This document shows positions 1-62,786 of a stretch of 62,786 nt of DNA, piece after piece (positions within the stretch are counted from its first letter, which is position 1; each line of letters opens with the position of its first letter). Position numbers and translations under genes: made by a program. This stretch comes from a virus. Location: the IMG/VR virus record IMGVR_UViG_3300036975_000025, positions 1 to 62,786 of that record, one strand, 5' to 3'. Under the pieces are notes generated by a model. It worked only from the letters and a program-made list of their open reading frames with translations. It did no database searches and was not told the DNA's origin.

Positions 1-127
1 AAATAAGCAGACTTGCTGTTTTAATCAATAGAATTGCCTTGAGAATAGACCCAAATGGAGATGATAAAGTGTGAAGCCCTGAAAGGAGGAGATCGTGAGT
101 GATGACATCCGCATTATCGCTGAGGGC
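1..127. repeat. Exact 127-bp terminal direct repeat, copy 1 (= 62660..62786)
   Basis: 1..127 is identical base by base to 62660..62786. It carries the 3' end of CDS 62344..62733 and the 5' end of CDS 95..529, so the window closes into a 62,659-bp circle. Confidence 0.95.
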
Positions 128-529
128 ATGCACAACTACATGGGCCTGTGTCCTGACGGCTTGAATGGGCCAAATTCGCGTGATCCTGACTGTCCTGTCT
201 GCCAAGCGTTAAACAGGGTAGAGAAACGCATCCGCACCCTGGAGGCCGAATTGAATCGACTACTGTCCAAGGTCCACCCTGACAGTAAACTATCTCCCGA
301 GGTGAGCATTCAAGACACCGTGACGATGGCCTGCGCCATGATTGATGCGCTGAAAGAAGGACTCCAACGTAGGAAATCCCGCCTTGCCCGGATGCGGCGG
401 GATGTGGTGGGGGTGATGAGCTTTATAGATAACCGCAGAAAATTTATTCTAGTTGGACCTAAAGCGCTCATTGGTTCAATTTACAACGAACTCCGCGCCA
501 TCGTGCGGGAGGAGGGAGAAGGCAGATGA
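95..529 (+). CDS. Hypothetical early protein (144 aa)
   Basis: GTG start preceded by AAAGGAGGAG. Cys pairs (CPDG..CPVC) are followed by a coiled-coil-like segment. The stop overlaps the next start (ATGA). Confidence 0.6.
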   Translation: MSDDIRIIAEGMHNYMGLCPDGLNGPNSRDPDCPVCQALNRVEKRIRTLEAELNRLLSKVHPDSKLSPEVSIQDTVTMACAMIDALKEGLQRRKSRLARMRRDVVGVMSFIDNRRKFILVGPKALIGSIYNELRAIVREEGEGR

Positions 530-732
530 ACGAACACGAAAAGGCATGTGAATTTGAGGCCCTTATTTGTGAAGTCCAATCGGTGGCGACAATCGTTGAA
601 GCAATGAAAACCAAAAACCGAGAACGTGAATTTATGGAGAAAAAACCCTTATTTAATTTCGCAGACTTCGATGCAGCATCTAAAAAGATGATTGAATTTG
701 CAGCTAAATTCCGAGATTTAGCAAAGCGCTAA
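526..732 (+). CDS. Hypothetical small protein (68 aa)
   Basis: ATGA start/stop overlap with the upstream ORF; part of a same-strand gene chain. Confidence 0.55.
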   Translation: MNEHEKACEFEALICEVQSVATIVEAMKTKNREREFMEKKPLFNFADFDAASKKMIEFAAKFRDLAKR

Positions 733-751
733 GTGCGGAAGGAGGGGTAGG

Positions 752-1081
752 ATGGAAACCTGGAAAAGATATCGAAAAACAGCAACCCAAGAAATGCGGG
801 ATTACGTTCCCGGTGAAGACCTTTCGGGGGTCTCCGTGGCTCCCGGTGAAACGCCGAAAAAAGGTGGGAAAATCGCCAGAGATGCACAAGGAAGCCACTG
901 GTATGTCTCCCCGGAGTTCATGGCCGAAAATTATGTTGAAGACGATAACATCACAACGACACGCGCACAAAAGTTCGTACGCCACATTGCGGGACATCTG
1001 TCCCGTGGACAAAAGGTGATTTGCAAAATTTGCGGGAAAACTATTGACGAAATTGTTGAAGAAAGGGAAGAAGATGAATGA
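752..1081 (+). CDS. Hypothetical protein (109 aa)
   Basis: GGAAGGAGGGG RBS upstream of the ATG; C-terminal CxxC (CKIC) and an acidic tail. Confidence 0.6.
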   Translation: METWKRYRKTATQEMRDYVPGEDLSGVSVAPGETPKKGGKIARDAQGSHWYVSPEFMAENYVEDDNITTTRAQKFVRHIAGHLSRGQKVICKICGKTIDEIVEEREEDE

Positions 1082-1121
1082 ATACCCAAATCCATGTTGA
1101 TGATATAGGGGGAGGTCAAAA

Positions 1122-1472
1122 ATGACATACAAAGATCAACTTGATAAACACATAGCCCGTGATGATCGCGATAACATCTGTCAGATGGGTGACTTGATTT
1201 TGAGTGGAAACAAACAGTGCTATTCATCGGATGCGGTGCGGCGGAAAGTCCATGAGATGAAGAACGAGCTCACCTCCCTCCGCGCCGAACATGACGCGCT
1301 CAAGGCCAAGGTGGAGAGGGTGGAAGGGTTGAGAAGCCTGATTGTTGATGTATTAAACGCGTGGGATGACTTACCGAATGATGAGAAAATGGCCCCGGAG
1401 CTTGAGAGGCTTAGTAACGCATTGTATGCAGTGCATGTATATTTTGATCCTGACGGAGATGATAAATTTTAG
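1122..1472 (+). CDS. Hypothetical protein; C-terminal module paralogous to 62344..62733
   Basis: GGGGGAGG RBS. The C-terminus ...LNAWDDLPNDEK...DPDGDDKF matches ...LDAWDDLPNDVK...DPNGDDKV of 62344..62733. Confidence 0.65.
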   Translation: MTYKDQLDKHIARDDRDNICQMGDLILSGNKQCYSSDAVRRKVHEMKNELTSLRAEHDALKAKVERVEGLRSLIVDVLNAWDDLPNDEKMAPELERLSNALYAVHVYFDPDGDDKF

Positions 1473-1489
1473 CCTGAAAGGAGAGTGAG

Positions 1490-1711
1490 ATGGAACAAAG
1501 GATTTGTGTTCGCGTTGCAGTTTCTAACATGGAACACGCTCGTAGAATTCGCAGGGATATTCTTGAGATCGTCAGGCAAAGAACAACCATTTACCATGTT
1601 GGAAACCCTCACGATAACCCAAAGACAATAGAAGAAATCAGTGCGTTTTCGCCCTCCGGCGCGAAGGCTAATCGGTCCTTGAGGGAATTGCTCCCGCATG
1701 AGATTGATTGA
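1490..1711 (+). CDS. Hypothetical small basic protein (73 aa)
   Basis: AAAGGAG RBS 7 nt upstream; lies in the plus-strand chain. Confidence 0.5.
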   Translation: MEQRICVRVAVSNMEHARRIRRDILEIVRQRTTIYHVGNPHDNPKTIEEISAFSPSGAKANRSLRELLPHEID

Positions 1712-1750
1712 TCAATACTAAAGCCGCCCTCCGGGGCGAGGAGGAGTGAT

Positions 1751-2005
1751 ATGGAAATACCCGATCCGAAAGCAAAGCGTGGAGAAACTGTAATAGTCCA
1801 TAATTATAGATCAAAGCCAAAAGACGGCTCTGAATTATGGGAAGAGGGCGTTGTTAGGTTTCTTGCTTACGAGTGTCGTTATGGTTCTGATTTTTATTGG
1901 ACGTATGAAATTGCATTAAAACGGCGTTCTATTAAAGGGAATATCATTTTCCTCTATGTCGGGGACGATAAAATAGCCGCACGCCGGGGCGAGGAGGAGC
2001 CATGA
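1751..2005 (+). CDS. Hypothetical protein (84 aa)
   Basis: GAGGAGGAG RBS; the stop overlaps the next start. Confidence 0.55.
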   Translation: MEIPDPKAKRGETVIVHNYRSKPKDGSELWEEGVVRFLAYECRYGSDFYWTYEIALKRRSIKGNIIFLYVGDDKIAARRGEEEP

Positions 2006-2205
2006 TGGTTAAGAAGTGCGATAATTGCCGATATTGGTCAGAAATGATTGCTGAGTCAATAGGATGCGGCCCAATAAAGGCGCTTTGCTTGTCAGACGAA
2101 AGCCCACATAAGGGGAAAATGACTACCTCAAATCAAACATGCGATGCGTGGGGAGAGGCCACCATGGGAACAGTAGATGATTTTGAGATAATGCCAAACT
2201 ATTAA
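2002..2205 (+). CDS. Hypothetical Cys-rich protein (67 aa)
   Basis: ATGATG overlap with the upstream stop; CDNC...C...C...C pattern. Confidence 0.55.
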   Translation: MMVKKCDNCRYWSEMIAESIGCGPIKALCLSDESPHKGKMTTSNQTCDAWGEATMGTVDDFEIMPNY

Positions 2206-2216
2206 AAGGAGGCCCC

Positions 2217-2663
2217 ATGAAATACCTACTCTTAGCATTCCTGCTCCTGCTCCTGCTCCCGGTATCGGGATGGGGTGGAGAAATCCATTACAAAGCATGG
2301 AGAGATGGAGGCCCAGCACCTTGGGAATATGAAACACATTTTATTATCTCTCGTTACATGGAGGACAATGTTGTCTTCAACGTGCAGGGTGCATCTTCGG
2401 GAGAAATCCGAATAGAGCACTGGCTTAAAGGAGCGGAACCTTGCGGGGGAGATTCAAAACCCTACCAAATCCGCACCATCCCTGCCGATGAGTGCAATGA
2501 ATTCCTGCGGGAATATCCTGAGTGGGAGCCGTATGATACCACTTGGTTTCCGTCGCAAGACTTCTTGGATAAGATTCGTTCAGGGGAAACCTTGTTTTAT
2601 ACAGGAGGCCCAATGAAAGGCTGGTTTGGGTTTATACACCTACGCCGCCGCTTGGAGGAATAG
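2217..2663 (+). CDS. Secreted hypothetical protein (148 aa)
   Basis: AAAGGAGG RBS; N-terminal signal peptide MKYLLLAFLLLLLLPVSGWG. Confidence 0.6.
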   Translation: MKYLLLAFLLLLLLPVSGWGGEIHYKAWRDGGPAPWEYETHFIISRYMEDNVVFNVQGASSGEIRIEHWLKGAEPCGGDSKPYQIRTIPADECNEFLREYPEWEPYDTTWFPSQDFLDKIRSGETLFYTGGPMKGWFGFIHLRRRLEE

Positions 2664-2717
2664 TTTCCTGGGCAGGAAAACCGGGGGAAGTAGGAAAACC
2701 GTAGAGGGGAGGGGAAA

Positions 2718-2996
2718 ATGAGAATTAGAGGATATGCGTTTCAGGAAGATGAAAAAGAAAGGCAGAAACAATTCAGAGAACAATATAAAAAGATTAAACA
2801 CCTTGGAAAAGAGATTACTATCCAAAAACAACCGAGATATGGTCATACAGTTTTCAGGGGAAGTCTAGATACCCCAGAAGCTCAAAAATTGAGTTGCCTG
2901 GAAATTGCTTTAATTGCAGATCATGGAAACCTGTGTTTTGGAGGGCAGTGTACAAAAACAGGGAATACTTTCTACGGATTGTATTGGGTAGACTAA
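2718..2996 (+). CDS. Hypothetical protein (92 aa)
   Basis: GGGGAGGGG RBS upstream of the ATG. Confidence 0.5.
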   Translation: MRIRGYAFQEDEKERQKQFREQYKKIKHLGKEITIQKQPRYGHTVFRGSLDTPEAQKLSCLEIALIADHGNLCFGGQCTKTGNTFYGLYWVD

Positions 2997-3036
2997 ATCT
3001 CCTGCATCGCCTTGAACAGCATCCATGGAGGGGAAA

Positions 3037-3306
3037 ATGGCTACAAAAACACTAGACGTTACAATTACCGTGGAAGTGACAATAGACGAAACTAAATTCA
3101 CCTCAAAATTCATGGAAGAATTCAATCGGCATTTTTTTCAAGCAGATATAGATGAACATTTCAAAAACATTGCTCACGGTGAAGCGATGGGCTTGATTTC
3201 CGGTTTTGGTGAAAATAGGTTCCTGGAGGGCTATGGAAAACTTTCAGACATGGGGATTTCAACCGTTGTTGTAGATGAAGAAGTTGAGCCTGCCGTGGGT
3301 TATTAA
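3037..3306 (+). CDS. Hypothetical acidic protein (89 aa)
   Basis: The second in-frame ATG is preferred because GGAGGGG lies just upstream (the track ORF starts at 3025). This is the last gene of the plus arm. Confidence 0.5.
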   Translation: MATKTLDVTITVEVTIDETKFTSKFMEEFNRHFFQADIDEHFKNIAHGEAMGLISGFGENRFLEGYGKLSDMGISTVVVDEEVEPAVGY

Positions 3307-3328
3307 ATGCTTTGAACAGCATCCAACA

Positions 3329-4543
3329 TCACACCCATGCAGTCAAAATCCCCTGCTCGTCTGGTGCCAGAACAGCCGGGTCCGCAAGGTTGAGGGTTGT
3401 GCGGCGGTTAATCCCGTGGACCGGATGGAAGTAAAATATTTCCTGGCTCGGTAAGCTTTGCCGCCGCATTTTGTTCACGCTCAGGTCATCCCCACCCTTC
3501 AGAGAACCGTTCATCAAGATAGAGCCCCCAAGATTTCCGGGCGTGTGGTGATGCCCCACGAGCTCGTAGTGCACCACATGGCCGTACAGGGTGGAAAGCC
3601 TCTGGAACTCCCGTTCACGGCCATAGTAGGGGATTCCTGCCCAGCTCTGCGCCGCATCCCCGTGGGTTAGAGCAAAGAGGTAGTCCCCTTGTTCGACCAG
3701 CATCGTGGGGGACTCCGAAACGTACACCGCGATATTTTTTTGCTGAGCTACAGCGGCCTTCAGGCTTCGATAGAAGATGTAATCAAAATTTGTCCGCTGA
3801 TGATTCGCCCCTTTTCTTCCCGGCCGGCCGTGGTTCCCGGGCACACAGAAGACCTCCACTTGGGGGAAGACTGCGGCCAGGGCCAGGAGCGCGTTGCTCT
3901 CCACCTCTACCGACTTGAAGAGTTGATCGGTAAGCGACAGGTCCAGGTAGAACGGTTGCCCCTCGTAAATTCCTTCCCCTGTGACCTGGTCGCCAAGATG
4001 GTAGAGGACGAGCTTGTGGAGTCCGAGGTTTGCATCCTGCCGTTTAAAAAGAATCACCTTCTCGGTCCACGTCTGCACCCGCTCGACATAGTCCTCTTTG
4101 CTGTACCGGGCCAACCCCTGCACCCAACGCTGGTCCGTGTAGTCACCCACATGGGCGTCGGAACGGATAGAATGGAACTCCAGGTTTTCCTTGGTCTTGG
4201 ATTTGGCAGGAATCTTGACGGGTCGAAATGAGCATTGCTGAATGGCAGCGAGGCAGTTGTCGATGAAGGCTTGGGTGCGGTCCCGTTCCTTTTCAAGCTG
4301 TTTGAGGATGCGCTGATTCTGGTCAACAAGCTGACTTCGAGCGGTATCGGAGAATTCAGGGATGGCTCGGTTTTTCGCTTCAGACCATGAACCAAAATGC
4401 CGTTCAAGCGTGCTTCGGGCGGGACGGCCTTCAGAGGGTAGTCGGTCATAACTGTTGGCGGGAAGGTCCTGGCCGTGTTCCAAAAGAACTTGGCGCAGCG
4501 CTTCTAAGGCCCCCTCTTCCGTCCACTGAACTTTGCCACTCAT
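3329..4543 (-). CDS. Calcineurin-like metallophosphoesterase with N-terminal homing-endonuclease-associated repeat
   Basis: Motifs HLGDQ, VPGNHG, ALTHGD and VGHHHTPG. The N-terminus W..E....L........P....Y.....RP....L...FGSW..AK resembles the HNH-associated repeat. GGAGGG RBS. Confidence 0.75.
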   Translation of the reverse strand: MSGKVQWTEEGALEALRQVLLEHGQDLPANSYDRLPSEGRPARSTLERHFGSWSEAKNRAIPEFSDTARSQLVDQNQRILKQLEKERDRTQAFIDNCLAAIQQCSFRPVKIPAKSKTKENLEFHSIRSDAHVGDYTDQRWVQGLARYSKEDYVERVQTWTEKVILFKRQDANLGLHKLVLYHLGDQVTGEGIYEGQPFYLDLSLTDQLFKSVEVESNALLALAAVFPQVEVFCVPGNHGRPGRKGANHQRTNFDYIFYRSLKAAVAQQKNIAVYVSESPTMLVEQGDYLFALTHGDAAQSWAGIPYYGREREFQRLSTLYGHVVHYELVGHHHTPGNLGGSILMNGSLKGGDDLSVNKMRRQSLPSQEIFYFHPVHGINRRTTLNLADPAVLAPDEQGILTAWV

Positions 4544-4565
4544 GAACCCTCCATGCTACAGGTTG

Positions 4566-4724
4566 TTATTTGCCGTTCATTCCGAGCCTACGGACAAGGA
4601 CCGCCAAGGCCCCGATCCCGGTTCCCGTAGCCGTCTCGAGACCGAGCCACATCGCCATCCCCGTAAGGATAGCGATAGCGGCTACAGCGATCTCGTCAGA
4701 CCATGAATGGTCGGTCCAGGCCAT
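4566..4724 (-). CDS. Small membrane protein (52 aa, below track threshold)
   Basis: My translation is MAWTDHSWSDEIAVAAIAILTGMAMWLGLETATGTGIGALAVLVRRLGMNGK. The start overlaps the upstream stop (TAATG). Confidence 0.45.
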   Translation of the reverse strand: MAWTDHSWSDEIAVAAIAILTGMAMWLGLETATGTGIGALAVLVRRLGMNGK

Positions 4725-5014
4725 TACTCGTCGTCCTCTTCGTACCTTTCTCTCTGCTCCGCTTCTATTTGCTCCGCGTTCAGCACTTCAAACTCGAGAG
4801 TCTTAACTCGAAAGTGCGTGCCGCATCCGAAGAGAGTCAGGTTGATAGAGTCCTTGCACAGATCGTCCAGGTCTGCAATTTCGGACATAGTGATATCTTC
4901 CCCACCGTCCGAGTCTGCTTCCGTGGATTCTTCGTGCCAATCCATCAAATTACTTCCAAGCTCAATGGATCCTTTCACCAATGCCCGAATGTCTTTCAGT
5001 CCGATCATTCCCAT
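4724..5014 (-). CDS. Highly acidic hypothetical protein (96 aa)
   Basis: AAGGAG RBS; D/E-rich throughout. Confidence 0.5.
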   Translation of the reverse strand: MGMIGLKDIRALVKGSIELGSNLMDWHEESTEADSDGGEDITMSEIADLDDLCKDSINLTLFGCGTHFRVKTLEFEVLNAEQIEAEQRERYEEDDE

Positions 5015-5016
5015 TT

Positions 5017-5583
5017 TTATTCTCCTTCATTTTTGCTAAAGGTTGCGATTTCTTCAGGCCTTGCCAAATACTCCACCCACTTCACAAGATCCCCCGGTGT
5101 CGGGGCCTTGATCATATTGCTAGACTTGGGGATCACCCCTCCGAACTCCCACGCGAACCACACCCATTCAGAACAGAAGTACCGCCGCGCATCCCGGTTG
5201 ACCCGGCCAAAGATGTTCCCGAAGAGACCCTCGTAATCGTACCCTTCCGTGGTTGCGCATTCGGTCAATGCGAACTCCAGAATCTTTAGCCGTTGCCGCT
5301 TAGATGCCCCCATGCCTAGATGAAAAATCCGCCCGTTATAGCCCCTAATCACGTCACTGAGCAGCCGTAGCTTGAGTCCATGGGAAAGGGCTTCTACTAA
5401 GAATACACGTCCCCCTAGGTCGCTATAACGCCGTAATCGAATCACTAGGGCCGCATGGCTCATGTCCGACCAATGCCGAATCATGCGGGAGATGATCCCG
5501 TTCCCTTGGAAGAGAATGGCGTCCCCCGTGTGGATCTCGGGGCGTATTTTAGAATAGGGTCTCATGTCTTCGGCCATATCCAT
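5017..5583 (-). CDS. Permuted papain-like (YiiX/C92, NlpC/P60 superfamily) hydrolase; endolysin candidate
   Basis: HTGDAILF...MSHAALVI...FCSEWVW, with the His block before the Cys block, as in the YaeF/YiiX family. Flanked by small TM ORFs. Confidence 0.55.
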   Translation of the reverse strand: MDMAEDMRPYSKIRPEIHTGDAILFQGNGIISRMIRHWSDMSHAALVIRLRRYSDLGGRVFLVEALSHGLKLRLLSDVIRGYNGRIFHLGMGASKRQRLKILEFALTECATTEGYDYEGLFGNIFGRVNRDARRYFCSEWVWFAWEFGGVIPKSSNMIKAPTPGDLVKWVEYLARPEEIATFSKNEGE

Positions 5584-5708
5584 CGAATGAGTTTAGGGAA
5601 CATGCGCGGCCACAGGTACACGACCAATAACACCAGGGCCGTGCAGGAGAGCCCCAGGAATGCCCACAGAAGAATTTCATGTAGGTATATGGGGAGAAGG
5701 GCAAGCAT
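5562..5708 (-). CDS. Small hydrophobic protein, holin-like (48 aa, below track threshold)
   Basis: My translation is MLALLPIYLHEILLWAFLGLSCTALVLLVVYLWPRMFPKLIRWIWPKT. TAATG overlap with the upstream gene; overlaps the start of the hydrolase gene. Confidence 0.4.
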   Translation of the reverse strand: MLALLPIYLHEILLWAFLGLSCTALVLLVVYLWPRMFPKLIRWIWPKT

Positions 5709-6598
5709 TAGTATTGAATCACCTCGTCAAGCAGAGCCTTTTCAATCTCAGGATCTACAGGGTAGAGGTAGCCGGTAGCCCATCCAATGCTCTTTGCCTG
5801 CGCGCCATTCATCCAGTATTCCTGATCCCTCAATTTCTGGGCAAACGCTTCCTTGGTCATCCCCACCCTTTTTGCAAGCCATGAATTAATCGTGTCCTGG
5901 AAATGATTGAGAAGTTTCGTTTTTTTCTTGCTGTCCGTTGGGGTGGAAATCTCAAAGAATGTGAACGTAGCCAATTCGTGCATCATCAGTTCAACCGTGG
6001 GGGACATAAGCCTTTTATCAGCCGCACAAAAGATGATGAATGCAGCGCTCGCAGCAATAGACCGCACCTGAGTCGTTACGTCAAAGCCCATGGCCTTATA
6101 CTGCTCAATAACTGTAACCACTTTCCATCCACTAAAAATGGACCCGCCAGGTGATTCTATGTCGATAATGATTCGTCGAATGCCGTGCCGAGCAAGATAC
6201 CGGAGTGCATCTTCTAGAAGCACCGGGGTCGCTTCACGAATGCCAATGTTTAAAGTAAAGAATCCGTACTTACCCTGATCGTCTTCATAAACCTTTAGGA
6301 GAGCAGGATAGTCAAATTGGTCGTGGGGATCGGTTTCCTTAATCTTCTTGAAGTCACGGCCTCGACAATGGCACCACAGGCATTTGTCCTGATCGGTCAT
6401 TGTGGTGAACGGACAACGGGCAACGCCTTCGTCTTCAGATTCCTCATCCCCCGAAGAGGCCGAAACTTCTGCCCGTGCTTCCGGTTCCGCCCACACCATG
6501 CTAGGTAAAATGGACAATGACACAATTAGGGCAAGGATAATCGCCAAGATTGGCACACTCCACAAAAGGCTAATGTTGCTATACTTTCGGTATTTCAT
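5708..6598 (-). CDS. Membrane-anchored/secreted S49 (SppA) / ClpP-fold serine peptidase
   Basis: IIIDIESPGGSIFSG...SIAASAAFIIFCAADKR...MMHE are ClpP/S49-type blocks. N-terminus MKYRKYSNISLLWSVPILAIILALIVSLSILPSMVWA/EPE. ATGA-coupled start at 6598 with a GGAAGGGAGAG RBS. Confidence 0.75.
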   Translation of the reverse strand: MKYRKYSNISLLWSVPILAIILALIVSLSILPSMVWAEPEARAEVSASSGDEESEDEGVARCPFTTMTDQDKCLWCHCRGRDFKKIKETDPHDQFDYPALLKVYEDDQGKYGFFTLNIGIREATPVLLEDALRYLARHGIRRIIIDIESPGGSIFSGWKVVTVIEQYKAMGFDVTTQVRSIAASAAFIIFCAADKRLMSPTVELMMHELATFTFFEISTPTDSKKKTKLLNHFQDTINSWLAKRVGMTKEAFAQKLRDQEYWMNGAQAKSIGWATGYLYPVDPEIEKALLDEVIQY

Positions 6599-6771
6599 GG
6601 CTTCTCTCCCTTCCATTCGGCCAATACGGTAATCTCATGGGTAGCTTTTTCCAGAATGCGGATGGCTTGAGTGATGCGGATCATGTCAGGGTCGTGGGAG
6701 CGAGCAATTTTTTCTAGGCAGACAGAAGCGTTGCGACAAGTGTGTTGGATTTCGCTATCTAGGCTCTTCAT
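6595..6771 (-). CDS. Hypothetical small protein (58 aa)
   Basis: Internal ATG (MKSLDSEIQH...) chosen over the track start at 6819. The stop is coupled (ATGA) to the peptidase gene. Confidence 0.35.
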   Translation of the reverse strand: MKSLDSEIQHTCRNASVCLEKIARSHDPDMIRITQAIRILEKATHEITVLAEWKGEKP

Positions 6772-6925
6772 GGATGCCACCCCTTGTCCCGGCAGTGGTC
6801 GTCGGGGCGTTTTCATCAATCAACATCCCAGAAACTGTATGCGTATAAACGTATTGAATGACATCGTATCTATCAATAATATAGAACAGCGCAGCAAATA
6901 GTATAATAACAATTAGTGTTCTCAT
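6755..6925 (-). CDS. Small membrane protein (56 aa, below track threshold)
   Basis: My translation is MRTLIVIILFAALFYIIDRYDVIQYV...; ATGA overlap with the upstream stop. Confidence 0.4.
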   Translation of the reverse strand: MRTLIVIILFAALFYIIDRYDVIQYVYTHTVSGMLIDENAPTTTAGTRGGIHEEPR

Positions 6926-7260
6926 GATACCATGTTCAGAACAATTTTTCTAAGTTCTCTAATATCTTGCCTTAATTGGTCGTACTGGTCTTTTATTTGG
7001 CTCTCCATTCCTTCCTGCTTTGTTTCAATTGTTGATATCCGACCGTTTAACTCTCTTTTCTGGATATAATGCTCATCACAAAATCGCCGTACCGCTGCTT
7101 CATCCATTACACTTGTCATAGGACAATCCATGGGAGGAGGTGAAGACGTCTTTTTACCTAAGTTTTCAAAAAGAATGTGAGGATTTTGCAAAATATAGAA
7201 CAAAAAAACGACAACCATAAGAGCAGTGGTAATCTTAACACCAGCAAATAAGTCGAACAT
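6922..7260 (-). CDS. Membrane-anchored coiled-coil protein (112 aa)
   Basis: Start at MFDLFAGVKITTALMVVVFLFYIL (AGGAG RBS); C-terminal heptad-like segment. Confidence 0.5.
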   Translation of the reverse strand: MFDLFAGVKITTALMVVVFLFYILQNPHILFENLGKKTSSPPPMDCPMTSVMDEAAVRRFCDEHYIQKRELNGRISTIETKQEGMESQIKDQYDQLRQDIRELRKIVLNMVS

Positions 7261-7475
7261 GTCAACTCCTATTAAGAAAGTGTGCGCCCCCGCCAACCGC
7301 CGCACGGAACGTGACGGGAAGTCTTGGCCTCACAGTCCTTATTTCCGGGCTTGGCGTGATCCGTGCCGTTTCGACCCCGTGCATACCCTGCGAAGAACGC
7401 ATGCTTTTCCTTCACGACGCACAAAAATGAGGGTGCCCCTGTCCTACCTTGGGTCCGTTGACCCTACTATTTACG

Positions 7476-8312
7476 CTACCTGCGGCTCCGTGTCCTTCGA
7501 TTGACGCGGGAACGGGGACCGGCGCCCTTCGATGCTTTCTTGATTGTCACGGTGTAGCCGGAGGCATCATCGAAATCGAATCCAGCATCAATGGATTTCC
7601 ACGCAACATAAATCCCTTTTGCTCCACACGTATCAACGCTACTTGCGACAAAATTCTTAAAATTAATAATTTCACCATTTACATTAATGTCAGTATAAAT
7701 TCCTAAACGAGCGCCAACCACATCAGCCAATGCCGTTTGATAAGAGGCTCTATCTATATAGGCAGCAGTTGTCGCCGCAAGATCCTTAGTAGTAGTGCCA
7801 AACGCGCTACCCGCACCTCCAGACCAGTAAAAACCCGCGTTGTCACCCCCTGAAGTCCCTTGCTCTATTGAAAGATAACTTACATACGGAACGTGTTTTT
7901 CAACATTCCCCGTCTTAAATGACCCTTGTGAGGACGCGGTTCTGGTTAGTTCATAATGGTCTACATTAAAAGCCAACGTTGCATCAAAGGAGGTCCAGTC
8001 TCCTGTATTATCCGCAGAGCAATCGTCTTGTGCGATTATCGTTTCGTTTGTCGTTCCACTCCCCTTTACTCCACCATCTCCTTTGGCTATATTGCCACTG
8101 GCATCTATGACTTCAATAATGTAATCCCCGGTTGTCCCGCTTCCATAGTCCGTTCCTACGTCCCGACCGTCCGGGAACCAAATAAAGCCGTTCGTAGAGG
8201 TATAATTAGCAACCAAACAACAGGTCGAAAAGGAGGTTGTACCCGATGCTGCCCAAGCAAGGGAAGGGGAAAGAAGGGCGAGTATAAAGACAATTATGTA
8301 GAGGCGCTTCAT
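7476..8312 (-). CDS. Secreted late protein (278 aa), Gly/Thr/Ser-rich
   Basis: Signal peptide MKRLYIIVFILALLSPSLAWA/ASG. The start overlaps the end of the open frame 8309..8530. Confidence 0.6.
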   Translation of the reverse strand: MKRLYIIVFILALLSPSLAWAASGTTSFSTCCLVANYTSTNGFIWFPDGRDVGTDYGSGTTGDYIIEVIDASGNIAKGDGGVKGSGTTNETIIAQDDCSADNTGDWTSFDATLAFNVDHYELTRTASSQGSFKTGNVEKHVPYVSYLSIEQGTSGGDNAGFYWSGGAGSAFGTTTKDLAATTAAYIDRASYQTALADVVGARLGIYTDINVNGEIINFKNFVASSVDTCGAKGIYVAWKSIDAGFDFDDASGYTVTIKKASKGAGPRSRVNRRTRSRR

Positions 8313-8530
8313 TTTGGCACCTCCTTTTTGATATCTGTGGGTATACCACCTGCACCATTAGGCTTTTCGATGTACTTATCTTGAATGGTGTCGTAAATCA
8401 TCAAATTATTCCATAGAATCACTTGTGGATTGCCATTCTTATAATGTACTTCTTCATACTCTTCCAATGGCCGAAAAAATGCTTCTATGACTGCGTTCTC
8501 TACGGGTATCCATACCCGCTCAGGACCGTT
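8309..8530 (-). other. In-frame open segment downstream of UGA 8531..8533 (candidate recoded extension, 73 codons plus stop)
   Basis: Same frame as 8531..8752. No ATG/GTG with an RBS. Ends in an ATGA overlap with the next gene. Translation NGPERVWIPVENAVIEAFF...DIKKEVPK looks protein-like. Confidence 0.45.
8503..8518 (-). promoter_or_regulatory. Hairpin CGGGUA-UGGA-UACCCG 12 nt downstream of the in-frame UGA (SECIS-like / readthrough-stimulating candidate)
   Basis: Perfect 6-bp stem with a 4-nt G-containing loop, read directly from the sequence. Confidence 0.4.
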
Positions 8531-8752
8531 TCATGTGGGACACCGGACCTTCCCGTTTTTGAATTCCGTTACCAAAGGAGGGCCGGGGGCAGGGGTGCAA
8601 CCACCTTCTGCGTTCAACCGAAACACCATGCCGTTGTACTTCTGCACACAGAAAGTCGTATCGTTGACCGTGATTTTCCCGAATACTCCAGCCGCCCCCA
8701 CCCACGCAGGCAAGATCAGTAGGCAGAGGGCTGTCAGAAATACTCGTTTCAT
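8531..8752 (-). CDS. Small secreted protein (73 aa to the UGA) ending ...RCPT-UGA
   Basis: AGGAGA RBS; signal peptide MKRVFLTALCLLILPAWVGA; the last residues C-P-T precede the TGA. Confidence 0.65.
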   Translation of the reverse strand: MKRVFLTALCLLILPAWVGAAGVFGKITVNDTTFCVQKYNGMVFRLNAEGGCTPAPGPPLVTEFKNGKVRCPT

Positions 8753-8775
8753 GGTGTCTCCTGTAATGACGATGG

Positions 8776-9642
8776 TTACGGGACTTGGGTCGGATCAGCC
8801 GTCCACTGCTTGATCGACAAACCACCTGCACTGTTCCCGGCAGGGTCATACCAAAACCGCTCCCATTCGTAGGGTTTCAGAATAATTATTTTCCCATCCT
8901 CCAGAATGCTGGTCGTGGTGGAAGGCGTGGTACTTCCGTCTGTCGTGTAATTGATATCATCCCCGATGGTCTGAACTTCAATCGCCCTGGCCCCGGCTGC
9001 AACCTCTATAGCCGTGGTGCCGCTCCAAAATTGAGTTACCCCTGTTGTGGCAAAGGCAGAATAGTCTTGGTCTATCAGGAGAGGGGAAGACTCGTAGAAG
9101 TCGCCTTCTTTCCCTGGAAAAATGCGAAACTCCGCATGATCGAAAACGGTTGTACCCGAGGCCGTCACGAACCCGAACCGTACATAGGTATTGGCCGGCA
9201 ACCGGGCCCACTTCGGCCCTGCGGTATTGTTGGTCGTGGCCGTAACCGTCTCATCCTTGTAGAAATAGAACCTCTCGGCATAGGTCCAGGTATCCGGATC
9301 AAGGGAGCACTCTGCGTAGAAATCAAAGTCCTTTGAGATCGTCCCGCCTAAACCTTGCTGGGCCTGAGAGGAATCGAGGTCCATCAACTGCACGCCGTAC
9401 CAGGGTCCGTACTCGTTGGCATTGAAATACTGTGTACCGTCAGCCCGGGTGATGTTGTCGTCGTTGGGGGCATCGAGGTACATGGTCGAGGCGCCGGAGG
9501 CATACGTGGTGTTGCCTGTATCGGTCAATCCTATGTAGGCCGTCATGTACGGGATCTTCCCGAACATCGCCAAGGGGTCGGCGTGCGCGGTTCCCATAAG
9601 GCCGAAGAGCAGAATCAAGGCAAAAACGATTGTCTTTTTCAT
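8776..9642 (-). CDS. Secreted late protein (288 aa)
   Basis: Start at MKKTIVFALILLFGLMGTAHA/DP, an internal Met of the track ORF; beta-rich composition. Confidence 0.6.
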   Translation of the reverse strand: MKKTIVFALILLFGLMGTAHADPLAMFGKIPYMTAYIGLTDTGNTTYASGASTMYLDAPNDDNITRADGTQYFNANEYGPWYGVQLMDLDSSQAQQGLGGTISKDFDFYAECSLDPDTWTYAERFYFYKDETVTATTNNTAGPKWARLPANTYVRFGFVTASGTTVFDHAEFRIFPGKEGDFYESSPLLIDQDYSAFATTGVTQFWSGTTAIEVAAGARAIEVQTIGDDINYTTDGSTTPSTTTSILEDGKIIILKPYEWERFWYDPAGNSAGGLSIKQWTADPTQVP

Positions 9643-9716
9643 GGCTTGCTCCATAAGAAAAGCCCGAAGGCTCAAGGCCCACGGGCTTCTCAAATAAGAT
9701 ATAAAAGTTTTTTAGG

Positions 9717-12700
9717 CTATCGCCACTCCTCGTATATTCTGGTCGCCTCCCCTCTCATCTTCTTGGGGATCTGAGAGAAAGCCGGCCTTAGCCTGTTTCG
9801 AATGGAACTCTTGAGGTCGATCACCTTCCAATACTCCTTGTTCTTGAGGGCCTTACTGTTCCACTCCCGCACCGATTGAAGAACCTTGTCCATCGTCTTC
9901 CGGTCATTCTTTCGAAAGGCGTTCGCGTACTCATCGGCTAAGTGTCGCTTCTTCTCTTGGACACTCTCTTCTGCCTTCCTGACGGCTTGATACGCTGCGT
10001 AGGATTTGCTAGAAGAGATCGGCTGGAATCCAAGGGCTTTCCCCACCATCTCGGGCGCCGTAATCTTCCGAGCTCCCACTTTCCCCGGGTAGTTGATATT
10101 TCTCCCCGAGCGCGTCCTTTGCCCCTCGGTGTAAAGGGTATGCCCTCTCATGGCGTTTCGGACCATCAACGGGGTCACAGGGGACTCAGAGAAAGCCCTG
10201 CCGATCTGCCCACTCTTCAGGCTTTGGATCATGTTCACCGTGTCTTCCATGGCCGAATAGGGCACCCCTAGAAGGTCCTTCCACGATTTCGGCACCTCGA
10301 TCGACAAGGAACCCGTTAAATCCACCCCTGCGGAGGCCCCGGGCAGCCCATATACAATCATGTCCTTCAGCCAGTTGTGCGGCATCAGTTCCCTGGCCTT
10401 GGTCATGGCATCCTCGTCATCGTCCCCCAGCGCCCACAGGAGCGCATTCGAGAAGGCATTGAAGAAGGGGATACCACTTAACCCCGCAATGATGATCAGG
10501 TTGCGAAGAGAGTAGGCCACAGCCCTTTTCCCTGCAGGACCCTGGTTGGAAACCAGATGGGCTACCATGGAAAGGTAGTTGTGCGTGAAAGACCGGAACG
10601 TATAGGCGGATCGGGCGTACTTCTGGAAATCTCCCCCTCGGGCGAATTCAGGAAGATTGGCCTTGCCATAGAGGAAGTGACTGTCTAAAATAATTTGTTT
10701 GGCAAAATCAATGGACCGGTTGTAGTTTCCCTTCGTCCCACCCTGGAAGTCCACCCCATCGTTATAGGCGATCCTGAAGGCTGCAAGCCCCGTAGAAGTC
10801 CGATTGTACTTCTCTGCCAGGCCCATAAAAATACCGGATTTGTCCACGAACTTCTTGAGGTACTTCCCCCAACCCCTTCGAGGAAGATCCCCCTTGAGTT
10901 CCCTGAGGTACTGGTCGATGGTCGCACCCTCTTCGTGCATGTCTCTGAGGGCGGTTTGCTCGATCTCCTTGAGGTGCTTGTAGTGGATCTGTTTTCCCGT
11001 CCACGCTTCCTTTGAGGTTAATGCCCGTCGCGTGTCGGCCATGGCCTTTGCCAGTTTTCTATGAGATCCCTTCGTGTACTGGCTGAGAATAGGGGCCGCA
11101 GCCACCACATTCTGTGTCAGGTTCACAATGGCGCTCTTGGGAACGAACCCGAGGTATTTGACGAAGAACAACCCTCGAATGGAGTCCACCACGCGGTCCG
11201 TCTTGTCCTGGTTCCTCAGAACGTCCCGGACGTACTTCGAGGCGTAGCGGTACTCATTGGGATTCTCTCGAGCGTCGATCTGGTTCAGGATATGCGTATG
11301 CGCCCGAGCCCTCTGAATCTTCGTCTTGAAACCGGCATACCCACTCAGGTAGTCGAAGAGCGTGCCGAAAATATCTTCCGTCTCGAACCCGGCAATGAAC
11401 TGGTCGGATCTTCCAATAGCGTGCTGGCCGAATCCTCGAGACTTCACCACATTGGAAATGGCTTCGGAGAGGGCCTTTTCAATATCCCCCCGGATATTCT
11501 TTGTGGCCTGGGTTCTTGCCTCATCCTCGGTCAACTTGGGGTCGGACTTTCGAATGCGTTCCATCTCCCGCTGGACTTGATCGGCCTTGATATGCTGGCC
11601 GGCCATCCCCGCGATTTGCTGCATGGCATTGATGTCCAGACTGAAAAAGACCTCATCCGGGAGCTGGGTCAACTCTCGGGCACGGCCTACTTCATAATCC
11701 CCCATCTTCCCCGTTAGCCGTCCTTCCCTCACGGCTTTCCTCAGCCATGCCTCAGCCCTTCCCTTGGCCTTATTCTCTTTTGATTTTCCGATCTCCTTAT
11801 ACTTCCAGAAGTGCTCACGGTAGACCACGCTGAAAGGATCGTCCTTCTTCGTGATCTTGATGTAGGCATCCCCGTCTCTCTTGTGGGGGAAGTAGTTGTG
11901 GATCTTTCCCACCTCGGATCGGTACTGCTCGATCAGGTCAGGGTCGAGCTTTTCCACCCGCATGGTCTGGTCAAGGTCGATCAGCTTTCTATCCAGCACC
12001 TCACGGATGTTCAGAAAGGCGTTGATAACCTGCTCGCTCACCCCCTGCTTTTTGAGGAACTGACGGGCTTCCTGGTAGTGTTCGGGCTGAAGGGTTAAGT
12101 CCTCTTCCCCCTTGGAAGGAAACTTGATGGCATCCGTGGGCACGTCCTTCTTGGGGAAACGCTTTCCTTCCCACTTCCAGATGGTGTCGTTGAGTTCCTT
12201 GGACGCCTTCTTATCCTTGGGGATGGAGTCCTGGATCTCCCCTAGTCCTGTCTCGTAATCGTCGTGGAGCTCCCGGCTTCTCGTCTCTCCCGCGTCGATC
12301 TCCACGGCTACATGCTGGCCGATAGTCGGGTATTTCTTGCCTACCCAATAGGGAAGTTGAAACGTCTTTCTCCACGCCCTCATGTCATTGGACCGCTCTA
12401 CGCCTGTACCGAACCGTTCGAGAAGGTTTGAAAGGCTGGAGGCTTCACTGAGAGGTTGCCTGACGGAGCCTATGGGGGAAGAGGCATCGTGAATTTTCTG
12501 AAGGCTCTCTATCCCCTCCACGCCCAAAGACGCCCTAACTGCTTCTGCCGCAGGGCCTTCCTTGGAGGTGAGGGAAGCCATGATGTCAGCCATGGGAGCG
12601 CTGGCCGCAACCTTTCCCAACGCCTCCCTGCTCGCCCCACTCACAATGGACTGAAGGTCCGCATCGGTCAGTCTCAGGGTTACGCCCATGTTGCGGAGAA

Positions 12701-15700
12701 TCTCCCGGATCTTCGCGTACAGCCTCTTCAGAAGGTTCGGGTCTTTCCCGCTCTCCGCGATTCGGGCAAGGTACTCTTCCGCGACAACCCTTTGCTGTCT
12801 ACGGGTGTTTTCCCATTTGTCCCCGAAGTATTCATCTATCAGGTCTTGCAGTCCCTCTTCACCCTTAGTCGCGTATACCTCTTCGAGAAACCCATTCAGC
12901 CGGGAGCCAAAGACTTTCCTGAGACTGTAATGCCCACGGGCTTCGTGAAAGAACGTCACCACCACGTCTTCTGGCCGGGTGAAGGCTTTGGAGAAAATCA
13001 GGACTTCGGGGTGCTTCTTGTCAATCAGCGCACCCTTTAAAGACCCCTCTCGCCATTGGGGAGCGGATTTGTCCAATTGGGCTTGCTGGGCGAGAGTCAG
13101 GGAACCCGCATCCTCTACCACCCTTACTGTCAGGTCAATGCCACGGGACCGGAGTCGCTTCGTGAAGGGGGTAATGGCTTGACGGGCTTGACGACGGGTG
13201 AGGGGGGTGCCTCTGGCTTTCTTGCCTTTCTTTGCAAGCAGTTCTCCCGTCTCCCCCTTCGGCCACTCCTTTACGTTCTCCCCCTCAACAATTTTCTTCT
13301 TTCCCCGGACAACGACCTCGACCTTCCCCTTATTTTTGCCTCGTTTGATTTCGCGGGATTCGGTGAAAGGATACACTTTGTTGTCAATCCAAACCTTGCC
13401 GGAACGGGGCTTGGCTTCTTTTTCGGTCTTCTCCTGTGCCTGTAGGTCGGGGTAGTCTTTGAGGACGGAGGCAGGGACGGATTTGCCTTCCCTAAGAGCA
13501 GACACAACTTCACGCCGATGTGAAATGAGTTCCTGCCCTTTGGGTGTCAAGGCAAAAGCCGTGACCCTCATTGTATTGTCGGTATCAGCCAAGCCAAGGT
13601 CACGCAGTTCTCGCATTTCGCCTTGAGACGGCCTCTTCCGTTTTCCGCGCAAAACATCCGACATCCGTTCTGCAATTTCAACGATGCGCGGTTCATACTC
13701 TTGGGACTCACGCCATTCTTCAGCCGTCATCTCCCACGGTTCCTTCCCCGTGGTTCCCTCTGCTTCAGACTCAACCGTCAAGGATTCCTTGTCAGTTGCC
13801 TCCTTTGGCGCTTTCTCCTCAAACGCCTTCGCCTGCTTCTCCCTCTCCGCTCTCACCTCTTCGAGATCGGTCGTCTCGGTTGCAAATGTCCCGCCGTTCT
13901 CCATGTCCGTCCAGGTATGCGCTCCGTCTTCCCATTGCCCTTCGTGTCGGACGCCCTCGGTCTGAAGCGTTTCAACGGCACTCTTTTCACCCTCTTCCAG
14001 TTTGACTTCCCCGGCCCTCAGAAACCGTGCCGCCTTCCCGGTAATCGCCATCTTGAGCATGTCCATAGGCGTGCGCTTGCCCATCTGGGTGCGCTCATCA
14101 GTCGGTGTAGGCGGTCCCACATACCCGCCCACCAGTTCCGTGGCTTTGTCGAGAAACGTCTGAGGGGTTTCCCCGGCCCGAATCAGCCGTTGCTCTTCCG
14201 GGGTAACGGTAACCCCTTCAATGACTACGGGCGTACCAGGTAATTCCTCCATCTCCTGAATTTTCATGAGGGCATCGGCCATCTTCTGCGCGGCCTTCCA
14301 GGGGGACCGGGCGATCTCCTCTTCCCGTGCCTCCATGCCCCGGCGCTGCTTCTCGATAGCTGCCACCTTTTCAGGGACGCCCTCTTCATGATAGACGGGT
14401 TTCTGCCCGGTAATGCGCTCGGTCCTCTCTCTCCCCTTGGTCTGGAGTTCCTGCCTCAGAGCCTCGTAATCCTCTTCATCCTTTGCCAGTTCCTTTTCAA
14501 ACTCGGCTTCCAGATCCGTTCGGCGTTGCTGGGCCTGCTTCCTTGCCCTCTGTTTGTCGAGCATCACGGAGACGGATTCAATGGGCTCCGCTTCGGGAGC
14601 AGCCGGTAAATCAGAGAGAGACGAGACAACCGGCTTCGGTTCCGTCGCCTCTTCAACGGGTTCTGCGGGTTGCTTGTTCATGGCGTCGATAATGAGCTTA
14701 TTCACGTCATCATCGAGCCCTAATTCCTCGATCCTCGGATCTTCCTTGAGTTCAAGGAGTTCATCGAGGCCGAATGTCCTTCCCTGTTCGTCTGTACCTG
14801 TGTCGTAGGCTCTCTGAATCCCGCTGAGGATTTGCTGTTTGGCTTGGTCGGCGCTTGTACCTTTAGGCGTTGCAATTCCACTAACCATTCCACCACCAAG
14901 ACCACCAACGGCTCCTGCCGCACCGCTTTCGATTAGACGATCAAGGTTCTCCTGCGTAAATTTTTCAAAAGTGGGATCATTGACAGCAATGTTCGCCATA
15001 GAAAGGAGTTCTTGCGTAGATTCCTGTAATGCCTCCCCAGGGGCTTGCTTTGCCGCCTCTTTAACCATCCGAGCGACAAGAGAAACGCTTTTAGGTGTCC
15101 CGTTTCCTGCTAAAATCCTATCAAGGGTTTCTCTAAACGCCTTCCCAGCCTTGCCTCCAAGGGTTTTATCAATCAACCGAGCATTACCACCTGCAAGTTC
15201 TACAAAAGCGGCAAGAGTGCCTGTAGCCAGGGCAGACCAAGGATTATCAATTCCCCGCTCCATCGCTTCGCCCCAATTCCCACCTGCTTCAATAGGGGCT
15301 ACCGCACTCACAATGCCAGCCTTGGCTCCTGCCTGCTTCATGGCTTGCTTGGCAATGGCGCTCTTCCCAATTCTTTCTATCTGTTCTCGCGCAGCCCTCT
15401 CAGCCGCTTCGCGGGTCATGCCTTTCTTAACAAAACGACCCACCGCCTCTTTAATCATTTTTCGAATGGCACGCTTGCCGAAGAAACCTGCAACGGCCCC
15501 TCCTGCCGTACCAGGCCCAGGCGCAGCAGACCCTAATGTTGCCCCTAAAGCCGCACCCACAGCGGCTTCACCCATAGACGGGACAAGTTCCCCAGCCGTT
15601 TCACCAGCCCATCCTAATGCGCTTGTTAGCCCTTTGATTTCCTTAAATTCTGTTTCTTTCGGATACTGCGCCGCTTCCTCAATGTTCCTCTGGTATCCCT

Positions 15701-15956
15701 CAAATCCCCATTCTTCCAGGGGTTCGATTCTGAGAGCAGACCCTACCAATCCCGCCGCGCCATAACCCGTAGCCTGAAGGTTCTCCCACCCACGGTGAAT
15801 GCCACGCTCGAAGCCCGACATATCTTCCTCGGGTTCTCCGAGATCGGCCAGGCTGGAAACCACCCTCTTGCCACCCGTGTCCAAGTCGGCAAGGGACGAA
15901 ACAACCGGCATCTCGTCTTCGTAAAGATCATTCAGTGATTGGACGATTCGGGGCAT
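9717..15956 (-). CDS. Giant (2,079 aa) virion-associated polyvalent / ejection or tape-measure-like protein
   Basis: Single uninterrupted ORF, TAATG-coupled to the upstream gene. Gly/Ala-rich hydrophobic N-terminal third, a charged coiled-coil middle, and YFPHKRDGDAYI resembling the PLxRFG-domain core of phage/ICE polyvalent proteins. Confidence 0.7.
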   Translation of the reverse strand: MPRIVQSLNDLYEDEMPVVSSLADLDTGGKRVVSSLADLGEPEEDMSGFERGIHRGWENLQATGYGAAGLVGSALRIEPLEEWGFEGYQRNIEEAAQYPKETEFKEIKGLTSALGWAGETAGELVPSMGEAAVGAALGATLGSAAPGPGTAGGAVAGFFGKRAIRKMIKEAVGRFVKKGMTREAAERAAREQIERIGKSAIAKQAMKQAGAKAGIVSAVAPIEAGGNWGEAMERGIDNPWSALATGTLAAFVELAGGNARLIDKTLGGKAGKAFRETLDRILAGNGTPKSVSLVARMVKEAAKQAPGEALQESTQELLSMANIAVNDPTFEKFTQENLDRLIESGAAGAVGGLGGGMVSGIATPKGTSADQAKQQILSGIQRAYDTGTDEQGRTFGLDELLELKEDPRIEELGLDDDVNKLIIDAMNKQPAEPVEEATEPKPVVSSLSDLPAAPEAEPIESVSVMLDKQRARKQAQQRRTDLEAEFEKELAKDEEDYEALRQELQTKGRERTERITGQKPVYHEEGVPEKVAAIEKQRRGMEAREEEIARSPWKAAQKMADALMKIQEMEELPGTPVVIEGVTVTPEEQRLIRAGETPQTFLDKATELVGGYVGPPTPTDERTQMGKRTPMDMLKMAITGKAARFLRAGEVKLEEGEKSAVETLQTEGVRHEGQWEDGAHTWTDMENGGTFATETTDLEEVRAEREKQAKAFEEKAPKEATDKESLTVESEAEGTTGKEPWEMTAEEWRESQEYEPRIVEIAERMSDVLRGKRKRPSQGEMRELRDLGLADTDNTMRVTAFALTPKGQELISHRREVVSALREGKSVPASVLKDYPDLQAQEKTEKEAKPRSGKVWIDNKVYPFTESREIKRGKNKGKVEVVVRGKKKIVEGENVKEWPKGETGELLAKKGKKARGTPLTRRQARQAITPFTKRLRSRGIDLTVRVVEDAGSLTLAQQAQLDKSAPQWREGSLKGALIDKKHPEVLIFSKAFTRPEDVVVTFFHEARGHYSLRKVFGSRLNGFLEEVYATKGEEGLQDLIDEYFGDKWENTRRQQRVVAEEYLARIAESGKDPNLLKRLYAKIREILRNMGVTLRLTDADLQSIVSGASREALGKVAASAPMADIMASLTSKEGPAAEAVRASLGVEGIESLQKIHDASSPIGSVRQPLSEASSLSNLLERFGTGVERSNDMRAWRKTFQLPYWVGKKYPTIGQHVAVEIDAGETRSRELHDDYETGLGEIQDSIPKDKKASKELNDTIWKWEGKRFPKKDVPTDAIKFPSKGEEDLTLQPEHYQEARQFLKKQGVSEQVINAFLNIREVLDRKLIDLDQTMRVEKLDPDLIEQYRSEVGKIHNYFPHKRDGDAYIKITKKDDPFSVVYREHFWKYKEIGKSKENKAKGRAEAWLRKAVREGRLTGKMGDYEVGRARELTQLPDEVFFSLDINAMQQIAGMAGQHIKADQVQREMERIRKSDPKLTEDEARTQATKNIRGDIEKALSEAISNVVKSRGFGQHAIGRSDQFIAGFETEDIFGTLFDYLSGYAGFKTKIQRARAHTHILNQIDARENPNEYRYASKYVRDVLRNQDKTDRVVDSIRGLFFVKYLGFVPKSAIVNLTQNVVAAAPILSQYTKGSHRKLAKAMADTRRALTSKEAWTGKQIHYKHLKEIEQTALRDMHEEGATIDQYLRELKGDLPRRGWGKYLKKFVDKSGIFMGLAEKYNRTSTGLAAFRIAYNDGVDFQGGTKGNYNRSIDFAKQIILDSHFLYGKANLPEFARGGDFQKYARSAYTFRSFTHNYLSMVAHLVSNQGPAGKRAVAYSLRNLIIIAGLSGIPFFNAFSNALLWALGDDDEDAMTKARELMPHNWLKDMIVYGLPGASAGVDLTGSLSIEVPKSWKDLLGVPYSAMEDTVNMIQSLKSGQIGRAFSESPVTPLMVRNAMRGHTLYTEGQRTRSGRNINYPGKVGARKITAPEMVGKALGFQPISSSKSYAAYQAVRKAEESVQEKKRHLADEYANAFRKNDRKTMDKVLQSVREWNSKALKNKEYWKVIDLKSSIRNRLRPAFSQIPKKMRGEATRIYEEWR

Positions 15957-17353
15957 TACTTCCCTTTCGGTCCGATAACGAAATCACGTCCCATGTAGCG
16001 AACGTAAATCTTTCCATCTTTCACATGAGTTTCAGCGCCTAGTTCTTGCTCATAATGCACGGCCTTGTTTTGTTCTTCCGGGCTTAAGGCCTCCCAGGCC
16101 TGATCGTATTCAGCGGATTTTCCCTCGATCCTCAAGTTCGACCCGGGGATAGTCCCGCCCTCCTTCCGGTAGAGCTTCATGGCCTTCTTATAGGCATCCG
16201 GGTTTTGCTGGCGAAGCTGGTAGAGTCGGGGCCGATCCTTGGCCTCTTTCGCTGCCCGGATCTCCTGAAGCATGGACTGCACTTCGTCAGGTTTTTCCCC
16301 GGTCGCCTCTTTCTTTTCTTCAGGGGGTTGTGCGGGTTGTCTTTGTTCGGGGGGTTGCTGCTCGGGAGGGGGTGTACCTTGGCCTCCCTGAACGGCTTGG
16401 GCTACCTCTGGGGGAATTCTTCCGCTCTTCACGGCTTTATTCCATGCGTCGGGGTTTTGCTGGGCTTCTCTTTGAAGGTTGGGAATCAGATAGACTGTAC
16501 CGTTCACCTCTATGCTTTCACCCGGCGCCACTTGGGGAGCTCCACCCGGTTCTTGCGTGCCTGTACCGGGTTGTCCCGCCCCACCTAAACGATCAACCTT
16601 CCGCTGCAGACGGGCGCTGGTAGCCTCAAGTCTCCTGGTTTCCGCTTCCGTCAGGGGCCTTTGGACCCCTGCCTCTTCGATCATGCCCAAGTCGAGAATC
16701 TTGTCGATCTCCGCTTTCCGGTCCACCAACGCCTCAACCGTGGCTTCATCGGCTTTTGAAAGTTTGTTGGCCCCCTTGATGATCTCCGTAATGGCACCTC
16801 CAACAATCTTGTCGCGCACGCCTTCGGGTGTTTCTCGATAATCCCGCGCGGTCGGAGTCTTCCCCTGTTCCGCCAGAGTATCCCGCCTCATGGCTTCCTG
16901 ATGTCCCGCCAAGGCCTGCTCCAGCCGACGCTTTTCCTGTTGAAGCCGTTCGTAGTCCTCGGCCAAATTGGGGTCCTCTTGGTAAGCGGGTTTCCCACGG
17001 CTCCCAACATTCGTAACTGCGCCATCGTCCCTGATGTAGTTTCCCGTCTCCCGGCCAAACTGAGGGGTCCACACTCCTTCCGGACCCATAGGGCGAGCTC
17101 GCTTCTCTTCGTCCGTCAGAGGCCCTTCAGTCACAGCCGGCGCCCCCGCTCCAGGGGGAAGCTCATAGGACCTGGGCCGCTCGAGGACGTTCATTTCCTG
17201 CGCGATCCGCTCAAGACGCCACTTGGCATCGCTCTCTTCTCTGGGGGAAAGTTTTCTGGGGGTGCTCGCCTGAGTACGCCCACCACCAAGAGCCTGTTCA
17301 ATGCGACGGATGTTGTTTTCTAACTGCTCTGGCGTCATACTTGAGAGGTTCAT
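15956..17353 (-). CDS. Pro/Gln/Glu-rich late protein (465 aa), internal virion protein candidate
   Basis: GGGAGA RBS; low-complexity PPEQQPPEQRQPAQPPEE region; its last base is shared with the giant gene's start codon (TAATG overlap at 15956). Confidence 0.6.
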   Translation of the reverse strand: MNLSSMTPEQLENNIRRIEQALGGGRTQASTPRKLSPREESDAKWRLERIAQEMNVLERPRSYELPPGAGAPAVTEGPLTDEEKRARPMGPEGVWTPQFGRETGNYIRDDGAVTNVGSRGKPAYQEDPNLAEDYERLQQEKRRLEQALAGHQEAMRRDTLAEQGKTPTARDYRETPEGVRDKIVGGAITEIIKGANKLSKADEATVEALVDRKAEIDKILDLGMIEEAGVQRPLTEAETRRLEATSARLQRKVDRLGGAGQPGTGTQEPGGAPQVAPGESIEVNGTVYLIPNLQREAQQNPDAWNKAVKSGRIPPEVAQAVQGGQGTPPPEQQPPEQRQPAQPPEEKKEATGEKPDEVQSMLQEIRAAKEAKDRPRLYQLRQQNPDAYKKAMKLYRKEGGTIPGSNLRIEGKSAEYDQAWEALSPEEQNKAVHYEQELGAETHVKDGKIYVRYMGRDFVIGPKGK

Positions 17354-17365
17354 GGTTTTTCTCCC

Positions 17366-17989
17366 TTATTGATACCTGCTCTGGTAGTACCGCCGAAGGG
17401 CCTCATCATACTTTTGGGCGGCACTCTGCGTCCGGAATCCACCTGCCCTCATCGTCGGCCTTCTAACGGGTACGGAGGAACCACCGCTATCCCCGAACCC
17501 GTAAGAACTCACATCCCCGGGCTGTGTCCCCTCTTTTCCGTATGTATATTGCCCCGCCTGATTTCGGGCATAAGGCTCCCCGCTGAATCCCATCGGCTCC
17601 CAAAAGCTTGTTACCCTCTCTTCCGGGGTTCCCGCTCCATATTCGATGCCGTACCTGGTTTTCTGCCAGTCCTGATAATCCGCAAGACGGTTTTCCTGTT
17701 GCTGAGCGAGCTCGAACCGGCGCTCCCTTTCCTTGACCAACTCATCTAACTGTTCTTGAAGGCGAGCCGATGTGGTATCGAACTCGGCCTGCCGCTGCCC
17801 GAACTCCTTGCCGAACTTCTCCTTCTGGAAGCCGAATTGCTGTTTTTGCAGGTCTAAGGCGTCTTTGTATTTCCGGGCTGCGAGATTCTGTTGACCAATC
17901 GCCTGAAAAGCGCCTTGCACCGCAGGGGCGTAGTTCACCGTTCCCTTGGATGCCCTCAGAAGGTTTCGTGCATCGGTATAGGTTGCCAT
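17366..17989 (-). CDS. Late protein (207 aa), coiled-coil
   Basis: AAAGGAG RBS; Q/E/K-rich heptad-like middle. Confidence 0.55.
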   Translation of the reverse strand: MATYTDARNLLRASKGTVNYAPAVQGAFQAIGQQNLAARKYKDALDLQKQQFGFQKEKFGKEFGQRQAEFDTTSARLQEQLDELVKERERRFELAQQQENRLADYQDWQKTRYGIEYGAGTPEERVTSFWEPMGFSGEPYARNQAGQYTYGKEGTQPGDVSSYGFGDSGGSSVPVRRPTMRAGGFRTQSAAQKYDEALRRYYQSRYQ

Positions 17990-18028
17990 CTCTTACTCCT
18001 TTACCGGGAACCCCGGCTATTTTTGGCC

Positions 18029-18430
18029 TCACCCACCAGAGGCGGGAGTCCTGTTCTTCTCAAAGGAACCCTGCCTTGACCAATTTTCCCGCCTAAGTGC
18101 TCGATAAAACTCTATCCTGCTCTTCAGTTCTTTGATTCGGGCATGGTGTCGCATCACAAGGTCAGTCGCTGGAGGAGATCCCGATTCCCAATATCGCTTC
18201 CGGTTCAACCGAGTAATCACCTGCTCTCGAATTCGTTTCGCTTCCGTTGCTGGCCGAATACGTTCGGGAGGAACGACCTTCCGGTCTTTTGTGGCATAAA
18301 AATAACCGTTGTCCAGCAAGATAAACGGCTGATCTGCACGAATACCCTCCCCAGATTTTGCAATATCTCCCTTCGCAAAACAAGTGGATGCAAAGAAAAT
18401 CACAACAATCATTAAAAAGCAGGGTTTCAT
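18029..18430 (-). CDS. Secreted protein (133 aa)
   Basis: TAATG-coupled start at MKPCFLMIVVIFFASTCFA/KGD, an internal Met of the track ORF. Confidence 0.55.
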   Translation of the reverse strand: MKPCFLMIVVIFFASTCFAKGDIAKSGEGIRADQPFILLDNGYFYATKDRKVVPPERIRPATEAKRIREQVITRLNRKRYWESGSPPATDLVMRHHARIKELKSRIEFYRALRRENWSRQGSFEKNRTPASGG

Positions 18431-19737
18431 TATGGACACCGCCATGTTGCGCGAACGATTCTTAGTGTCGTTGCCCCAAGATAATATCGCGGATAATACT
18501 CGCTTGCCGATACATAAAACCGTGAAGGAGTGTGGGCACTGCAACCATAAATGCAGTTCCCGTCTGCAACCAAGTTATAAGGATCATCATCTAATAGTTC
18601 ATCGGCGTATGTATCCGCACCGCAAAGATGTAAATCTCCCGTTAAAGCCCGATACACCAAGTCATATTTGTAAGGGCCATCCACAACTTGGCCACAAGTG
18701 TAGTTTCCTATTAGCCCTTCTTCACAGTTTCCCCACACACAGGTAAAATATTCATTATAGACATCGGACCTCGGATCGGTCCACAGGCCGTCGGCACTTA
18801 AAATGTAGGCGATAGATTGTTCCCCGCACCAATCGGTAACGGTTACCGTGGCGGTCCCACATGCAGTATTGTCAGCATAAAGATAGACTTTCTCAGACAG
18901 CTCCATCGTAATAGCCGTCGTAGGTCCTGTGTCGGAATAGAAATGAAACCCGGTCCCCGATACTGACCATGTAAAGGGTGGACACGGGAACACGTCCAAA
19001 TCTGCACCAACATACAACCAAATATTACCCGGATCTGATATAGTAAGTGATTCGGCATATATCTGAGGCTCTGCCCCAACACATTTACATCCACAATCAA
19101 TGATCCACGTCGAACAACATTCGTATGCCGGGTAGCTTTTAGCTCCTGCAACGGGAATCGCGTTATAGCAAAGGTCGAAAACCTGCCCATCGACTGCGTT
19201 ATCATCTATGCAAAAGACGATTTCATCATGGTTATAGTATTCGATGTGCCCCGCACCGCTAATATCTGTAACGCTGTTGATAATGTCACCGGAAGGAATC
19301 CCGACATCCCATGAATAACACTCCCCGCACTCGACAATGCCCCCACCTCCGGGGCACACCCTGAAGGCACCTCCGGGAATGTCCCACCAGCTTCCAGTAT
19401 GTGGGTCTTCCGGGTCCGGGTATTCCGCATAGTCCCAATCATCATCGTCCCACGGACTATCGTCAAAGGGCGGCCATACCGTGTTCTCCATGTCCAGGAG
19501 ATCATCAGGAAGGGGATCGCCAGGGAAAGCATTCAGGCCCGTCCATTTATCCTCTGACGCTTTTCTGGAAGGGTTTTCTACGCGGCTCCCTTCAATGTCC
19601 CGCTCCTGTACCTGATTTGCCCAATCGTGAAGATCGGACATCTCTTCTTCGGCGCCGGGGAGCTTCCATCCCACGGCACAGAGAAAAATCAGGATTATGG
19701 CAAGCCATTTAGTGACTATAGGATAAATAACTCTCAT
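18430..19737 (-). CDS. Membrane-anchored/secreted Cys-rich late protein (435 aa)
   Basis: N-terminal hydrophobic segment WLAIILIFLCAVGW; an acidic W/D-rich linker; about 20 cysteines including ECGEC and ECC..DCGCKC. Confidence 0.6.
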   Translation of the reverse strand: MRVIYPIVTKWLAIILIFLCAVGWKLPGAEEEMSDLHDWANQVQERDIEGSRVENPSRKASEDKWTGLNAFPGDPLPDDLLDMENTVWPPFDDSPWDDDDWDYAEYPDPEDPHTGSWWDIPGGAFRVCPGGGGIVECGECYSWDVGIPSGDIINSVTDISGAGHIEYYNHDEIVFCIDDNAVDGQVFDLCYNAIPVAGAKSYPAYECCSTWIIDCGCKCVGAEPQIYAESLTISDPGNIWLYVGADLDVFPCPPFTWSVSGTGFHFYSDTGPTTAITMELSEKVYLYADNTACGTATVTVTDWCGEQSIAYILSADGLWTDPRSDVYNEYFTCVWGNCEEGLIGNYTCGQVVDGPYKYDLVYRALTGDLHLCGADTYADELLDDDPYNLVADGNCIYGCSAHTPSRFYVSASEYYPRYYLGATTLRIVRATWRCP

Positions 19738-20182
19738 ACAAGACCTTTATGGCGTCCACCATATCAGGATAATTTGCATAAATGCTTTCCTTTACATCAC
19801 CGTCGTTGAATTGAATTGAGGCGTAAGTCTCCCAATCGCCAAACCTATCAACGTCTACATAAAAACGTATTTTTTCTCCAGAAGACTTCAGAAGCTTAAA
19901 TTCTGGAGTTGGCCTAACGTCCGCATTGAAAACACTCCACATAGCATAAGCAAGTTGCCAAGCCCCATCCTCAGACGTGGCCTTATTTGTCAATACACCA
20001 AAATTAAAATTATCATACATACAATGAAATGCGACGCTATGCGCAACATCATTTTCCCAATGCGAGAGTGTAATATTGCTAATGTTCGGAATTGATTCTA
20101 CTTTATCTCTTGGATCAGTAGCAAAAGCAATACCGTAAAACAGAAAAACAATACAAAAAACTATGAATGAAATTTTCTTCAT
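19709..20182 (-). CDS. Secreted protein (157 aa)
   Basis: AGGGAGA RBS; signal peptide MKKISFIVFCIVFLFYGIAFA/TDP. Confidence 0.6.
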   Translation of the reverse strand: MKKISFIVFCIVFLFYGIAFATDPRDKVESIPNISNITLSHWENDVAHSVAFHCMYDNFNFGVLTNKATSEDGAWQLAYAMWSVFNADVRPTPEFKLLKSSGEKIRFYVDVDRFGDWETYASIQFNDGDVKESIYANYPDMVDAIKVLYESYLSYSH

Positions 20183-20197
20183 TGTATTCTCCCTTTA

Positions 20198-22807
20198 TTA
20201 TGGCTGTGTATCGCGAATATCATAGAAGTCGCATGTGAACCCGTAGATTTCCATAAGAGCGCCTTCATCCCCGCTTTGGTGTCCTGCACGAAACCGAAGG
20301 GCGAAGGATTCCGCGGCCTCAGAGCAGTTGATCCTGCCCTTTGTATAGTCGTACCCGGATCGCACAAGACTAATCGTGTTCCCGCCTGTCGGTGTTGTCC
20401 CGCTCTCAGAGCCTTCAGGGTAGATAAGGGCTTCCATATCCCCCGCGGTGTCCGTCTTGGTCTTGGTTTTGATTGCCCGGAGCATAGTTGATCGGTTCAA
20501 GGCGTCTGGAGAATCCCCGAGGAAGAAATCGGGGGTTTTCACATAATGCTCGATCCGGGTTCCATAGTCGGTATCTCCGTTGTTGATTCTCCAAACATAT
20601 CCCGAAGTGTCTCCAAGGTAGGTCAAGCGCTGATTGTCATTCCCGACAAGGCTGGTCCCGCAACTCATATCGGATGAAAATTCCCACCGGTCCCACCATT
20701 CGTCGTTTACATACGAGTAGGGCAAAACGTAGTTACAGGTGGTCTGTGTCGTATTGCTGTTCTCGACGTTCAGCGGCACCCCGAAAAGGACCGTTCTTGT
20801 CCGGTAGTCCACTACGGCCCAGGACTTGTGCATGTACTCCGGTTCGATGTAAGGGGTAGACCCGGTGTCGAAGTAATCCGCAATCGGCTGAGAGATAGAG
20901 AGAGGCTTCCTGCCGTCCGTCATGTAGAAGCCATCAGGAGCCAAGAGAACGACGGCGTTGACAATGATGTTGCTCGAGAAGAGCTTGACCGCATCCTCAA
21001 TCGTCACCAAAGTATGCGGAGCGATAGCTCCTACGTTGGAAGAGAGAAGCAGTTCATCAAACGACCCGGGAGACTTCCCCTGCATGAGATACAGTCTGAG
21101 AGGGTCGTCCGTACTCACCACTACATAGGAAGAGATCCTTGCCGCCGCATTGACAATACCAGGACCGAAAATATCCCCCGTAGATCCCGCTTTTGGCCCG
21201 TTCCACACAAAGGGGTCGCCTTCTTGGGCGTAGTCCATCCCGTGCTTGAAGACATTTCCCGGCCATGCAAACACCCGCCCTGCGTGTTCGATGAACCCGT
21301 CATAGTGAACCATGGGAGGGACGGATTCAGGCTTTTGGGCCACGGCAATCTCATACAACCGGATCTCGTCTGCAAACGCCTCGCTCCACTCGATCTTGTA
21401 ATAATAGATGGGGGCAATATCGGTCCCGGACGTTCCCCCGAGTCGCATCTTATCCTCTCGGAAGGTGGACCCGTCCCACTGAACCACCCCGTTGTGGTGC
21501 ATGGAATAGGAGTCTTCAGAGGATGTGGAATCGTTCGTGGCCCCGGAAACCTCCGTCCATGTGCGCGTGTCCCCATTCCAATAGGAAATCTCGCTCACCG
21601 ACGAATCAGTACTGAGGTTCACATATCCAGGGTCGATGTAAAAATAGGCCGCGAAAATCGGATACGGGCTTCCAATGTAAAGGGTGTCCTGCCCGTTCAG
21701 GTCAATGTAATTGTAGGCCGTCCCATCCGTGACCTCTCCAGTATAGTCGATGAACCCCGTAGCTGAAGAGAGAAGGACAGAGGCCACATTCTCGTAGTAC
21801 CCCGACCACAGGTTCGTCATAGACTGGCAATCGGCGTTGACCCTCAGCCGCTTGATTTCAATGCCATCCGTGACATCGGCGGTCACACCCGCCTTGTACC
21901 AGAAGAGGTGTTCCTGATTTTCAGGAAGAAGGTACGGATCATCGTCGGAATCGAACGTCCACGTCACATGCCCTTCGGATTCATAAAGGGTCGTGACACC
22001 CGTGGAGTCTGCCGTTCCATCGTTCAACCCGGATACGTTGACCCATGATCCATCCTGGTAGGCTTGAACGTAGAACCCTGCCGCCTCGATATTCGTGGTA
22101 CTGGATAGTTCAATGTAGAACCCGTCCAGCTTGATCGGGGAACCGATATAGGCCGTTTCCCCCGAATCCTCAACGAACAGGACGTAGGTATCATCCCTAT
22201 CGTCCGATACGTCGTCCGTGCCGTCTACATAGGAGGAAACTCCCGCCTCATGGGAAACAAGGAAAAATCGAGGGTATTCTGTACCGCCTGACCAAATAAA
22301 AGGGGTTGTGCCAGAAGCCGCACCGACCCAATAGTCGTTGACGGCATCCGCGAACATTGCTTCGGTGCCAGATGTAAGGGTATAAATCGACGAGCCGAAA
22401 GAACCTTCGGCTGTACCGGGAGGGTCTTCGTCGGCAAGATAAAGGGCATCATAGCATTGAGCAATGAAGCTGTCGGTGTCGTGAATGGGGTTCGTATATT
22501 GAGAAAGGGCATCAATCGGGCCTGCCCCTTGATTGATAGCCGAACTGTTATGCTTGGTGGAACCGCTTCTTCCTTTCCATCCCAGGGAAACGGAAGGCGC
22601 AGGGCGTTGGACGTTGAACGCATCCCGTACCGCACCGGGCTCCTGTCCGACCCAGGGGATCGTTCGATCCAACTTACCGGAAAAGACATACGACTTGCGT
22701 TGCCAATTCTCTTGGGGAATGCCCTCGTTGGCTCCTTGGGCATACTGCGCTACCCCAAGAGCGCCGAGAAGAAGAAAGCAAACAAATATGATGCCTTTAC
22801 GGATCAT
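20198..22807 (-). CDS. Large late structural-type protein (869 aa) with N-terminal signal-like segment
   Basis: ATGA-coupled start MIRKGIIFVCFLLLGALGVAQYAQG. Size, beta-rich composition and position downstream of adaptor-like genes suggest a tail/nozzle or receptor-binding role. Confidence 0.6.
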   Translation of the reverse strand: MIRKGIIFVCFLLLGALGVAQYAQGANEGIPQENWQRKSYVFSGKLDRTIPWVGQEPGAVRDAFNVQRPAPSVSLGWKGRSGSTKHNSSAINQGAGPIDALSQYTNPIHDTDSFIAQCYDALYLADEDPPGTAEGSFGSSIYTLTSGTEAMFADAVNDYWVGAASGTTPFIWSGGTEYPRFFLVSHEAGVSSYVDGTDDVSDDRDDTYVLFVEDSGETAYIGSPIKLDGFYIELSSTTNIEAAGFYVQAYQDGSWVNVSGLNDGTADSTGVTTLYESEGHVTWTFDSDDDPYLLPENQEHLFWYKAGVTADVTDGIEIKRLRVNADCQSMTNLWSGYYENVASVLLSSATGFIDYTGEVTDGTAYNYIDLNGQDTLYIGSPYPIFAAYFYIDPGYVNLSTDSSVSEISYWNGDTRTWTEVSGATNDSTSSEDSYSMHHNGVVQWDGSTFREDKMRLGGTSGTDIAPIYYYKIEWSEAFADEIRLYEIAVAQKPESVPPMVHYDGFIEHAGRVFAWPGNVFKHGMDYAQEGDPFVWNGPKAGSTGDIFGPGIVNAAARISSYVVVSTDDPLRLYLMQGKSPGSFDELLLSSNVGAIAPHTLVTIEDAVKLFSSNIIVNAVVLLAPDGFYMTDGRKPLSISQPIADYFDTGSTPYIEPEYMHKSWAVVDYRTRTVLFGVPLNVENSNTTQTTCNYVLPYSYVNDEWWDRWEFSSDMSCGTSLVGNDNQRLTYLGDTSGYVWRINNGDTDYGTRIEHYVKTPDFFLGDSPDALNRSTMLRAIKTKTKTDTAGDMEALIYPEGSESGTTPTGGNTISLVRSGYDYTKGRINCSEAAESFALRFRAGHQSGDEGALMEIYGFTCDFYDIRDTQP

Positions 22808-23505
22808 TCAGTCTCTTTCCCGATATTCAGGTCTTTCCGATACCGCGCGATTTCCGCTTCGTACCGGCCCATGAAGTAGTCCCCGAACCCGAATTGACGG
22901 TCCCGATACCAGGCTTGGGCCGTGATGTAGTAGGTTAGGGCCTTGTCGTAGATCGCAGGAGTAGGAATAGCCTGGTCGATTGTGACCCCGGATGGCACCG
23001 CAACCAGGTAGGTGGTCACGCGATACCCGGAAACACTACTCGTCGGCGCCGGCCAGATGGCAATTTCCCCGGCAAACTCATCCCAATAGACCGGCTCCCC
23101 CACGTCCTCGGGCATTCCCAATCCTTTGCCGTCCTCCCCTCCGTCGAAAAGATCCCATTCCTCAAGAGGCTTGTTGTAGGTCGTACTCCCGCCGTTGTAG
23201 ATCGCCCCTTTAATGGTCATGAAGTGAGTAGAGAGGTCGTATTGGGTAACGCCGCTCAAGAGCGTGATGGTCTCTGTCGTCTGATAGCAGTGGGAGAGGG
23301 CAACGAGGTCCTTCATCCCATCGTTCAGGAATTGAAGGAGCTGTTGATCCGTGCACAGGTCGTTCCCGGCATCGTTCAGATACACTTGAGCATCGTCCAC
23401 CAGGGTTTGCGCGGTCACGCCCGAAGTCGTTTGGTCCCCGGCCCACACGGGAAATGCCGCCAGGACAAGGATCAGGCTGAAAAGAAGGTATTTACGCATA
23501 CGCAT
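22804..23505 (-). CDS. Adaptor/connector-like late protein with signal peptide (233 aa)
   Basis: Start MRMRKYLLFSLILVLAAFPVWA/GD. The body (LLQFLNDGMKDLV...PVYWDEFAGEIAIWPAP...ALTYYITAQAW) resembles head-tail adaptor families. Confidence 0.45.
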   Translation of the reverse strand: MRMRKYLLFSLILVLAAFPVWAGDQTTSGVTAQTLVDDAQVYLNDAGNDLCTDQQLLQFLNDGMKDLVALSHCYQTTETITLLSGVTQYDLSTHFMTIKGAIYNGGSTTYNKPLEEWDLFDGGEDGKGLGMPEDVGEPVYWDEFAGEIAIWPAPTSSVSGYRVTTYLVAVPSGVTIDQAIPTPAIYDKALTYYITAQAWYRDRQFGFGDYFMGRYEAEIARYRKDLNIGKETE

Positions 23506-24340
23506 CCCAATCCATCTCCTCGGGAATATGATCGGGTTCCGAGCTCTGCTTGTACGTCTGGTCAATGTCGTTCTTCACCAGCTTCCACATCTCTTGATGG
23601 AAGTTTTTCGAGGACACTAAATCGTCGTATTGCTTATGCTCAGGAGCCGGAATCTTGATGTGCATGAGAACGGGCAGGGAAACCAACCCCTCATGGTAGT
23701 TGTCGGGAACGTCCGTAATGGCAGAGGGGTTCTTCACATAATCCACAAGGATGTCGTTGGTGAAATTCGGATCATCCACCACGATGTAGCTTCCCCGCGG
23801 ATACCACTTGGTTTCGTCGTTATTGGTCGCTTCGGAGAGGTTGATTTTGGTGATGGGGTCCGGATCTCGGGGTTCTTCGTAGAACTTCCCGCCAGAAGTG
23901 TAGGTGTTCGTGAACGTAGATCCGTTCAGAGTGAAGTTGTCGTCATCGACCTCGGTGATCTTCCAGGAGCCGTTGGCTTCCGTACATCCCTCAACACTAT
24001 GGCCGAACACAATGTCATCGTCTACAAATCCATGATCGGTGATCGTGACTTGAATGCCCCCAGAACCGTCATCGGCAACGGCGGTCACGGTCCCGGCTGT
24101 ACCCCCTAGATCCCACACCCTCAGAATACTCAAGCAGTCTGAAGGCATGGAAAAGACGTGAGTCGTGGAGGCAATGGAGACACGGGTATTATAAAAGGAG
24201 GGGTCGCGGGTCTTGATTCGGTTCCCTAGCACTTTAACCGCGCGAAGACACAGCTTTTCGATCTCGCTGTCTGAGATGGAAACCGCCTTCGGTTCCCGTA
24301 GACCCCTCCTGATCGCAGTGGTAATTTGAGACTGTTCCAT
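23492..24340 (-). CDS. Head-tail adaptor-like protein (282 aa)
   Basis: GAAGGG RBS; no signal peptide; the N-terminal pattern AIRRGL...SDSEIEKLCLRAVKVLGNRI is typical of connector/adaptor proteins; lies downstream of the head genes. Confidence 0.4.
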   Translation of the reverse strand: MEQSQITTAIRRGLREPKAVSISDSEIEKLCLRAVKVLGNRIKTRDPSFYNTRVSIASTTHVFSMPSDCLSILRVWDLGGTAGTVTAVADDGSGGIQVTITDHGFVDDDIVFGHSVEGCTEANGSWKITEVDDDNFTLNGSTFTNTYTSGGKFYEEPRDPDPITKINLSEATNNDETKWYPRGSYIVVDDPNFTNDILVDYVKNPSAITDVPDNYHEGLVSLPVLMHIKIPAPEHKQYDDLVSSKNFHQEMWKLVKNDIDQTYKQSSEPDHIPEEMDWDAYA

Positions 24341-24352
24341 GTGGAACCCTTC

Positions 24353-25090
24353 TTAGTGGTTGATCTCGAAGATGCCCTGGATGCTTGCGCCGGAGTTGTA
24401 ACAAGCCTTCCCAACGTAAGCGTCCCCAAGCCGGTTGACATAGTAGACCGATCCACCGGTGGTCACATCCCAGCCAGTGGGTTCATAAATGCTTTGGACA
24501 GTCTGACCAGGGGTGTAGTAAGAGGTAGCTGCAGCGGCTCCGGCGAATTCGGCATACGGCACCACTTGAACGTAGGTCAGCCCTGAATGGCTGTCCGAAT
24601 AGTTTGTCGAGCCGCTCGGGTATCCCCACATAATTCCAAAGGTCTTCCCATCGTTGGCAGCCGTGACCTTGGGTGCGATGGCCGTAACCGCCGAAAACAC
24701 TGTACCCGCCTCGTTAAAAACCAAGTTGCTGAGGCTCATCACGTCCACGACATAGAAATACCCCCAATCCAGCCAGAACACGCTCTGACCGCTCGTTGCG
24801 GCCTGAGAGGTCAACGTGGAAAGGTCATCCTCGTCAATCACGACAACCGTCACGCCTGCAATCGGATTGAAGGTAGCCAGGTTATCCACATACGCCTTCA
24901 CGCTCTGCTGGCTTGCGACCCCATAGGCAGAATCACTCGCCATGTCGTCTTCATCGAAGTAATCCGCATACGGATAGCCCCCGAGATTCTTCCCGTTGAT
25001 CGAGATGGTGGTCTCTTCCCGAGCCATGGAAGGACCCTGCATGAAGGCAAAAACCAGGATAAGCGCAAGGAAGAAAGTAAACTTCCTCAT
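24353..25090 (-). CDS. Secreted late protein (245 aa)
   Basis: AAAGGAG RBS; signal peptide MRKFTFFLALILVFAFMQGPSMA/RE. Confidence 0.6.
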   Translation of the reverse strand: MRKFTFFLALILVFAFMQGPSMAREETTISINGKNLGGYPYADYFDEDDMASDSAYGVASQQSVKAYVDNLATFNPIAGVTVVVIDEDDLSTLTSQAATSGQSVFWLDWGYFYVVDVMSLSNLVFNEAGTVFSAVTAIAPKVTAANDGKTFGIMWGYPSGSTNYSDSHSGLTYVQVVPYAEFAGAAAATSYYTPGQTVQSIYEPTGWDVTTGGSVYYVNRLGDAYVGKACYNSGASIQGIFEINH

Positions 25091-25108
25091 GATATGCTCC
25101 TTTCAAGA

Positions 25109-25126
25109 GGGGCCCCGAAGGGCCCC
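25109..25126 (-). promoter_or_regulatory. GC hairpin (7 bp, tetraloop) after the capsid/decoration genes
   Basis: The plus strand reads GGGGCCC-CGAA-GGGCCCC. No U-tract follows, so it is more likely an mRNA stabiliser/attenuator than a full terminator. Confidence 0.35.
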
Positions 25127-25131
25127 GCTAG

Positions 25132-25863
25132 TTAGTCAAGGGTCAGGAAAATCGGCTTGTACTCCGTAGAAACACCTGCCGTCCCCACAATGAAGCCGAT
25201 GGACATGGCTTCCGTGGCGTCCGAGTCAATGGTGTTCACGGCGCCGGCGCTGTCCGCCGACTGCTCCACGTTGTTCCCTGTCCCCGTGGTCTCATAGGTG
25301 TACACACAGGCCATCCCGCCGGTCTGGGACCAGTAGTAGTAATTGGCCGTAACCGCGATCAGCGGCACGCCTGCAGGGGGATAGACCGTGGTGGATTCCT
25401 GAGTGCCGTAAAACTGGCTGGTAATCAGGGACACCTCAGAGGTTGCCGTGAGAGCCACCTTGATTCCCACCGCCAGGGCCACTGCCACACTGGTAGCCGT
25501 GGCCGAAGCCGCAGCGTTAGACTCAATGGGGTAAGAATGCCCCTCACCGGTCCCGTCATTGATCTGCAGGAACCCACCCCGAAGGGCGTTTTCGGCAATC
25601 GCCGTACCCGCTGAAATGGGCACGTCAATTACCTCGGTCCCCACAGCCACCGCAGAACCCATGGCCGTATTGACATGATTGGCGTTGATGTCCGCACCAA
25701 CGGAAAGCATCCCGGGATTCAGCGCCGTAGACCCGGCGTAGCAGTACCGGAACTTCCGTCCAAAATGGTCGATTCGCAGGGTTCCAATCAGCTCCTTGGG
25801 TGTGGAACTGATCTCATACAGCCCCTGCGAGAACCCTCGAAGTTTCGCGTCACCGATGCTCAT
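25132..25863 (-). CDS. Capsid-associated / head decoration-like protein (243 aa)
   Basis: GAAGGAGG RBS; immediately downstream of the capsid gene; Ala/Gly/Thr/Val-rich beta composition with a DUF2190-like feel (INDGTGEGHSYPI...). Confidence 0.4.
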   Translation of the reverse strand: MSIGDAKLRGFSQGLYEISSTPKELIGTLRIDHFGRKFRYCYAGSTALNPGMLSVGADINANHVNTAMGSAVAVGTEVIDVPISAGTAIAENALRGGFLQINDGTGEGHSYPIESNAAASATATSVAVALAVGIKVALTATSEVSLITSQFYGTQESTTVYPPAGVPLIAVTANYYYWSQTGGMACVYTYETTGTGNNVEQSADSAGAVNTIDSDATEAMSIGFIVGTAGVSTEYKPIFLTLD

Positions 25864-25891
25864 TTGAATTACCTCCTTCTCAAAGGGCTTA

Positions 25892-26619
25892 TTAAGTGGT
25901 CACGCCGGTCTTGGCCTTGTGGCCCTTCCGGTTGTTCACGACCAGGTTCCCGTCAAACAGGATCTTCATGGTCCGGTCGTTCGGAGAGCCGGGAATGACC
26001 ATCCACTTCGTTCGCATGAAGTAGCCCTTCTGGTGGACGGCGAAACCGACATGGTTGGTGTTGAGGGCCAGCAACGTACCGCTGGTGGTTCCGGTCGTCG
26101 GGGCATAGTCGTCGGGGAAGTAATCCGCCCCCTCGAACTCAACGCCCGTGAACCCCACCTTGGCGGTCCTCTCGGACTTCACAAACCGTTGCTGGGTCTG
26201 AAGAATGGAAAGGATCTCGTTGAACAGCCACTCAGGGCTTACCAGGAGATCCGGCTTACCCTTGGCCCCGTCCCTGATCTTCGCGTCGGTCCGAATGTCC
26301 CGAAGCATGTCCAGGGTGATGGAGCCAGCGCCCGTGTCCCGCTTTCCTTCCCACGGGTAGGTGCCGTCCGCAGCCATCAGGTCGCCTTCCTGAATCCCCC
26401 CGTACGCCGTGGTCGTGGTCTCATGGCAGCACGCCATAAGTCCCGTCAGACGCTCGGACAGGCCGGTAGGCTCATCGTAGATGGAGTTGGCAAGTACCTT
26501 GGTGAGGGATTTCTGGGCCCCGCCGACACGCTGCTCGACCAGTTGAACCTCTGCATAGTCGCCAGCGTTCTTCAGGGTGTCGATCCGGTAGATGGTCGCG
26601 TTGCCGTAAGCGTGCTTCC
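25892..26619 (-). CDS. Major capsid protein, exon 2
   Basis: The frame is open for 79 codons upstream of the first ATG (26437) with no ATG/GTG/TTG. It is in phase with exon 1. The joined product is 330 aa and lies after the scaffold gene. Confidence 0.7.
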
Positions 26620-27600
26620 CAGTGCTGTTACCGCAGGGCCATTTAAGCCCTGCTTCTGCATGTCTCCATGCAGCTCAGACTATATCATCACCCTGTTCAC
26701 CTACAGAGTGCCGGGCGCTCGTGGGCAGGATTATTGTTGGGACTCACCCGCCTAGTCGTTGAACCTTCCTCAGAACCTTCGCCCTCTGAGGCTTGGCTGC
26801 TGATTGCCCTCGCCTTTACGTTAGGGGATTCCAGCAATTCACCCGGTTTTTCAGAGTAGTGAATGAATATATGGCAAGACTTGCAAACGGTTATACCGTC
26901 TTCAAGCCGGTGAAGGGCGACAACCATTTCAGCGATCTTTATCTTGTCCTCTGAATTTTCGATAGAAAGCTCAGGGTGGTCAGAAATAACCGCATCCATG
27001 ATGTCTTTGAGTGGCCTCAAATGGTGAACATGGTTATTGCGATAGTGTCCGCAAAGGCGGCAAGTGAAATTATCACGTTCCATTACCGGGAATGTCCAAA
27101 CAGGATAAAGCGCCCTTCGAATCATGTCCGTAAGGGTTGAAATGCCTCCCTGCCAATTGTGATGATTCTCCCCGGACCTATGCTTATTGGAGCAGGTAAT
27201 GCAGCGTTCAGCGTGATAAAACTTATTCAACTTGCATCCGCAATCAATACAATAAGCATCTGGAACATATTTTCGATAAATTCCAAGCCGTTGAGCCTGT
27301 GTTTTAATTGCAGGCTCAGTTCTGTCTAAATGTTCAACCATTTTTGCAAGTGGATATCCTTTGTCAGGATAATGCCGGGCAAGATACCTGTTCTCTGCTT
27401 TGGTCCAAGTAGTATGTGTACCGCAAAGGCCCAGTTGAGTCGCCTTATGCCTGATAGAGTTAACCGACCTCTCCAACTTTTCAGCAATGTCCATAGATAG
27501 ACCACGCCTATAATTGGCTATTAAAAAGTCGATTTCTTCTTTTTTCCACCTGCTAGCCATAGCCATATCTCACTATTCTGGAGCTAATTCATGCTACTTA
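26620..27600 (-). mobile_element. Group I intron (981 nt) with HNH homing-endonuclease ORF, inside the major capsid gene
   Basis: On the minus strand, P-like GAAUUGCUGGAAUCCCC (26824..26840), Q-like GCAAUCAGCAGCC (26795..26807), R-like GGUUCAACGACUAGG (26751..26765) and S-like GAUAUAGUC (26678..26686) occur in the canonical order. P4 (UUGCUG/CAGCAG) and P7 (GACUA/UAGUC) pairings are possible. 7-bp hairpins follow at 26630..26671. Confidence 0.8.
26697..27566 (-). CDS. Intron-encoded HNH homing endonuclease (289 aa)
   Basis: Two SANT/Myb-like repeats (WKKEEIDFL..., WTKAENRYL...), a Cys4 zinc module, and an HNH core CRLCGH..NNHVHHLRPL...CKSCHIFIH. The low-complexity C-terminus overlaps the intron core. 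Confidence 0.85.
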   Translation of the reverse strand: MAMASRWKKEEIDFLIANYRRGLSMDIAEKLERSVNSIRHKATQLGLCGTHTTWTKAENRYLARHYPDKGYPLAKMVEHLDRTEPAIKTQAQRLGIYRKYVPDAYCIDCGCKLNKFYHAERCITCSNKHRSGENHHNWQGGISTLTDMIRRALYPVWTFPVMERDNFTCRLCGHYRNNHVHHLRPLKDIMDAVISDHPELSIENSEDKIKIAEMVVALHRLEDGITVCKSCHIFIHYSEKPGELLESPNVKARAISSQASEGEGSEEGSTTRRVSPNNNPAHERPALCR

Positions 27601-27865
27601 ACTCGAAGTACGCAGCGTTCACGCTCTCACGGTCATCGCTCGAAAGCACATCCCCTCGGGAGTAGAACCCCGCTTCCTGGCCGTCATACTCCAGGGGCAC
27701 GCGGATCTTCTCACCGCCCTCGGGCCTCATCCAAATGCCCTTGTGCTGCTTGAGGAGATGGTTCAGGAGAAAACTGGTGTCGAAGTAGATATCGACTGCC
27801 TTGCCGTCCTCCAGCGCGAAATAATCGTTGGTGACGGACTCAAGTTCCTCGAATGTCAGAGCCAT
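27601..27865 (-). CDS. Major capsid protein, exon 1
   Basis: GGAGG RBS. The 93-aa track ORF ends in TAG 16 nt past the proposed 5' splice site (after U 27601). Sequence ...RGDVLSSDDRESVNAAYFE. Confidence 0.7.
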
Positions 27866-27890
27866 TTTCTATCGCCTCCATGAGGAGGGA

Positions 27891-28826
27891 TCAGGCCCCT
27901 GCCTGTTCAGCCCTTTTTGCTCTCAGCCTATGGACAAGGGCGCTTGTACTCCCTCCGAATTTGCTCGGATTTTTGAGTTCGGGACTCTCCGAGTGGGCAG
28001 ATACCGCCCTAGACCCGGATGCCCCGGCACCTTGCACGGAGGCCAGACGTTTGCTCGATCGGTTGGCTCGATCTTTCTCGATCGCATCCTGGACAGCCTT
28101 TTCGTGGTCTTCCTTCGACATAAGACCGTCCGACTTCAGGGCCCAGTACGCGGAGATCGCGTTATGCCCCGGATGGTTGTCGATGAAGGACTGAATTTCC
28201 TTCCGGTCCCACATCTGATCGAAATCGGGATGCTCAGAGGCGAATTGGTCAATGGTGTCGATGACCGCAGCTTGATACCCTTGGGTCCTGGACTGCTCCT
28301 GAAACTCCGACAGGGCACTGTTTCTGCCCTCATCCAAAATCGCCTTCAGGAAGCCCTTGGGGTCATCGTCCATCATCTCCCGAAGCTCATCCTCTTCCTT
28401 GTCGAGCAAGGATGGGGGTCTTTCACCGCCTTTTTCGTCTTTCTTGCTGAGCACCGCAGAGGTCAGTTCATCAACCTTCTGTTCCAACCGTGCCGCTCGT
28501 TCGTTGGCCTCGTCTCTCTGCTTTTTGATGCGTTGCCATGCGGGGTGCTTGTCGAAGCGTTCCTCGTCAGACTCACCCTTGTCCTCGGTCCCCTTCTTCT
28601 CCCCGCCTTCTTCATCACCGCCGGCATCCTTTTCCTGATCTCCGGTGTTATTCGCCCCCTCGGGTTCGGTGCCCACACCAACGGTGTTGACGAAATCAGG
28701 ATCAGTACTGGGTGCTTCGGGGATCGACGAGGACCCGCCATCGGTGTCACCGGAATTGGGGCTTGCCGCCCCTCCATCGGGTTCACCGGGAGCGTTTAGC
28801 GTCGAAATTCTGTCTTCATCCGGCAT
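27891..28826 (-). CDS. Scaffolding protein (311 aa)
   Basis: AAGGAG RBS before MPDEDRIS (an internal Met; the track N-terminus translates a terminator). Very acidic, coiled-coil, located between portal and capsid. Confidence 0.65.
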   Translation of the reverse strand: MPDEDRISTLNAPGEPDGGAASPNSGDTDGGSSSIPEAPSTDPDFVNTVGVGTEPEGANNTGDQEKDAGGDEEGGEKKGTEDKGESDEERFDKHPAWQRIKKQRDEANERAARLEQKVDELTSAVLSKKDEKGGERPPSLLDKEEDELREMMDDDPKGFLKAILDEGRNSALSEFQEQSRTQGYQAAVIDTIDQFASEHPDFDQMWDRKEIQSFIDNHPGHNAISAYWALKSDGLMSKEDHEKAVQDAIEKDRANRSSKRLASVQGAGASGSRAVSAHSESPELKNPSKFGGSTSALVHRLRAKRAEQAGA

Positions 28827-28853
28827 CTCGATACTCCTTCTCTTGGGTTGAAA

Positions 28854-28900
28854 TAAAAAAAGCCCGGGCCACTCCCCACGAATGAGGAACGACCCGGGCT
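28854..28900 (-). terminator. Rho-independent terminator within the late arm
   Basis: The minus strand reads AGCCCGGG...(24-nt loop)...CCCGGGCU followed by UUUUUUU. Confidence 0.7.
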
Positions 28901-29107
28901 TCAAAGTAACTCTCTCCCTATGAGAGAGGCTTTTCCGTTACCGGAACTTCAGTCTTACTTTTGTATTTTCCTCCAAGAAGGACTCGCCTATCCCCCCTTG
29001 GTTGATATTCACCTCTAATCGAAGTCTGAGTTGACCGCTGAAATCGGACTGGATACGGAGGGATATCCTCCGCTCAATCTCCTTGAGGATTTCGTCTATT
29101 TTGGGGT

Positions 29108-29302
29108 TCATTCACCAACGAGAACCTTGAAAAAGTTGTCCGCTTTTCTCTTGTCCACGCGCCTGGATGTTCGCCCAGGAAGCATGGCACCGGCTGCCGC
29201 CTGCATCGCACGCCTACGACCCATAAGGGTAGATGGACGGGTACGCCTTTTGCGTCGGCTCTGTTTACGGTCCTCGTCTCGTTTTTCCATAGTATCAGCC
29301 AT
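29108..29302 (-). CDS. Very basic small protein (64 aa)
   Basis: AAAGGAG RBS before MADTMEKRDEDRKQSRRKRRTRP...; Arg/Lys-rich. Confidence 0.5.
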   Translation of the reverse strand: MADTMEKRDEDRKQSRRKRRTRPSTLMGRRRAMQAAAGAMLPGRTSRRVDKRKADNFFKVLVGE

Positions 29303-29437
29303 TACTTTTTCTCCTTTTTGTTTCGCCAACCCCCGCCCTTCTTCTTGACCCAGCCAGTGGACTTGGCGCAAATCCCGTAGGCTTCCTCTTCGGTGTGACC
29401 TTCACCGATGACCGCCTGTACTCATCTATCCAGTTGT

Positions 29438-29848
29438 TTAGGCATGGCTTCGAATCTCCAATCGTCGGCGTTTCCTCAACCCCTTCATCATCCTGTCCAC
29501 ACGCTCAGGGCGTCTTTGTTCGAATTCCTCAAGGGGTTTCCTCCGGGTTCGCTCCTCCCCCGGTTCCATCGGGCGAAGACCCCTGGATTTCATCCACCGG
29601 TGGTAGTTCTCTCGAGTGGGATCTTTTCGAAACTGCACCGTGGCCGGGTCCTTGCTGTCCTTGTCCACCACATCAAGTACCGACTTGATCCAGCCAGCAT
29701 CGTTGTTGAAGCAGTTCACGCCCCCGTAGGACAGAATTCGCTTGGAATCGGCCCCACACTGAGGGCAGGGAAGCACCTCTTCATCCGCACTGACAATGGC
29801 CTCGAAGACATTACCACAGGATTGGCATTCGTTATCGTAAATCGGCAC
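29438..29848 (-). CDS. FmdB-type zinc-ribbon protein (136 aa)
   Basis: MPIYDNECQSCGNVFE...CPQCG is the N-terminal CxxC-x(n)-CxxC signature of the FmdB family. Confidence 0.6.
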   Translation of the reverse strand: MPIYDNECQSCGNVFEAIVSADEEVLPCPQCGADSKRILSYGGVNCFNNDAGWIKSVLDVVDKDSKDPATVQFRKDPTRENYHRWMKSRGLRPMEPGEERTRRKPLEEFEQRRPERVDRMMKGLRKRRRLEIRSHA

Positions 29849-29850
29849 TA

Positions 29851-30069
29851 TCAGCCTCCCTGAATAGGCTCGGGATCTAGAAAAATTTCTTTGGTTCTAA
29901 GGTCAACAGCGCACACAAAAATCAGAGGCGGCTCGCCTTCACGGGGAACAGGGAAACACATCCAAGGCAGAGAAACATGGCCGCCATTGTAATAATCTGG
30001 TCTTCGTAAGGCTCGCCCTTGCTGTTTAACCTCGACAACGTTCCAATGCTCCTTATCATTCGCTGGCAT
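29851..30069 (-). CDS. Hypothetical protein (72 aa)
   Basis: An internal ATG (MPANDKEHW) with a GGGAGA RBS is preferred over the track start at 30132, which overlaps the upstream gene by 77 nt. Confidence 0.4.
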   Translation of the reverse strand: MPANDKEHWNVVEVKQQGRALRRPDYYNGGHVSLPWMCFPVPREGEPPLIFVCAVDLRTKEIFLDPEPIQGG

Positions 30070-30451
30070 AAATCGTCTCCCATTGGTCGCTGTTTTGATA
30101 TCGAGCGCAGATTCGGTTGCATTCAATTTCAACTAATTCTGAGTAATCATCATGTGGAATAGATACCGAAAGCATCCCCTTCTTTTGCATTGCAATCAAC
30201 ATTTTACAAAGAGATTTCAGTATATCGGTGTGTTTTGTTTCTCTAAGTTTGACGCTATTATCAAATTTTTTTATTGTAGCTGTACCGTAAATAAAAGAAC
30301 GAATAATATCTGGAGAGTCTTGGCTATGGCCCCTGAGTTCAATGTAAGCGGTTTTATAAAGGCTAGTATGTCCTTCTGGTTCTCTCCATGGCCCAATAAC
30401 GGCAAGTTGCTCGGCCAGTTCCTCGGTAAGACCCGGTGTGATCTCAACCAT
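30056..30451 (-). CDS. Hypothetical protein (131 aa)
   Basis: Follows the portal gene after a 6-nt gap; more AT-rich than its neighbours. Confidence 0.5.
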   Translation of the reverse strand: MVEITPGLTEELAEQLAVIGPWREPEGHTSLYKTAYIELRGHSQDSPDIIRSFIYGTATIKKFDNSVKLRETKHTDILKSLCKMLIAMQKKGMLSVSIPHDDYSELVEIECNRICARYQNSDQWETIYASE

Positions 30452-30457
30452 AATGAG

Positions 30458-32770
30458 TTACTCCTGATTGTTTGACTTCATGCCCCGTTCTCGATAGGGC
30501 CCTTGCCCCCGCTTCTCCGCAGACTTCTGAGCCATGATGTCACTGACGATCTTGGCCCGGTTATCCCGCTCCTGCTCCCGCTCGTAGTTCATCCGGTGGA
30601 TCGACTCGGCCCGTTCGATCTTGAGCTTGCTCCAGTCCAGATCAACCCCTTGTGATTTGACCTGCTGCTCTACCCTTTCACTCCGGACCTTCTCGTAAGC
30701 CAAATCGGTTTCAGCCTCGACCTTCTGCGCCTCGGCGTCCTCCTTGGCAATCTCAGCCTGCTTCAGTTGCTGCTCAAGGACCTTCATCGGGTCTTCCTGG
30801 GGTTCCCCTCCCATAATCTGCTGTAGCATGGTCTGGAAGTCGGGCAATTCCCCCTTCTCCATGGCTTTCTTGAAGTCCTTGGGTTCCATGGTCTGGAGTT
30901 CCTGGAGGAACCCTACCAACTGTTCGGGCATCCCGAGCTCGGCGAGTCTCTGGAGCATATCGGCCAACGGTCCCATGTTCATCTTGTTGACCACCTGCCT
31001 CCAATTCGGCCAATTCAAGGCTTTCAGGAGTTCTTCAAGGGGAAGGGCATTCTTCTCATAGAGCGCCAAAGCCTCTTCCCGTTGCTGGACCCTGGAGGTG
31101 GGCATCATGGACCCGGAGACCACCGTCATTTTCGCTGGAAATATGAGGTCGGCACCAACGATCTGCTTGGAAACCTGCTCCCCACTCTCATCGGTGTAGG
31201 TGATATGGCGGGGTTCGGTGTACCAATTTTGCACCATTGAGACGTACATCCGGCCCCGTTCCCTGACGAGACGGGAATAATTCTCGAATTTTCCACGAAG
31301 CCGATCCGTCACCCGCTCGAGCAGGGCGGCAATAGCCTTGTACGCAATAACTTCCCGGCCCTCGGTCTGGGCCTGCTGGAGGGAGAATGTACCGGATACG
31401 AGGAAAAAGAGGTCCTTGGTGATTTCCAAGGCTTTGTACATATCAATAGGAGCTTGCGGGGGTTGAAGGTACTCGATCCCTTTGGAGGTCAGGTAGGAAG
31501 AGGGTCGAATGATGCCCGGGTAGTTGGTGAGTTCGGCGTTATCCACGCCCGAATCCATGGGATTCTTGATTTTGAGCCTTGCAGCCCGGTCCTTGAAGAG
31601 ATTGATCTGACTGAGGGTCTTGTTGATCTCGACCTGAAGCCCTTCCAACTGCTCGAAATCGCTCATGCCCCATGGGTGGGAGTCGTTTGTCTCTGAAACC
31701 GTGACGGTGAAGGGAAATTTATCGTACAGGTAGGTCCACTTGGCTTTTTCGGGGGGTAGGTTGGGGTTGATGTTCGGATTTCCACGGTCCTCAAGCACCA
31801 ACTCCCCGCCGTTACAAACGCGAATGTACCGGATGCCGCCCGGGTACTTCAGTTGCTGCTCACCGGTTTCAATCTTTTCGATTTGACCTGTACCACGGCC
31901 CTGGTCGTCCGCAACCTCCCGTTCTTCGACCATGGGGACCATGGTATCGTCCCGCACCCAGCATTCCACGGCTAGGGTCATTTTATCCAAGTGGCTGGCT
32001 GTACCTGCGGTGTTCTCCCCCAGCATCGCCTTGACCACGCTACCAATGCTGGTGAACCACCGTTGCATCCTTCCTTGACCGCCGGCCTGAATCTCCTTTC
32101 GGCTATCACCTATCTTGGAGAGCCATTCCGAGTCGGGCTTGATCTGCTTGGCTAAATTGGGGTACTCCTTCCGGAGCTTCCTTGTGGGAACGGGCTCGAA
32201 ATGAAAGTTGGCATCGGCCTTCTGGTTATCCTCACAGTCCAGCGGCCACATGCCGAAGTAGAAGGGGTGGATTCTTTCGGCTACCGCCTCCCCAATTCCG
32301 AATTCGGCATCCGGGTCGAAGCGGACCTTATCCACCACACACCCGGCGATCTCCCCGGTATCCACTTCCCGGCTGTAAATCTTGTGCTGCTCCTGAGATA
32401 ACCACCAATGCTGAGTGGTATGAACGAGATCCATGTACTTGTCTTCGTCAATCTCAGACCCACCGATCTTCTCCACGTCGAAAGTGGGGCTATTGGCTGT
32501 CAGGAGGTTCCGGGACTCAATTCTATGGGTGTGGAGGAGATTGGCCGAGCGGAGAGATGCCTTTTTCGAAGAACTCTTCCAGTGCTTATTCTGGGCGAGA
32601 CGCTCATGGTAGTGCCACTTCCGGGGAAGACCGAGAGACTCCTTGTCCTGAAGAATAGCGTCAAGGAGTTGGAACACCGTTCGCCCGACCTTCTTGTTTC
32701 CCTCGGGAGGAACGAGCTCTACCGACTCGTCCTCGTCTCGGATGGTATCGACTGTCTGTTCTTCAGGCAT
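30458..32770 (-). CDS. Portal protein (770 aa)
   Basis: Size and position downstream of terL. The N-terminal pattern ...NKHW...ANLLHTHRIESRNLLTANSPTFDV is typical of portal families. Acidic coiled C-terminus. Confidence 0.75.
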   Translation of the reverse strand: MPEEQTVDTIRDEDESVELVPPEGNKKVGRTVFQLLDAILQDKESLGLPRKWHYHERLAQNKHWKSSSKKASLRSANLLHTHRIESRNLLTANSPTFDVEKIGGSEIDEDKYMDLVHTTQHWWLSQEQHKIYSREVDTGEIAGCVVDKVRFDPDAEFGIGEAVAERIHPFYFGMWPLDCEDNQKADANFHFEPVPTRKLRKEYPNLAKQIKPDSEWLSKIGDSRKEIQAGGQGRMQRWFTSIGSVVKAMLGENTAGTASHLDKMTLAVECWVRDDTMVPMVEEREVADDQGRGTGQIEKIETGEQQLKYPGGIRYIRVCNGGELVLEDRGNPNINPNLPPEKAKWTYLYDKFPFTVTVSETNDSHPWGMSDFEQLEGLQVEINKTLSQINLFKDRAARLKIKNPMDSGVDNAELTNYPGIIRPSSYLTSKGIEYLQPPQAPIDMYKALEITKDLFFLVSGTFSLQQAQTEGREVIAYKAIAALLERVTDRLRGKFENYSRLVRERGRMYVSMVQNWYTEPRHITYTDESGEQVSKQIVGADLIFPAKMTVVSGSMMPTSRVQQREEALALYEKNALPLEELLKALNWPNWRQVVNKMNMGPLADMLQRLAELGMPEQLVGFLQELQTMEPKDFKKAMEKGELPDFQTMLQQIMGGEPQEDPMKVLEQQLKQAEIAKEDAEAQKVEAETDLAYEKVRSERVEQQVKSQGVDLDWSKLKIERAESIHRMNYEREQERDNRAKIVSDIMAQKSAEKRGQGPYRERGMKSNNQE

Positions 32771-33038
32771 CTACTACACCATACTCCTTGGCAAGAACTT
32801 CTTTCTTGTCTCGTAAAAGTTGATCTACCAAAGCCGATCTTGCGAAATAGGACGCAAAGACATTCTCGTAACCACCCCAAATCTGCTCGGTCACGGCATC
32901 CATCTCCTCAAAAGAAACGGTGGGGCATGGCCCCTTGCGTTTAGGGCGCGATAGATCCTCAAGCCAGAATTGAACCCGGAGCAATCCACTCCTGAGACGT
33001 TCAATCCCGCTAGCTGCCTTCCAGAATAAGTGCCTCAT
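32763..33038 (-). CDS. Hypothetical protein (91 aa)
   Basis: Overlaps the portal start by 8 nt. Confidence 0.5.
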   Translation of the reverse strand: MRHLFWKAASGIERLRSGLLRVQFWLEDLSRPKRKGPCPTVSFEEMDAVTEQIWGGYENVFASYFARSALVDQLLRDKKEVLAKEYGVVDA

Positions 33039-33223
33039 AAATTAACCTCTTGAAATTAGCTTCATGGCGACTCTGCGACGATCAGTGCCAGAGCGAAATC
33101 GGTTAAAGCCCGAGTATTTCGAGCGCCCCCGGGCAAGGCCCCTGTCCGAAACTTCAGACGCCCCGGAACCGGGCGTCAAGGAGGAACCAACCATGGAAAA
33201 GAAGCGTATGGGCACGCCCCCGG

Positions 33224-33568
33224 TCAGTTCATCGCCCCCCCGCCAGGGGAAACGAGCTTTTTTTCAACCGGCTGGATACGGCCAGGGTGGAGGGTCTGCA
33301 TGTACTGATGGTACAGTGACCCTTGCTTCTCCACCTCTTCCACCGGTATGATGACGCAATCCCCACGGATCGTGATCTCATCGCCCTTGTAGTCCTTGTC
33401 GGACTTGATAGACCGCATGGTCCGGGTAGGTGTTCCGCTTGGGCCCCGCTGGTAGGTAATCAGAACGGCCTCGGTCAGCGTAACCACCTGATCATAGTTG
33501 TTCTGCTTGGTGTACCCGATAAATTGGGTCGTAGGCGACATGATGTGAACCAGCCTTGCCTCTCTCAT
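33224..33568 (-). CDS. Hypothetical protein (114 aa)
   Basis: ATGA-type overlap with the upstream ORF. Confidence 0.5.
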   Translation of the reverse strand: MREARLVHIMSPTTQFIGYTKQNNYDQVVTLTEAVLITYQRGPSGTPTRTMRSIKSDKDYKGDEITIRGDCVIIPVEEVEKQGSLYHQYMQTLHPGRIQPVEKKLVSPGGGAMN

Positions 33569-33879
33569 TTCTTCCCCCGTGTCTTGGTTCGAATTGCTAA
33601 TTTGAGTTGGCGCCGGGTATCCTTTCGAAGCTTGGTCAGGAACTTCGACAGGTCATGCCTCTCGTTCGGGTATGAGCGCATGATCTCGGGTGCGGCCTTA
33701 TTGAACACCCCGAGAACAACGTCAGACACGTCGGAGGCCGACGCGAGGCCCATATCGAAGTACTTGAGGGCCAGGTCGGGGATGGAAACGCCCTCGAGGG
33801 CGTCAATGGCCATGGCCTGCCTATCGTCGGGTTTGATGGCTTCTGGTTTCATTTGTTCCTCTCCGGGTTCAGCTTGCAC
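33565..33879 (-). CDS. Hypothetical protein (104 aa)
   Basis: Lies in the operon between terL and portal. Confidence 0.5.
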   Translation of the reverse strand: MQAEPGEEQMKPEAIKPDDRQAMAIDALEGVSIPDLALKYFDMGLASASDVSDVVLGVFNKAAPEIMRSYPNERHDLSKFLTKLRKDTRRQLKLAIRTKTRGKK

Positions 33880-34466
33880 CGGTGATTGACATGCCGGCTC
33901 AGGCTAGATGGATGTTTGAATCCCCTACCGCAATAGGGGCAAATGTGGGGCTTGTCGGGGTCCACAGGCCTCTCAGGGGCCTTGGGTTCCTCTTCCTTGG
34001 GAAACTCAGCCTCAATCGCCTCCTGGTTCTTCTCTTCGAGCGATTTCGATTCCTCCTCGTACTCTCCCCACTCTTGGTTGATTCGTTTCTGCCGCTCATC
34101 CTCAACCGTGGGTTCTCTGGGGATTTCCGGATCTCCGATCTCCCAATAGCCGTACCGGGTGAGAATCTGAGTGACATGCTGGCCGGCTTCCCGATGATTG
34201 CCAGTTTGGACAAACACGGGTAGGCCGCAGAACAGGCACCTGAGCGTTCTCCAATCAAACGCCTTCGGGCTTCTCGCCGCCGCGGGAAACGCCCACATCA
34301 TGTCTTTGCTCGACGGCTTGATCCCCTGGAACATGGTAGCCTCAACCGGCACCGTAATGTCCTTGGGGTTGAAGAAGCCGAGTTCAAACCGGCAATGGGG
34401 ACACACCAGCACCGCATGGCCCGGAGGAATCGCACACTTGACCTTGTTGCCCCTGCTATATTTCAT
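33849..34466 (-). CDS. Multi-zinc-finger protein (205 aa) with C-terminal C2H2/C2HC-like finger
   Basis: CPHC...CLFC zinc-ribbon pairs, an acidic linker, then HICPYCGRGFKHPSSLSRHVNHRC (C-x2-C-x12-H-x2-H-x-C). Confidence 0.55.
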   Translation of the reverse strand: MKYSRGNKVKCAIPPGHAVLVCPHCRFELGFFNPKDITVPVEATMFQGIKPSSKDMMWAFPAAARSPKAFDWRTLRCLFCGLPVFVQTGNHREAGQHVTQILTRYGYWEIGDPEIPREPTVEDERQKRINQEWGEYEEESKSLEEKNQEAIEAEFPKEEEPKAPERPVDPDKPHICPYCGRGFKHPSSLSRHVNHRCKLNPERNK

Positions 34467-34708
34467 GTCCTCACCGTGGGAACCCGGGAATCATCCTCAC
34501 CGTCCCAGATTTCATCTTCGATGTACCCGCCCTCGGGATCGTTATATGGACCGCTCATCTCCGGAGCGCGGGACTGCGTGACAGTCGTAACTGATTTATC
34601 CCGCCTCGCCATAAACCCCATGACAAACCCGAACAGGACCAGAACAAAAAAGGCGACCAGAAGGGCCGCCGCTGCGATTGCCGCTTGCGCCATGGATATC
34701 TCGATCAT
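34463..34708 (-). CDS. Small membrane protein (81 aa)
   Basis: TM segment AAIAAAALLVAFFVLVLFGFVMGFMA; 4-nt overlaps on both sides. Confidence 0.55.
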   Translation of the reverse strand: MIEISMAQAAIAAAALLVAFFVLVLFGFVMGFMARRDKSVTTVTQSRAPEMSGPYNDPEGGYIEDEIWDGEDDSRVPTVRT

Positions 34709-42897: not shown

Positions 42898-43166
42898 AAT
42901 TCATCCCTCCTCACTGCCAGCAAAGAGTAGCCGACAATATCCCGCCATGGACTTTCATCAAACGCCCCCTTGTCCGTGGCTACCCGAAACAGCTTGTCGA
43001 TCACCCGCACCACCGTCAGGGCATCGTTCATCTGCTCGGGTTTGATACCTTCCGGGTAAAGAATCCGCATGACCTGGCCGGCCTGCCCAAACGAATCCCC
43101 GTAAGCCTTCTGCTTGTCCTCCACCAGATTTGCTATGCCCCTGGCGATGTCTTGGTAGTCGCTCAT
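42894..43166 (-). CDS. Small helical protein (90 aa), MazG/NTP-PPase-like (uncertain)
   Basis: ATGA-coupled start MSDYQDIARG...KQKAYGDSF...VIDKLFR. Confidence 0.4.
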   Translation of the reverse strand: MSDYQDIARGIANLVEDKQKAYGDSFGQAGQVMRILYPEGIKPEQMNDALTVVRVIDKLFRVATDKGAFDESPWRDIVGYSLLAVRRDEL

Positions 43167-43957
43167 GCCTTTCCTTCCGTAAGTTGCCTTGCACACGCAG
43201 GACACTTCCCGCCTTCCCTCTTCACGGCCTCCGGGGTGTGGCGTTGACCGCATCCTGGGCAGTAGATTTTCGTGGGTTCCGTATTGACCTCCAATTCATC
43301 CTCCCACCGGGCATTCTTCAGCCAGCGCACAACATGCTGGAACTCAGGCACGAACTCACCTTGAGATTTCTTCTCGCGTTTATCTTTGATTTGAAGCTCG
43401 ATAATCTTCAAAAGATCAGGCAAGGAAGGCCGCTCTTTGGCTGTTTTGCCCCACTGTTCCCGGGCCTGTTTTTTGCTTCCCTTGTTAGGCCACTGACAGG
43501 CTTTCCAAAAAATTTCAAAATCGCCTTCTTTCTTTTGTAAGTTTTCTTTCTTTCTTTTGTGGGTCCCATTATTGGGACTAGATCTGTTCCCAACTATGGG
43601 ACTAGCGATAGTCCCTTCTTTGGGACTAGTCCCTTTTTTGGGACTAGGCTTCCATGTCTCATAATCCTTGTTAATCCAAAGGGTTGGGGGCTTCCTAGTC
43701 CCATTATTGAGACTACCTAGTACCATCTTTGAGACTAGGCTTTGAACGTGCTTGATTACTCTTGTTCGAGGGATATCGGTCATTTGCGCGATTTGGCCGT
43801 AAGAAATCGCATCCTGTTTTTTGCCGTAACCGTATGTTTTCCTAGCCACTGCTAGTACCACCCTAAGCTCTTGCCCTGGGATGCGGTTCCGGGCCAGGGC
43901 TTCCATGAGTTCATTGGCAAATTTCGTATACCCATTTTCAGTCTGGGGGGATGCCAT
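43163..43957 (-). CDS. Lambda O-like replication initiator
   Basis: NGYTKFANELMEAL...ELRVVLAVARKTYGYGKKQDAIS..QIAQMT parallels the lambda O N-terminus. The C-terminus FWKACQWPNKG...EQWGK parallels the O C-terminus. The iterons lie inside the gene. Confidence 0.8.
   Translation of the reverse strand: MASPQTENGYTKFANELMEALARNRIPGQELRVVLAVARKTYGYGKKQDAISYGQIAQMTDIPRTRVIKHVQSLVSKMVLGSLNNGTRKPPTLWINKDYETWKPSPKKGTSPKEGTIASPIVGNRSSPNNGTHKRKKENLQKKEGDFEIFWKACQWPNKGSKKQAREQWGKTAKERPSLPDLLKIIELQIKDKREKKSQGEFVPEFQHVVRWLKNARWEDELEVNTEPTKIYCPGCGQRHTPEAVKREGGKCPACARQLTEGKA
43505..43745. repeat. Origin-like iteron cluster plus AT/pyrimidine-rich tract inside the initiator gene
   Basis: GGGACTAG occurs at 43574, 43598, 43622 and 43640; CTAGTCCC at 43695; GAGACTA at 43709 and 43731. 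Palindromes are GGGACTAGTCCC (43622..43633) and GGGACTAGCGATAGTCCC (43598..43615). An AT-rich tract lies at 43505..43560. Confidence 0.75.
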
Positions 43958-43981
43958 GTAGCGCCGTTTTTCCCTCTTCCC

Positions 43982-45292
43982 TTACACCTCTGGTACAGTC
44001 GATTTGTAATCGCGATAGCGTTGTTTATAGCGATCAAAATGTAGTGTTGTCCTCCATAGTCCTGTGTCTTTTCCTTTCGTGCATATCAACCGCGCCTCTT
44101 CACTCTCTTTTGTATCTCTTTCCAATGCCCATTCATTATCCACATTATTGTAAATATCCCCACTTTCCTTGGCATCCCCTTCCTTGTTGACTTGGGATAC
44201 TATTAAAAGTGGAGCATTAAGGTTCATTGCCAAGTAATTTAATTGCTTGGAAATTGCCTTGTACTCTTGGTGGGTGGATGTAAACTTTCCGGGCATCCCC
44301 AAGAGTTGCAAATGGTCGATGACCAACAAGGCCAATTGGCGCTCAAGGGCCAAGGATTCACAGAACGCGGCAAGTCGTGGATAGGACGTGAGCTCCCGGT
44401 CGTCTACGATCCAAAGGTTGTCCTGAGAGCAGACCCCCACGGCTTCGGTCAGGCGCTCCCATTCGTACTCATCGTGAATATTGGCTTTGCGGATGCGGGT
44501 GAGGGCGATGCCGCTCATTCGGGCCATTCTGCGCCTTGTGAGGATCGTGGCCTGGCTTTCGAGAGTGATATAGAGGGTGAGGTCTTCCGGATTCTCCTGG
44601 GCCACGTTATCAGCGATTTGAAGGGCAAGGGCGCTCTTGCCTGTATGCCCTTTTGCCTTGAGAACGTAGGTGCAACCCGCCTCGAGTCCCCCGGTGTTCT
44701 CATCAATCGCCTTGAACCCAGTCTGAACACCTAACTGATGGTCACCACTCACAGCCCTGCGCTCAATGTCCCGGTACACCTCATCCACGATCTGTTGAGG
44801 GGTTTTGGTCTGTCCGTGCCCCTCAATGGAAATGATCTCCATTTTGAGATCCGAGAGAATGTCTTCCGGTTCCTCTTGGGGCAGGTACAGTCTGTCAGCT
44901 ACCTGGGAGCAAATGAGAATGGCTGATCGGCGCCGGGATAGCGCCTTGATGATTTTCGCGTAGTGTTCAATGATGGCTGTTGTGGAAACCGCTTGGGAGA
45001 GGGCGATTAAATACTCTGGACCGCCCACCTTCTCCAGATAATCTCGTTTCCTGAGTTCGTCGGCTAACGTAATGAGGTCGATAGCCTCCCGATGATCTGC
45101 CAAGGATTCCATGGCCTCAAAGATGGACTGATGGGCTTCCCGGTAGAAATCCTTCGCCTGGATGTACTTTCTGGCTTTGTGAATGGAGCGATTATCCAAT
45201 AGAACGCCGCACAGAACGGCCTGCTCCGCATCCAAGTCATGCGGAGGCACCTTTATGGACACCACATTGTTATGCTGCGCTGCGCTTTCCAT
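43982..45292 (-). CDS. dnaB: Replicative DNA helicase DnaB
   Basis: PPHDLDAEQAVLCGVLLD N-terminus, Walker A KGHTGKSALAL, and a RecA-like C-terminal domain; 436 aa. Confidence 0.9.
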   Translation of the reverse strand: MESAAQHNNVVSIKVPPHDLDAEQAVLCGVLLDNRSIHKARKYIQAKDFYREAHQSIFEAMESLADHREAIDLITLADELRKRDYLEKVGGPEYLIALSQAVSTTAIIEHYAKIIKALSRRRSAILICSQVADRLYLPQEEPEDILSDLKMEIISIEGHGQTKTPQQIVDEVYRDIERRAVSGDHQLGVQTGFKAIDENTGGLEAGCTYVLKAKGHTGKSALALQIADNVAQENPEDLTLYITLESQATILTRRRMARMSGIALTRIRKANIHDEYEWERLTEAVGVCSQDNLWIVDDRELTSYPRLAAFCESLALERQLALLVIDHLQLLGMPGKFTSTHQEYKAISKQLNYLAMNLNAPLLIVSQVNKEGDAKESGDIYNNVDNEWALERDTKESEEARLICTKGKDTGLWRTTLHFDRYKQRYRDYKSTVPEV

Positions 45293-45491
45293 TCAGCCTC
45301 TCGTTCTGCAGCGCCATAGCCTCCAAGAGCGGTTTGTAGACCTGGTGGATTCGGTCGCTGAGGTCGTTTAGTTCGTCCAGGAGCTCGCCCGTATCCCCGG
45401 CCTCGATTCCCGCTTGCTCCATGAGCATCCTTCCTTGAGCCCGGTTCTTGAGATGATTTAAATACTCGAATGTGGCCTCTCGATTGTCCAT
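45270..45491 (-). CDS. Hypothetical protein (73 aa)
   Basis: Overlaps the DnaB start; lies on the operon strand. Confidence 0.5.
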   Translation of the reverse strand: MDNREATFEYLNHLKNRAQGRMLMEQAGIEAGDTGELLDELNDLSDRIHQVYKPLLEAMALQNERLNGKRSAA

Positions 45492-45544
45492 AACGCCTCC
45501 CTGTTGTGGCGATTACGAAAAATTAATAAAAAAATTATTTTCGG

Positions 45545-45748
45545 TCAGGACTCATTCATATTATCTTGGTATAGTTGGTCCCAAACTCTCGGGTCCTCAG
45601 CCGTCTCGACGGCTAACAGATACCGAACCGCACGACGGAGGGCATAAGATGTGGACACATCGTTTCGTCTGCAGTATTCATCAAGGCTTCCCCACATAGG
45701 ACCGGGGAGGCTTACGGAACGACCTTCTGTGGCATTGCGTTTAGGCAT
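45545..45748 (-). CDS. Ribbon-helix-helix (CopG/Arc-like) regulator
   Basis: RSVSLPGPMWGSLDEYCRRNDVSTSYALRRAVRYLL is a beta-strand plus two-helix pattern. Confidence 0.6.
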   Translation of the reverse strand: MPKRNATEGRSVSLPGPMWGSLDEYCRRNDVSTSYALRRAVRYLLAVETAEDPRVWDQLYQDNMNES

Positions 45749-45776
45749 GGTGTTCCTCTTGGAAGGAGGTGTGTTG

Positions 45777-46031
45777 ATGAAATGGATAGCCTTGACAATC
45801 GCGGTGATTGTCGCAGCAACCGGAGTCTATGTCTCGGAGCGATGGATTGAGCATCAGCGATACTCTGTTGTCCGATCCTCGTATCGGTCCTTGGCCTATC
45901 GGCTGGACCGCGAGACAGGAAGGGTCTATGTCCTGGTCGGCTATAAGGCCCATCCCGTTGTGTTAGAAGCGAACCCACAAAAAAAGATCGTCTCCAGTCT
46001 GAGTGACCTAGACTTGGAGTGGGGTGATTAG
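45777..46031 (+). CDS. Counter-oriented small membrane protein (84 aa) ending ...IVSSLSDLDLEWGD
   Basis: GGAAGGAGG RBS before MKWIALTIAVIVAATGVYV. The only plus-strand gene embedded in the minus arm, beside the switch. Confidence 0.6.
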   Translation: MKWIALTIAVIVAATGVYVSERWIEHQRYSVVRSSYRSLAYRLDRETGRVYVLVGYKAHPVVLEANPQKKIVSSLSDLDLEWGD

Positions 46032-46240
46032 GCGGCACGGTCCTTGGGGTCTATAAACCCCGCAAGCTCCGCCGCTGAAACCTGCTGATCCAACGCAGCA
46101 GCCATCCGTATGGCTAATTTTTTTCCAGGCGTTTGCTTGCCATTACAGATGTCTGTGATATACTGCCGGCTTTTCCCCAGATGCACCGCGAATGCCTTGA
46201 TCGTCCCAAACTTTTTGAGTGCGAGCTGTTTCGTGTTCAT
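46028..46240 (-). CDS. Cro/YdaS-like HTH regulator (70 aa), probably leaderless
   Basis: MNTKQLALKKFGTIKAFAVHLGKSRQYITDICNGKQ. The ATG lies 7 nt after a TAATTT -10. The 58-aa N-terminal extension in the track overlaps the divergent gene. Confidence 0.65.
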   Translation of the reverse strand: MNTKQLALKKFGTIKAFAVHLGKSRQYITDICNGKQTPGKKLAIRMAAALDQQVSAAELAGFIDPKDRAA

Positions 46241-46247
46241 GTGAAGA

Positions 46248-46276
46248 AAATTACCATAGGTTAAAGTAGATGTCAA
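46248..46276 (-). promoter_or_regulatory. Sigma70-like promoter TTGACA-17-TAATTT (TG-extended) for the Cro-like gene
   Basis: The minus strand reads TTGACATCTACTTTAACCTATGGTAATTTTCTTCAC-ATG. Confidence 0.5.
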
Positions 46277-46327
46277 CCTTTTCTTGACCATTGGTTTCCG
46301 GTTTTTCTTGACAGCGGGGGGGAAGAA

Positions 46328-46684
46328 ATGGTAAACAAACGCAAATGCTTGGAATGTAATATTTTGTTGGGGAGGAAAATACATGCTTTGAGAATGGAGA
46401 GACACATGACCCAACCGGAAGTAGCTAAGGGAATCGGAAAGTCCGCCTCATTTGTGTCTCAGGTCGAAAATGGTAAGCGAAGCCCTTCATATTCAACTCT
46501 TCTTAAATTTGCGAAAGTATTCAACATTGACCCCTCGTTCCTTCTTGCTGAGAATAGCCTTACCGAAGAACAAATGCAGGTAGCCTTGAAGTGGAACCTC
46601 CTAATTCGTGAGGACCCGGACAACCATCACCTGAAGAGCATTAAGGCTCTCTTAGATATGGCCCTCGCTGAACTACACCAGTAA
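46328..46684 (+). CDS. XRE-family HTH regulator (CI-like)
   Basis: LGRKIHALRMERHMTQPEVAKGIGKSASFVSQVENGKRSPSYSTLLKFAKVF. The start is uncertain (ATG 46328 or TTG 46388 after GGGGAGGAA). Confidence 0.75.
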   Translation: MVNKRKCLECNILLGRKIHALRMERHMTQPEVAKGIGKSASFVSQVENGKRSPSYSTLLKFAKVFNIDPSFLLAENSLTEEQMQVALKWNLLIREDPDNHHLKSIKALLDMALAELHQ

Positions 46685-46752
46685 TTTTTTTACCCGCCTA
46701 GAAGCACCTTCCCTTTTTTTCCTCAAAAATATAACCTATGGTCATTTTTTAT

Positions 46753-46781
46753 TTGACACCCCGCTTGACCTATGGTAAAGT
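46753..46781 (+). promoter_or_regulatory. Sigma70-like promoter TTGACA-17-TAAAGT (TG-extended) downstream of the XRE gene
   Basis: TTGACACCCCGCTTGACCTATGGTAAAGT shares ACCTATGGTAA with the divergent promoter at 46248..46276. Confidence 0.45.
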
Positions 46782-46927
46782 TCTCTTAATTCCAGTTGAG
46801 GAGGTCCAATAGCAGGACCTCGATTTCTCAACGCAACCCTTTAGAGGAGGGATGGAATGCAGAGGTGGCCCTGGAAATCAGGGCGGGTGGGAAAGGGGCC
46901 TTACTCACAAGCACCAAGGAGGGAACC

Positions 46928-47236
46928 ATGGAACATACACCGGGACCATGGAAAATAGCCAAATGGGAAAATAAACGTGTGGTTGATGGGTTTGAAACCG
47001 TAATAACAGATTCCCGGGGCCATGGAATTGTCACATTTAATCAAAAGGGGCAATCTAAAAAGGTGACAGCCAACGCTCACCTCATCAAAGCCGCACCGAA
47101 TATGCTGGAAGCCCTGGAAGATCTCATTTCAGCAGGAGCAGCAGTCCATCACTATCTCGGTCAAGCAACAGGGAAAATCCACGCTGACGCATTGCAAAAG
47201 GCCCGTGCTGCCATTGCCAAGACAAAGAGTGATTAA
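46928..47236 (+). CDS. Conserved small phage protein (102 aa)
   Basis: GGAGGGAACC RBS before MEHTPGPWKI...ANAHLIKAAPNMLEALEDL, a motif common in small phage proteins. Confidence 0.6.
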   Translation: MEHTPGPWKIAKWENKRVVDGFETVITDSRGHGIVTFNQKGQSKKVTANAHLIKAAPNMLEALEDLISAGAAVHHYLGQATGKIHADALQKARAAIAKTKSD

Positions 47237-47369
47237 CTCCACACCTGCCCCACTCCCAATGAGGACGGGGCGGCACCCAGACCGCATAGCTGCCATCCGT
47301 AAAGGACAGGCCATAAGCGCGAGGGGAGGGGAGAGGCAAGCCACAAGGGGAAAGGAGGGTTTGAAGGGG

Positions 47370-48386
47370 ATGAGTCATTTTACTGTGATGGTGATTGGAG
47401 AGGATTGGGAGAGGCAGCTTTTGCCGTACAAGGAGGCCGGATGTGGGGCTGAAGATCCGCCTGAACTTCAAAGTCTCCTTGTTTTCGAAGACGAGGAGGA
47501 GGCGCGACGGCGAGAGTATGAAACCGAGACAATCACAAAGGTCGTGATGGAAGACGGGAGGATGCTGAACCCTTGGGACGATGAATTCAGGGTGAAGGGG
47601 AGCATTGGTATTGGGAGCGACACTCACAAAGTCCCAGACGACCTTGAGCAGCGGGAGGTGCCATACAAGGAGCTGTACACATCCTTTGAGAAGTACATGA
47701 AGGATTGGTGCGGCGAGGAGAGGGACGAGAAGACGGGGAAATACGGGCGCTGGTACAACCCGAACCAGAAGTGGGATTGGTACATGATGGGTGGGCGCTG
47801 GGTTGGTTTTTTCAAAATGAAAAACGGGACCGGCGGAGTGCCTGGGGATCCTTCGTTTATGGTAGACCCCCCGAGGGCTGGCTTTGCCGACCAGGCCAGG
47901 AAGGGCGAAATTGATTTCGAAGGCATGAGGGCGAAGGCCGCGAAAGAGGCCGGGGAGAAGTTCGATAAGGTTCAGCGGGCCTGTGATGGCCAGATCCCGA
48001 AATTGGATTTTTTCTGGGAGGACCTTAACAACCCAAGGTTTCAACATCTCTCCATCCAGGAAAAACGGGAAGCCTATCGGCACCAGGATGGGATGGTGAA
48101 GTGGACAAGTTTTCGGAAAAAGGCCGATGGCAACGATATGTTCTGCTTTCTTGACCTGGAGGAGTTCCAGGAAACGAAGGAGGAATATGTTGAACGGGCC
48201 CGGCTCGACGCCATTGCCACCTTTGCTGTTGTGAAGGATGGGAAATGGTACGAGCGAGGGGATATGGGCTGGTGGGGCATTGTTTCCGACGAGAAAGACC
48301 GAGACACTTGGAGGCGTGAATTCAACGCCCTGATCGATGGGGTTTCCGACGACACGCTTTTGACTGTTGTGGATTGCCATATTTGA
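47370..48386 (+). CDS. Hypothetical early protein (338 aa), WDWYMMGGRW motif
   Basis: AAAGGAGGG RBS before MSHFTVMVIGEDWE. The long antisense ORF opposite it is judged spurious. Confidence 0.65.
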   Translation: MSHFTVMVIGEDWERQLLPYKEAGCGAEDPPELQSLLVFEDEEEARRREYETETITKVVMEDGRMLNPWDDEFRVKGSIGIGSDTHKVPDDLEQREVPYKELYTSFEKYMKDWCGEERDEKTGKYGRWYNPNQKWDWYMMGGRWVGFFKMKNGTGGVPGDPSFMVDPPRAGFADQARKGEIDFEGMRAKAAKEAGEKFDKVQRACDGQIPKLDFFWEDLNNPRFQHLSIQEKREAYRHQDGMVKWTSFRKKADGNDMFCFLDLEEFQETKEEYVERARLDAIATFAVVKDGKWYERGDMGWWGIVSDEKDRDTWRREFNALIDGVSDDTLLTVVDCHI

Positions 48387-48393
48387 AAGTTCT

Positions 48394-48509
48394 GCGGGGG
48401 ATGGCGGAATAAGACGCGAGGGCGGACTGATAAAAAGGCTGCTCTCAGGCTTGGGGATGCTTGCACCCCCTTAATACCTTGCGGGCTCGAATCCCGCTCC
48501 CCCGCACCA
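48394..48509 (+). ncRNA. Atypical tRNA-like gene (116 nt, CCA-encoded, 8-bp acceptor stem)
   Basis: Acceptor GCGGGGGA/UCCCCCGC, discriminator A, CCA. D arm GCG-GAAUAAGA-CGC. T arm GCGGG-CUCGAAU-CCCGC. A 62-nt centre forms two hairpins instead of a canonical anticodon arm plus variable arm. Confidence 0.6.
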
Positions 48510-48523
48510 AACCAGCAACTCCA

Positions 48524-48548
48524 GGGGAGGGGAGCCCCGTTTTGTTCA
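48524..48548 (+). terminator. Weak terminator-like hairpin after the tRNA-like gene
   Basis: GGGG-AGGGGAG-CCCC followed by GUUUUGUU. Confidence 0.3.
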
Positions 48549-48728
48549 GGCCCCGTGCGCGGGGATAGTCGGGTCGGGGGCGGGTTGCTTACAGAATTGT
48601 TAACCAAGCGGCAACGAAGAAAGGCGGTTGAAAACGGGGATGATACGAAGTCTGTTCGAGAGGAAAACACAACGTCATCCTCTCCCTGGTCATGCCGCGC
48701 CAGGGAGGGGCCTAAAAAGGAGGAAGTA

Positions 48729-49172
48729 ATGAAGAAAACAGCTATGATGATTGTTCTGATGATTGGATTAACGGCAATATCAGCAAATGCCAAAGACCGT
48801 CTGTCAGAAGTCCCAGACATTGAAGATGGTTATGTGGTTATCATGTCCCAGTTTTGCGATGAAGACGGGTTTCAGGGATTTCATGAGAAAGTATTTAGAT
48901 GGAAAAGCGAAGCATTGAAATACGTAAAGAAACATTTTGGAACCGATGGGCTTTCAACATCAAAAGGAGACATCGAAGGATTAAATGAAATTTGGTATTG
49001 TGGAAGTGAAGGGGGTTTTTATTTATCAGATAATAGAGCAGTTATAACAGTAAGGGATACTTCTGGCCCTCGTCGCCGCTTAATTGGTGTATTTAAAATC
49101 GGAGATAAACTTAAAATTAAGTGTGAAGTCAAGCCGGTTCAACAATACTCACAGGAAATTTCATTTGAATAA
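48729..49172 (+). CDS. Secreted protein (147 aa)
   Basis: AAAGGAGGAAG RBS; signal peptide MKKTAMMIVLMIGLTAISANA/KD. Confidence 0.6.
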   Translation: MKKTAMMIVLMIGLTAISANAKDRLSEVPDIEDGYVVIMSQFCDEDGFQGFHEKVFRWKSEALKYVKKHFGTDGLSTSKGDIEGLNEIWYCGSEGGFYLSDNRAVITVRDTSGPRRRLIGVFKIGDKLKIKCEVKPVQQYSQEISFE

Positions 49173-49197
49173 TAAAACGAATTAGAAGGAAAAGAAA

Positions 49198-49437
49198 ATG
49201 AAGAAAGTAGCCATAGAAGAACCCACTTCAACAATAAATGAAGAAGATATTAGCCCCTATGCTCCTATTTTTGCCAAAGCAAAAGGCAAGCTTATTGGTA
49301 TGGTAGTAAAAGAAGAAAGAGGATGGATAGTTAAAATAGGGAGAAATATCGGAGCGTACAGTTATTCTTCCACGCGTACAGAGTGCATTAAAGAGGGGAT
49401 GGAACGTTTCAACCTTGAATTTTTCGTGGAGGATTAA
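49198..49437 (+). CDS. Hypothetical protein (79 aa)
   Basis: GAAGGAAAAG RBS; AT-rich gene. Confidence 0.5.
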   Translation: MKKVAIEEPTSTINEEDISPYAPIFAKAKGKLIGMVVKEERGWIVKIGRNIGAYSYSSTRTECIKEGMERFNLEFFVED

Positions 49438-49443
49438 CAACCC

Positions 49444-49710
49444 ATGACTCCCACCGAACTCAAACTCCTTCGCTGGTCCATTGAACAGGTCATGCACCGA
49501 TTGGAGGAACTACAGGCCATCCACAACCGGGAAACGGGGAAGGATTGGCAGCCGGGACCCCGCGTGTCATGGGCCATGGTAGAGGCTCAGAAGGAGTTAG
49601 AGAGGGACGAGGAACGAAAGCTATCCCAACATCGGGAATACAAGGGGAAAGCTACCCATGAATCATCTATCGGGATTCTGGGGGATGGACGTTTTGAACA
49701 GGGGGCGTGA
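49444..49710 (+). CDS. Hypothetical protein (88 aa)
   Basis: Lies in the plus chain with a GGAGGA upstream. Confidence 0.5.
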   Translation: MTPTELKLLRWSIEQVMHRLEELQAIHNRETGKDWQPGPRVSWAMVEAQKELERDEERKLSQHREYKGKATHESSIGILGDGRFEQGA

Positions 49711-49711
49711 C

Positions 49712-50029
49712 ATGACAGTCATTGACGAAGCACTCAAGGTTACAAAGAAAACACACATTAAAAGGATTAAAAGATGGTTTAAACGGGGTGAATTTAAACA
49801 TCGGTATTGTCCGTTTAAATCAATAAAATACGATAAAATAATAGATTGTCCAAAGGCCTCTCGTTTTGGAAACCCAAAGGCTCATCCCGTTTGCCGTGCT
49901 TTGTTTCCTAGAATTGATCGTTACGAAGAAAAGACAATGGAACCCTGTCCTTGCGGGGAATATCGCCATAAATACGTGGCCCATCGCGCCAAACAATTAG
50001 TCAAGGCATGGGAAGAGCAAAATGCGTGA
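49712..50029 (+). CDS. Cys-rich basic hypothetical protein (105 aa)
   Basis: Start at MTVIDEALK, 1 nt after the upstream stop (AGGGGG RBS). Confidence 0.5.
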   Translation: MTVIDEALKVTKKTHIKRIKRWFKRGEFKHRYCPFKSIKYDKIIDCPKASRFGNPKAHPVCRALFPRIDRYEEKTMEPCPCGEYRHKYVAHRAKQLVKAWEEQNA

Positions 50030-50273
50030 TGTTATAGCATCCCTGACCATTCTGTTTCTGAAGACGGCTGTGGTCACTCTTTTAGCCTTCTGCATCCTAC
50101 GTGGATGTGCCGAAATTTGGACAGAGAGAGCAGAAATGATTGAACGAATCAAGGTAGGTGACGCGGTATACGAGGTGGACAACCACGAACTCATCAACGC
50201 CCTCAAGGAATGCGAGACAGAGCGGCAAGCAGAGAAGGTGATGAAGAAGGCTGAGAGAGAGGGGAAGAAGTAA
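50022..50273 (+). CDS. Small membrane protein (83 aa)
   Basis: TM segment IASLTILFLKTAVVTLLAFCIL. Confidence 0.5.
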   Translation: MRDVIASLTILFLKTAVVTLLAFCILRGCAEIWTERAEMIERIKVGDAVYEVDNHELINALKECETERQAEKVMKKAEREGKK

Positions 50274-50506
50274 TGGCCGACAAGTTTCAAAAAATAGGTG
50301 CAGGGTGGAGGAACAAATCCGGCAAAGGCTATTCCTGCAAGGTGGAGAGGGACATTGAAGAGGGAGAGCGTTTCTTCATCTTCTCAAACACGCAGAAGAA
50401 GGAAGATCGGCACCCTGACATCGTGTTGGGGGTGTTCGTGGAGGACGAGGCGCAACCGGAGGAACCGAGCAGACCGGAACCGCCTGACGATGGAATTCCT
50501 TTTTAA
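50273..50506 (+). CDS. Hypothetical protein (77 aa), weakly DUF736-like
   Basis: TAATG-coupled start; IGAGWRNKSGKGYSCKV...HPDIVLGVF. Confidence 0.45.
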   Translation: MADKFQKIGAGWRNKSGKGYSCKVERDIEEGERFFIFSNTQKKEDRHPDIVLGVFVEDEAQPEEPSRPEPPDDGIPF

Positions 50507-50518
50507 GGAGGCCCTGTA

Positions 50519-59866: not shown

Positions 59867-60973
59867 ATGAAGGGGGGAATCTACGAGAACAAGGGAAAGT
59901 ATGGGGCAAGGTGGATCGTCCGGTATCCAGGGGGAATCTGGCGGCGCTTTAAGGTCTATGAGGATGCAGAATCCTTCCTCATCGCCTTGAACTACCGGGA
60001 CCAAGTAGAGGGTGGAGTGGACCCAAGGGACTACCGGAAGGACGTGCCACTCGGGTTCATGACGTTGGCAGACCAATGGCTTGATGTGAAAAGATCGGAA
60101 GGCCTGCGGTCTCTGAAAAATCCTATCAACCACATCCAACACGCCGCGCGGTTTTTGGGAAACCGGAACGTCAAGGACATTAGGTACGGTGAACTGGAAG
60201 ACCTCTTGAAGCACTTGAGGCAGACCACGGACCTCTCGGGGAAGTCCCTGCACGACATTTTCACCACGCTCCACACGTTTTTTAAGTGGGTATCCAGGCG
60301 GGAAAAGAAGTTTGAAATGCCCGACTTCCCCACCATTAAGTACGAGTTGAAATACAGGCAGACCGTGGACTTTGAAACACGGGCCAAAATCCTCGAGGAA
60401 GTGCGCCGGCTCTCATGGAAGGAAAATCCCAAAATCTATCTAGGCATCCTGTGGCTCTCTACCTATCCCATCGTGCGACCCATCGAGCTCTTGCAGGTCT
60501 TGGAACGGGACATCGACCTTTCCAATGGGACCATCACCATTACGCGAAGCAAGGTCAGGGGACAGTACAAACGAATTTACCTTATCGAGGAAGACGTGGA
60601 CACCATCCGGACCCTCCCCCGCGGTATGCCGTTGATGCCGTTCTTCCGGCATGAGAAGAAGAAAGGACAACCCGCGGGGAAGCAATTTGGCAAAGACTAT
60701 TGGTATTCATGGTGGAGGAAGGCTTGCAGGAACCTCAGCATCAAGGGCGTGAGCCTCTATCCCGGCACCAGGCATTCGACAGTCACGGGGCTGGGGGATG
60801 AACTGAGCCCTGAAGAGATCATGGCGGGAGCATCGGACCATCGGACCAACAAAGCCTTTGCCCGGTACTTCCACTTGAAGGCAGAGCGCAGGAGGGCTAT
60901 TTCGAGGCACATTCGGCTCAAGCAAACCTGCACATCATCTGCAACGGCAAATGGAGCAGGTGAAGAGGATTAA
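59867..60973 (+). CDS. int: Tyrosine integrase
   Basis: AAAAGGAG RBS before MKGGIYENKGKYGARW. Core-binding and catalytic domains are present, with R (RPIELL), PGTRHSTVT, and ASDHRTNKAFARYFH (H..Y). Confidence 0.9.
   Translation: MKGGIYENKGKYGARWIVRYPGGIWRRFKVYEDAESFLIALNYRDQVEGGVDPRDYRKDVPLGFMTLADQWLDVKRSEGLRSLKNPINHIQHAARFLGNRNVKDIRYGELEDLLKHLRQTTDLSGKSLHDIFTTLHTFFKWVSRREKKFEMPDFPTIKYELKYRQTVDFETRAKILEEVRRLSWKENPKIYLGILWLSTYPIVRPIELLQVLERDIDLSNGTITITRSKVRGQYKRIYLIEEDVDTIRTLPRGMPLMPFFRHEKKKGQPAGKQFGKDYWYSWWRKACRNLSIKGVSLYPGTRHSTVTGLGDELSPEEIMAGASDHRTNKAFARYFHLKAERRRAISRHIRLKQTCTSSATANGAGEED
60927..60943 (+). repeat. Arm-type direct repeat CCTGCACATCATCTGCA (left of the core)
   Basis: 16/17 identical to 61057..61073; together they flank the tRNA-like core. 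Confidence 0.55.
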
Positions 60974-60996
60974 GGATGCGGAAATTGCTGAAAATC

Positions 60997-61028
60997 TGGT
61001 GCCGAAGGGGAGACTCGAACTCCCCGAC
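60997..61028 (-). other. attP core candidate: 3' end of a tRNA (T arm + acceptor + CCA), tRNA-Leu-like
   Basis: The minus strand reads GUCGGGGAGUUCGAGUCUCCCCUUCGGCACCA. No matching 5' acceptor half (GCCGAAG) lies within 100 nt, so this is a fragment and not a gene. Confidence 0.7.
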
Positions 61029-61056
61029 TAGCCTGATTTTCCTGCAAAAAATCCAT

Positions 61057-61073
61057 CCTGCACACCATCTGCA
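61057..61073 (+). repeat. Arm-type direct repeat CCTGCACACCATCTGCA (right of the core)
   Basis: Partner of 60927..60943. Confidence 0.55.
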
Positions 61074-61142
61074 CATCCTTCTCAATTTTTCAGCTTGGAG
61101 ACAGTCTGGAGGCAACCGAGGCTGTCAAGGAAAGGAGAGATC

Positions 61143-61466
61143 ATGAAATATTCTGAAGCAATAGCATGGCTGGATGGTAAACGATCAACGCAAAACATCG
61201 TTCCACAAGATCCATTTGAAACATGGCAAGTCCGCGTGGCTCAAGCCGATGCTGCTATGATGGAACAAGCCTATTGGGTGGCCAAAGCACATCAAGACAG
61301 AGCAGAGGCAATCAACATTTTATTCGATGGTCCCCCTGGGCGGCAAAGTGGCAGGTTTGTCGAGGTTGAGAACGACGATGGGGAATCCATCAATGCCGGG
61401 GAATGGATACAATGCGAAAATGGTTTGTGGGCTCTGCGGATCACTGCATTGCCTATAGCCACCTAA
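61143..61466 (+). CDS. Hypothetical protein (107 aa)
   Basis: AAAGGAGAGATC RBS before MKYSEAIAWL. Confidence 0.55.
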   Translation: MKYSEAIAWLDGKRSTQNIVPQDPFETWQVRVAQADAAMMEQAYWVAKAHQDRAEAINILFDGPPGRQSGRFVEVENDDGESINAGEWIQCENGLWALRITALPIAT

Positions 61467-61489
61467 CGCCTGCCGGGGAGGAGATCAGG

Positions 61490-61663
61490 ATGAAAAAAAT
61501 GGATAAAGAGACAATGCGACCAATCGTGGATGAAATCAAAAAAGAAGGGGTGCGCTGTTTTTGTGACCTAGACAACTGGCAACCCGAAGAATCAACAGGG
61601 CATAGTTGGGTATGCCCGATTCACAAAAAAGCGGTTGCGCGTTTTAGGCAGTTATATCGGTGA
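61490..61663 (+). CDS. Hypothetical small protein (57 aa)
   Basis: Conserved leader ...GGGGAGGAGATCAGG before MKKMDKETMRP. Confidence 0.5.
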   Translation: MKKMDKETMRPIVDEIKKEGVRCFCDLDNWQPEESTGHSWVCPIHKKAVARFRQLYR

Positions 61664-61740
61664 AAGGGGAGAGTTGCAACTCAAAGATTCCGCCTCTGAG
61701 TTGCAGAAGATTAATGCGGGCATATAGGAGGTAAAACCCT

Positions 61741-61893
61741 ATGGCACAGCAAGAAGAGAAGCTAGTAGAGGCAATTGAAGTCCTTGCAGGTAAGATCACA
61801 GATGACATCAAAGCAGATGATGCACTGAAGTACACGCAAGCTGCTTTGAATGCCGCCCATGCAAGGCAAGTATTGAAACAGCCAAACAAGTAG
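61741..61893 (+). CDS. Hypothetical mini-protein (50 aa, below track threshold)
   Basis: TAGGAGGTAAAACCCT RBS. My translation is MAQQEEKLVEAIEVLAGKITDDIKADDALKYTQAALNAAHARQVLKQPNK. Preferred over the antisense track ORF 61644..61889. Confidence 0.5.
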   Translation: MAQQEEKLVEAIEVLAGKITDDIKADDALKYTQAALNAAHARQVLKQPNK

Positions 61894-61967
61894 TAACATT
61901 GGGGCTGGTGGGGGTGTATACCTCCATCAGCCTAAGAGGAGTCCTAACGCCTGCCGTGGAGGAGATT

Positions 61968-62168
61968 ATGGCGAAAATAAAGGTTTACACGATTCATCCG
62001 GGCGGTAAGGGCATGTTTGCACCATGCACCGAGAAAGACCCGCAAAACCTCGTTGATTGGTTTAAAAATGCGGACGTGGATGAAAAACACACAGAGGAAT
62101 TCACCATTGTTGTCGGCATGATGGAAGAATCTGAATACGACAAGATGCCAGAGTATATGGGGCCTTAA
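61968..62168 (+). CDS. Hypothetical small protein (66 aa)
   Basis: Conserved leader ...GTGGAGGAGATT before MAKIKVYTIHPGG. Confidence 0.5.
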   Translation: MAKIKVYTIHPGGKGMFAPCTEKDPQNLVDWFKNADVDEKHTEEFTIVVGMMEESEYDKMPEYMGP

Positions 62169-62199
62169 CGCCTTTCAGCGCTATGCGCCGGGGGAGACA

Positions 62200-62334
62200 A
62201 TGGCTATCGGAACGCCTGAACAAATCGACAAGTATGAAAGGGACCGTCATTACAAGAAGTGGCTCAAACGGCTTATGGCGAAATGGAGAAGAAAGAAAGG
62301 GCAGGACAATAAATATCGGGGATATTCTACTTAG
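62200..62334 (+). CDS. Basic mini-protein (44 aa, below track threshold)
   Basis: GGGGGAGACA RBS. My translation is MAIGTPEQIDKYERDRHYKKWLKRLMAKWRRKKGQDNKYRGYST. Confidence 0.4.
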   Translation: MAIGTPEQIDKYERDRHYKKWLKRLMAKWRRKKGQDNKYRGYST

Positions 62335-62343
62335 GGGGAGAAA

Positions 62344-62733
62344 ATGGAACTCCGTAAACTGGCAGAAAAGATTGCCCGAGAAATCATGACAATGGAATAT
62401 GCCCATGGGTCTGTAGTTGTGGAACGCATTGCCATGATGAAAAAGCAGTCTGATGGGAGTGAAAGAACCCTTGGAGGACGGTGCATGTCCAGTGTTGCAG
62501 ATGTCATTGAAAAACACTTGGCCGATGAGCCTGACCGCCCCGTCGAGGACGCCCTGCGGGAGAGGGTGCGGGAAGAAAACACGCTTTCTGTCATGCCCCT
62601 TATTGGCCCATTGCTAGACGCATGGGATGATTTGCCAAACGATGTCAAGGGTGCTTCAGAAATAAGCAGACTTGCTGTTTTAATCAATAGAATTGCCTTG
62701 AGAATAGACCCAAATGGAGATGATAAAGTGTGA
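62344..62733 (+). CDS. Hypothetical protein (129 aa); C-terminal module paralogous to 1122..1472
   Basis: GGGGGAGAAA RBS; C-terminal AWDDLPND...DPNGDDKV; its 3' end lies in the terminal repeat. Confidence 0.65.
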   Translation: MELRKLAEKIAREIMTMEYAHGSVVVERIAMMKKQSDGSERTLGGRCMSSVADVIEKHLADEPDRPVEDALRERVREENTLSVMPLIGPLLDAWDDLPNDVKGASEISRLAVLINRIALRIDPNGDDKV

Positions 62734-62786
62734 AGCCCTGAAAGGAGGAGATCGTGAGTGATGACATCCGCATTATCGCTGAGGGC
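62660..62786. repeat. Exact 127-bp terminal direct repeat, copy 2 (= 1..127)
   Basis: Identical to 1..127. Confidence 0.95.

Follow-up and report, generated by a model that had tools for sequence, protein, structure and literature searches.

Sec-type signal peptides on adaptor, nozzle and neighbouring late proteins of an uncultivated SU10/P22-type phage suggest a tail assembled in the periplasm

In model podophages, the adaptor and then the nozzle are added to the portal in sequence, and both are needed for DNA retention. Phages lambda, T4 and SPP1 build the tail independently before head-tail joining, and P22 heads have been tailed in vitro with tailspike. Filamentous phages (Inoviridae) and membrane-containing phages route structural proteins via Sec/YidC. 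Lysis and conversion proteins made late by phages, such as SAR endolysins, spanins and the Cor, Llp and Bor lipoproteins, are exported as well. The use of the host secretion machinery by filamentous phages is the topic of PMC4823517. The tail of the kuravirus SU10 comprises the gp11 adaptor, the gp17 nozzle and the gp19-24 ejection proteins (PMC9509320).

The DNA analyzed here (IMG/VR record IMGVR_UViG_3300036975_000025, 62,786 nucleotides; referred to as the window) represents a temperate, uncultivated short-tailed phage of the SU10/P22 type and covers its circular genome completely. Its gene order of adaptor, nozzle and ejection proteins ending with a giant protein is shared with SU10 (PMC9509320). 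With the tails of SU10, T7 (gp11/gp12) and P22 (gp4/gp10) it shares the adaptor family (PF24175) and the beta-propeller fold of the nozzle. Unlike in SU10, the adaptor is duplicated, and one copy, the nozzle and neighbouring proteins carry Sec signals. No cultured relative was found in our searches, and the only host hint came from two MAG bins labelled Deltaproteobacteria.

Signal peptides were called with our own n/h/c heuristic together with conservation in homologues. Within the late operon (positions 5708-25090, minus strand), 10 of the 17 ORFs had an RBS-supported Sec-type signal peptide, and two (6922-7260 and 6755-6925) had a TM anchor, that is, a TM segment at the N-terminus that lacks a cleavage motif. 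The remaining five (23492-24340, 17366-17989, 15956-17353, 9717-15956 and 6595-6819) lacked a hydrophobic N-terminus. GGAG-type RBS are located 5-10 nt upstream of the ORF starts, or the start is coupled to the preceding stop codon. All ORFs listed in the earlier note are present on the minus strand, and its central observation of Sec-type N-termini at RBS-supported or coupled starts was confirmed. The signal-bearing ORFs are not consecutive as had been stated, because the five ORFs without a hydrophobic N-terminus are interspersed among them. When the same heuristic was applied to the late genes of SU10, the structural proteins were free of signal peptides and the holin alone was flagged (1/20). 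The window operon was thus enriched in signal peptides relative to SU10 (10/17 vs 1/20; Fisher p = 7e-4) and also relative to the remaining window ORFs (10/17 vs ~6/70; p = 2e-5).

None of the proteins of the head and packaging module (25132..36859, minus strand) has a signal peptide. This module encodes TerS (36290-36859), TerL (34705-36309), the portal (30458-32770), a 337-aa ORF in the scaffold position (27891-28904), the intron-split MCP (25892-27865) and a 243-aa protein (25132-25863). TerS, TerL, portal, MCP, adaptor 1 and the ejection proteins were never signal-bearing in the window and in the relatives examined. The presence of signals on core tail parts and their absence from head parts suggest that the tail is built outside the cytoplasm. 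If true, this would be an assembly route undescribed for tailed phages, and our literature searches found no precedent for tail export. Inoviridae and membrane-containing phages likewise possess virion proteins with signal peptides, which are processed there by host signal peptidase. However, those phages are assembled at or within the membrane and lack an HK97-type capsid, a portal and a terminase, whereas the window phage belongs to the tailed dsDNA phages and encodes TerS, TerL, portal and MCP.

Adaptor paralogue 2 (22804..23505, minus strand, 233 aa) was identified as an SU10-type adaptor (PF24175, 71.8 bits against a Pfam cut-off of 27; PDB match 8jov_2), in agreement with the earlier structural guess. 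Its adaptor domain starts at residue 31 and is preceded by the signal peptide MRMRKYLLFSLILVLAAFPVWA, with predicted cleavage before GDQTTSG (..PVWA↓GDQ). This peptide is retained by 7/7 close homologues and by 95 of 120 full-length representatives of clusters at 50% identity. Among these 95 clusters, position -1 is occupied by A (71), G (15) or S (6), which amounts to 97% A/G/S, and position -3 mainly by A (31), V (28), S (10) and C (8), with about 92% obeying the signal peptidase I rule at -3. The natural homologues without a peptide open with an M placed directly before the residues predicted to start the mature protein (MGSQ.., MSSQQTSG..), and a stop codon or a non-hydrophobic frame lies 5' of their starts.

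These statistics bear on a rival reading, to which we give a rather low probability, namely that the hydrophobic N-termini are retained membrane-active helices and not cleaved export signals. Such helices might anchor parts of the tail in the inner membrane while it is assembled, or they might lie hidden inside the virion until they are released upon infection and insert into the host envelope, comparable to the tail-knob loops of phi29. The membrane-spanning length of several segments (5708-6598, 18430-19737 and P0012), the trans-envelope channel required of podophage tails, and the AF2 model of the nozzle, in which residues 2-25 form a free helix, would fit this explanation. It does not readily account for the adherence to the signal peptidase I rule at both positions, for functional homologues that lack the segment and start at the cleavage point, for the common n/h/c layout in nine unrelated proteins including ones of only 73-157 aa, or for a twin-arginine motif in one relative (see below). 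Moreover, with a positive n-region, the passenger domain would end up on the periplasmic side regardless.

The ORF at 23492..24340 (minus strand, 282 aa, no signal peptide), which the earlier note had listed for fold comparison, turned out to be the other adaptor paralogue (adaptor 1). It is an SU10-type helix-bundle adaptor with an inserted FCCH-like beta-barrel. Pfam searches returned an N-terminal PF24175 match below the cut-off (E = 5.7e-5) and PF16190, and the AF2 model (pLDDT 90.5) had its top TM-scores with the SU10 adaptor chains 7z4b_DU and 7z47_A. None of its 54 homologues carries a signal peptide. The SU10-type fold makes adaptor 1 a plausible head-side partner ring, and we propose this role for it.

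The nozzle/tail-hub protein (20198..22807, minus strand, 869 aa), previously suspected to be a large tail-type protein, was recognized by its fold (AF2 pLDDT 74.8). Its best 15 Foldseek PDB matches are all nozzle/tail-hub proteins (E = 2e-14 to 9e-9); they include SU10 gp17, T7 and P22 gp10, and matches in BFVD include P22 gp10-like proteins. The signal peptide MIRKGIIFVCFLLLGALGVAQYA, predicted to be cut before QG (..AQYA↓QG), has counterparts in 13 of 15 homologues (38-77% identity), mostly with xxA↓Q cleavage sites. That translation starts downstream of the hydrophobic segments, or that these arose by chance, could be argued from the JGI gene call for the nozzle (P0008), which begins at codon 151, and from two GTG codons (30 and 36) that lie in frame in 22804-23505. 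However, the nozzle gene has no in-frame start from codon 2 to 45, its homologues span 96-100% of the full-length ORF, and the hydrophobic segment, positive n-region and AxA site stay in frame across >100 clusters despite sequence divergence. We therefore regard such an artefact as extremely improbable. True starts downstream in homologues, which the earlier note had named as a refutation, were not found, as homologues retain the hydrophobic N-terminus.

The adaptor duplication, with one copy lacking a peptide, also raises the question of whether the signal-bearing adaptor, nozzle and neighbours are exapted paralogues secreted as non-virion proteins, for example as a periplasmic decoy or for superinfection exclusion or lysis, while the virion tail is made from other proteins. 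A 789-aa signal-less ORF adjoining adaptor 1 in relative L006 and the lack of structural homology for the distal ORFs at 7476-9642 are compatible with this idea. Sec-dependent late export is also a feature of the lysis and conversion class, for which the window has its own candidates at 6755-7260, but proteins of this class are non-virion, whereas the predicted exported set of the window includes adaptor and nozzle homologues. These genes occupy the canonical position in the order adaptor, nozzle, ejection proteins. No nozzle/tail-hub family match was obtained among the signal-less window ORFs, and no second nozzle-sized candidate exists in the window, where all ORFs >400 aa are accounted for except an unassigned 418-aa ORF in the early region. 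Furthermore, relatives without the peptides encode this adaptor-2/nozzle pair just once, with no additional copy, and therefore this pair must be the tail. Because the genome offers no other nozzle candidate, secretion as non-virion proteins is unlikely for adaptor and nozzle, and we rate it below retained helices; the small distal ORFs 8776-9642, 8531-8752 and 7476-8312 may nevertheless encode secreted non-virion proteins.

The signal states of adaptor and nozzle co-varied in an all-or-none manner in 18 related genomes (12 with both, 6 with neither, 0 discordant; p = 5e-5, a value to be read in light of the phylogenetic relatedness of these genomes). A noisy neighbour-joining tree suggested several switches of signal state, and a third tail protein family encoded after the nozzle showed the same pattern in three genomes. 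In four orthologue pairs between the window and relative L001, sequence conservation is lower in the peptide region than in the mature part (50% vs 79% for the nozzle), while hydrophobicity is kept. In L002, a protein encoded between adaptor and nozzle carries a canonical twin-arginine motif (TRRSFLK). The earlier note had left the choice between envelope-side tail assembly, membrane tethers and secreted non-virion proteins undecided. The -3/-1 rule in the 95 clusters, the peptide-less homologues starting at the predicted cleavage site, the co-variation between partner proteins and the Tat motif in the tail module of a relative favour the first of these.

We consider it slightly more likely than not that the part of the tail lying beyond the first adaptor ring crosses the inner membrane, is processed and put together in the periplasm, and attaches to DNA-filled heads when the holin opens that membrane. 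The signal peptides with their conservation and cleavage-site statistics, the protein identities and the all-or-none co-variation are in silico results; actual export and cleavage, assembly in the periplasm, and the timing and interface of joining are inferred from them. Adaptor 2 and the nozzle, together with at least seven further late proteins, would be made with Sec signal peptides, cross the inner membrane, be cut by host signal peptidase I, and fold and assemble in the periplasm as a separate tail sub-complex. In the cytoplasm, procapsids would assemble, package DNA and be loaded with cysteine-free ejection proteins, and heads would be capped by the signal-less adaptor 1. The latter step is an assumption, given the sequential addition of adaptor and nozzle and their role in DNA retention in model podophages. 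Head and tail would come together no earlier than the breach of the inner membrane by the holin, or else in the lysate, and may join by stacking one adaptor ring onto its paralogue. This scheme follows the principle seen in lambda, T4, SPP1 and P22, where a head sealed by a completion ring and a separate tail join spontaneously, even in lysates. In those systems, however, both halves are made in the cytoplasm, whereas in the window phage the inner membrane would keep the two apart until lysis. Against periplasmic assembly counts that, to our knowledge, the tails of all characterized tailed phages are assembled in the cytoplasm. In addition, little time is left for joining once the holin is triggered, and dilution is rapid. 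The model would fail if both adaptor paralogues shared one mixed ring.

The other late ORFs all lie on the minus strand. The 245-aa protein at 24353..25090 (RBS AAGGAG) has the signal peptide MRKFTFFLALILVFAFMQGPSMA, predicted to end before REE (..GPSMA↓REE), and a short tail-fibre-like N-terminal motif with weak PHROG tail-fibre matches at residues 43-73; it is a candidate fibre or appendage, and the syntenic ORF in L002 (440 aa) is signal-bearing as well. Predicted exported proteins of 157 aa (19709..20182; ..YGIAFA↓TDP) and 133 aa (18029..18430; ..STCFA↓KGD, with a start codon coupled to the stop upstream of it) flank a 435-aa Cys-rich protein (18430..19737) that begins with either a signal peptide or a signal anchor. 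The L001 orthologue of the former keeps a signal peptide of different sequence, and counterparts of the latter (the L001 orthologue and a syntenic 140-aa ORF in L010) keep a signal-peptide-like hydrophobic N-terminus. The earlier count of about 20 Cys in 18430-19737 applies to the mature part, which has 20 of the 21 in total and could form disulfides in the periplasm. Cys-rich ORFs also occupy this position in L001 (blastp orthologue), L009 and L010 (syntenic, 20-22 Cys). The three internal/ejection-type proteins without signal peptides (207, 465 and 2079 aa; 9717..17989) match the SU10 ejection proteins in position and contain zero cysteine in 2751 residues; in L001, L009 and L010, the orthologues are likewise signal-less, with hardly any cysteine or none at all.

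Further downstream, a 288-aa predicted exported protein (8776..9642; ..MGTAHA↓DPL), which had no match in family searches, is a candidate receptor-binding or appendage protein. It is followed by predicted exported proteins of 73 aa (8531..8752; ..PAWVGA↓AGV) and 278 aa (7476..8312; ..PSLAWA↓ASG), the latter with the strongest RBS of the operon. The two small membrane proteins at 6755..7260 are probably lysis components (holin or spanin-like), and a search for a lipobox partner found none. In 6922-7260, the TM segment precedes a heptad-like charged stretch that we read as a coiled coil, and 6755-6925 has one TM segment. The 296-aa ClpP/S49-superfamily serine protease (5708..6598; PF00574, E = 4e-16) has an N-terminus with a long h-region (..PSMVWA↓EPE; signal peptide or anchor), which predicts a catalytic domain on the periplasmic side; in the proposed pathway this enzyme would be exported to the same compartment as the tail proteins. 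Its best matches are PHROG head-maturation proteases, with ClpP-related and weak SppA matches below the NCBIfam cut-offs. It shares the catalytic domain of ClpP/S49 prohead proteases and host SppA but differs from them in its N-terminal signal peptide or anchor, and it adjoins the lysis genes, whereas prohead proteases of this type are encoded between portal and capsid genes. A C92/NlpC-P60-like amidase without a signal peptide (5017..5583, minus strand; weak PF05708 match) is a candidate endolysin.

Within the minus-strand late operon, which extends from about position 36,859 down to 5,017, the 17 ORFs between 5708 and 25090 were screened with a home-made n/h/c heuristic (net positive charge, then an uncharged stretch of ≥7 residues with a mean hydropathy ≥1.9, then a −3/−1 site), and the 20 late genes of the model podophage SU10 served as control. 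Signal-peptide-like N-termini were found in ten of the 17 ORFs (24353–25090, 22804–23505, 20198–22807, 19709–20182, 18430–19737, 18029–18430, 8776–9642, 8531–8752, 7476–8312, and 5708–6598, all on the minus strand). Two others (6922–7260 and 6755–6925, minus strand) had an N-terminal transmembrane segment only, and the remaining five (23492–24340, 17366–17989, 15956–17353, 9717–15956, and 6595–6819, minus strand) had neither. The earlier note had described at least ten consecutive late ORFs with such N-termini; a majority is indeed tagged, but untagged ORFs are interspersed among them. The same heuristic flagged only one of the 20 SU10 late genes, the holin, and signal-like ORFs were enriched in the examined region compared with both SU10 (Fisher p = 7e-4) and the rest of the window (p = 2e-5).

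The ten n-regions have net charges of +1 to +3 and the h-cores a mean Kyte-Doolittle hydropathy of 2.5–3.5. The ten ORFs thus show the arrangement typical of Sec substrates, in which a positive n-region precedes an uncharged h-region of 7–15 residues, all within about 30 residues of the N-terminus. Cleavage sites as read (SMA↓R, VWA↓G, QYA↓Q, AFA↓T, CFA↓K, AHA↓D, VGA↓A, AWA↓A, and VWA↓E; arrows mark predicted cleavage) conform to the −3/−1 rule, with the heuristic choosing an earlier position in three of them. Each of the start codons on which the earlier note had relied either has a GGAG-type Shine-Dalgarno sequence 5–10 nt upstream or overlaps the preceding stop codon. No twin-arginine (Tat) motif of the form S/T-R-R-x-F-L-K with an h-region was found within the window. 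Beyond the late operon, five plus-strand ORFs (2217–2663, 45777–46031, 48729–49172, 52550–53020, and 53989–54708) also have signal- or anchor-like N-termini, for example MKKTAMMIVLMIGLTAISANA↓KDRL. Overall, the phage is predicted to encode an unusually large set of envelope-targeted proteins.

Two of the tagged ORFs encode core tail components, and here the adaptor-like and large tail-type assignments proposed from the sequence alone were both borne out. The product of 22804–23505 (adaptor 2) matched the Pfam family SU10_adaptor (PF24175) with 71.8 bits (cut-off 27) over profile positions 2–181 of 194, and its adaptor domain begins at residue 31, directly after the hydrophobic extension. Its PF24175-family profile also matched PDB chain 8jov_2, which is present in 12 copies in that entry; as this match begins at residue 5 of the chain, the solved relative lacks the hydrophobic extension.

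For 20198–22807, an AlphaFold2 model built on 16 homologues reached moderate confidence (mean pLDDT 74.8). The best 15 matches in a Foldseek comparison with the PDB were all podophage nozzle or tail-hub chains (probability 1.0, E = 2e-14 to 9e-9). They derive from cyanophage A4, SU10 gp17, Pa223, HRP29, PhiM1, P22 gp10, E1004, Sf6, and T7 tail entries and include chains 9k09_U, 7z4f_G, 9nwi_Y, 8es4_E, 8vbx_A, 8eap_D, and 9jyz_P. The TM-scores were low (0.25–0.37), as is expected for multi-domain proteins and a model of this pLDDT, and the best matches among viral models include P22 gp10-like "DNA stabilisation" proteins. Judged by its predicted structure, the protein has the beta-propeller-centred podophage nozzle fold of T7 gp12, P22 gp10, and SU10 gp17. 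Sequence similarity to characterised nozzles was not detected among PDB sequences, Pfam, PHROG, or GenBank phages; nozzle proteins are known to lack sequence similarity to each other (PMC9509320). The nozzle gene directly follows the adaptor gene and precedes the ejection protein genes, as in SU10, and the same order occurs in the related phage contigs L001, L002, L006, L009, L010, L013, and L030. That the signal-bearing proteins are secreted non-virion paralogues appears quite improbable, because no other nozzle is apparent: the searches run assigned none of the signal-less ORFs in the window to a nozzle or tail-hub family.

A profile search with the adaptor across 1.84 billion cluster representatives retrieved 147 clusters at E < 1e-30, 120 of them with full-length representatives. 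It had been considered that true starts in homologues might lie downstream of the hydrophobic segments. Instead, a hydrophobic N-terminal signal extension is kept in 95 of the 120 full-length adaptor representatives (clusters at 50% identity) and in 13 of 15 nozzle homologues (38–77% identity), most of the latter with xxA↓Q sites. A start-codon artefact is excluded by this conservation, and we give it practically no weight. All seven close adaptor homologues (35–60% identity) have a hydrophobic N-terminus followed by A↓GSQQTS. In a set of 109 adaptor homologues, the n-regions average a charge of +2.2 and the h-cores have a median length of 14 residues. Tallied on the alignment columns of the 95 adaptor clusters, position −1 is A, G, or S in 92 and position −3 is A, V, S, C, L, I, or T in 87, with an aromatic residue at −2, the pattern classically associated with signal peptidase I. 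Between the window and L001, whose nozzles are 77% identical, the nozzle signal segments share 50% identity and the mature parts 79%. In all four orthologue pairs from these two genomes the signal segments are less conserved than the mature parts, yet still hydrophobic, as expected for signal peptides.

The JGI public gene call for the nozzle ORF 20198–22807 itself (P0008, 719 aa) places the start at codon 151 and so omits the signal peptide as well as 125 residues of the mature protein with conservation in homologues; this start is not supported, as the homologues span the full length. The tail genes are also mosaic. In contrast to the nozzle, adaptor 2 next to it shares only 33% identity with its L001 counterpart, and it is closer (about 39%) to adaptor 2 of L002, L005, and L006. 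Four adaptor cluster representatives (P0071, P0072, P0090, and P0108) are fusion proteins with a further N-terminal domain between the signal peptide and the adaptor domain. Three of these further domains start with T/AxYYV..G.D, which was read as resembling the N-terminus of a beta-helix/pectate-lyase-type protein. Were this reading correct, the N-terminus of the mature adaptor would lie exposed on the surface and could carry a depolymerase-like module.

Adaptor homologues without the signal begin with M-G-S-Q, M-S-S-Q-Q-T-S, and similar residues, exactly at the predicted cleavage site, and these starts are preceded by a stop codon or by a frame that is not hydrophobic. In all genomes with such adaptors the downstream nozzle also lacks a signal and starts a few residues before a conserved F-x-F-D-G-x-W-x-P motif. 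Adaptor and nozzle both carry the signal in the window and in L001, L002, L005, L006, L007, L009, L010, L018, L024, L025, and L029, and both lack it in L011, L013/L014, L015, L030, L031, and L032. The resulting table (12/0/0/6) gives p = 5e-5 in a test that takes the 18 genomes as independent; as the genomes are related, the independent switch events are fewer than 18. A third, post-nozzle protein family follows the same pattern, its L025 member having 25 additional N-terminal residues that read as a signal peptide compared with the L013 and L030 homologues. Tat motifs occur among relatives on small late proteins, namely a canonical TRRSFLK in a protein encoded between adaptor and nozzle (L002, 11349–12140), and NRRIFLK in another (L006, 975–1256). 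The N-termini might alternatively be retained as membrane-active helices, which we regard as unlikely, because both the cleavage-site statistics and the functional homologues without the segment fit poorly with retention.

The terminase, portal, scaffold, capsid, adaptor 1, and ejection proteins of the window and seven relatives have no signal peptide, and this signal-less set comprises everything that must be inside or on the head. The adaptor 1 gene, 23492–24340, appears to encode a second adaptor paralogue, judging from a weak PF24175 match (24.1 bits, cut-off 27), restricted to the N-terminal part, and an AlphaFold2 model (pLDDT 90.5) with its best TM-scores to SU10 adaptor chains (TMt 0.43–0.44). 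The protein also has an FCCH barrel match, and its lowest structure-search E-values come from this inserted barrel. None of 54 adaptor 1 homologues has a signal peptide. The late gene order of the window (adaptor, nozzle, small proteins, and three ejection-type proteins ending in a 2079-aa giant) mirrors that of SU10 (PMC9509320). The ejection-type proteins (9717–17989, minus strand; 207, 465, and 2079 aa) are free of cysteine over their combined 2751 residues, and their counterparts in L009 and L010 contain zero to one, which may reflect passage through the oxidising periplasm during ejection. A 435-aa signal-bearing protein, predicted to be exported, has 20 cysteines in its mature part. Cysteine content was rejected as a general export marker, since nozzles without a signal also have 11–13 cysteines.

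The simplest reading, which we infer with a confidence slightly above even, is that in this clade all tail parts past the first adaptor ring are exported and processed by signal peptidase I, are assembled in the periplasm, and join the head late. Adaptor 2, the nozzle, and the appendages would be exported by Sec (sometimes Tat) and cut by signal peptidase I, and the tail would fold and assemble in the periplasm. Heads would be filled with DNA and capped by adaptor 1 in the cytoplasm, and the tail would join them only once the inner membrane has been opened by the holin; infectious particles would not form before this step. The duplicated adaptor would offer a plausible joining interface, with the two paralogous rings stacked on each other. 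Sister lineages that lack the signals indicate that cytoplasmic assembly of the same tail is feasible, and thus the tail probably behaves as an independent sub-assembly. We speculate that the ClpP/S49-type protease encoded at 5708–6598, itself predicted to be exported, could process tail proteins or clear signal peptides; no relatives of it were found in the IMG/VR search. There is an even chance, in our estimate, that a large uncultivated short-tailed clade (at least 95 adaptor clusters) moved its tail morphogenesis to the periplasm and that this switch is reversible and concerns the whole tail module. The remaining probability falls to further mechanisms beyond those considered here.

The first 25 bases of the 62,786-base window recur 127 bases before its end (1–127 and 62660–62786), probably a circular assembly overlap of a complete genome of about 62.66 kb, and contigs of 58–68 kb are common among the relatives. 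The genome belongs to the Caudoviricetes. TerS, TerL, portal, and an HK97-class major capsid protein (MCP), together with Erf, DnaB, replication protein O, and an integrase (59798–60973) adjoining tRNA-Cys (60998–61074), identify a temperate tailed phage. No relatives turned up among 50,697 GenBank phage records when the tail region, nozzle, and adaptor were compared with them as nucleotide and protein sequences, the lone match being Cellulosimicrobium phage DS1 at 19.8% identity, and a cultured model is therefore absent from that collection. Host hints from the genome scan consist of two MAG contigs labelled Deltaproteobacteria and Woesearchaeota, the latter probably mis-binned; the only host label among the cluster names is "Deltaproteobacteria bacterium".

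To our knowledge, the assembly of tailed phages has been described as entirely cytoplasmic, and the virus groups we know to export virion proteins are filamentous and membrane-containing phages. Filamentous (Inoviridae) and membrane-containing phages have no terminase-portal-HK97-type capsid module and assemble at or in the membrane, whereas the window encodes TerS, TerL, portal, and MCP. PF24175 adaptors, the podophage nozzle fold, and Sec signal peptides are each known, and full-text literature searches found nothing relevant on signal peptides on phage tail or structural proteins. Since the parts are known, their combination was not found described, and the known exporters lack the head module, the tail is best regarded as a podophage tail variant whose assembly route has a substantial chance of being new. 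If core tail parts are exported, head-tail joining would be separable from the cytoplasm both spatially and temporally, oxidative folding and periplasmic chaperones would become available to phage tails, morphogenesis would come to include the timing of lysis, and signal peptides would no longer exclude a structural role in viral protein annotation. The paired lineages with and without signals offer a ready comparative system, and the conserved cleavage motif FA↓GSQQTS a direct proteomic handle.

A search of the lysis genes for an o-spanin lipobox yielded nothing convincing. The MCP gene (25892–27865, minus strand) is split into an N-terminal ORF (27584–27865) and C-terminal homology from about 26614 to 25898, with an HNH endonuclease ORF (26697–27566) between the two parts and a complete group I intron at 26656–26907 (Rfam RF00028, 93.8 bits, E = 2.5e-24). 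L002 carries a homologous HNH gene at the same MCP site, and L013/L014 have a LAGLIDADG ORF among fragmentary ORFs between the scaffold and adaptor 1 genes. Next to the integrase and tRNA-Cys, a plus-strand glycan or surface-modification-like cassette (53950–58701) encodes a GDSL-type acylhydrolase whose N-terminus is hydrophobic, together with a formyltransferase and a sulfotransferase. Judged by eye from the N-termini, it also includes a deacetylase of PIG-L/LmbE-like type and an ORF resembling a P-loop kinase, and the cassette may be a lysogenic-conversion module.

Follow-up and report, generated by a model that had tools for sequence, protein, structure and literature searches.

Within a 62,786-nt stretch of viral DNA (IMG/VR record IMGVR_UViG_3300036975_000025, in the following called the window), a short open reading frame (ORF) with a signal peptide ends at a UGA, and the same frame then stays open up to the next gene. 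This raises the question whether the segment 8309..8752(-) is one gene with a decoded UGA, a pair of genes or a decaying remnant. Because the joined ORFs align as one chain to phage endonucleases and both the TGA and the frame are kept among relatives, we suggest a single ancestral gene. On balance its UGA is probably still decoded, and we regard the gene as a plausible, as yet unproven, candidate for either selenocysteine incorporation or programmed readthrough.

Gene anatomy around the in-frame UGA

The upstream ORF (8531..8752, minus strand) encodes 73 amino acids, MKRVFLTALCLLILPAWVGAAG...KVRCPT, and is closed by the TGA at 8533..8531. The downstream frame has 73 open codons after this UGA (8530..8312, NGPERVWIPVENAV...KKEVPK) and ends in an ATGA overlap with the gene of a 278-aa protein, all as described in the initial annotation. 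This overlap is present in every relative for which the end of the downstream ORF is available. The relatives also keep the GGAGGTG of the Shine-Dalgarno sequence of the 278-aa gene, which explains why the C-terminal “EV” of the downstream frame is conserved. The features are collected in Table 1.

Table 1 Features of the UGA-split gene and its surroundings, in window coordinates.
Feature	Position	Strand	Remark
Upstream half	8534..8752	(-)	signal peptide and NUMOD4-like beta region, invariant RCPT at the end
Predicted signal peptide of the upstream half	about 8690..8752	(-)	
In-frame UGA, candidate recoding site	8531..8533	(-)	
Five-codon linker NGPER	8516..8530	(-)	part of the family-specific insertion CPT-UGA-xGxxR
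Hairpin GCGGGUA-UGGA-UACCCGU	8502..8519	(-)	7 bp, -9.0 kcal/mol
Downstream half	8312..8515	(-)	HNH_3-like domain VWIPVENAVIEAFF...EEVHYKNGN...NNLMIYD and variable tail
TTG	8465..8467	(-)	first in-frame start codon; start of a 52-aa ORF in the JGI gene calls; no Shine-Dalgarno sequence before it
Shine-Dalgarno sequence of the 278-aa gene, AAGGAGGTG	8318..8326	(-)	within the KKEV codons near the end of the downstream frame
Terminal TGA of the downstream frame	8309..8311	(-)	overlaps the ATG 8310..8312 of the 278-aa gene
Next gene, 278-aa signal-peptide protein	7476..8312	(-)	handle for finding relatives

The genes read in this cluster encode proteins of 288, 73, 278, 112 and 56 aa and a ClpP-like protein, and the downstream ORF is the only one among those read without a signal peptide or transmembrane segment of its own. 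Its coding signature is 0.19 per codon; the genes of the window average 0.26, with 0.09 at the 5th percentile. TGA acts as a genuine stop elsewhere, as had been assumed: it ends 12 of the 31 long ORFs (TAA 16, TAG 3), this gene included, which rules out an alternative genetic code. A phage-encoded suppressor tRNA or tRNA-Sec was likewise ruled out, the only ARAGORN call being a poor tRNA-Cys(GCA). No other convincing TGA-split gene was found in the window.

GGAG-type sites precede many genes of the window, both neighbors included. In the window, no in-frame ATG, GTG or TTG lies before the TTG at 8467 (codon 22), and no candidate start follows a Shine-Dalgarno sequence, which confirms the earlier statement that the segment lacks a start preceded by a ribosome-binding site. 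Initiation at this TTG would delete the first third of the HNH_3-like domain. Two gene callers treated the same DNA differently: the Logan caller left 8313..8530 uncalled, and the JGI caller annotated the short ORF from the TTG.

Conservation of the UGA and of the reading frame

Relatives were reached via a member of the 90% cluster (P0003) and then via homologs of the 278-aa neighbor. The resulting set consists of nine metagenomic junctions plus the window, that is, ten members in about seven lineages with 52–88% DNA identity. Only 2 differences separate the window from L003 over a shared stretch of 154 nt. Phage recombination may lower the number of independent lineages.

The stop at the junction is TGA in all ten members, none of which has a sense codon in this column, and the upstream half always ends in the CPT of RCPT, while the adjoining TGY, CCN and ACN codons occur in two states each. 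The stop of the 278-aa gene varies in the same relatives (TAG, TAG, TGA, TGA, TGA). The base following the UGA is C in seven members, A in two and G in one; after the ordinary TGA stops of the window it is G five times, T four times, and A and C once each. An invariant UGA that is never followed by U has the conserved weak 3′ context looked for in a leaky stop.

The downstream ORF is in frame with the upstream ORF in all ten members, with a single 6-nt indel in the linker of L011. The linker variants (NGPER, NGTER, DGPVR, RGTQR, LDGQR, LRGER and PPGAVRP) are all stop-free and in frame, and pN/pS over these five codons is roughly neutral. On both sides of the UGA pN/pS is below 1. It reaches 0.4–0.5 in the downstream frame, which is thus conserved as a protein, as the recoding proposal requires, and is also 0.4–0.5 (pS 0.5–0.9) over codons 6–19, in pairs that include lineages without an early start codon. 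Both halves are under purifying selection across 30–45% DNA divergence, with zero frameshifts or additional stops. The idea of one recoded gene rather than a stop followed by junk is partly supported and came through the checks proposed in the initial annotation better than expected, with TGA and frame kept in nine of nine relatives; that the UGA is decoded, by which agent, and that the product is exported is what we infer from these sequences.

The Shine-Dalgarno sequence is absent before the downstream ORF in all ten members, and the position of the first start codon near the upstream stop is not conserved. A GTG is found at codon 6 in L005, L006, L008, L009 and L012, and L011 has it at codon 8, which encodes the homologous Val; in these six of ten members it is the Val of a conserved “VW”, the first conserved residue. 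L004, a close relative of the window, has its GTG at codon 4, two codons before this Val, and has CTG in place of the TTG at 8467. A separate start would therefore be available in most lineages. In the window, L003 and L010, a stretch of 18–21 codons lacks any start, and none occurs before codons 19–22. In the relatives, gene callers annotate two genes.

Homology to NUMOD4 and HNH_3 endonucleases

The joined ORFs align as one chain to phage endonucleases that combine NUMOD4 and HNH_3 domains (hhalign, 87–94%). The family profile, with X at the UGA, matched the canonical profile with 86.9% probability (E 4e-6) over columns 2–96, so that the profile-profile alignment covers the NUMOD4 part as well. 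The HNH part matched the Gordonia phage gp51 HNH endonuclease (hhalign 94%, E 1.3e-7), this partner being a Pfam-confirmed HNH_3 protein. One relative, P0015, passes the Pfam cut-off for HNH_3 (PF13392; 25.5 bits versus 24.8) from its residue 4 onward and covers positions 2–39 of the 46 profile positions, and the window's own sequence has no direct Pfam match. For NUMOD4 (PF07463), the only direct Pfam match is a weak one in L008 (E 0.048; 14.3 bits versus a cut-off of 23.4). By tblastn we obtained 81 phage records, of which 19 cover at least 80% of the query; among those listed, most carry the annotation of an HNH or another endonuclease. A comparison with I-HmuI gave a match across both halves with 45% probability, a lead only.

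The order and spacing of motifs agree with those of phiM1EF2 ORF013 (Enterococcus phage) and phiTE gp155 (Pectobacterium phage), and the shared motifs are EW..V.VS..G.V, G.P...DG, VH..VAEAF and V..KD..NLE. Phage TexasRanger gp6 is an example of a two-motif core of only 111 aa. The UGA falls into a gap of the canonical HNH homologs and is thus part of a family-specific insertion, CPT-UGA-xG. At the position of the catalytic His, clade A has Tyr and clade B has Leu, and the NN pair is missing, which argues for a derivative of the fold rather than an active member.

Other searches returned little. The fused product had no match in a word-indexed search, in Pfam or in PHROGs; nothing came from blastn against GenBank phages or from scanning IMG/VR, JGI metagenomes and GTDB genomes for peptide patterns; the exhaustive HMMER search returned self matches only, and profile searches of PDB sequences and NCBIfam gave nothing useful. 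A PB1-like phage motif, GKCTTCNGSGQVWI, resembles the junction at a non-significant E of 0.6. AlphaFold models of each half alone had pLDDT values of 58–61. A Cys aligned to the UGA was found neither in the 10 relatives nor in a 5.8 billion-cluster profile search nor in the exhaustive HMMER search. The proposed homolog comparison thus cuts both ways: the relatives keep TGA at the exact column, but no relative has Cys there and the callers see two genes.

Probable decoding of the UGA and comparison with known systems

The hairpin after the UGA has the core CGGGUA-UGGA-UACCCG at 8518..8503, extended by a G.U pair to 8519..8502. It begins 11–12 nt after the UGA and its loop after 18 nt; counted from the U of the UGA, it occupies nt 15–32 with the loop at 22–25 and a G at 23. 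The minimal SECIS element of E. coli fdhF spans nt 15–31, and the determinants for E. coli-type SelB are a bulged U17, G23 and U24 (PMC8659212). Of these only G23 is present, position 24 being G (C in L004) and a bulged U lacking; as the host is not E. coli, this comparison is indicative at most. The bSECIS consensus asks for a loop of 3–9 nt, a stem of 4–16 bp, a G in the first two loop positions, a distance of 16–37 nt from the UGA and an MFE of at most -7.5 kcal/mol (PMC13188914). This published model is permissive. With a contiguous stem, the window, L003, L004, L008 and L010 pass (-8.5 to -10.0 kcal/mol); the hairpins of L005, L006 and L009 reach only -5.2 kcal/mol, and L011 fails, with none in that place. 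Under these strict rules 3% of all TGA trinucleotides of the window pass, and 35% do so if bulges are allowed. The z-score is -0.2 against dinucleotide shuffles (76 nt) and -2.7 against mononucleotide shuffles (51 nt), and the hairpin alone is weak evidence.

The stem of the window recurs in L003, L004 (loop GGCG) and L010. In clade B another hairpin, GGUGUG-GGUC-CACAUC, lies 2 nt farther downstream and has the GTG in its 5′ arm. The RNAalifold consensus is -2.8 kcal/mol; in the register of the window 77% of the cells pair, and no pair has changed on both sides. For Val and Ile, the stem uses the least frequent codons, GUA (13%) and AUA (10%). Rfam had no match in 8250..8800. The case for a SECIS element is weaker than the initial annotation had it: the hairpin and its position are real and the window fits the permissive consensus, but conservation in register and covariation are missing. 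The C-x-x-U motif exists and is invariant, but its surroundings are those of a loop insertion rather than of a thioredoxin-like protein.

We propose that the gene originated as a single-chain NUMOD4 plus HNH_3 (I-HmuI-type) phage endonuclease. Later additions would be an export signal at the N-terminus, three cysteines and, as a loop insertion, 8–10 residues (C-P-T-UGA-x-G-x-x-R); the catalytic His would have been lost, and selection would keep the UGA in the loop. Most ribosomes would stop at the UGA and yield an exported N-terminal product of roughly 50 residues, and some would decode it and add the HNH_3-like half, giving an exported protein of roughly 125 residues. Translation would end in the ATGA overlap, coupling it to the next gene. 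The decoding agent could be Sec-tRNA, delivered through the host SelB and the hairpin to give C-P-T-U; alternatively, a near-cognate tRNA could read the UGA-A/C/G, a weak terminator. As the hairpin is out of register among the relatives and there is no Cys homolog, selenocysteine and near-cognate readthrough are not separable.

As a sub-case of this proposal, selenocysteine at the UGA, with the hairpin as a bacterial SECIS element for the host SelB and an exported C-P-T-U protein as the product, is a tentative reading that we consider possible but less likely than not. It fits the invariant C-P-T directly before the UGA, the odd number of mature cysteines (three; four in L004), which becomes even with Sec, and the mid-domain position of the UGA, which resembles that of selenocysteine codons. 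The placement of the hairpin at the fdhF position (PMC8659212), its agreement with the consensus (PMC13188914), the rarity of contiguous hairpins of this kind after other TGAs of the window and the need for rare codons in the stem also speak for it. A 29-nt att-like tRNA fragment (...GGGGAGTTCGAGTCTCCCCTTCGGCACCA) matches a Geopsychrobacteraceae MAG and, as the only host clue, points to Desulfuromonadales. Members of the Desulfuromonadales commonly use selenocysteine. Selenocysteine is disfavored by a site that is an insertion relative to the canonical homologs and lacks any Cys counterpart, by a hairpin that shifts register, weakens in three members and disappears in L011, by the poor consensus fold free of compensatory changes, by the frequency with which random TGA sites pass once bulges are allowed, by the missing U24 and bulged U17, and by the absence of tRNA-Sec from the window and the related loci. 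The broader claim, in which a family of tailed phages, probably of Desulfuromonadales-like hosts, encodes an exported selenoprotein made of a catalysis-lost HNH fold with a C-P-T-Sec loop, by means of host SelB and a phage SECIS element, is equally tentative. No description of a phage-encoded selenoprotein turned up in the literature that could be searched.

The strongest competitor to a decoded UGA is gene fission, which we judge possible, though less probable. A nonsense codon in the loop insertion would have split the ancestral gene, leaving two proteins: an exported N-terminal half that stops at the UGA and a cytoplasmic HNH_3-like mini-protein that restarts at the nearby GTG without a Shine-Dalgarno sequence; in the window, L003 and L010 the restart would be less efficient and use a TTG or ATG farther on. 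The hairpin would hide the restart site and be melted by the terminating ribosome, in keeping with the clade B GTG inside a 5′ arm. The GTG that six of ten members have as their first conserved residue, its earlier position in L004 and the near-neutral linker count against decoding and for fission. The two genes seen by the callers and the small size of HNH_3, of whose 46 positions P0015 covers 2–39, also speak for fission, and the lack of a sense codon at the site in all relatives counts against decoding. Descent explains the shared frame too: after a split by one nonsense mutation the frame would be inherited, and then only the L011 indel tests it. Fission is harder to reconcile with two deep lineages (window with L003; L010), which have GTA and no start for 18–21 codons although the N-terminal part of their domain is intact and under selection, with the CTG that L004 has at the alternative TTG, with the lack of a Shine-Dalgarno sequence in every member and with the placement of the halves of one domain in different compartments. 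It also leaves the invariance of the TGA and the missing U after it unexplained. A decaying homing-endonuclease remnant or an assembly or sequencing error, with a disabling UGA and a fossil downstream frame, is very improbable. Homing-endonuclease genes commonly degenerate, and the loss of the catalytic His in both clades and the lower G+C content of the segment (0.41 versus 0.51 for the window) would suit decay. An assembly error, however, is ruled out by the recurrence of the TGA in ten contigs that come from independent samples and from several assemblers (JGI, Logan, ENA), and the comparative data, with purifying selection on both halves and the frame intact over such divergence, largely refute decay.

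Decoding of the UGA, if it takes place, would make this a rare case of recoding in a dsDNA phage. As a selenoprotein, it would be the first in a phage, which would exploit the selenocysteine machinery of its host and tie infection to selenium supply; as readthrough, it would be a Qbeta-like switch in a tailed phage. Either way, a selfish homing-endonuclease fold appears to have become, by an unusual evolutionary path, an exported, probably non-catalytic protein. Since gene callers split or drop the gene, such cases are invisible in current phage annotation.

Among known systems, translationally coupled phage pairs, such as those with hairpin-masked starts in MS2, resemble the locus in the short gap from stop to restart, the lack of a Shine-Dalgarno sequence and the clade B hairpin over the GTG. 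Unlike in such pairs, three members here have no nearby restart codon and the identity of the stop codon is frozen. The other junctions read in the operon, namely those between the downstream frame and the 278-aa gene in all relatives, combine an ATGA overlap with a strong Shine-Dalgarno sequence. Selenoprotein genes of the E. coli fdhF type share the in-frame UGA that is invariant among orthologs, the C-x-x-U motif and a hairpin 11–12 nt downstream with G second in the loop. They differ in having Cys homologs, a family-conserved hairpin, U24 and the bulged U; the present gene is phage-encoded, and its product is predicted to be exported and has an HNH-derived fold instead of that of an oxidoreductase.

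In phage Qbeta, a leaky UGA yields a short coat protein and a longer minor protein A1, much as we propose here. Readthrough in Qbeta extends an abundant short product by a rarer C-terminal extension that has no dedicated start. The extension in Qbeta, an RNA phage, is an added domain, whereas the proposed readthrough here would cross a stop within a former single domain of a dsDNA tailed phage. Compared with the NUMOD4 plus HNH_3 endonucleases, the family adds a signal peptide, extra cysteines and the UGA-bearing loop insertion; homing endonucleases are free-standing selfish genes, whereas this family sits in an operon of exported proteins.

Anatomy and conservation of the in-frame UGA

On re-reading the sequence, we confirmed the layout proposed in the initial annotation for 8309..8752 on the minus strand, with an ORF, a UGA, an open frame and an ATGA overlap. 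TGA is a genuine stop elsewhere, as had been stated: the code is standard, and 12 of the 31 long ORFs of the window end in TGA. The claim that the downstream segment has no RBS-preceded start also held, its earliest in-frame ATG, GTG or TTG being a TTG at 8467 (codon 22), with no Shine-Dalgarno-like sequence before any candidate start of this frame. Its final codons contain the Shine-Dalgarno AAGGAGGTG of the following 278-aa gene. The codon-usage coding score of 0.19 per codon falls within the values of real genes (0.09–0.42), so the frame looks coding. Gene callers were split on this DNA: Logan made no call and JGI called 52 aa starting at TTG.

Features of the UGA locus and of the surrounding phage genome
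Feature	Position (strand)	Description
Upstream ORF	(-)	73 codons; typical signal peptide MKRVFLTALCLLILPAWVGAAG...; C-terminal KVRCPT, then TGA 8533..8531
Downstream frame	(-)	73 codons past TGA, in frame with upstream ORF; NGPERVWIPVENAVIEAFFRPLEEYEEVHYKNGN...KKEVPK
Terminal TGA of downstream frame	8311..8309 (-)	Overlaps ATG of 278-aa gene
Hairpin	8519..8502 (-)	GCGGGUA-UGGA-UACCCGU, 3' of UGA
Envelope-targeted cluster	5708..9693 (-)	Includes 288-aa, 73-aa, 278-aa, 112-aa and 56-aa proteins
ClpP/NfeD-like protease	5708..6616	Member of the cluster
Group I catalytic intron	26656..26907 (-)	Full-length Rfam match, 93.8 bits, E 7e-23
ORFs on either side of intron	26697..27566 (-), 25892..26437 (-)	
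Integrase-like gene	59798..60973 (+)	Adjoins tRNA-Cys
tRNA-Cys (GCA)	60998..61074 (-)	Sole ARAGORN tRNA
Direct repeat	1..127 = 62660..62786	Exact, 127 bp

Direct searches with the fused product (upstream plus downstream) returned no relatives. The first lead was P0003, which clusters at 90% identity with the 52-aa JGI call and pointed to L003, a JGI contig of 1080 bp. Contigs L004, L005 and L006 came through homologues of the neighbouring 278-aa gene product, and a fused-sequence profile brought in a further six small proteins; tracing five of these gave contigs L008–L012. The comparison set comprises ten junctions including that of the window, from differing samples and assemblers, and represents about seven lineages with 52–88% DNA identity.

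The proposed in-frame UGA is retained throughout: in all ten junctions the stop is TGA, the upstream ORF ends in [R/K/E]-C-P-T, and the downstream frame continues in frame without an intervening stop, also in L011, where the linker is 6 nt longer. The Cys, Pro and Thr codons just before the TGA each vary synonymously, and ordinary stop codons differ among these same relatives. Immediately 3' of the UGA stands C in seven junctions, A in two, G in one and U in none; ordinary TGA stops in the window mostly have G or T there.

A Shine-Dalgarno precedes the downstream ORF in none of the ten junctions, whereas neighbouring genes have strong ones, and its start codon has no fixed position. GTG lies at the Val of a conserved R-V-W in L005, L006, L008, L009 and L012, at the homologous Val in L011, and two codons ahead of this position in L004; the window, L003 and L010 have GTA at that Val and then another 13–16 codons without a start. 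Codons 6–19 would be skipped by an internal start, yet they are constrained (pN/pS 0.4–0.5 at pS 0.5–0.9, in pairs including start-less lineages), and the five linker codons after the UGA evolve about neutrally. Over 154 nt starting just before the UGA, window 8387..8540 and L003 213..366 show only two differences; the flanks on both sides are 76–88% identical, and L004 does not share the patch, a pattern pointing either to recent recombination or gene conversion, or to constraint at the nucleotide level.

Origin of the protein family

In L008, the downstream ORF (P0015) scores above the Pfam cut-off for HNH_3, with a match from residue 4, and the upstream ORF gives a weak NUMOD4 match in its mature part. 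At profile level the family matches the HNH core of gp51 from Gordonia phage UBSmoodge (probability 94%), where the family's VWIPVENAVIEAFF-RPLEEYEEVHYKNGN..NNL pairs with the gp51 segment ending ..NNLEL. By tblastn, the joined mature sequence hit 81 phage records, those listed being for the most part HNH or other endonucleases by annotation, with weak individual E-values; in 19 of them the alignment reaches 80% or more of the query and therefore spans the UGA. Three matches carry Pfam NUMOD4+HNH_3 and align with the family over its whole length, and the family profile (X at the UGA) aligned to the profile of these proteins in one piece (86.9%, E 4e-6, columns 2–96). Because the joined family aligns to single-chain proteins, the two ORFs must once have been one gene, with the UGA in its middle. 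Since Tyr or Leu is aligned with the catalytic His of the HNH motif, nuclease activity has probably been lost.

In the more distant L007 (IMGVR_UViG_3300042731_006959, 2300..3150), the 278-aa homologue directly follows the preceding large gene and the small-ORF pair is absent; the UGA-containing gene is thus an accessory insertion. This status is consistent with a homing-endonuclease origin.

Phage genome and host

The terminal direct repeat shows the window, a complete phage genome, to be a circularly closed assembly of ~62.66 kb; the Logan copy of the contig has 62,689 bp. Terminase, a P22-like portal, DnaB and an integrase-like gene are encoded. Downstream of a 2079-aa protein with a DarB-like C-terminus, the genes read have an N-terminal signal peptide or transmembrane segment; a gene cluster directed to the envelope in this way is uncommon in phage late regions. 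The group I intron sits amid the structural module, and neither flanking ORF has a Pfam match.

In the tRNA-Cys, the T arm and 3' end are canonical and the 5' half is poor; the anticodon stem has 6 bp, the D arm is degenerate and the acceptor stem contains mismatches. The best Rfam match of this tRNA is tRNA-Sec, at only 13.9 bits (E 4.7). Among 185,579 species genomes, a single one, a Geopsychrobacteraceae MAG, matches the final 29 nt of the tRNA, in an orphan fragment (L013 2814..2842) followed by a terminator. The region is probably an attP site or a tRNA remnant, and this attachment-site-like match weakly suggests a Desulfuromonadales-type host.

Possible decoding of the UGA and comparison with known systems

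Beyond the anatomy and conservation of the 8309..8752 locus, all is what we infer. We favour, with modest confidence, a recoded UGA, taking selenocysteine and readthrough together. Recoding explains why the TGA is frozen, why its terminator context is weak, why initiation signals are missing and why two lineages lack a start; it also explains why the downstream half, alone of the genes read in the exported-protein cluster, has no export signal of its own. Fission, that is, a gene split into two proteins with reinitiation downstream of the UGA, is a reading we hold possible rather than probable; it accounts for the GTG in most members and for the neutral linker, but leaves the TGA invariance and the lineages without a start unexplained. 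Purifying selection and ten independent contigs contradict decay or an artefact, which is very improbable.

Within recoding, selenocysteine is a tentative assignment, and near-cognate readthrough an equally tentative one. The invariant C-P-T ahead of the UGA, the mid-domain UGA and an odd count of conserved mature Cys (three in all members except L004, with four) argue for selenocysteine. So does the window hairpin, at nt 15–32 from the U of UGA (loop 22–25, G23), the E. coli minimal SECIS spanning nt 15–31 (PMC8659212); its stem needs the least-used codons for Val and Ile, and a contiguous hairpin of consensus type follows only 3% of window TGAs. As a bacterial SECIS, which the initial annotation proposed, the hairpin agrees with the published consensus (PMC13188914) but has no consensus fold or covariation among relatives. 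It also lacks U24 and the bulged U, clade B of the family forms another, weaker hairpin, none occurs at that place in L011, and a SECIS model allowing bulges is passed by 35% of TGAs. Nearly all selenoproteins have a Cys homologue (PMC13188914); exhaustive HMMER, profile search and alignment to canonical homologues found none at the UGA column, which also speaks against selenocysteine. GKCTTCNGSGQVWI of a Pseudomonas PB1-like phage protein resembles the junction with Cys opposite the UGA, not significantly at database level (E 0.6) and in a search biased by a Cys placed in the query. In Pseudomonas phage NP3 (L014, KU198331.1 53996..54772), the protein of PB1-like phages, annotated 'DnaJ', has two GKCTTCNGSGQ knuckles, the second followed by VWINEW, which mirrors window G(KV)RCPT-UGA-NGPERVWIP without statistical significance; if real, this resemblance would provide the Cys-bearing equivalent of the UGA that is otherwise lacking.

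The searchable literature, within the limits of its coverage, yielded no phage-encoded selenoprotein, in line with the claim that an exported one would be new. Compared with single-chain NUMOD4+HNH_3 proteins, the junction family adds a signal peptide and cysteines and inserts ~8–10 residues, CPT-UGA-xGxxR, between both motifs. Selenocysteine recoding and readthrough are known mechanisms; the new variation on them is that a phage encodes an exported protein of HNH descent whose gene conserves an in-frame UGA.

Follow-up and report, generated by a model that had tools for sequence, protein, structure and literature searches.

An uncultivated tailed phage whose major capsid gene very probably houses a mobile IA-type group I intron with an HNH endonuclease gene

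Phage introns of subgroup IA that carry HNH nicking endonucleases are represented by those of SPO1 (I-HmuI), Bastille (I-BasI) and Twort (I-TwoI), which reside in genes for DNA polymerase or nucleotide metabolism. A different arrangement is found in the T4 td intron, whose endonuclease I-TevI is a GIY-YIG enzyme encoded in the P6 loop by an open reading frame (ORF) that does not overlap the catalytic core. Capsid genes have also been found to host such elements: for mycobacteriophage LittleE (Cluster J), RT-PCR together with sequencing of the protein's N-terminus demonstrated that the capsid intron is spliced, and a capsid-gene intron in lactococcal phage Tuc2009 is cited in the same work (PMC3706429). 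Additionally, the Jug phages, which are uncultivated, are reported to carry group I introns in large numbers within their essential genes (PMC12880540), and many phages have clusters of endonuclease genes close to the genes for their capsids (PMC10448857).

The locus described below lies on the minus strand of a 62,786-nt stretch of DNA, referred to here as the window, which corresponds to record IMGVR_UViG_3300036975_000025 of an uncultivated tailed phage; the contig is contained in the public run SRR12150545. Very probably, its major capsid gene is interrupted by a mobile IA-type group I intron bearing an HNH endonuclease gene, for which we infer both splicing and homing. Selfish elements of this kind are well known, other phage capsid genes with group I introns have been described, and the intron of the window is a further example.

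Several features are shared with, and several separate this locus from, the systems introduced above. In both LittleE and the window an endonuclease-bearing intron occupies the major capsid gene of a tailed phage that is temperate or, for the window, seemingly so, the last base of exon 1 is U and that of the intron G, and close relatives are intron-less. The two differ in that splicing is demonstrated in LittleE and predicted in the window, in that the LittleE endonuclease is LAGLIDADG-like and encoded in the opposite direction whereas that of the window is an HNH enzyme encoded on the same strand within loop L2, and in that the capsid proteins belong to different families. With the phage IA introns that encode HNH enzymes, the window shares an extra helix between P7 and P3', an HNH-type endonuclease and a predicted fold closest to a nicking HNH enzyme (T5 SciA); its core DNA is 80-85% identical over approximately 90 nt to introns of Bastille-like Bacillus and Staphylococcus phages. 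It differs from the SPO1, Bastille and Twort introns in its capsid host gene, in the tandem three-helix helix-turn-helix (HTH) repeats of its endonuclease, and in an ORF that runs from L2 through P3 to P8. Like td and I-TevI, the window intron would be a mobile group I intron whose endonuclease gene is looped out of the ribozyme and starts in or beside a structured region, its target being a conserved stretch of an essential gene. The best DNA match of the window intron (75% over 200 nt) is an interruption of thyX in Alteromonas phage AD45-P1, where a related core is likewise overlapped by an HNH ORF; there the host gene encodes thymidylate synthase, and the intron is unannotated in the AD45-P1 record.

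The split capsid gene and its predicted splice junction

Direct reading of the minus strand of 25892-27865 yields the following organization.

27601-27865, minus strand: capsid exon 1, 88 codons and the first base of the W89 codon
26620-27600, minus strand: group I intron, 981 nt (3 x 327), from U27600 to omega-G26620
25892-26619, minus strand: capsid exon 2, bases 2 and 3 of the W89 codon, K90 to T330 and the stop codon

The initial annotation of this DNA had described capsid coding information in two pieces, and both are present as described. The first is a 93-aa ORF (27584-27865, minus strand) with a good ribosome-binding site, GGAGG lying 9 nt 5' of its ATG; the second is the exon-2 frame, which is open from 26674 to 26438 without ATG, GTG or TTG, such that 79 start-less codons lie 5' of the first ATG and an ORF start is found only at 26437. 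Continued into the insert, the frame of exon 1 runs for five codons (LSSMN) before it meets a stop. Between the two pieces lies the HNH ORF (26697-27566, minus strand, 289 aa), which, as had been noted, uses another frame. The genes for the portal protein (30458-32770) and the large terminase (34705-36309) both lie upstream of the capsid gene. The window also contains an integrase gene and an adjacent tRNA-Cys, suggestive of a temperate or integrated lifestyle. A scan for promoters and terminators around the intron returned no signal by which a promoter of the endonuclease gene could be told from chance matches.

Joining 27865-27601 to 26619-25892 yields a protein of 330 aa. The splice sites at U27601 and G26620 stand as originally placed: 981 nt are removed and the rules of a U before the intron and an omega-G at its end are obeyed, the last base of exon 1, U27601, being the U of the U.G wobble in P1. 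The predicted junction reads ...UUCGAGU joined to GGAAGCAC... (in longer form, ...TACTTCGAGT joined to GGAAGCACGC...) and restores the UGG codon of W89. Only one other cut at the nucleotide level, GAG-U...C-UGG (hyphens marking the cuts), yields the same protein, and it breaks both the U(-1) and the omega-G rules.

Comparison with intron-less homologues, a check that the initial annotation had itself proposed, supports this junction. The spliced product has 468 database homologues, the best of which are 64-72% identical, 324-326 aa long and uninterrupted, and in an alignment with 19 uninterrupted homologues the region around the junction is gapless and colinear, ...NAAYF[ED]-W-KHAYGNAT..., across FE-W-KHAYG. 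W89, whose codon is split T-GG, is invariant in the 20 aligned sequences, as are H91, N95, A96 and T97. Residues 3-320 match PHROG 9953, 'major head protein' (E = 2.6e-29), and this full-length profile match, along with the position of the gene in a head-morphogenesis module, places the product in the major capsid protein class (PHROG 9953, Mx8/Brucella-Tb-like). Consistent with this placement, tblastn gave 23-28% identity to proteins annotated as major head proteins in Mx8 and Mx9 (both Myxococcus phages), in Brucella phages and in Stenotrophomonas phage BUCT555; it returned no cultured relative with a capsid identity above 28%. A Pfam scan of the capsid and endonuclease proteins found no family at E <= 0.1, a PDB sequence search with the capsid profile gave no match, and in a DNA search of a phage collection for close relatives the intron core alone matched. 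From its sequence, the host gene of the intron is identified as a phage major head (capsid) protein gene.

Ribozyme anatomy and covariation among related introns

The Rfam search that had been put forward as a test of the group I assignment was positive: Intron_gpI (RF00028) matches 26656-26907 on the minus strand with 93.8 bits (E = 7.2e-23), where the gathering score is 50, and is the sole Rfam match above gathering in the whole window. The elements of the folded intron, whose 12 helices in the window were each verified base by base, are listed below in 5' to 3' order.

27581-27604, minus strand: P1, GAGU-UAA (27604-27598, hyphen at the splice site) with UUAGCUC (27587-27581); 7/7 pairs, 10-nt loop
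27569-27580, minus strand: P2 5' strand, CAGAAUAGUGAG, directly adjoining, between P1 and the endonuclease start codons
26852-26863, minus strand: P2 3' strand, UUCACUACUCUG, long-range, 11/12 pairs with 27580-27569
26851-26847, minus strand: J2/3, AAAAA, directly 3' of the P2 3' strand
26633-26846, minus strand: catalytic core, P3 to P9.1
26846-26840/26717-26711, minus strand: P3, CCGGGUG/CGCCCGG, 7/7
26836-26831/26803-26798, minus strand: P4, UGCUGG/UCAGCA, 6/6
26826-26824/26809-26807, minus strand: P5, CCC/GGG, 3/3
26797-26795/26765-26763, minus strand: P6, GCC/GGU, 3/3
26791-26785/26774-26768, minus strand: P6a, CCUCAGA/UCUGAGG, 7/7
26759 and 26757-26753/26682-26677, minus strand: P7, A.GACUA/UAGUCU, with C26758 bulged and G26757-C26678 as the next pair
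26752-26747/26729-26724, minus strand: P7.1, GGCGGG/CCUGCC, 6/6, between P7 and P3'
26710-26703/26696-26689, minus strand: P8, CACUCUGU/ACAGGGUG, 8/8
26673-26667/26662-26656, minus strand: P9, CUGCAUG/CAUGCAG, 7/7
26653-26647/26639-26633, minus strand: P9.1, GCAGGGC/GCCCUGC, 7/7
26620-26632, minus strand: 3' tail, GGUAACAGCACUG, ending in omega-G26620

Much of this fold had been anticipated. The P, Q, R and S elements can be read in the sequence where they had been reported (26824-26840, 26795-26807, 26751-26765 and 26678-26686), and the two perfect hairpins following them, CUGCAUG-GAGA-CAUGCAG (26673-26656) and GCAGGGC-UUAAAUG-GCCCUGC (26653-26633), are present as P9 and P9.1. The pairing of GACUA with UAGUC proposed for R and S recurs in the covariation-supported P7, and the P1 proposed from GAGU and GCUC is borne out and extends to 7 bp (GAGUUAA/UUAGCUC). 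P4 had been drawn as UUGCUG/CAGCAG; five of its six pairs are shared with the covariation-supported UGCUGG/UCAGCA, and the remaining pair is not. The long-range P2 around the endonuclease gene is an addition to the earlier description.

Within P1, the G of the GCUC in the internal guide sequence UUAGCUC is intron position 17; this base, G27584, is the wobble partner of U27601. P2 closes loop L2, which holds the endonuclease gene. The G26757-C26678 pair of P7 occupies the usual position of the guanosine-binding pair in group I introns, and an extra helix between P7 and P3', here P7.1, is the hallmark of subgroup IA; the window intron is a group I intron of IA type with a P7.1 insertion. A GRUAAC motif in the 3' tail is conserved across the intron family. 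Inspection for P10, a pairing of the guide sequence with the 3' exon that is common but not universal in group I introns, revealed no convincing candidate, with at most two pairs between GGA and UUA. At its 5' end the Rfam alignment takes a local hairpin at 26903-26880 as 'P2', a forced fit; this candidate was rejected because it lies where the HNH motif residues EDGITVC are encoded, relatives do not conserve it, and a long-range P2 that shows compensatory changes is present in its place.

Related introns were collected by a capsid-based scan of viral contigs, which gave 50 loci, 10 of them with Rfam-positive introns inside the capsid gene, and by endonuclease-based scans, which added 2 viral and 64 metagenome loci (the metagenome scan using a 4-sequence alignment); an HMM of the ribozyme core found introns in most of the loci from the endonuclease scans. 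Covariation was assessed on 27 aligned non-redundant intron cores. RNAalifold recovered P3, P4, P5, P6/P6a, P7.1, P8, P9 and P9.1 from these cores, with 31 of 46 pairs compensated. When the full structure was scored, including the P7 pseudoknot, 96.7% of cells paired in the 27 introns as compared to 29-41% with slid partners, 34 of the 54 core pairs changed on both sides, and the covariation score was 0.509 as opposed to 0.08 or less in controls, values that were reached in none of 500 shuffles. The outer pair of the P7 pseudoknot, across the bulge, is AU in 15 and GC in 12 of the 27 introns. No core in the family is more divergent than that of the window, which is 52-70% identical to the rest.

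The 27-core alignment does not extend to P1 and P2, for which the comparison was made by inspection. The guide strand of P1 follows the exon: GAGU is matched by GCUC in the window and in loci L016, L038, L039, L197, L198 and L199, GACU by GGUC in L046, GGGU by GCCC in L045 and L049, GGCU by GGCC in L044 and L053, and GUCU by GGAC in L056. P2 is similarly compensated across relatives, occurring as CAGAAUG/CAUUCUG, CUGGUUG/CAACCAG and CAGUGUG/CACGCUG, and further as CCAAAGGU/ACCUUUGG, CAAGGAUGAUGU/ACAUCACCUUG and CAGGAUAAUGG/CCAUUAUACUG. Assignment to group I is carried by the covariance score, the covariation of the core, the U.G wobble in P1, and an omega-G whose use restores the frame exactly.

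The HNH endonuclease and the sites occupied by its lineage

The ORF within the intron comprises the following parts.

26697-27566, minus strand: HNH homing endonuclease ORF, 289 aa from AUG 27566 or 287 aa from AUG 27560 (the public assembly)
about 27542-27288, minus strand: two HTH repeats
about 27263-26853, minus strand: zinc ribbon and HNH domain
26846-26700, minus strand: 49-aa tail, predicted disordered, encoded by P3 to P8
26699-26697, minus strand: UGA stop, in the P8 loop

The two possible start codons lie 2 nt (AUG 27566) and 8 nt (AUG 27560) past the P2 5' strand, and the folded part of the protein is therefore encoded in loop L2. PHROG profiles match the protein to HNH families 8446, 1891, 8048 and 119, with an N-terminal DNA-binding region, while at E <= 0.1 none of the curated Pfam HNH models matched; the protein is assigned to the HNH class on the basis of the PHROG profiles, motif conservation and the predicted fold. 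Specifically, C167, C170, H179, H180, C226, C229 and H230 (CxxC..HH..CxxCH) are invariant in 17 endonuclease sequences, which also share a second Cys4 cluster. The AlphaFold2 model (mean pLDDT 76) contains two three-helix repeats (residues 7-42 and 54-91) followed by a zinc ribbon, an HNH domain at residues 143-236 (pLDDT 85-96) and a tail at residues 239-287 (pLDDT about 30). Using Foldseek, the HNH domain matched the T5 SciA nicking endonuclease (9qgx/9qgv; TM 0.61-0.63, rmsd 2.2-2.6, probability 1.0) as well as McrA (6ghc), and the N-terminus resembled bipartite HTH DNA-binding domains; a PDB sequence search with the endonuclease profile gave weak matches only. Together with the Rfam match, the colinearity of the capsid homologues and the PHROG 9953 assignment, this evidence upholds the original reading of a group I intron with an HNH endonuclease that splits the major capsid gene.

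All ten HNH ORFs of the viral-contig introns read on into the ribozyme core. Most relatives do so in a frame other than that of the window, giving a recurrent ...NQQPSxSNV..VDRKVQRLTGEDTQTNKPDTS..., and the tail is compatible with constraint at the protein level and at the RNA level alike. Approximately 200 nt of the ORF lie in the core, where translation and folding could compete. Formation of P2 might also hide the ribosome-binding region of the endonuclease, as in T4 I-TevI, though this is speculation on our part.

The intron at W89 shows presence/absence polymorphism: one fixed position in a conserved gene is filled in some genomes and vacant in others, as is characteristic of homing. In a collection of 5.8 billion proteins, the four endonucleases closest to that of the window (50-69% identity) are all located at the capsid W89 site, between residues 88 and 90, which also holds the more distant endonuclease of L046/L133. 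In total, the site is occupied in the window and in five other contigs (L142, L197, L198, L199 and L046/L133), whose capsid exons are only 48-63% identical to those of the window. It is empty in most homologues, represented by 39 distinct intron-less alleles in which the sequence there is TTYGANTGGAARCAYGCNTAYGG; the intron-less allele at the window's site reads TTYGANTGGAARCAYGC, an example of an intron-less target sequence being GCGTACTTCGAGTGGAAGCACGCTTACGGCAAC. Judged from sequence comparison, this occupancy follows the pattern expected of homing.

The same ribozyme and HNH lineage occupies six exactly mapped sites, all within the first 93 codons of the capsid gene, among the viral and metagenome contigs (hyphens mark the splice site).

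After codon 2: GCU-, L044
Inside codon 10: U-CG, L016
After codon 10: UCU- or GCU-, L056 and L053
Inside codon 67: U-UY, L038, L039, L045 and L049
Inside codon 89: U-GG, the window and L046
After codon 92: GCU-, L047, L048 and L049

At all six sites the exon has U at -1 and the intron ends in G, each site has its own matching guide sequence, and the endonucleases, which carry from one to three HTH repeats across the lineage, group by insertion site. L049 and L197 contain two introns each, separated by 66-77 nt of exon. Between the two L049 cores, identity is 98.6% over P3 to P7.1 and 72% elsewhere, and it is 50% between the two endonucleases; these sequence comparisons suggest gene conversion between the tandem introns. 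In L038 the P7.1 region holds a LAGLIDADG ORF, as opposed to the HNH gene that the others carry in L2; this is a single instance of a LAGLIDADG gene taking the place of the usual endonuclease. The family also has more distant cores in other major-head-protein families (PHROG 267 and 371), in nrdD, in an nrdA-like gene and in dnaB. On balance, we lean toward the view that this capsid gene family is a multi-site hotspot for a single ribozyme/HNH lineage. A full-text literature search, of incomplete coverage, did not turn up a description of a single intron lineage that occupies six positions in a capsid gene.

Proposed mechanism, rival explanations and significance

The sequence analysis directly supports the identity of the ribozyme, its covariation in each helix, the precise junction, a nuclease fold with conserved metal and zinc residues, and the presence/absence polymorphism of the intron. 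In the mechanism that we propose on this basis, the late capsid transcript would fold into the ribozyme, with P1 presenting the U.G wobble at U27601. Exogenous guanosine bound in the P7 pocket would attack after U27601; omega-G26620 would then replace the guanosine, and the 3'-OH of exon 1 would attack after G26620, such that exon ligation would restore the UGG of W89 and thereby the 330-aa capsid protein. [quoted passage not shown]

One rival holds that the ribozyme is real but has decayed here, and that the capsid gene is a pseudogene in a defective element. The core of the window is indeed the most divergent of its family, and the integrase and adjacent tRNA-Cys suggest a temperate or integrated lifestyle in which decay is possible. 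We nevertheless regard decay as very unlikely: all helices, the bulged P7 nucleotide, the GC pair at the G-binding position, the U.G wobble and the omega-G are intact, both exons are free of stops and keep every family-invariant residue, and the endonuclease ORF is intact with all of its own. Loss of ribozyme activity might conceivably have occurred, because the core sequence has diverged so far (52-70% identity).

The public calls of separate 93-, 287- and 161-aa ORFs are what would be seen if a free-standing endonuclease gene had split the capsid into two pieces that are translated separately and assemble later, with no RNA splicing. That account is extremely unlikely given that exon 2 lacks a start codon for 79 codons 5' of its first ATG, that a complete covariation-supported ribozyme flanks the ORF, and that the W89 codon is itself split. 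Almost no credence is due to junctions placed elsewhere, or to the idea of an intein or group II intron at this locus, in favor of which no evidence was found. Other junctions would add or remove residues in a column-perfect alignment or break the U/omega-G rules, and no group II family reaches the Rfam gathering score. An in-frame intein is excluded because the exon-1 frame stops five codons past the exon end (LSSMN, then stop), and the ORF of the insert is in another frame. A mobile IA-type group I intron thus remains the preferred reading.

For the annotation of such phages the consequence is direct. Automatic calling of the public assembly presents the capsid gene as three ORFs (93, 287 and 161 aa) that seem unrelated to one another, and capsid-based phage classification and protein clustering will therefore miss or truncate the gene, a problem shared by roughly one in five related viral contigs (10 of 50 loci). 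The window intron and its relatives leave the known mechanism of group I introns unchanged, and extend the known targets of mobile group I introns by one more structural gene with high expression; the interest of the case lies mainly in its consequence for annotation and in the multi-site intron family. One lineage at six sites within 280 nt, with guide sequences and endonucleases co-adapted to each site, forms a compact comparative system for the retargeting of introns and endonucleases. If the hotspot is real and unreported, it would provide a natural series for the joint retargeting of an intron and its endonuclease within one gene and, if real, also a case in which about 50 endonuclease codons are always encoded by the catalytic core.

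Endonuclease reading frame and genomic setting of the window intron

The endonuclease ORF overlaps the ribozyme core by approximately 150-200 nt in every case (window 26700-26846, minus strand, and the related contig loci L016, L039 and L044-L049), and in each of these it terminates either at J8/7 or inside P8. All three frames of the conserved GAUGAUAUAGUCUGA contain a stop. The core-encoded tail of the endonuclease is predicted to be disordered (pLDDT ~30), and the frame in which it is read in the window differs from that of most relatives.

A public assembly containing the window sequence (L200; Logan SRR12150545 contig 16421, 62689 nt) carries gene calls that divide the capsid region into three separate genes of 93 aa, 287 aa and 161 aa. 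The NCBI entry for a homologous endonuclease, P0125, assigns it to a 'Nanoarchaeota archaeon' MAG, probably through mis-binning of a phage contig.

Additional genes of the window include the following:

59798-60973, plus strand: tyrosine-integrase-like gene (PHROG 1)
60998-61074, strand opposite to the integrase-like gene: tRNA-Cys
9717-15956, minus strand: 2079-aa ORF with an N-terminal virion-structural match

The tRNA-Cys gene lies 25 nt after the integrase-like gene; 59798-61074 may constitute an attachment-site region, and the pair suggests a temperate phage. The last 500 residues of the 2079-aa ORF resemble a DarB-like antirestriction family (PHROG 10089, E = 4e-26).

Members of the ribozyme family in other genes

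Less closely related introns of this ribozyme family (L095, L128, L149-L169, L152/L153, L184, L187, L188 and L193) split genes of other major-head-protein families (PHROG 267 and 371), and likewise interrupt dnaB-like helicases, an nrdA-like gene and, in contigs from the human gut, an anaerobic ribonucleotide reductase. Furthermore, the window intron core matches (75% over 200 nt) the ThyX-type thymidylate synthase region of Alteromonas phage vB_AmaP_AD45-P1 (L002; NC_021532 66479-68744), in which the gene is annotated as two CDS with one HNH and one GIY-YIG gene between them; despite this match, the record contains no intron annotation.

Endonuclease exchange and possible intron movement within the capsid gene

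Capsid-gene introns of three relatives are the following:

L038, 3051-3998: codon-67 intron carrying a 225-aa LAGLIDADG-type ORF
L049 (also L136), 2092-3070 and 3148-4000: introns at codons 67 and 92
L197, 802-1949 and 2014-3145: introns at codons 67 and 89

The LAGLIDADG-type ORF of L038 is inserted 3' of the P7 5' strand, in the P7.1 region, whereas the other introns carry an HNH gene in L2, and the codon-67 site of L039 is occupied by an HNH version. This represents an endonuclease exchange in a single intron lineage.

L049 and L197 each harbor two group I introns in one capsid gene. From P3 to P7.1 the two L049 cores share 98.6% identity, against 72% over the remainder; the corresponding HNH proteins are just 50% identical, a pattern that looks like gene conversion between the tandem introns.

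Three of the six insertion sites (capsid codons 9-10, 66-67 and 88-89) lie directly 3' of GAGU and have the guide sequence GCUC in common, such that movement of the ribozyme from site to site would be easy; this pattern could point to reverse splicing or to endonuclease retargeting.

Follow-up and report, generated by a model that had tools for sequence, protein, structure and literature searches.

Several non-decoding tRNA-like RNAs, including tmRNA, Y RNAs and viral TLSs, have each opened new biology. tmRNA carries a conserved G3-U70 alanine determinant. Phage T4 encodes two stable RNAs of about 120-140 nt, species 1 and species 2 (rnaC and rnaD), and phages P1 and P7 encode the C4 antisense RNA, a regulatory RNA released by RNase P. 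In engineered tRNA scaffolds, the tRNA-like frame gives an inserted RNA processing and stability. The 5' and 3' ends of YrlA form the Ro-binding stem and not an acceptor helix. YrlA Y RNAs are non-decoding and consist of a tRNA-like module and a Ro/Rsr-binding module (PMC4201824). Allo-tRNAs have an anticodon arm and a 12-bp acceptor/T branch, divided as 8/4 or 9/3 (PMC5389517).

The element discussed here lies in the window, i.e. the whole stretch of 62,786 nt of viral DNA that was analysed. Its features, each with the evidence on which it was placed, are:

48394-48509, plus strand: tRNA-like RNA gene, 116 nt.
48394-48401, plus strand: 5' strand of the acceptor-like closing helix, GCGGGGGA (sequence, MFE fold, alignment to covariance model R1).
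48402-48417, plus strand: U8-G9 and D arm, TGGCGGAATAAGACGC, with stem GCG/CGC and loop GAAUAAGA (16-mer identity).
48418-48446, plus strand: central hairpin 1, 8-bp stem GAGGGCGG/CUGCUCUC with 13-nt loop ACUGAUAAAAAGG (sequence, MFE fold).
48447-48480, plus strand: central domain 2, AGG/CCU pairs closing the hairpin at 48453-48469, then U48480 (sequence, MFE fold).
48481-48497, plus strand: T arm GCGGG-CUCGAAU-CCCGC, abutting the 3' strand of the closing helix (sequence, MFE fold, R1).
48498-48505, plus strand: 3' strand of the closing helix, UCCCCCGC (sequence, MFE fold, R1 alignment).
48506-48509, plus strand: encoded ACCA, a discriminator-like A and CCA (sequence).

This 116-nt element is a real, well-folded RNA gene. 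The strands GCGGGGGA (48394-48401) and UCCCCCGC (48498-48505) pair perfectly over 8 bp and are followed by ACCA (48506-48509), with no nucleotide between the closing helix and the T stem. An unconstrained MFE fold gives the same architecture (-52.9 kcal/mol, z = -3.06), and only 1 of 200 shuffled versions of the element folded equally well. A preliminary description had read an 8-bp acceptor helix, a discriminator A, an encoded CCA, a D arm (UG-GCG-GAAUAAGA-CGC, 3-bp stem and 8-nt loop) and the above T arm from the sequence. All of these are present as stated, and the 8/5 acceptor/T stack, the encoded ACCA and the class-II (tRNA-Leu) D arm bear out its view of a genuine tRNA-like gene. The 62 nt that it counted between the D and T arms are 63 nt (48418-48480). 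An assembly error in 48403-48438, which it had considered, is not supported, as the same 16-mer was recovered in more than 80 independent elements, and the two copies of GGCGGA that it took as a hint of internal duplication are at chance level, about 1.5 repeated hexamer pairs being expected in 116 nt.

In the centre of the element, hairpin 1 takes the place of the anticodon arm and domain 2 that of the variable arm. The 8-bp stem 48418-48425/48439-48446 around the loop ACUGAUAAAAAGG, noticed earlier, is part of the MFE fold, and the second hairpin (48453-48469, GGGG-A-UG CUUG CA-CCCC) is also present and has a CUUG tetraloop. An alternative AGGCU/GGCUU stem with the loop GCUCUCA exists in the sequence as described, and, in agreement with the same source, neither sequence nor MFE fold provides a canonical anticodon arm. 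The final helix of the centre stops 1-2 nt short of the T stem, in other members of the family introduced below as well as in the window. Searches for the exact T-arm/acceptor pattern in viral contigs, among relatives of the upstream protein and by metagenome scan found no close relatives of the window element, and its centre has no significant match anywhere else in the window. No homologue of the centre was found either, and the central hairpins are thermodynamic predictions.

Standard detectors do not recognise the element. ARAGORN, suggested earlier as a check for a tRNA, made no call on it at the default threshold, whether introns were allowed or not, and likewise called a tRNA in none of 79 family elements and at none of 229 sites with the D-arm 16-mer. 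The corresponding Rfam check (Rfam 15, with tRNA, tRNA-Sec and tmRNA among its families) gave no match at gathering thresholds. RF00005 had no match in 48300-48800 even at E<=10, and the lone tRNA-clan match at that level was to tRNA-Sec (RF01852; 15.5 bits versus a gathering score of 47, E = 3.1), in an alignment that misses the true 5' end of the element. A scan of 16 family loci and the window found no Rfam family at gathering or E<=10 thresholds. No tmRNA was detected by ARAGORN in tmRNA mode on the region, by ARAGORN over the whole window or by Rfam.

The proposed likeness to bacterial tRNA-Sec and allo-tRNAs extends to the 8-bp acceptor helix, and the 8/5 stack of 13 bp is that of bacterial tRNA-Sec, but identity with either is not supported. 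The D arm of 3 bp and 8 nt (6 bp and 4 nt in tRNA-Sec), A73 and the Rfam score (15.5 versus 47 bits) speak against tRNA-Sec. Similarly, a stack of 8/5 (13 bp) rather than 8/4 or 9/3, and the lack of an anticodon arm, speak against an allo-tRNA. The UCA at 48445-48447 lies in or beside a stem and not in a 7-nt loop, and no feature within the element supports the conjectured link to the in-frame UGA at 8531.

The D-arm 16-mer TGGCGGAATAAGACGC equals the D arm of a bacterial tRNA-Leu without G18G19. The true tRNA-Leu of one locus (L122) has the D arm TGGCGGAAT[TGG]TAGACGC, from which the 16-mer differs by the UGG (G18G19) insertion alone, and two loci (L169, L221) contain intermediates with GG in the D loop, a canonical T loop and a scrambled centre. 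These sequence comparisons thus point to a clear evolutionary origin of the family, by descent from tRNA-Leu. Compensatory changes in the D stem were found at four loci (L234, L237, L247 and L238).

The family was recovered through this 16-mer, which occurs at 108 loci in viral contigs. A perfect 7-bp flanking helix with an abutting T-type hairpin was found at 67 of these 108 sites, compared with 78 of 21,600 random positions of the same loci (0.36%). A genome collection of 596 Gb is expected to contain about 277 chance matches to the 16-mer, so that many matches there are due to chance, and the architecture was seen in only about 18 of 120 among the 16-mer matches listed. Distinct elements were counted as 78-80, and the family is put at no fewer than 80, from uncultivated phages and prophage-like contigs of several bacterial phyla, with Clostridia, Bacteroidota, Elusimicrobiota, Desulfovibrionales-type bacteria and Patescibacteria as hosts.

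Every member has a covarying closing helix, an invariant D loop and a T hairpin that stacks on this helix. The conserved core corresponds to the portion of a class-II tRNA seen by tRNA-handling enzymes; besides the T hairpin, it comprises the closing helix, G/A7, U8 and G9 included, a D stem of 3 bp that carries the loop GAAUAAGA, and a YGU-type junction. Among 61 sequences, both-sided changes were observed for 6/7 pairs of the closing helix, 6/6 of the T stem and 3/3 of the D stem, and the covariation score was 0.816 versus 0.217 for shuffles. The D loop, a T loop of the form UGNAAUU, the G-C pair beside U8 (75/78 members) and U8/G9 are near-invariant across several phyla. The typical T arm has a 6-bp stem (59/78) and the loop UGAAAUU, and CGU precedes the T stem in 41/78. 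The two loop types change together: D loops with GG occur with UUCG/UUCA-type T loops, and those without GG mostly with UGNAAUU. Both GAAUAAGA and UGNAAUU match the five-base T-loop pattern U-N-N-R-A. The family is under purifying selection, with the odd D arm as its invariant hallmark.

The acceptor end is less uniform. ACCA follows the 7-bp helix in 4/78 members (L031, L044, L086 and L123) and NCCA in 6/78, versus about 1.2 expected; only 46% of members have A immediately 3' of the helix. The closing helix usually extends to at least 8-9 bp, and most members have no encoded CCA, even beside true tRNAs that encode it. Thus, a free NCCA end is not general in the family.

Covariance model R1 was trained on 50 other members with the window element left out. 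It matched the element with 37.9 bits (E = 4.2e-9) over model positions 1-124 of 124, aligned to 48393-48506, as the only significant match in 62.8 kb, the next reaching 9.2 bits (E 1.1). Held-out members mostly scored 43-72 bits, which places the window element at the low end. By this model, the element is assigned to a widespread RNA family of phages and prophages. In the family register, its closing helix consists of 7 bp (48395-48401) extended by G48394-C48505 and U48393-A48506. It departs from the majority in an A-U pair beside U8, a 5-bp T stem, the T loop CUCGAAU, and CUU for CGU. A canonical-type T loop is a minority form, found in the window element and three other loci (L021, L073 and L229). 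CUCGAAU retains U55 and C56, and the D loop GAAUAAGA is without GG, so that the G18G19 that would pair with them are absent. With this T loop, the 8/5 helix and the encoded ACCA, the window element is an atypical, more tRNA-like member.

The family centre is hypervariable but structured, ranges from 21 to 250 nt and stands in for the anticodon and variable arms. Of 80 centres, 72 are sequence singletons, and no motif is shared among them beyond the 3' junction. Centres are nevertheless kept within sublineages whose closing helices differ (L037/L063, L048/L139), and in a Clostridia sublineage, a GNRA hairpin and a long-range helix of the centre have undergone compensatory changes. Paralogues within one phage share the closing helix (L086, L221). 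The conservation within sublineages suggests that the centre is a selected module rather than filler.

In the window, the element lies between two early genes on the same strand:

47370-48386, plus strand: upstream gene, phrog_10079 (338-aa form), its stop 7 nt before the element; context only.
48729-49172, plus strand: downstream gene, 147 aa, no family match.

Four loci (L001-L004) that encode relatives of the upstream protein have no such element, and the upstream gene is not linked to the RNA family. Since no promoter or terminator consensus was found within 47900-49000, which spans the gap between the two genes, the element is probably transcribed inside a polycistronic early transcript. 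The 220-nt spacer downstream of the element is not unusually structured. An integrase and a likely tRNA-type attachment site are located at 59798-61074, 11 kb from the element. Across the family, a bona fide tRNA occurs within 1 kb of 17/79 elements, nearly always on the same strand; several elements begin 8-30 nt after a tRNA, and a tandem array at one locus (L169) is made up of three elements and a tRNA-Met. A good sigma-70-type promoter positioned to start at the element was found in some members, for example L028 (TTGACA-17-TATACT) and L042. All-against-all BLAST of the neighbours and PHROG scans of the ORFs closest to the elements on either side revealed no conserved protein partner; RtcB (L146) and DUF2828/phrog_850 'RNA-binding protein' (L153) are single cases. 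A C4-like cis-antisense model was rejected, as the longest complementarity of the centres to 1.5 kb on either side is at the level of a cross-locus null; the comparison revealed no target of the central module.

Several explanations for the element may be weighed against these data. A working, decoding tRNA whose anticodon arm is unusual or interrupted by an intron is disfavoured and extremely improbable, whether as Leu(UAA) read from the middle of the 13-nt loop, as the Ile(GAU) proposed in the preliminary description, as Cys(GCA) after removal of a 38-nt insert, or as a UGA/Sec suppressor. The perfect acceptor helix, ACCA and canonical-type T loop agree with such a tRNA, but the G18G19 elbow contacts are absent, the 79 other family members are not called by ARAGORN, and the window element was shown to be unable to place an anticodon at the right distance. 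UAA does lie at the exact centre of the 13-nt loop, where C-G and U-A pairs could close the 7-nt loop GAUAAAA; the Leu reading would, however, require an anticodon stem of about 11 bp and A33. When introns were allowed and the threshold lowered, ARAGORN called a tRNA-Cys(gca) with i(31,38), i.e. a 38-nt intron, but the same call was made in 108/300 (36%) centre-shuffled versions of the element, and the rate of relaxed intron-allowing calls across the family equalled that of shuffled-centre controls. Since shuffled centres give an equal call rate, an intron-containing tRNA-Cys was rejected. This reading would further call for C37 and an intron that separates positions 32 and 33; no bacterial splicing mechanism for such an intron is known. 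A UGA/Sec suppressor is opposed by the missing features of tRNA-Sec. A functionless remnant, either a decaying tRNA-Leu pseudogene or an attP-type tRNA fragment kept at the DNA level, is very improbable. It could account for the tRNA-Leu-derived D arm, the low score of the window element within the family and the lack of close relatives to show conservation. However, the fold beats 199/200 shuffles, the 16-mer exactly matches the consensus in a strongly covarying family, the attachment site is 11 kb off, and G-U pairs and co-orientation with genes and tRNAs point to an RNA encoded on this strand. The decayed tRNA-Leu considered earlier is further opposed by helices that are all perfect and a D arm that is the invariant hallmark of a family under purifying selection. 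A cis-acting processing signal ('tRNA punctuation'), in which the fold recruits RNase P or RNase Z to cut the early mRNA and the excised RNA is functionless, is improbable. The start of the element 7 nt past the upstream stop codon, the lack of a promoter or terminator consensus within 47900-49000 and the confinement of conservation to the tRNA half that RNase P recognises are consistent with it, but an ordinary tRNA would do as well, some members have their own well-placed promoter (L028, L042), some phages contain several tandem copies, and the specialised loops and sublineage-conserved centres would be left unexplained.

The explanation tentatively preferred, though with somewhat less than an even chance of being right, is a non-decoding chassis derived from tRNA-Leu that would bear a lineage-specific RNA module and undergo tRNA-like processing and stabilisation. 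Through this chassis, host tRNA-processing enzymes would excise the RNA from the early polycistronic transcript, RNase P cutting the 5' end and trimming or CCA maintenance acting on the 3' end, for which the gene already supplies ACCA. Once released, the RNA would owe a tRNA-like stability to the chassis, and the two central hairpins would form the lineage-specific effector module. The predicted tRNA-like processing of the family is favoured by the proximity to tRNAs, the tandem array of L169 and the enrichment of NCCA. Among the alternatives raised in the preliminary description, the comparative data favour the last, a tRNA mimic that has another role. The strictly conserved non-canonical D and T loops, which a pure chassis role does not explain, suggest a specific partner. 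It is also possible, if rather unlikely, that the conserved tRNA-like core is itself the effector, a decoy, sponge or inhibitor of a conserved host factor whose binding to the tRNA acceptor/T/D body is independent of the anticodon. Such a factor might be LeuRS, RNase P, the CCA-adding enzyme, a tRNA-targeting defence nuclease or an acceptor-end-modifying toxin, and the only demand on the centre would be not to form an anticodon arm. The near-invariance of both loops, of the G-C pair beside U8 and of U8/G9 across several phyla, the joint change of D- and T-loop types and the closing helix shared by paralogues of one phage (L086, L221) agree with a decoy. The absence of a conserved phage protein neighbour points to a universal host partner, and recognition by bacterial LeuRS is independent of the anticodon. 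However, G18G19, which matter for recognition by E. coli LeuRS, are deleted, A follows the helix in fewer than half of the members, and a pure decoy has no need for centres that are structured and conserved in sublineages. Beyond the preferred chassis, a wider and more doubtful proposal is that of an unrecognised modular RNA class in phages of many phyla. An anticodon-less tRNA-Leu body would engage a universal host tRNA-handling machine via its D/T-loop corner and acceptor-like helix, a swappable centre would carry the activity, and the ACCA copy in the window might still be CCA-repairable or chargeable. If this were true, the central domain might, for example, neutralise tRNA-targeting immunity or redirect a tRNA-binding enzyme.

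No description of the family was found in keyword literature searches, and no matching family for these phage tRNA-Leu-like RNAs was found in Rfam 15. The motif sequence was found in no paper in the searchable literature, although the family might be among the roughly 10,000 candidate phage RNAs catalogued in 2023 (PMC10690425). Neither a typical member nor the window region had a match among isolated phage genomes (INPHARED). The window element gives access to a family overlooked both by standard tRNA finders and by Rfam 15, in which covariation is strong and an invariant scaffold contrasts in an unusual way with a hypervariable centre. The family covariance model is directly usable to annotate such genes. 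Should the scaffold serve as a chassis for processing and stability, or divert tRNA-directed defence as a decoy, this would be relevant to the question why phages carry tRNA-like genes, and the scaffold could be a natural template for RNA-scaffold engineering.

Compared with known systems, the family resembles bacterial class-II tRNA-Leu in G/A7 beside U8 and G9, the GCG/CGC D stem with G13 facing A22, A14, A15 and A21, the pyrimidine-G-U junction and the T arm stacked on the acceptor; the window copy also shares A73 and CCA. It differs in having no 5-bp anticodon stem with a 7-nt loop, in the deletion of G18G19, in a 13-bp stack where tRNA-Leu has 12 bp (8/5 in the window, at least 7/6 in the family), in a centre of 63 nt in the window and 21-250 nt in the family, and in receiving no ARAGORN or Rfam call. 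With tRNA-Sec and allo-tRNAs, the element shares the 8-bp acceptor helix and a long extra structure between the anticodon region and the T arm; unlike tRNA-Sec, it has A73 and not G73, and no anticodon in a 7-nt loop. The T4 RNAs rnaC and rnaD lie in a tRNA gene cluster; one terminates in ACCA, and a canonical T arm is present in one. This setting is analogous, but they were rejected as homologues, with no sequence relationship, no D-arm 16-mer and no R1 match on the T4 locus (L233).

YrlA is likewise non-decoding, also occurs in phages and combines a tRNA-like part with a second functional module, whereas the family RNAs have no Rfam match and the RtcB and DUF2828 neighbours are single cases; no TROVE/Ro (Rsr)-type protein was found among about 28 window proteins scanned. 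tmRNA is similarly modular: its ends pair into an acceptor helix, accompanied by a T arm and a diminished D region, and the anticodon arm is replaced by a large, structured body of unrelated kind. The window element, in contrast, has no tag reading frame, is much smaller and has a tRNA-Leu-type D arm, and G3-U70 is not a family feature, since the closing helices vary freely. The C4 RNA and the engineered scaffolds share with the proposed organisation of the window element a tRNA-like frame around an inserted functional RNA; in contrast to C4, its insert is not complementary to the neighbouring sequence, and the Rfam C4 family does not match. If the chassis reading is correct, the element would be a natural counterpart of 'tRNA scaffold' RNAs, tmRNA and YrlA.

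The 116-nt tRNA-like element at 48394-48509 (+) is, with little doubt, a genuine gene for a structured RNA, one of an anticodon-less family that derives from tRNA-Leu, rather than a tRNA-Sec, an allo-tRNA, a tRNA with an intron or a pseudogene. Re-reading of the sequence bore out the parts named in the preliminary description: an acceptor-like helix (GCGGGGGA/UCCCCCGC) that is perfectly paired and followed by ACCA, a D arm (UG-GCG-GAAUAAGA-CGC), a T arm (GCGGG-CUCGAAU-CCCGC), a first central hairpin with a 13-nt loop (ACUGAUAAAAAGG) on an 8-bp stem and a second with a CUUG tetraloop. The sole numerical slip concerned the distance between the D and T arms, which is 63 nt and not 62. The GGCGGA repeat, earlier taken as a hint of duplication, is at chance level, about 1.5 repeated hexamer pairs being expected by calculation per 116 nt. 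An unconstrained fold returned exactly the same architecture (-52.9 kcal/mol, z = -3.06), and an equally good fold was obtained from 1 of 200 shuffled versions.

A search of viral contigs with the D-arm 16-mer TGGCGGAATAAGACGC (U8-G9 plus the D arm) gave 108 loci. At most of these, the heptamer just 5' of the 16-mer can pair with another one 60-300 nt downstream, and directly 5' of this downstream strand lies a perfect hairpin, typically GCAAGA-UGAAAUU-UCUUGC. A strict test for this architecture was passed by 67 of the 108 16-mer sites versus 78 of 21,600 positions drawn at random from these loci. When 61 family sequences were aligned over their conserved parts, double changes appeared in 6 of 7 pairs of the closing helix, 6 of 6 of the T stem and 3 of 3 of the D stem, with an eighth closing pair in 51 sequences and a ninth in 41; the percentage paired in this alignment is partly circular, because the sequences had been chosen by pairing, and the random-position comparison is the non-circular test. 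In a scan that used the T arm, and hence did not depend on the D arm, 16 known loci were found again together with new members; the D stems of these new members differ by compensatory changes (UCG/CGA, UUG/CAA, GCU/AGC) around a retained GAAUAAGA loop. The architecture also occurs in MAG and genome contigs of Clostridia/Oscillospiraceae, Bacteroidota, Elusimicrobium, Mailhella and Patescibacteria; other 16-mer matches in the genome collection are mostly chance occurrences.

Features of the family (78 distinct elements) and of the window copy
Pair next to U8: G-C in 75/78; window copy, A-U
Extra pairs beyond the 7-bp helix: at least one in 64/78; window copy, two
T stem: 6 bp in 59/78; window copy, 5 bp
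T loop: UGAAAUU in 42/78, other UGNAAUU variants common; window copy, CUCGAAU
Last 3 nt of the centre (between D and T arms): CGU in 41/78; window copy, CUU
Centre length: 21-250 nt; window copy, 63 nt
Base after the 7-bp helix: A in 46%
NCCA after the helix: 6/78 versus about 1.2 expected; window copy, ACCA

A covariance model of the family (R1), trained on 50 other full-length members, matched 48393-48506 over its whole length with 37.9 bits (E = 4.2e-9), the only significant match in the window (next 9.2 bits, E 1.1). Since this score is significant while held-out members mostly reach 43-72 bits, the window element is a clear but atypical member. Its canonical-type T loop is a minority form, shared with loci L021, L073 and L229. 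The 13-bp stack is divided 8/5 in the window copy and 7/6 in the ACCA-ending members L031, L044, L086 and L123. A free NCCA end is a trait of only part of the family, the window copy included; an encoded CCA is absent from most members, even beside real tRNAs that have one, and in these members the closing helix is usually 8-9 bp.

By its sequence, the 16-mer is the D arm universal among bacterial tRNA-Leu, with the UGG (G18G19) segment taken out; the real tRNA-Leu of locus L122 reads TGGCGGAAT[TGG]TAGACGC. Two more features of tRNA-Leu (E. coli, B. subtilis) are the G adjoining U8 and the CGU junction that precedes the T stem. In an Agriterribacter sp. MAG contig (L169, Bacteroidota), a tandem array on the minus strand (~5770-6500 in reverse-complement coordinates) comprises, in order, two tRNA-Leu-like elements, a real tRNA-Met and a 16-mer element with an imperfect closing helix. 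The tRNA-Leu-like pair has full GG-containing tRNA-Leu D loops, canonical T loops and non-tRNA centres of 106 and 47 nt, and the array members resemble transitional stages in the evolution of the family from tRNA-Leu. Across the family, a change of D-loop type tends to go with a change of T-loop type, and four phages carry a second, divergent copy:

L086, 4334-4491 (+), closing helix as in the first copy, other D and T loops
L221, closing helix as in the first copy, other D and T loops
L146, 2704-2953 (-), D loop with an inserted hairpin
L020, 8784-8925 (-), ends in ACCA

The window is the genome of a lambda-like temperate phage, of which INPHARED holds no close relative. Structural genes lie on the minus strand and the early region on the plus strand from ~46 kb, with an HTH regulator, a phrog_10079 protein, Erf, a YqaJ exonuclease and a NinB-like protein; DnaB and an O-like initiator are nearby on the minus strand. 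The element starts 7 nt after the phrog_10079 gene, whose product is found in one public contig (62,689 bp), the next relatives being ~52% identical. It probably sits within a polycistronic transcript, because no promoter or terminator consensus was found within 47900-49000. The 220-nt spacer downstream is not unusually structured overall (z = 0.34) and has a weak, non-significant Rfam match to an L31 leader. Other features of the window are:

26656-26907 (-), group I intron (Rfam RF00028, 93.8 bits, E = 7e-23), between or within minus-strand ORFs 25892-26437 and 26697-27566 of the structural/late region
48675-48708 (+), 12-bp hairpin CCUCUCCCUGGU...GCCAGGGAGGGG, just 5' of an AAGGAGG ribosome-binding site and a gene start at 48729
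54698-55330 (+), 210-aa protein, PHROG match to phrog_4752 (tRNA methyltransferase) too weak to interpret (E = 1.2e-5)
59798-60973 (+), tyrosine-type integrase, directly adjoining the next feature
60998-61074 (-), tRNA-Cys(GCA) gene

Given its position, the self-splicing group I intron probably interrupts a phage gene, and 59798-61074 is probably the attachment-site region of a temperate phage, or a prophage end.

Over the whole window, ARAGORN called only the tRNA-Cys and Rfam at gathering thresholds only the group I intron, neither reporting the element; across the family, ARAGORN called 0 of 79 elements and 0 of 229 sites with the 16-mer. Run at a lowered threshold in a mode that permits introns, it read the element as tRNA-Cys(gca) with a 38-nt intron at position 31. 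This reading was rejected as uninformative, since calls were also made in 108 of 300 centre-shuffled versions and, family-wide, in 3 of 81 real versus 2-3 of 81 shuffled elements. A permissive Rfam scan of 48300-48800 gave tRNA-Sec as the sole tRNA-clan match, at 15.5 bits versus a gathering score of 47 and in an alignment that skips the true 5' end. The suggested tRNA-Sec or allo-tRNA identity does not hold: the 8/5 stack is that of bacterial tRNA-Sec, but the D stem has 3 bp and an 8-nt loop instead of 6 bp and 4 nt, the discriminator is A instead of G, no UCA lies in a 7-nt loop, and allo-tRNAs have an 8/4 or 9/3 stack and an anticodon arm. A brief look found no link to the in-frame UGA at 8531. 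Around that codon (~8520-8850), several overlapping small ORFs end or start on both strands; the one frame translated, on the minus strand from 8849, has more stops soon after the first.

As to function, we tentatively favour a tRNA-like chassis for excision and stability that bears a lineage-specific central module. The tRNA-like body would direct excision of the RNA from the early transcript and would then stabilize it, with the module carried as cargo. Family centres are mostly sequence singletons sharing no motif that we could find, and their complementarity to nearby sequence is at null level; within sublineages they are conserved, with compensatory changes. That of the Clostridia sublineage combines a GNRA hairpin with a long-range GGUUGG/CCAACC helix that shows such changes, and the pairs L037/L063 and L048/L139 have conserved centres within differing closing helices. 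Canonical T-arm-like hairpins occur in the centres of L097 (CUGG-UUCGAAU-CCAG, with a helix on its flanks) and L113 (GUGG-UUCAAAU-CCAC), in effect a tRNA-like minihelix nested within a tRNA-like element. In a single case (L073, 4303-4368, -), a DUF3800-VIII RNA (Rfam RF03075, 44.7 bits) lies directly 3' of the element.

The main feature that the chassis model leaves unexplained is the strictly conserved yet non-canonical loop pair. Because the conserved D and T loops both match the five-base T-loop pattern U-N-N-R-A, a specialized elbow or double T-loop is conceivable. The conserved core might instead act as a decoy for a universal tRNA-binding host factor, a reading that ranks second and that we consider rather unlikely. 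Bona fide tRNAs lie within 1 kb of about one-fifth of the elements, almost always in the same orientation, and the start of some elements is 8-30 nt after a tRNA. A pure processing signal is less likely; some elements (e.g. L028, L042) have a good promoter of their own. A decoding tRNA and a pseudogene, the one facing the lack of ARAGORN calls and the other the double changes in the family's conserved helices, are likewise less likely than the chassis. No neighbouring protein is conserved across the family loci; RtcB beside the L146 element and a DUF2828 'RNA-binding' protein beside that of L153 are isolated cases.

The family is absent from Rfam 15, a typical member has no match among isolated phage genomes (INPHARED), and neither the motif nor such a family is described in the searched literature. 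Its members fall within a known kind, the non-decoding tRNA-like RNAs. Unnamed 'tRNA-like' candidates are mentioned in a 2023 catalogue of candidate phage RNAs (PMC10690425) and could overlap with the family.
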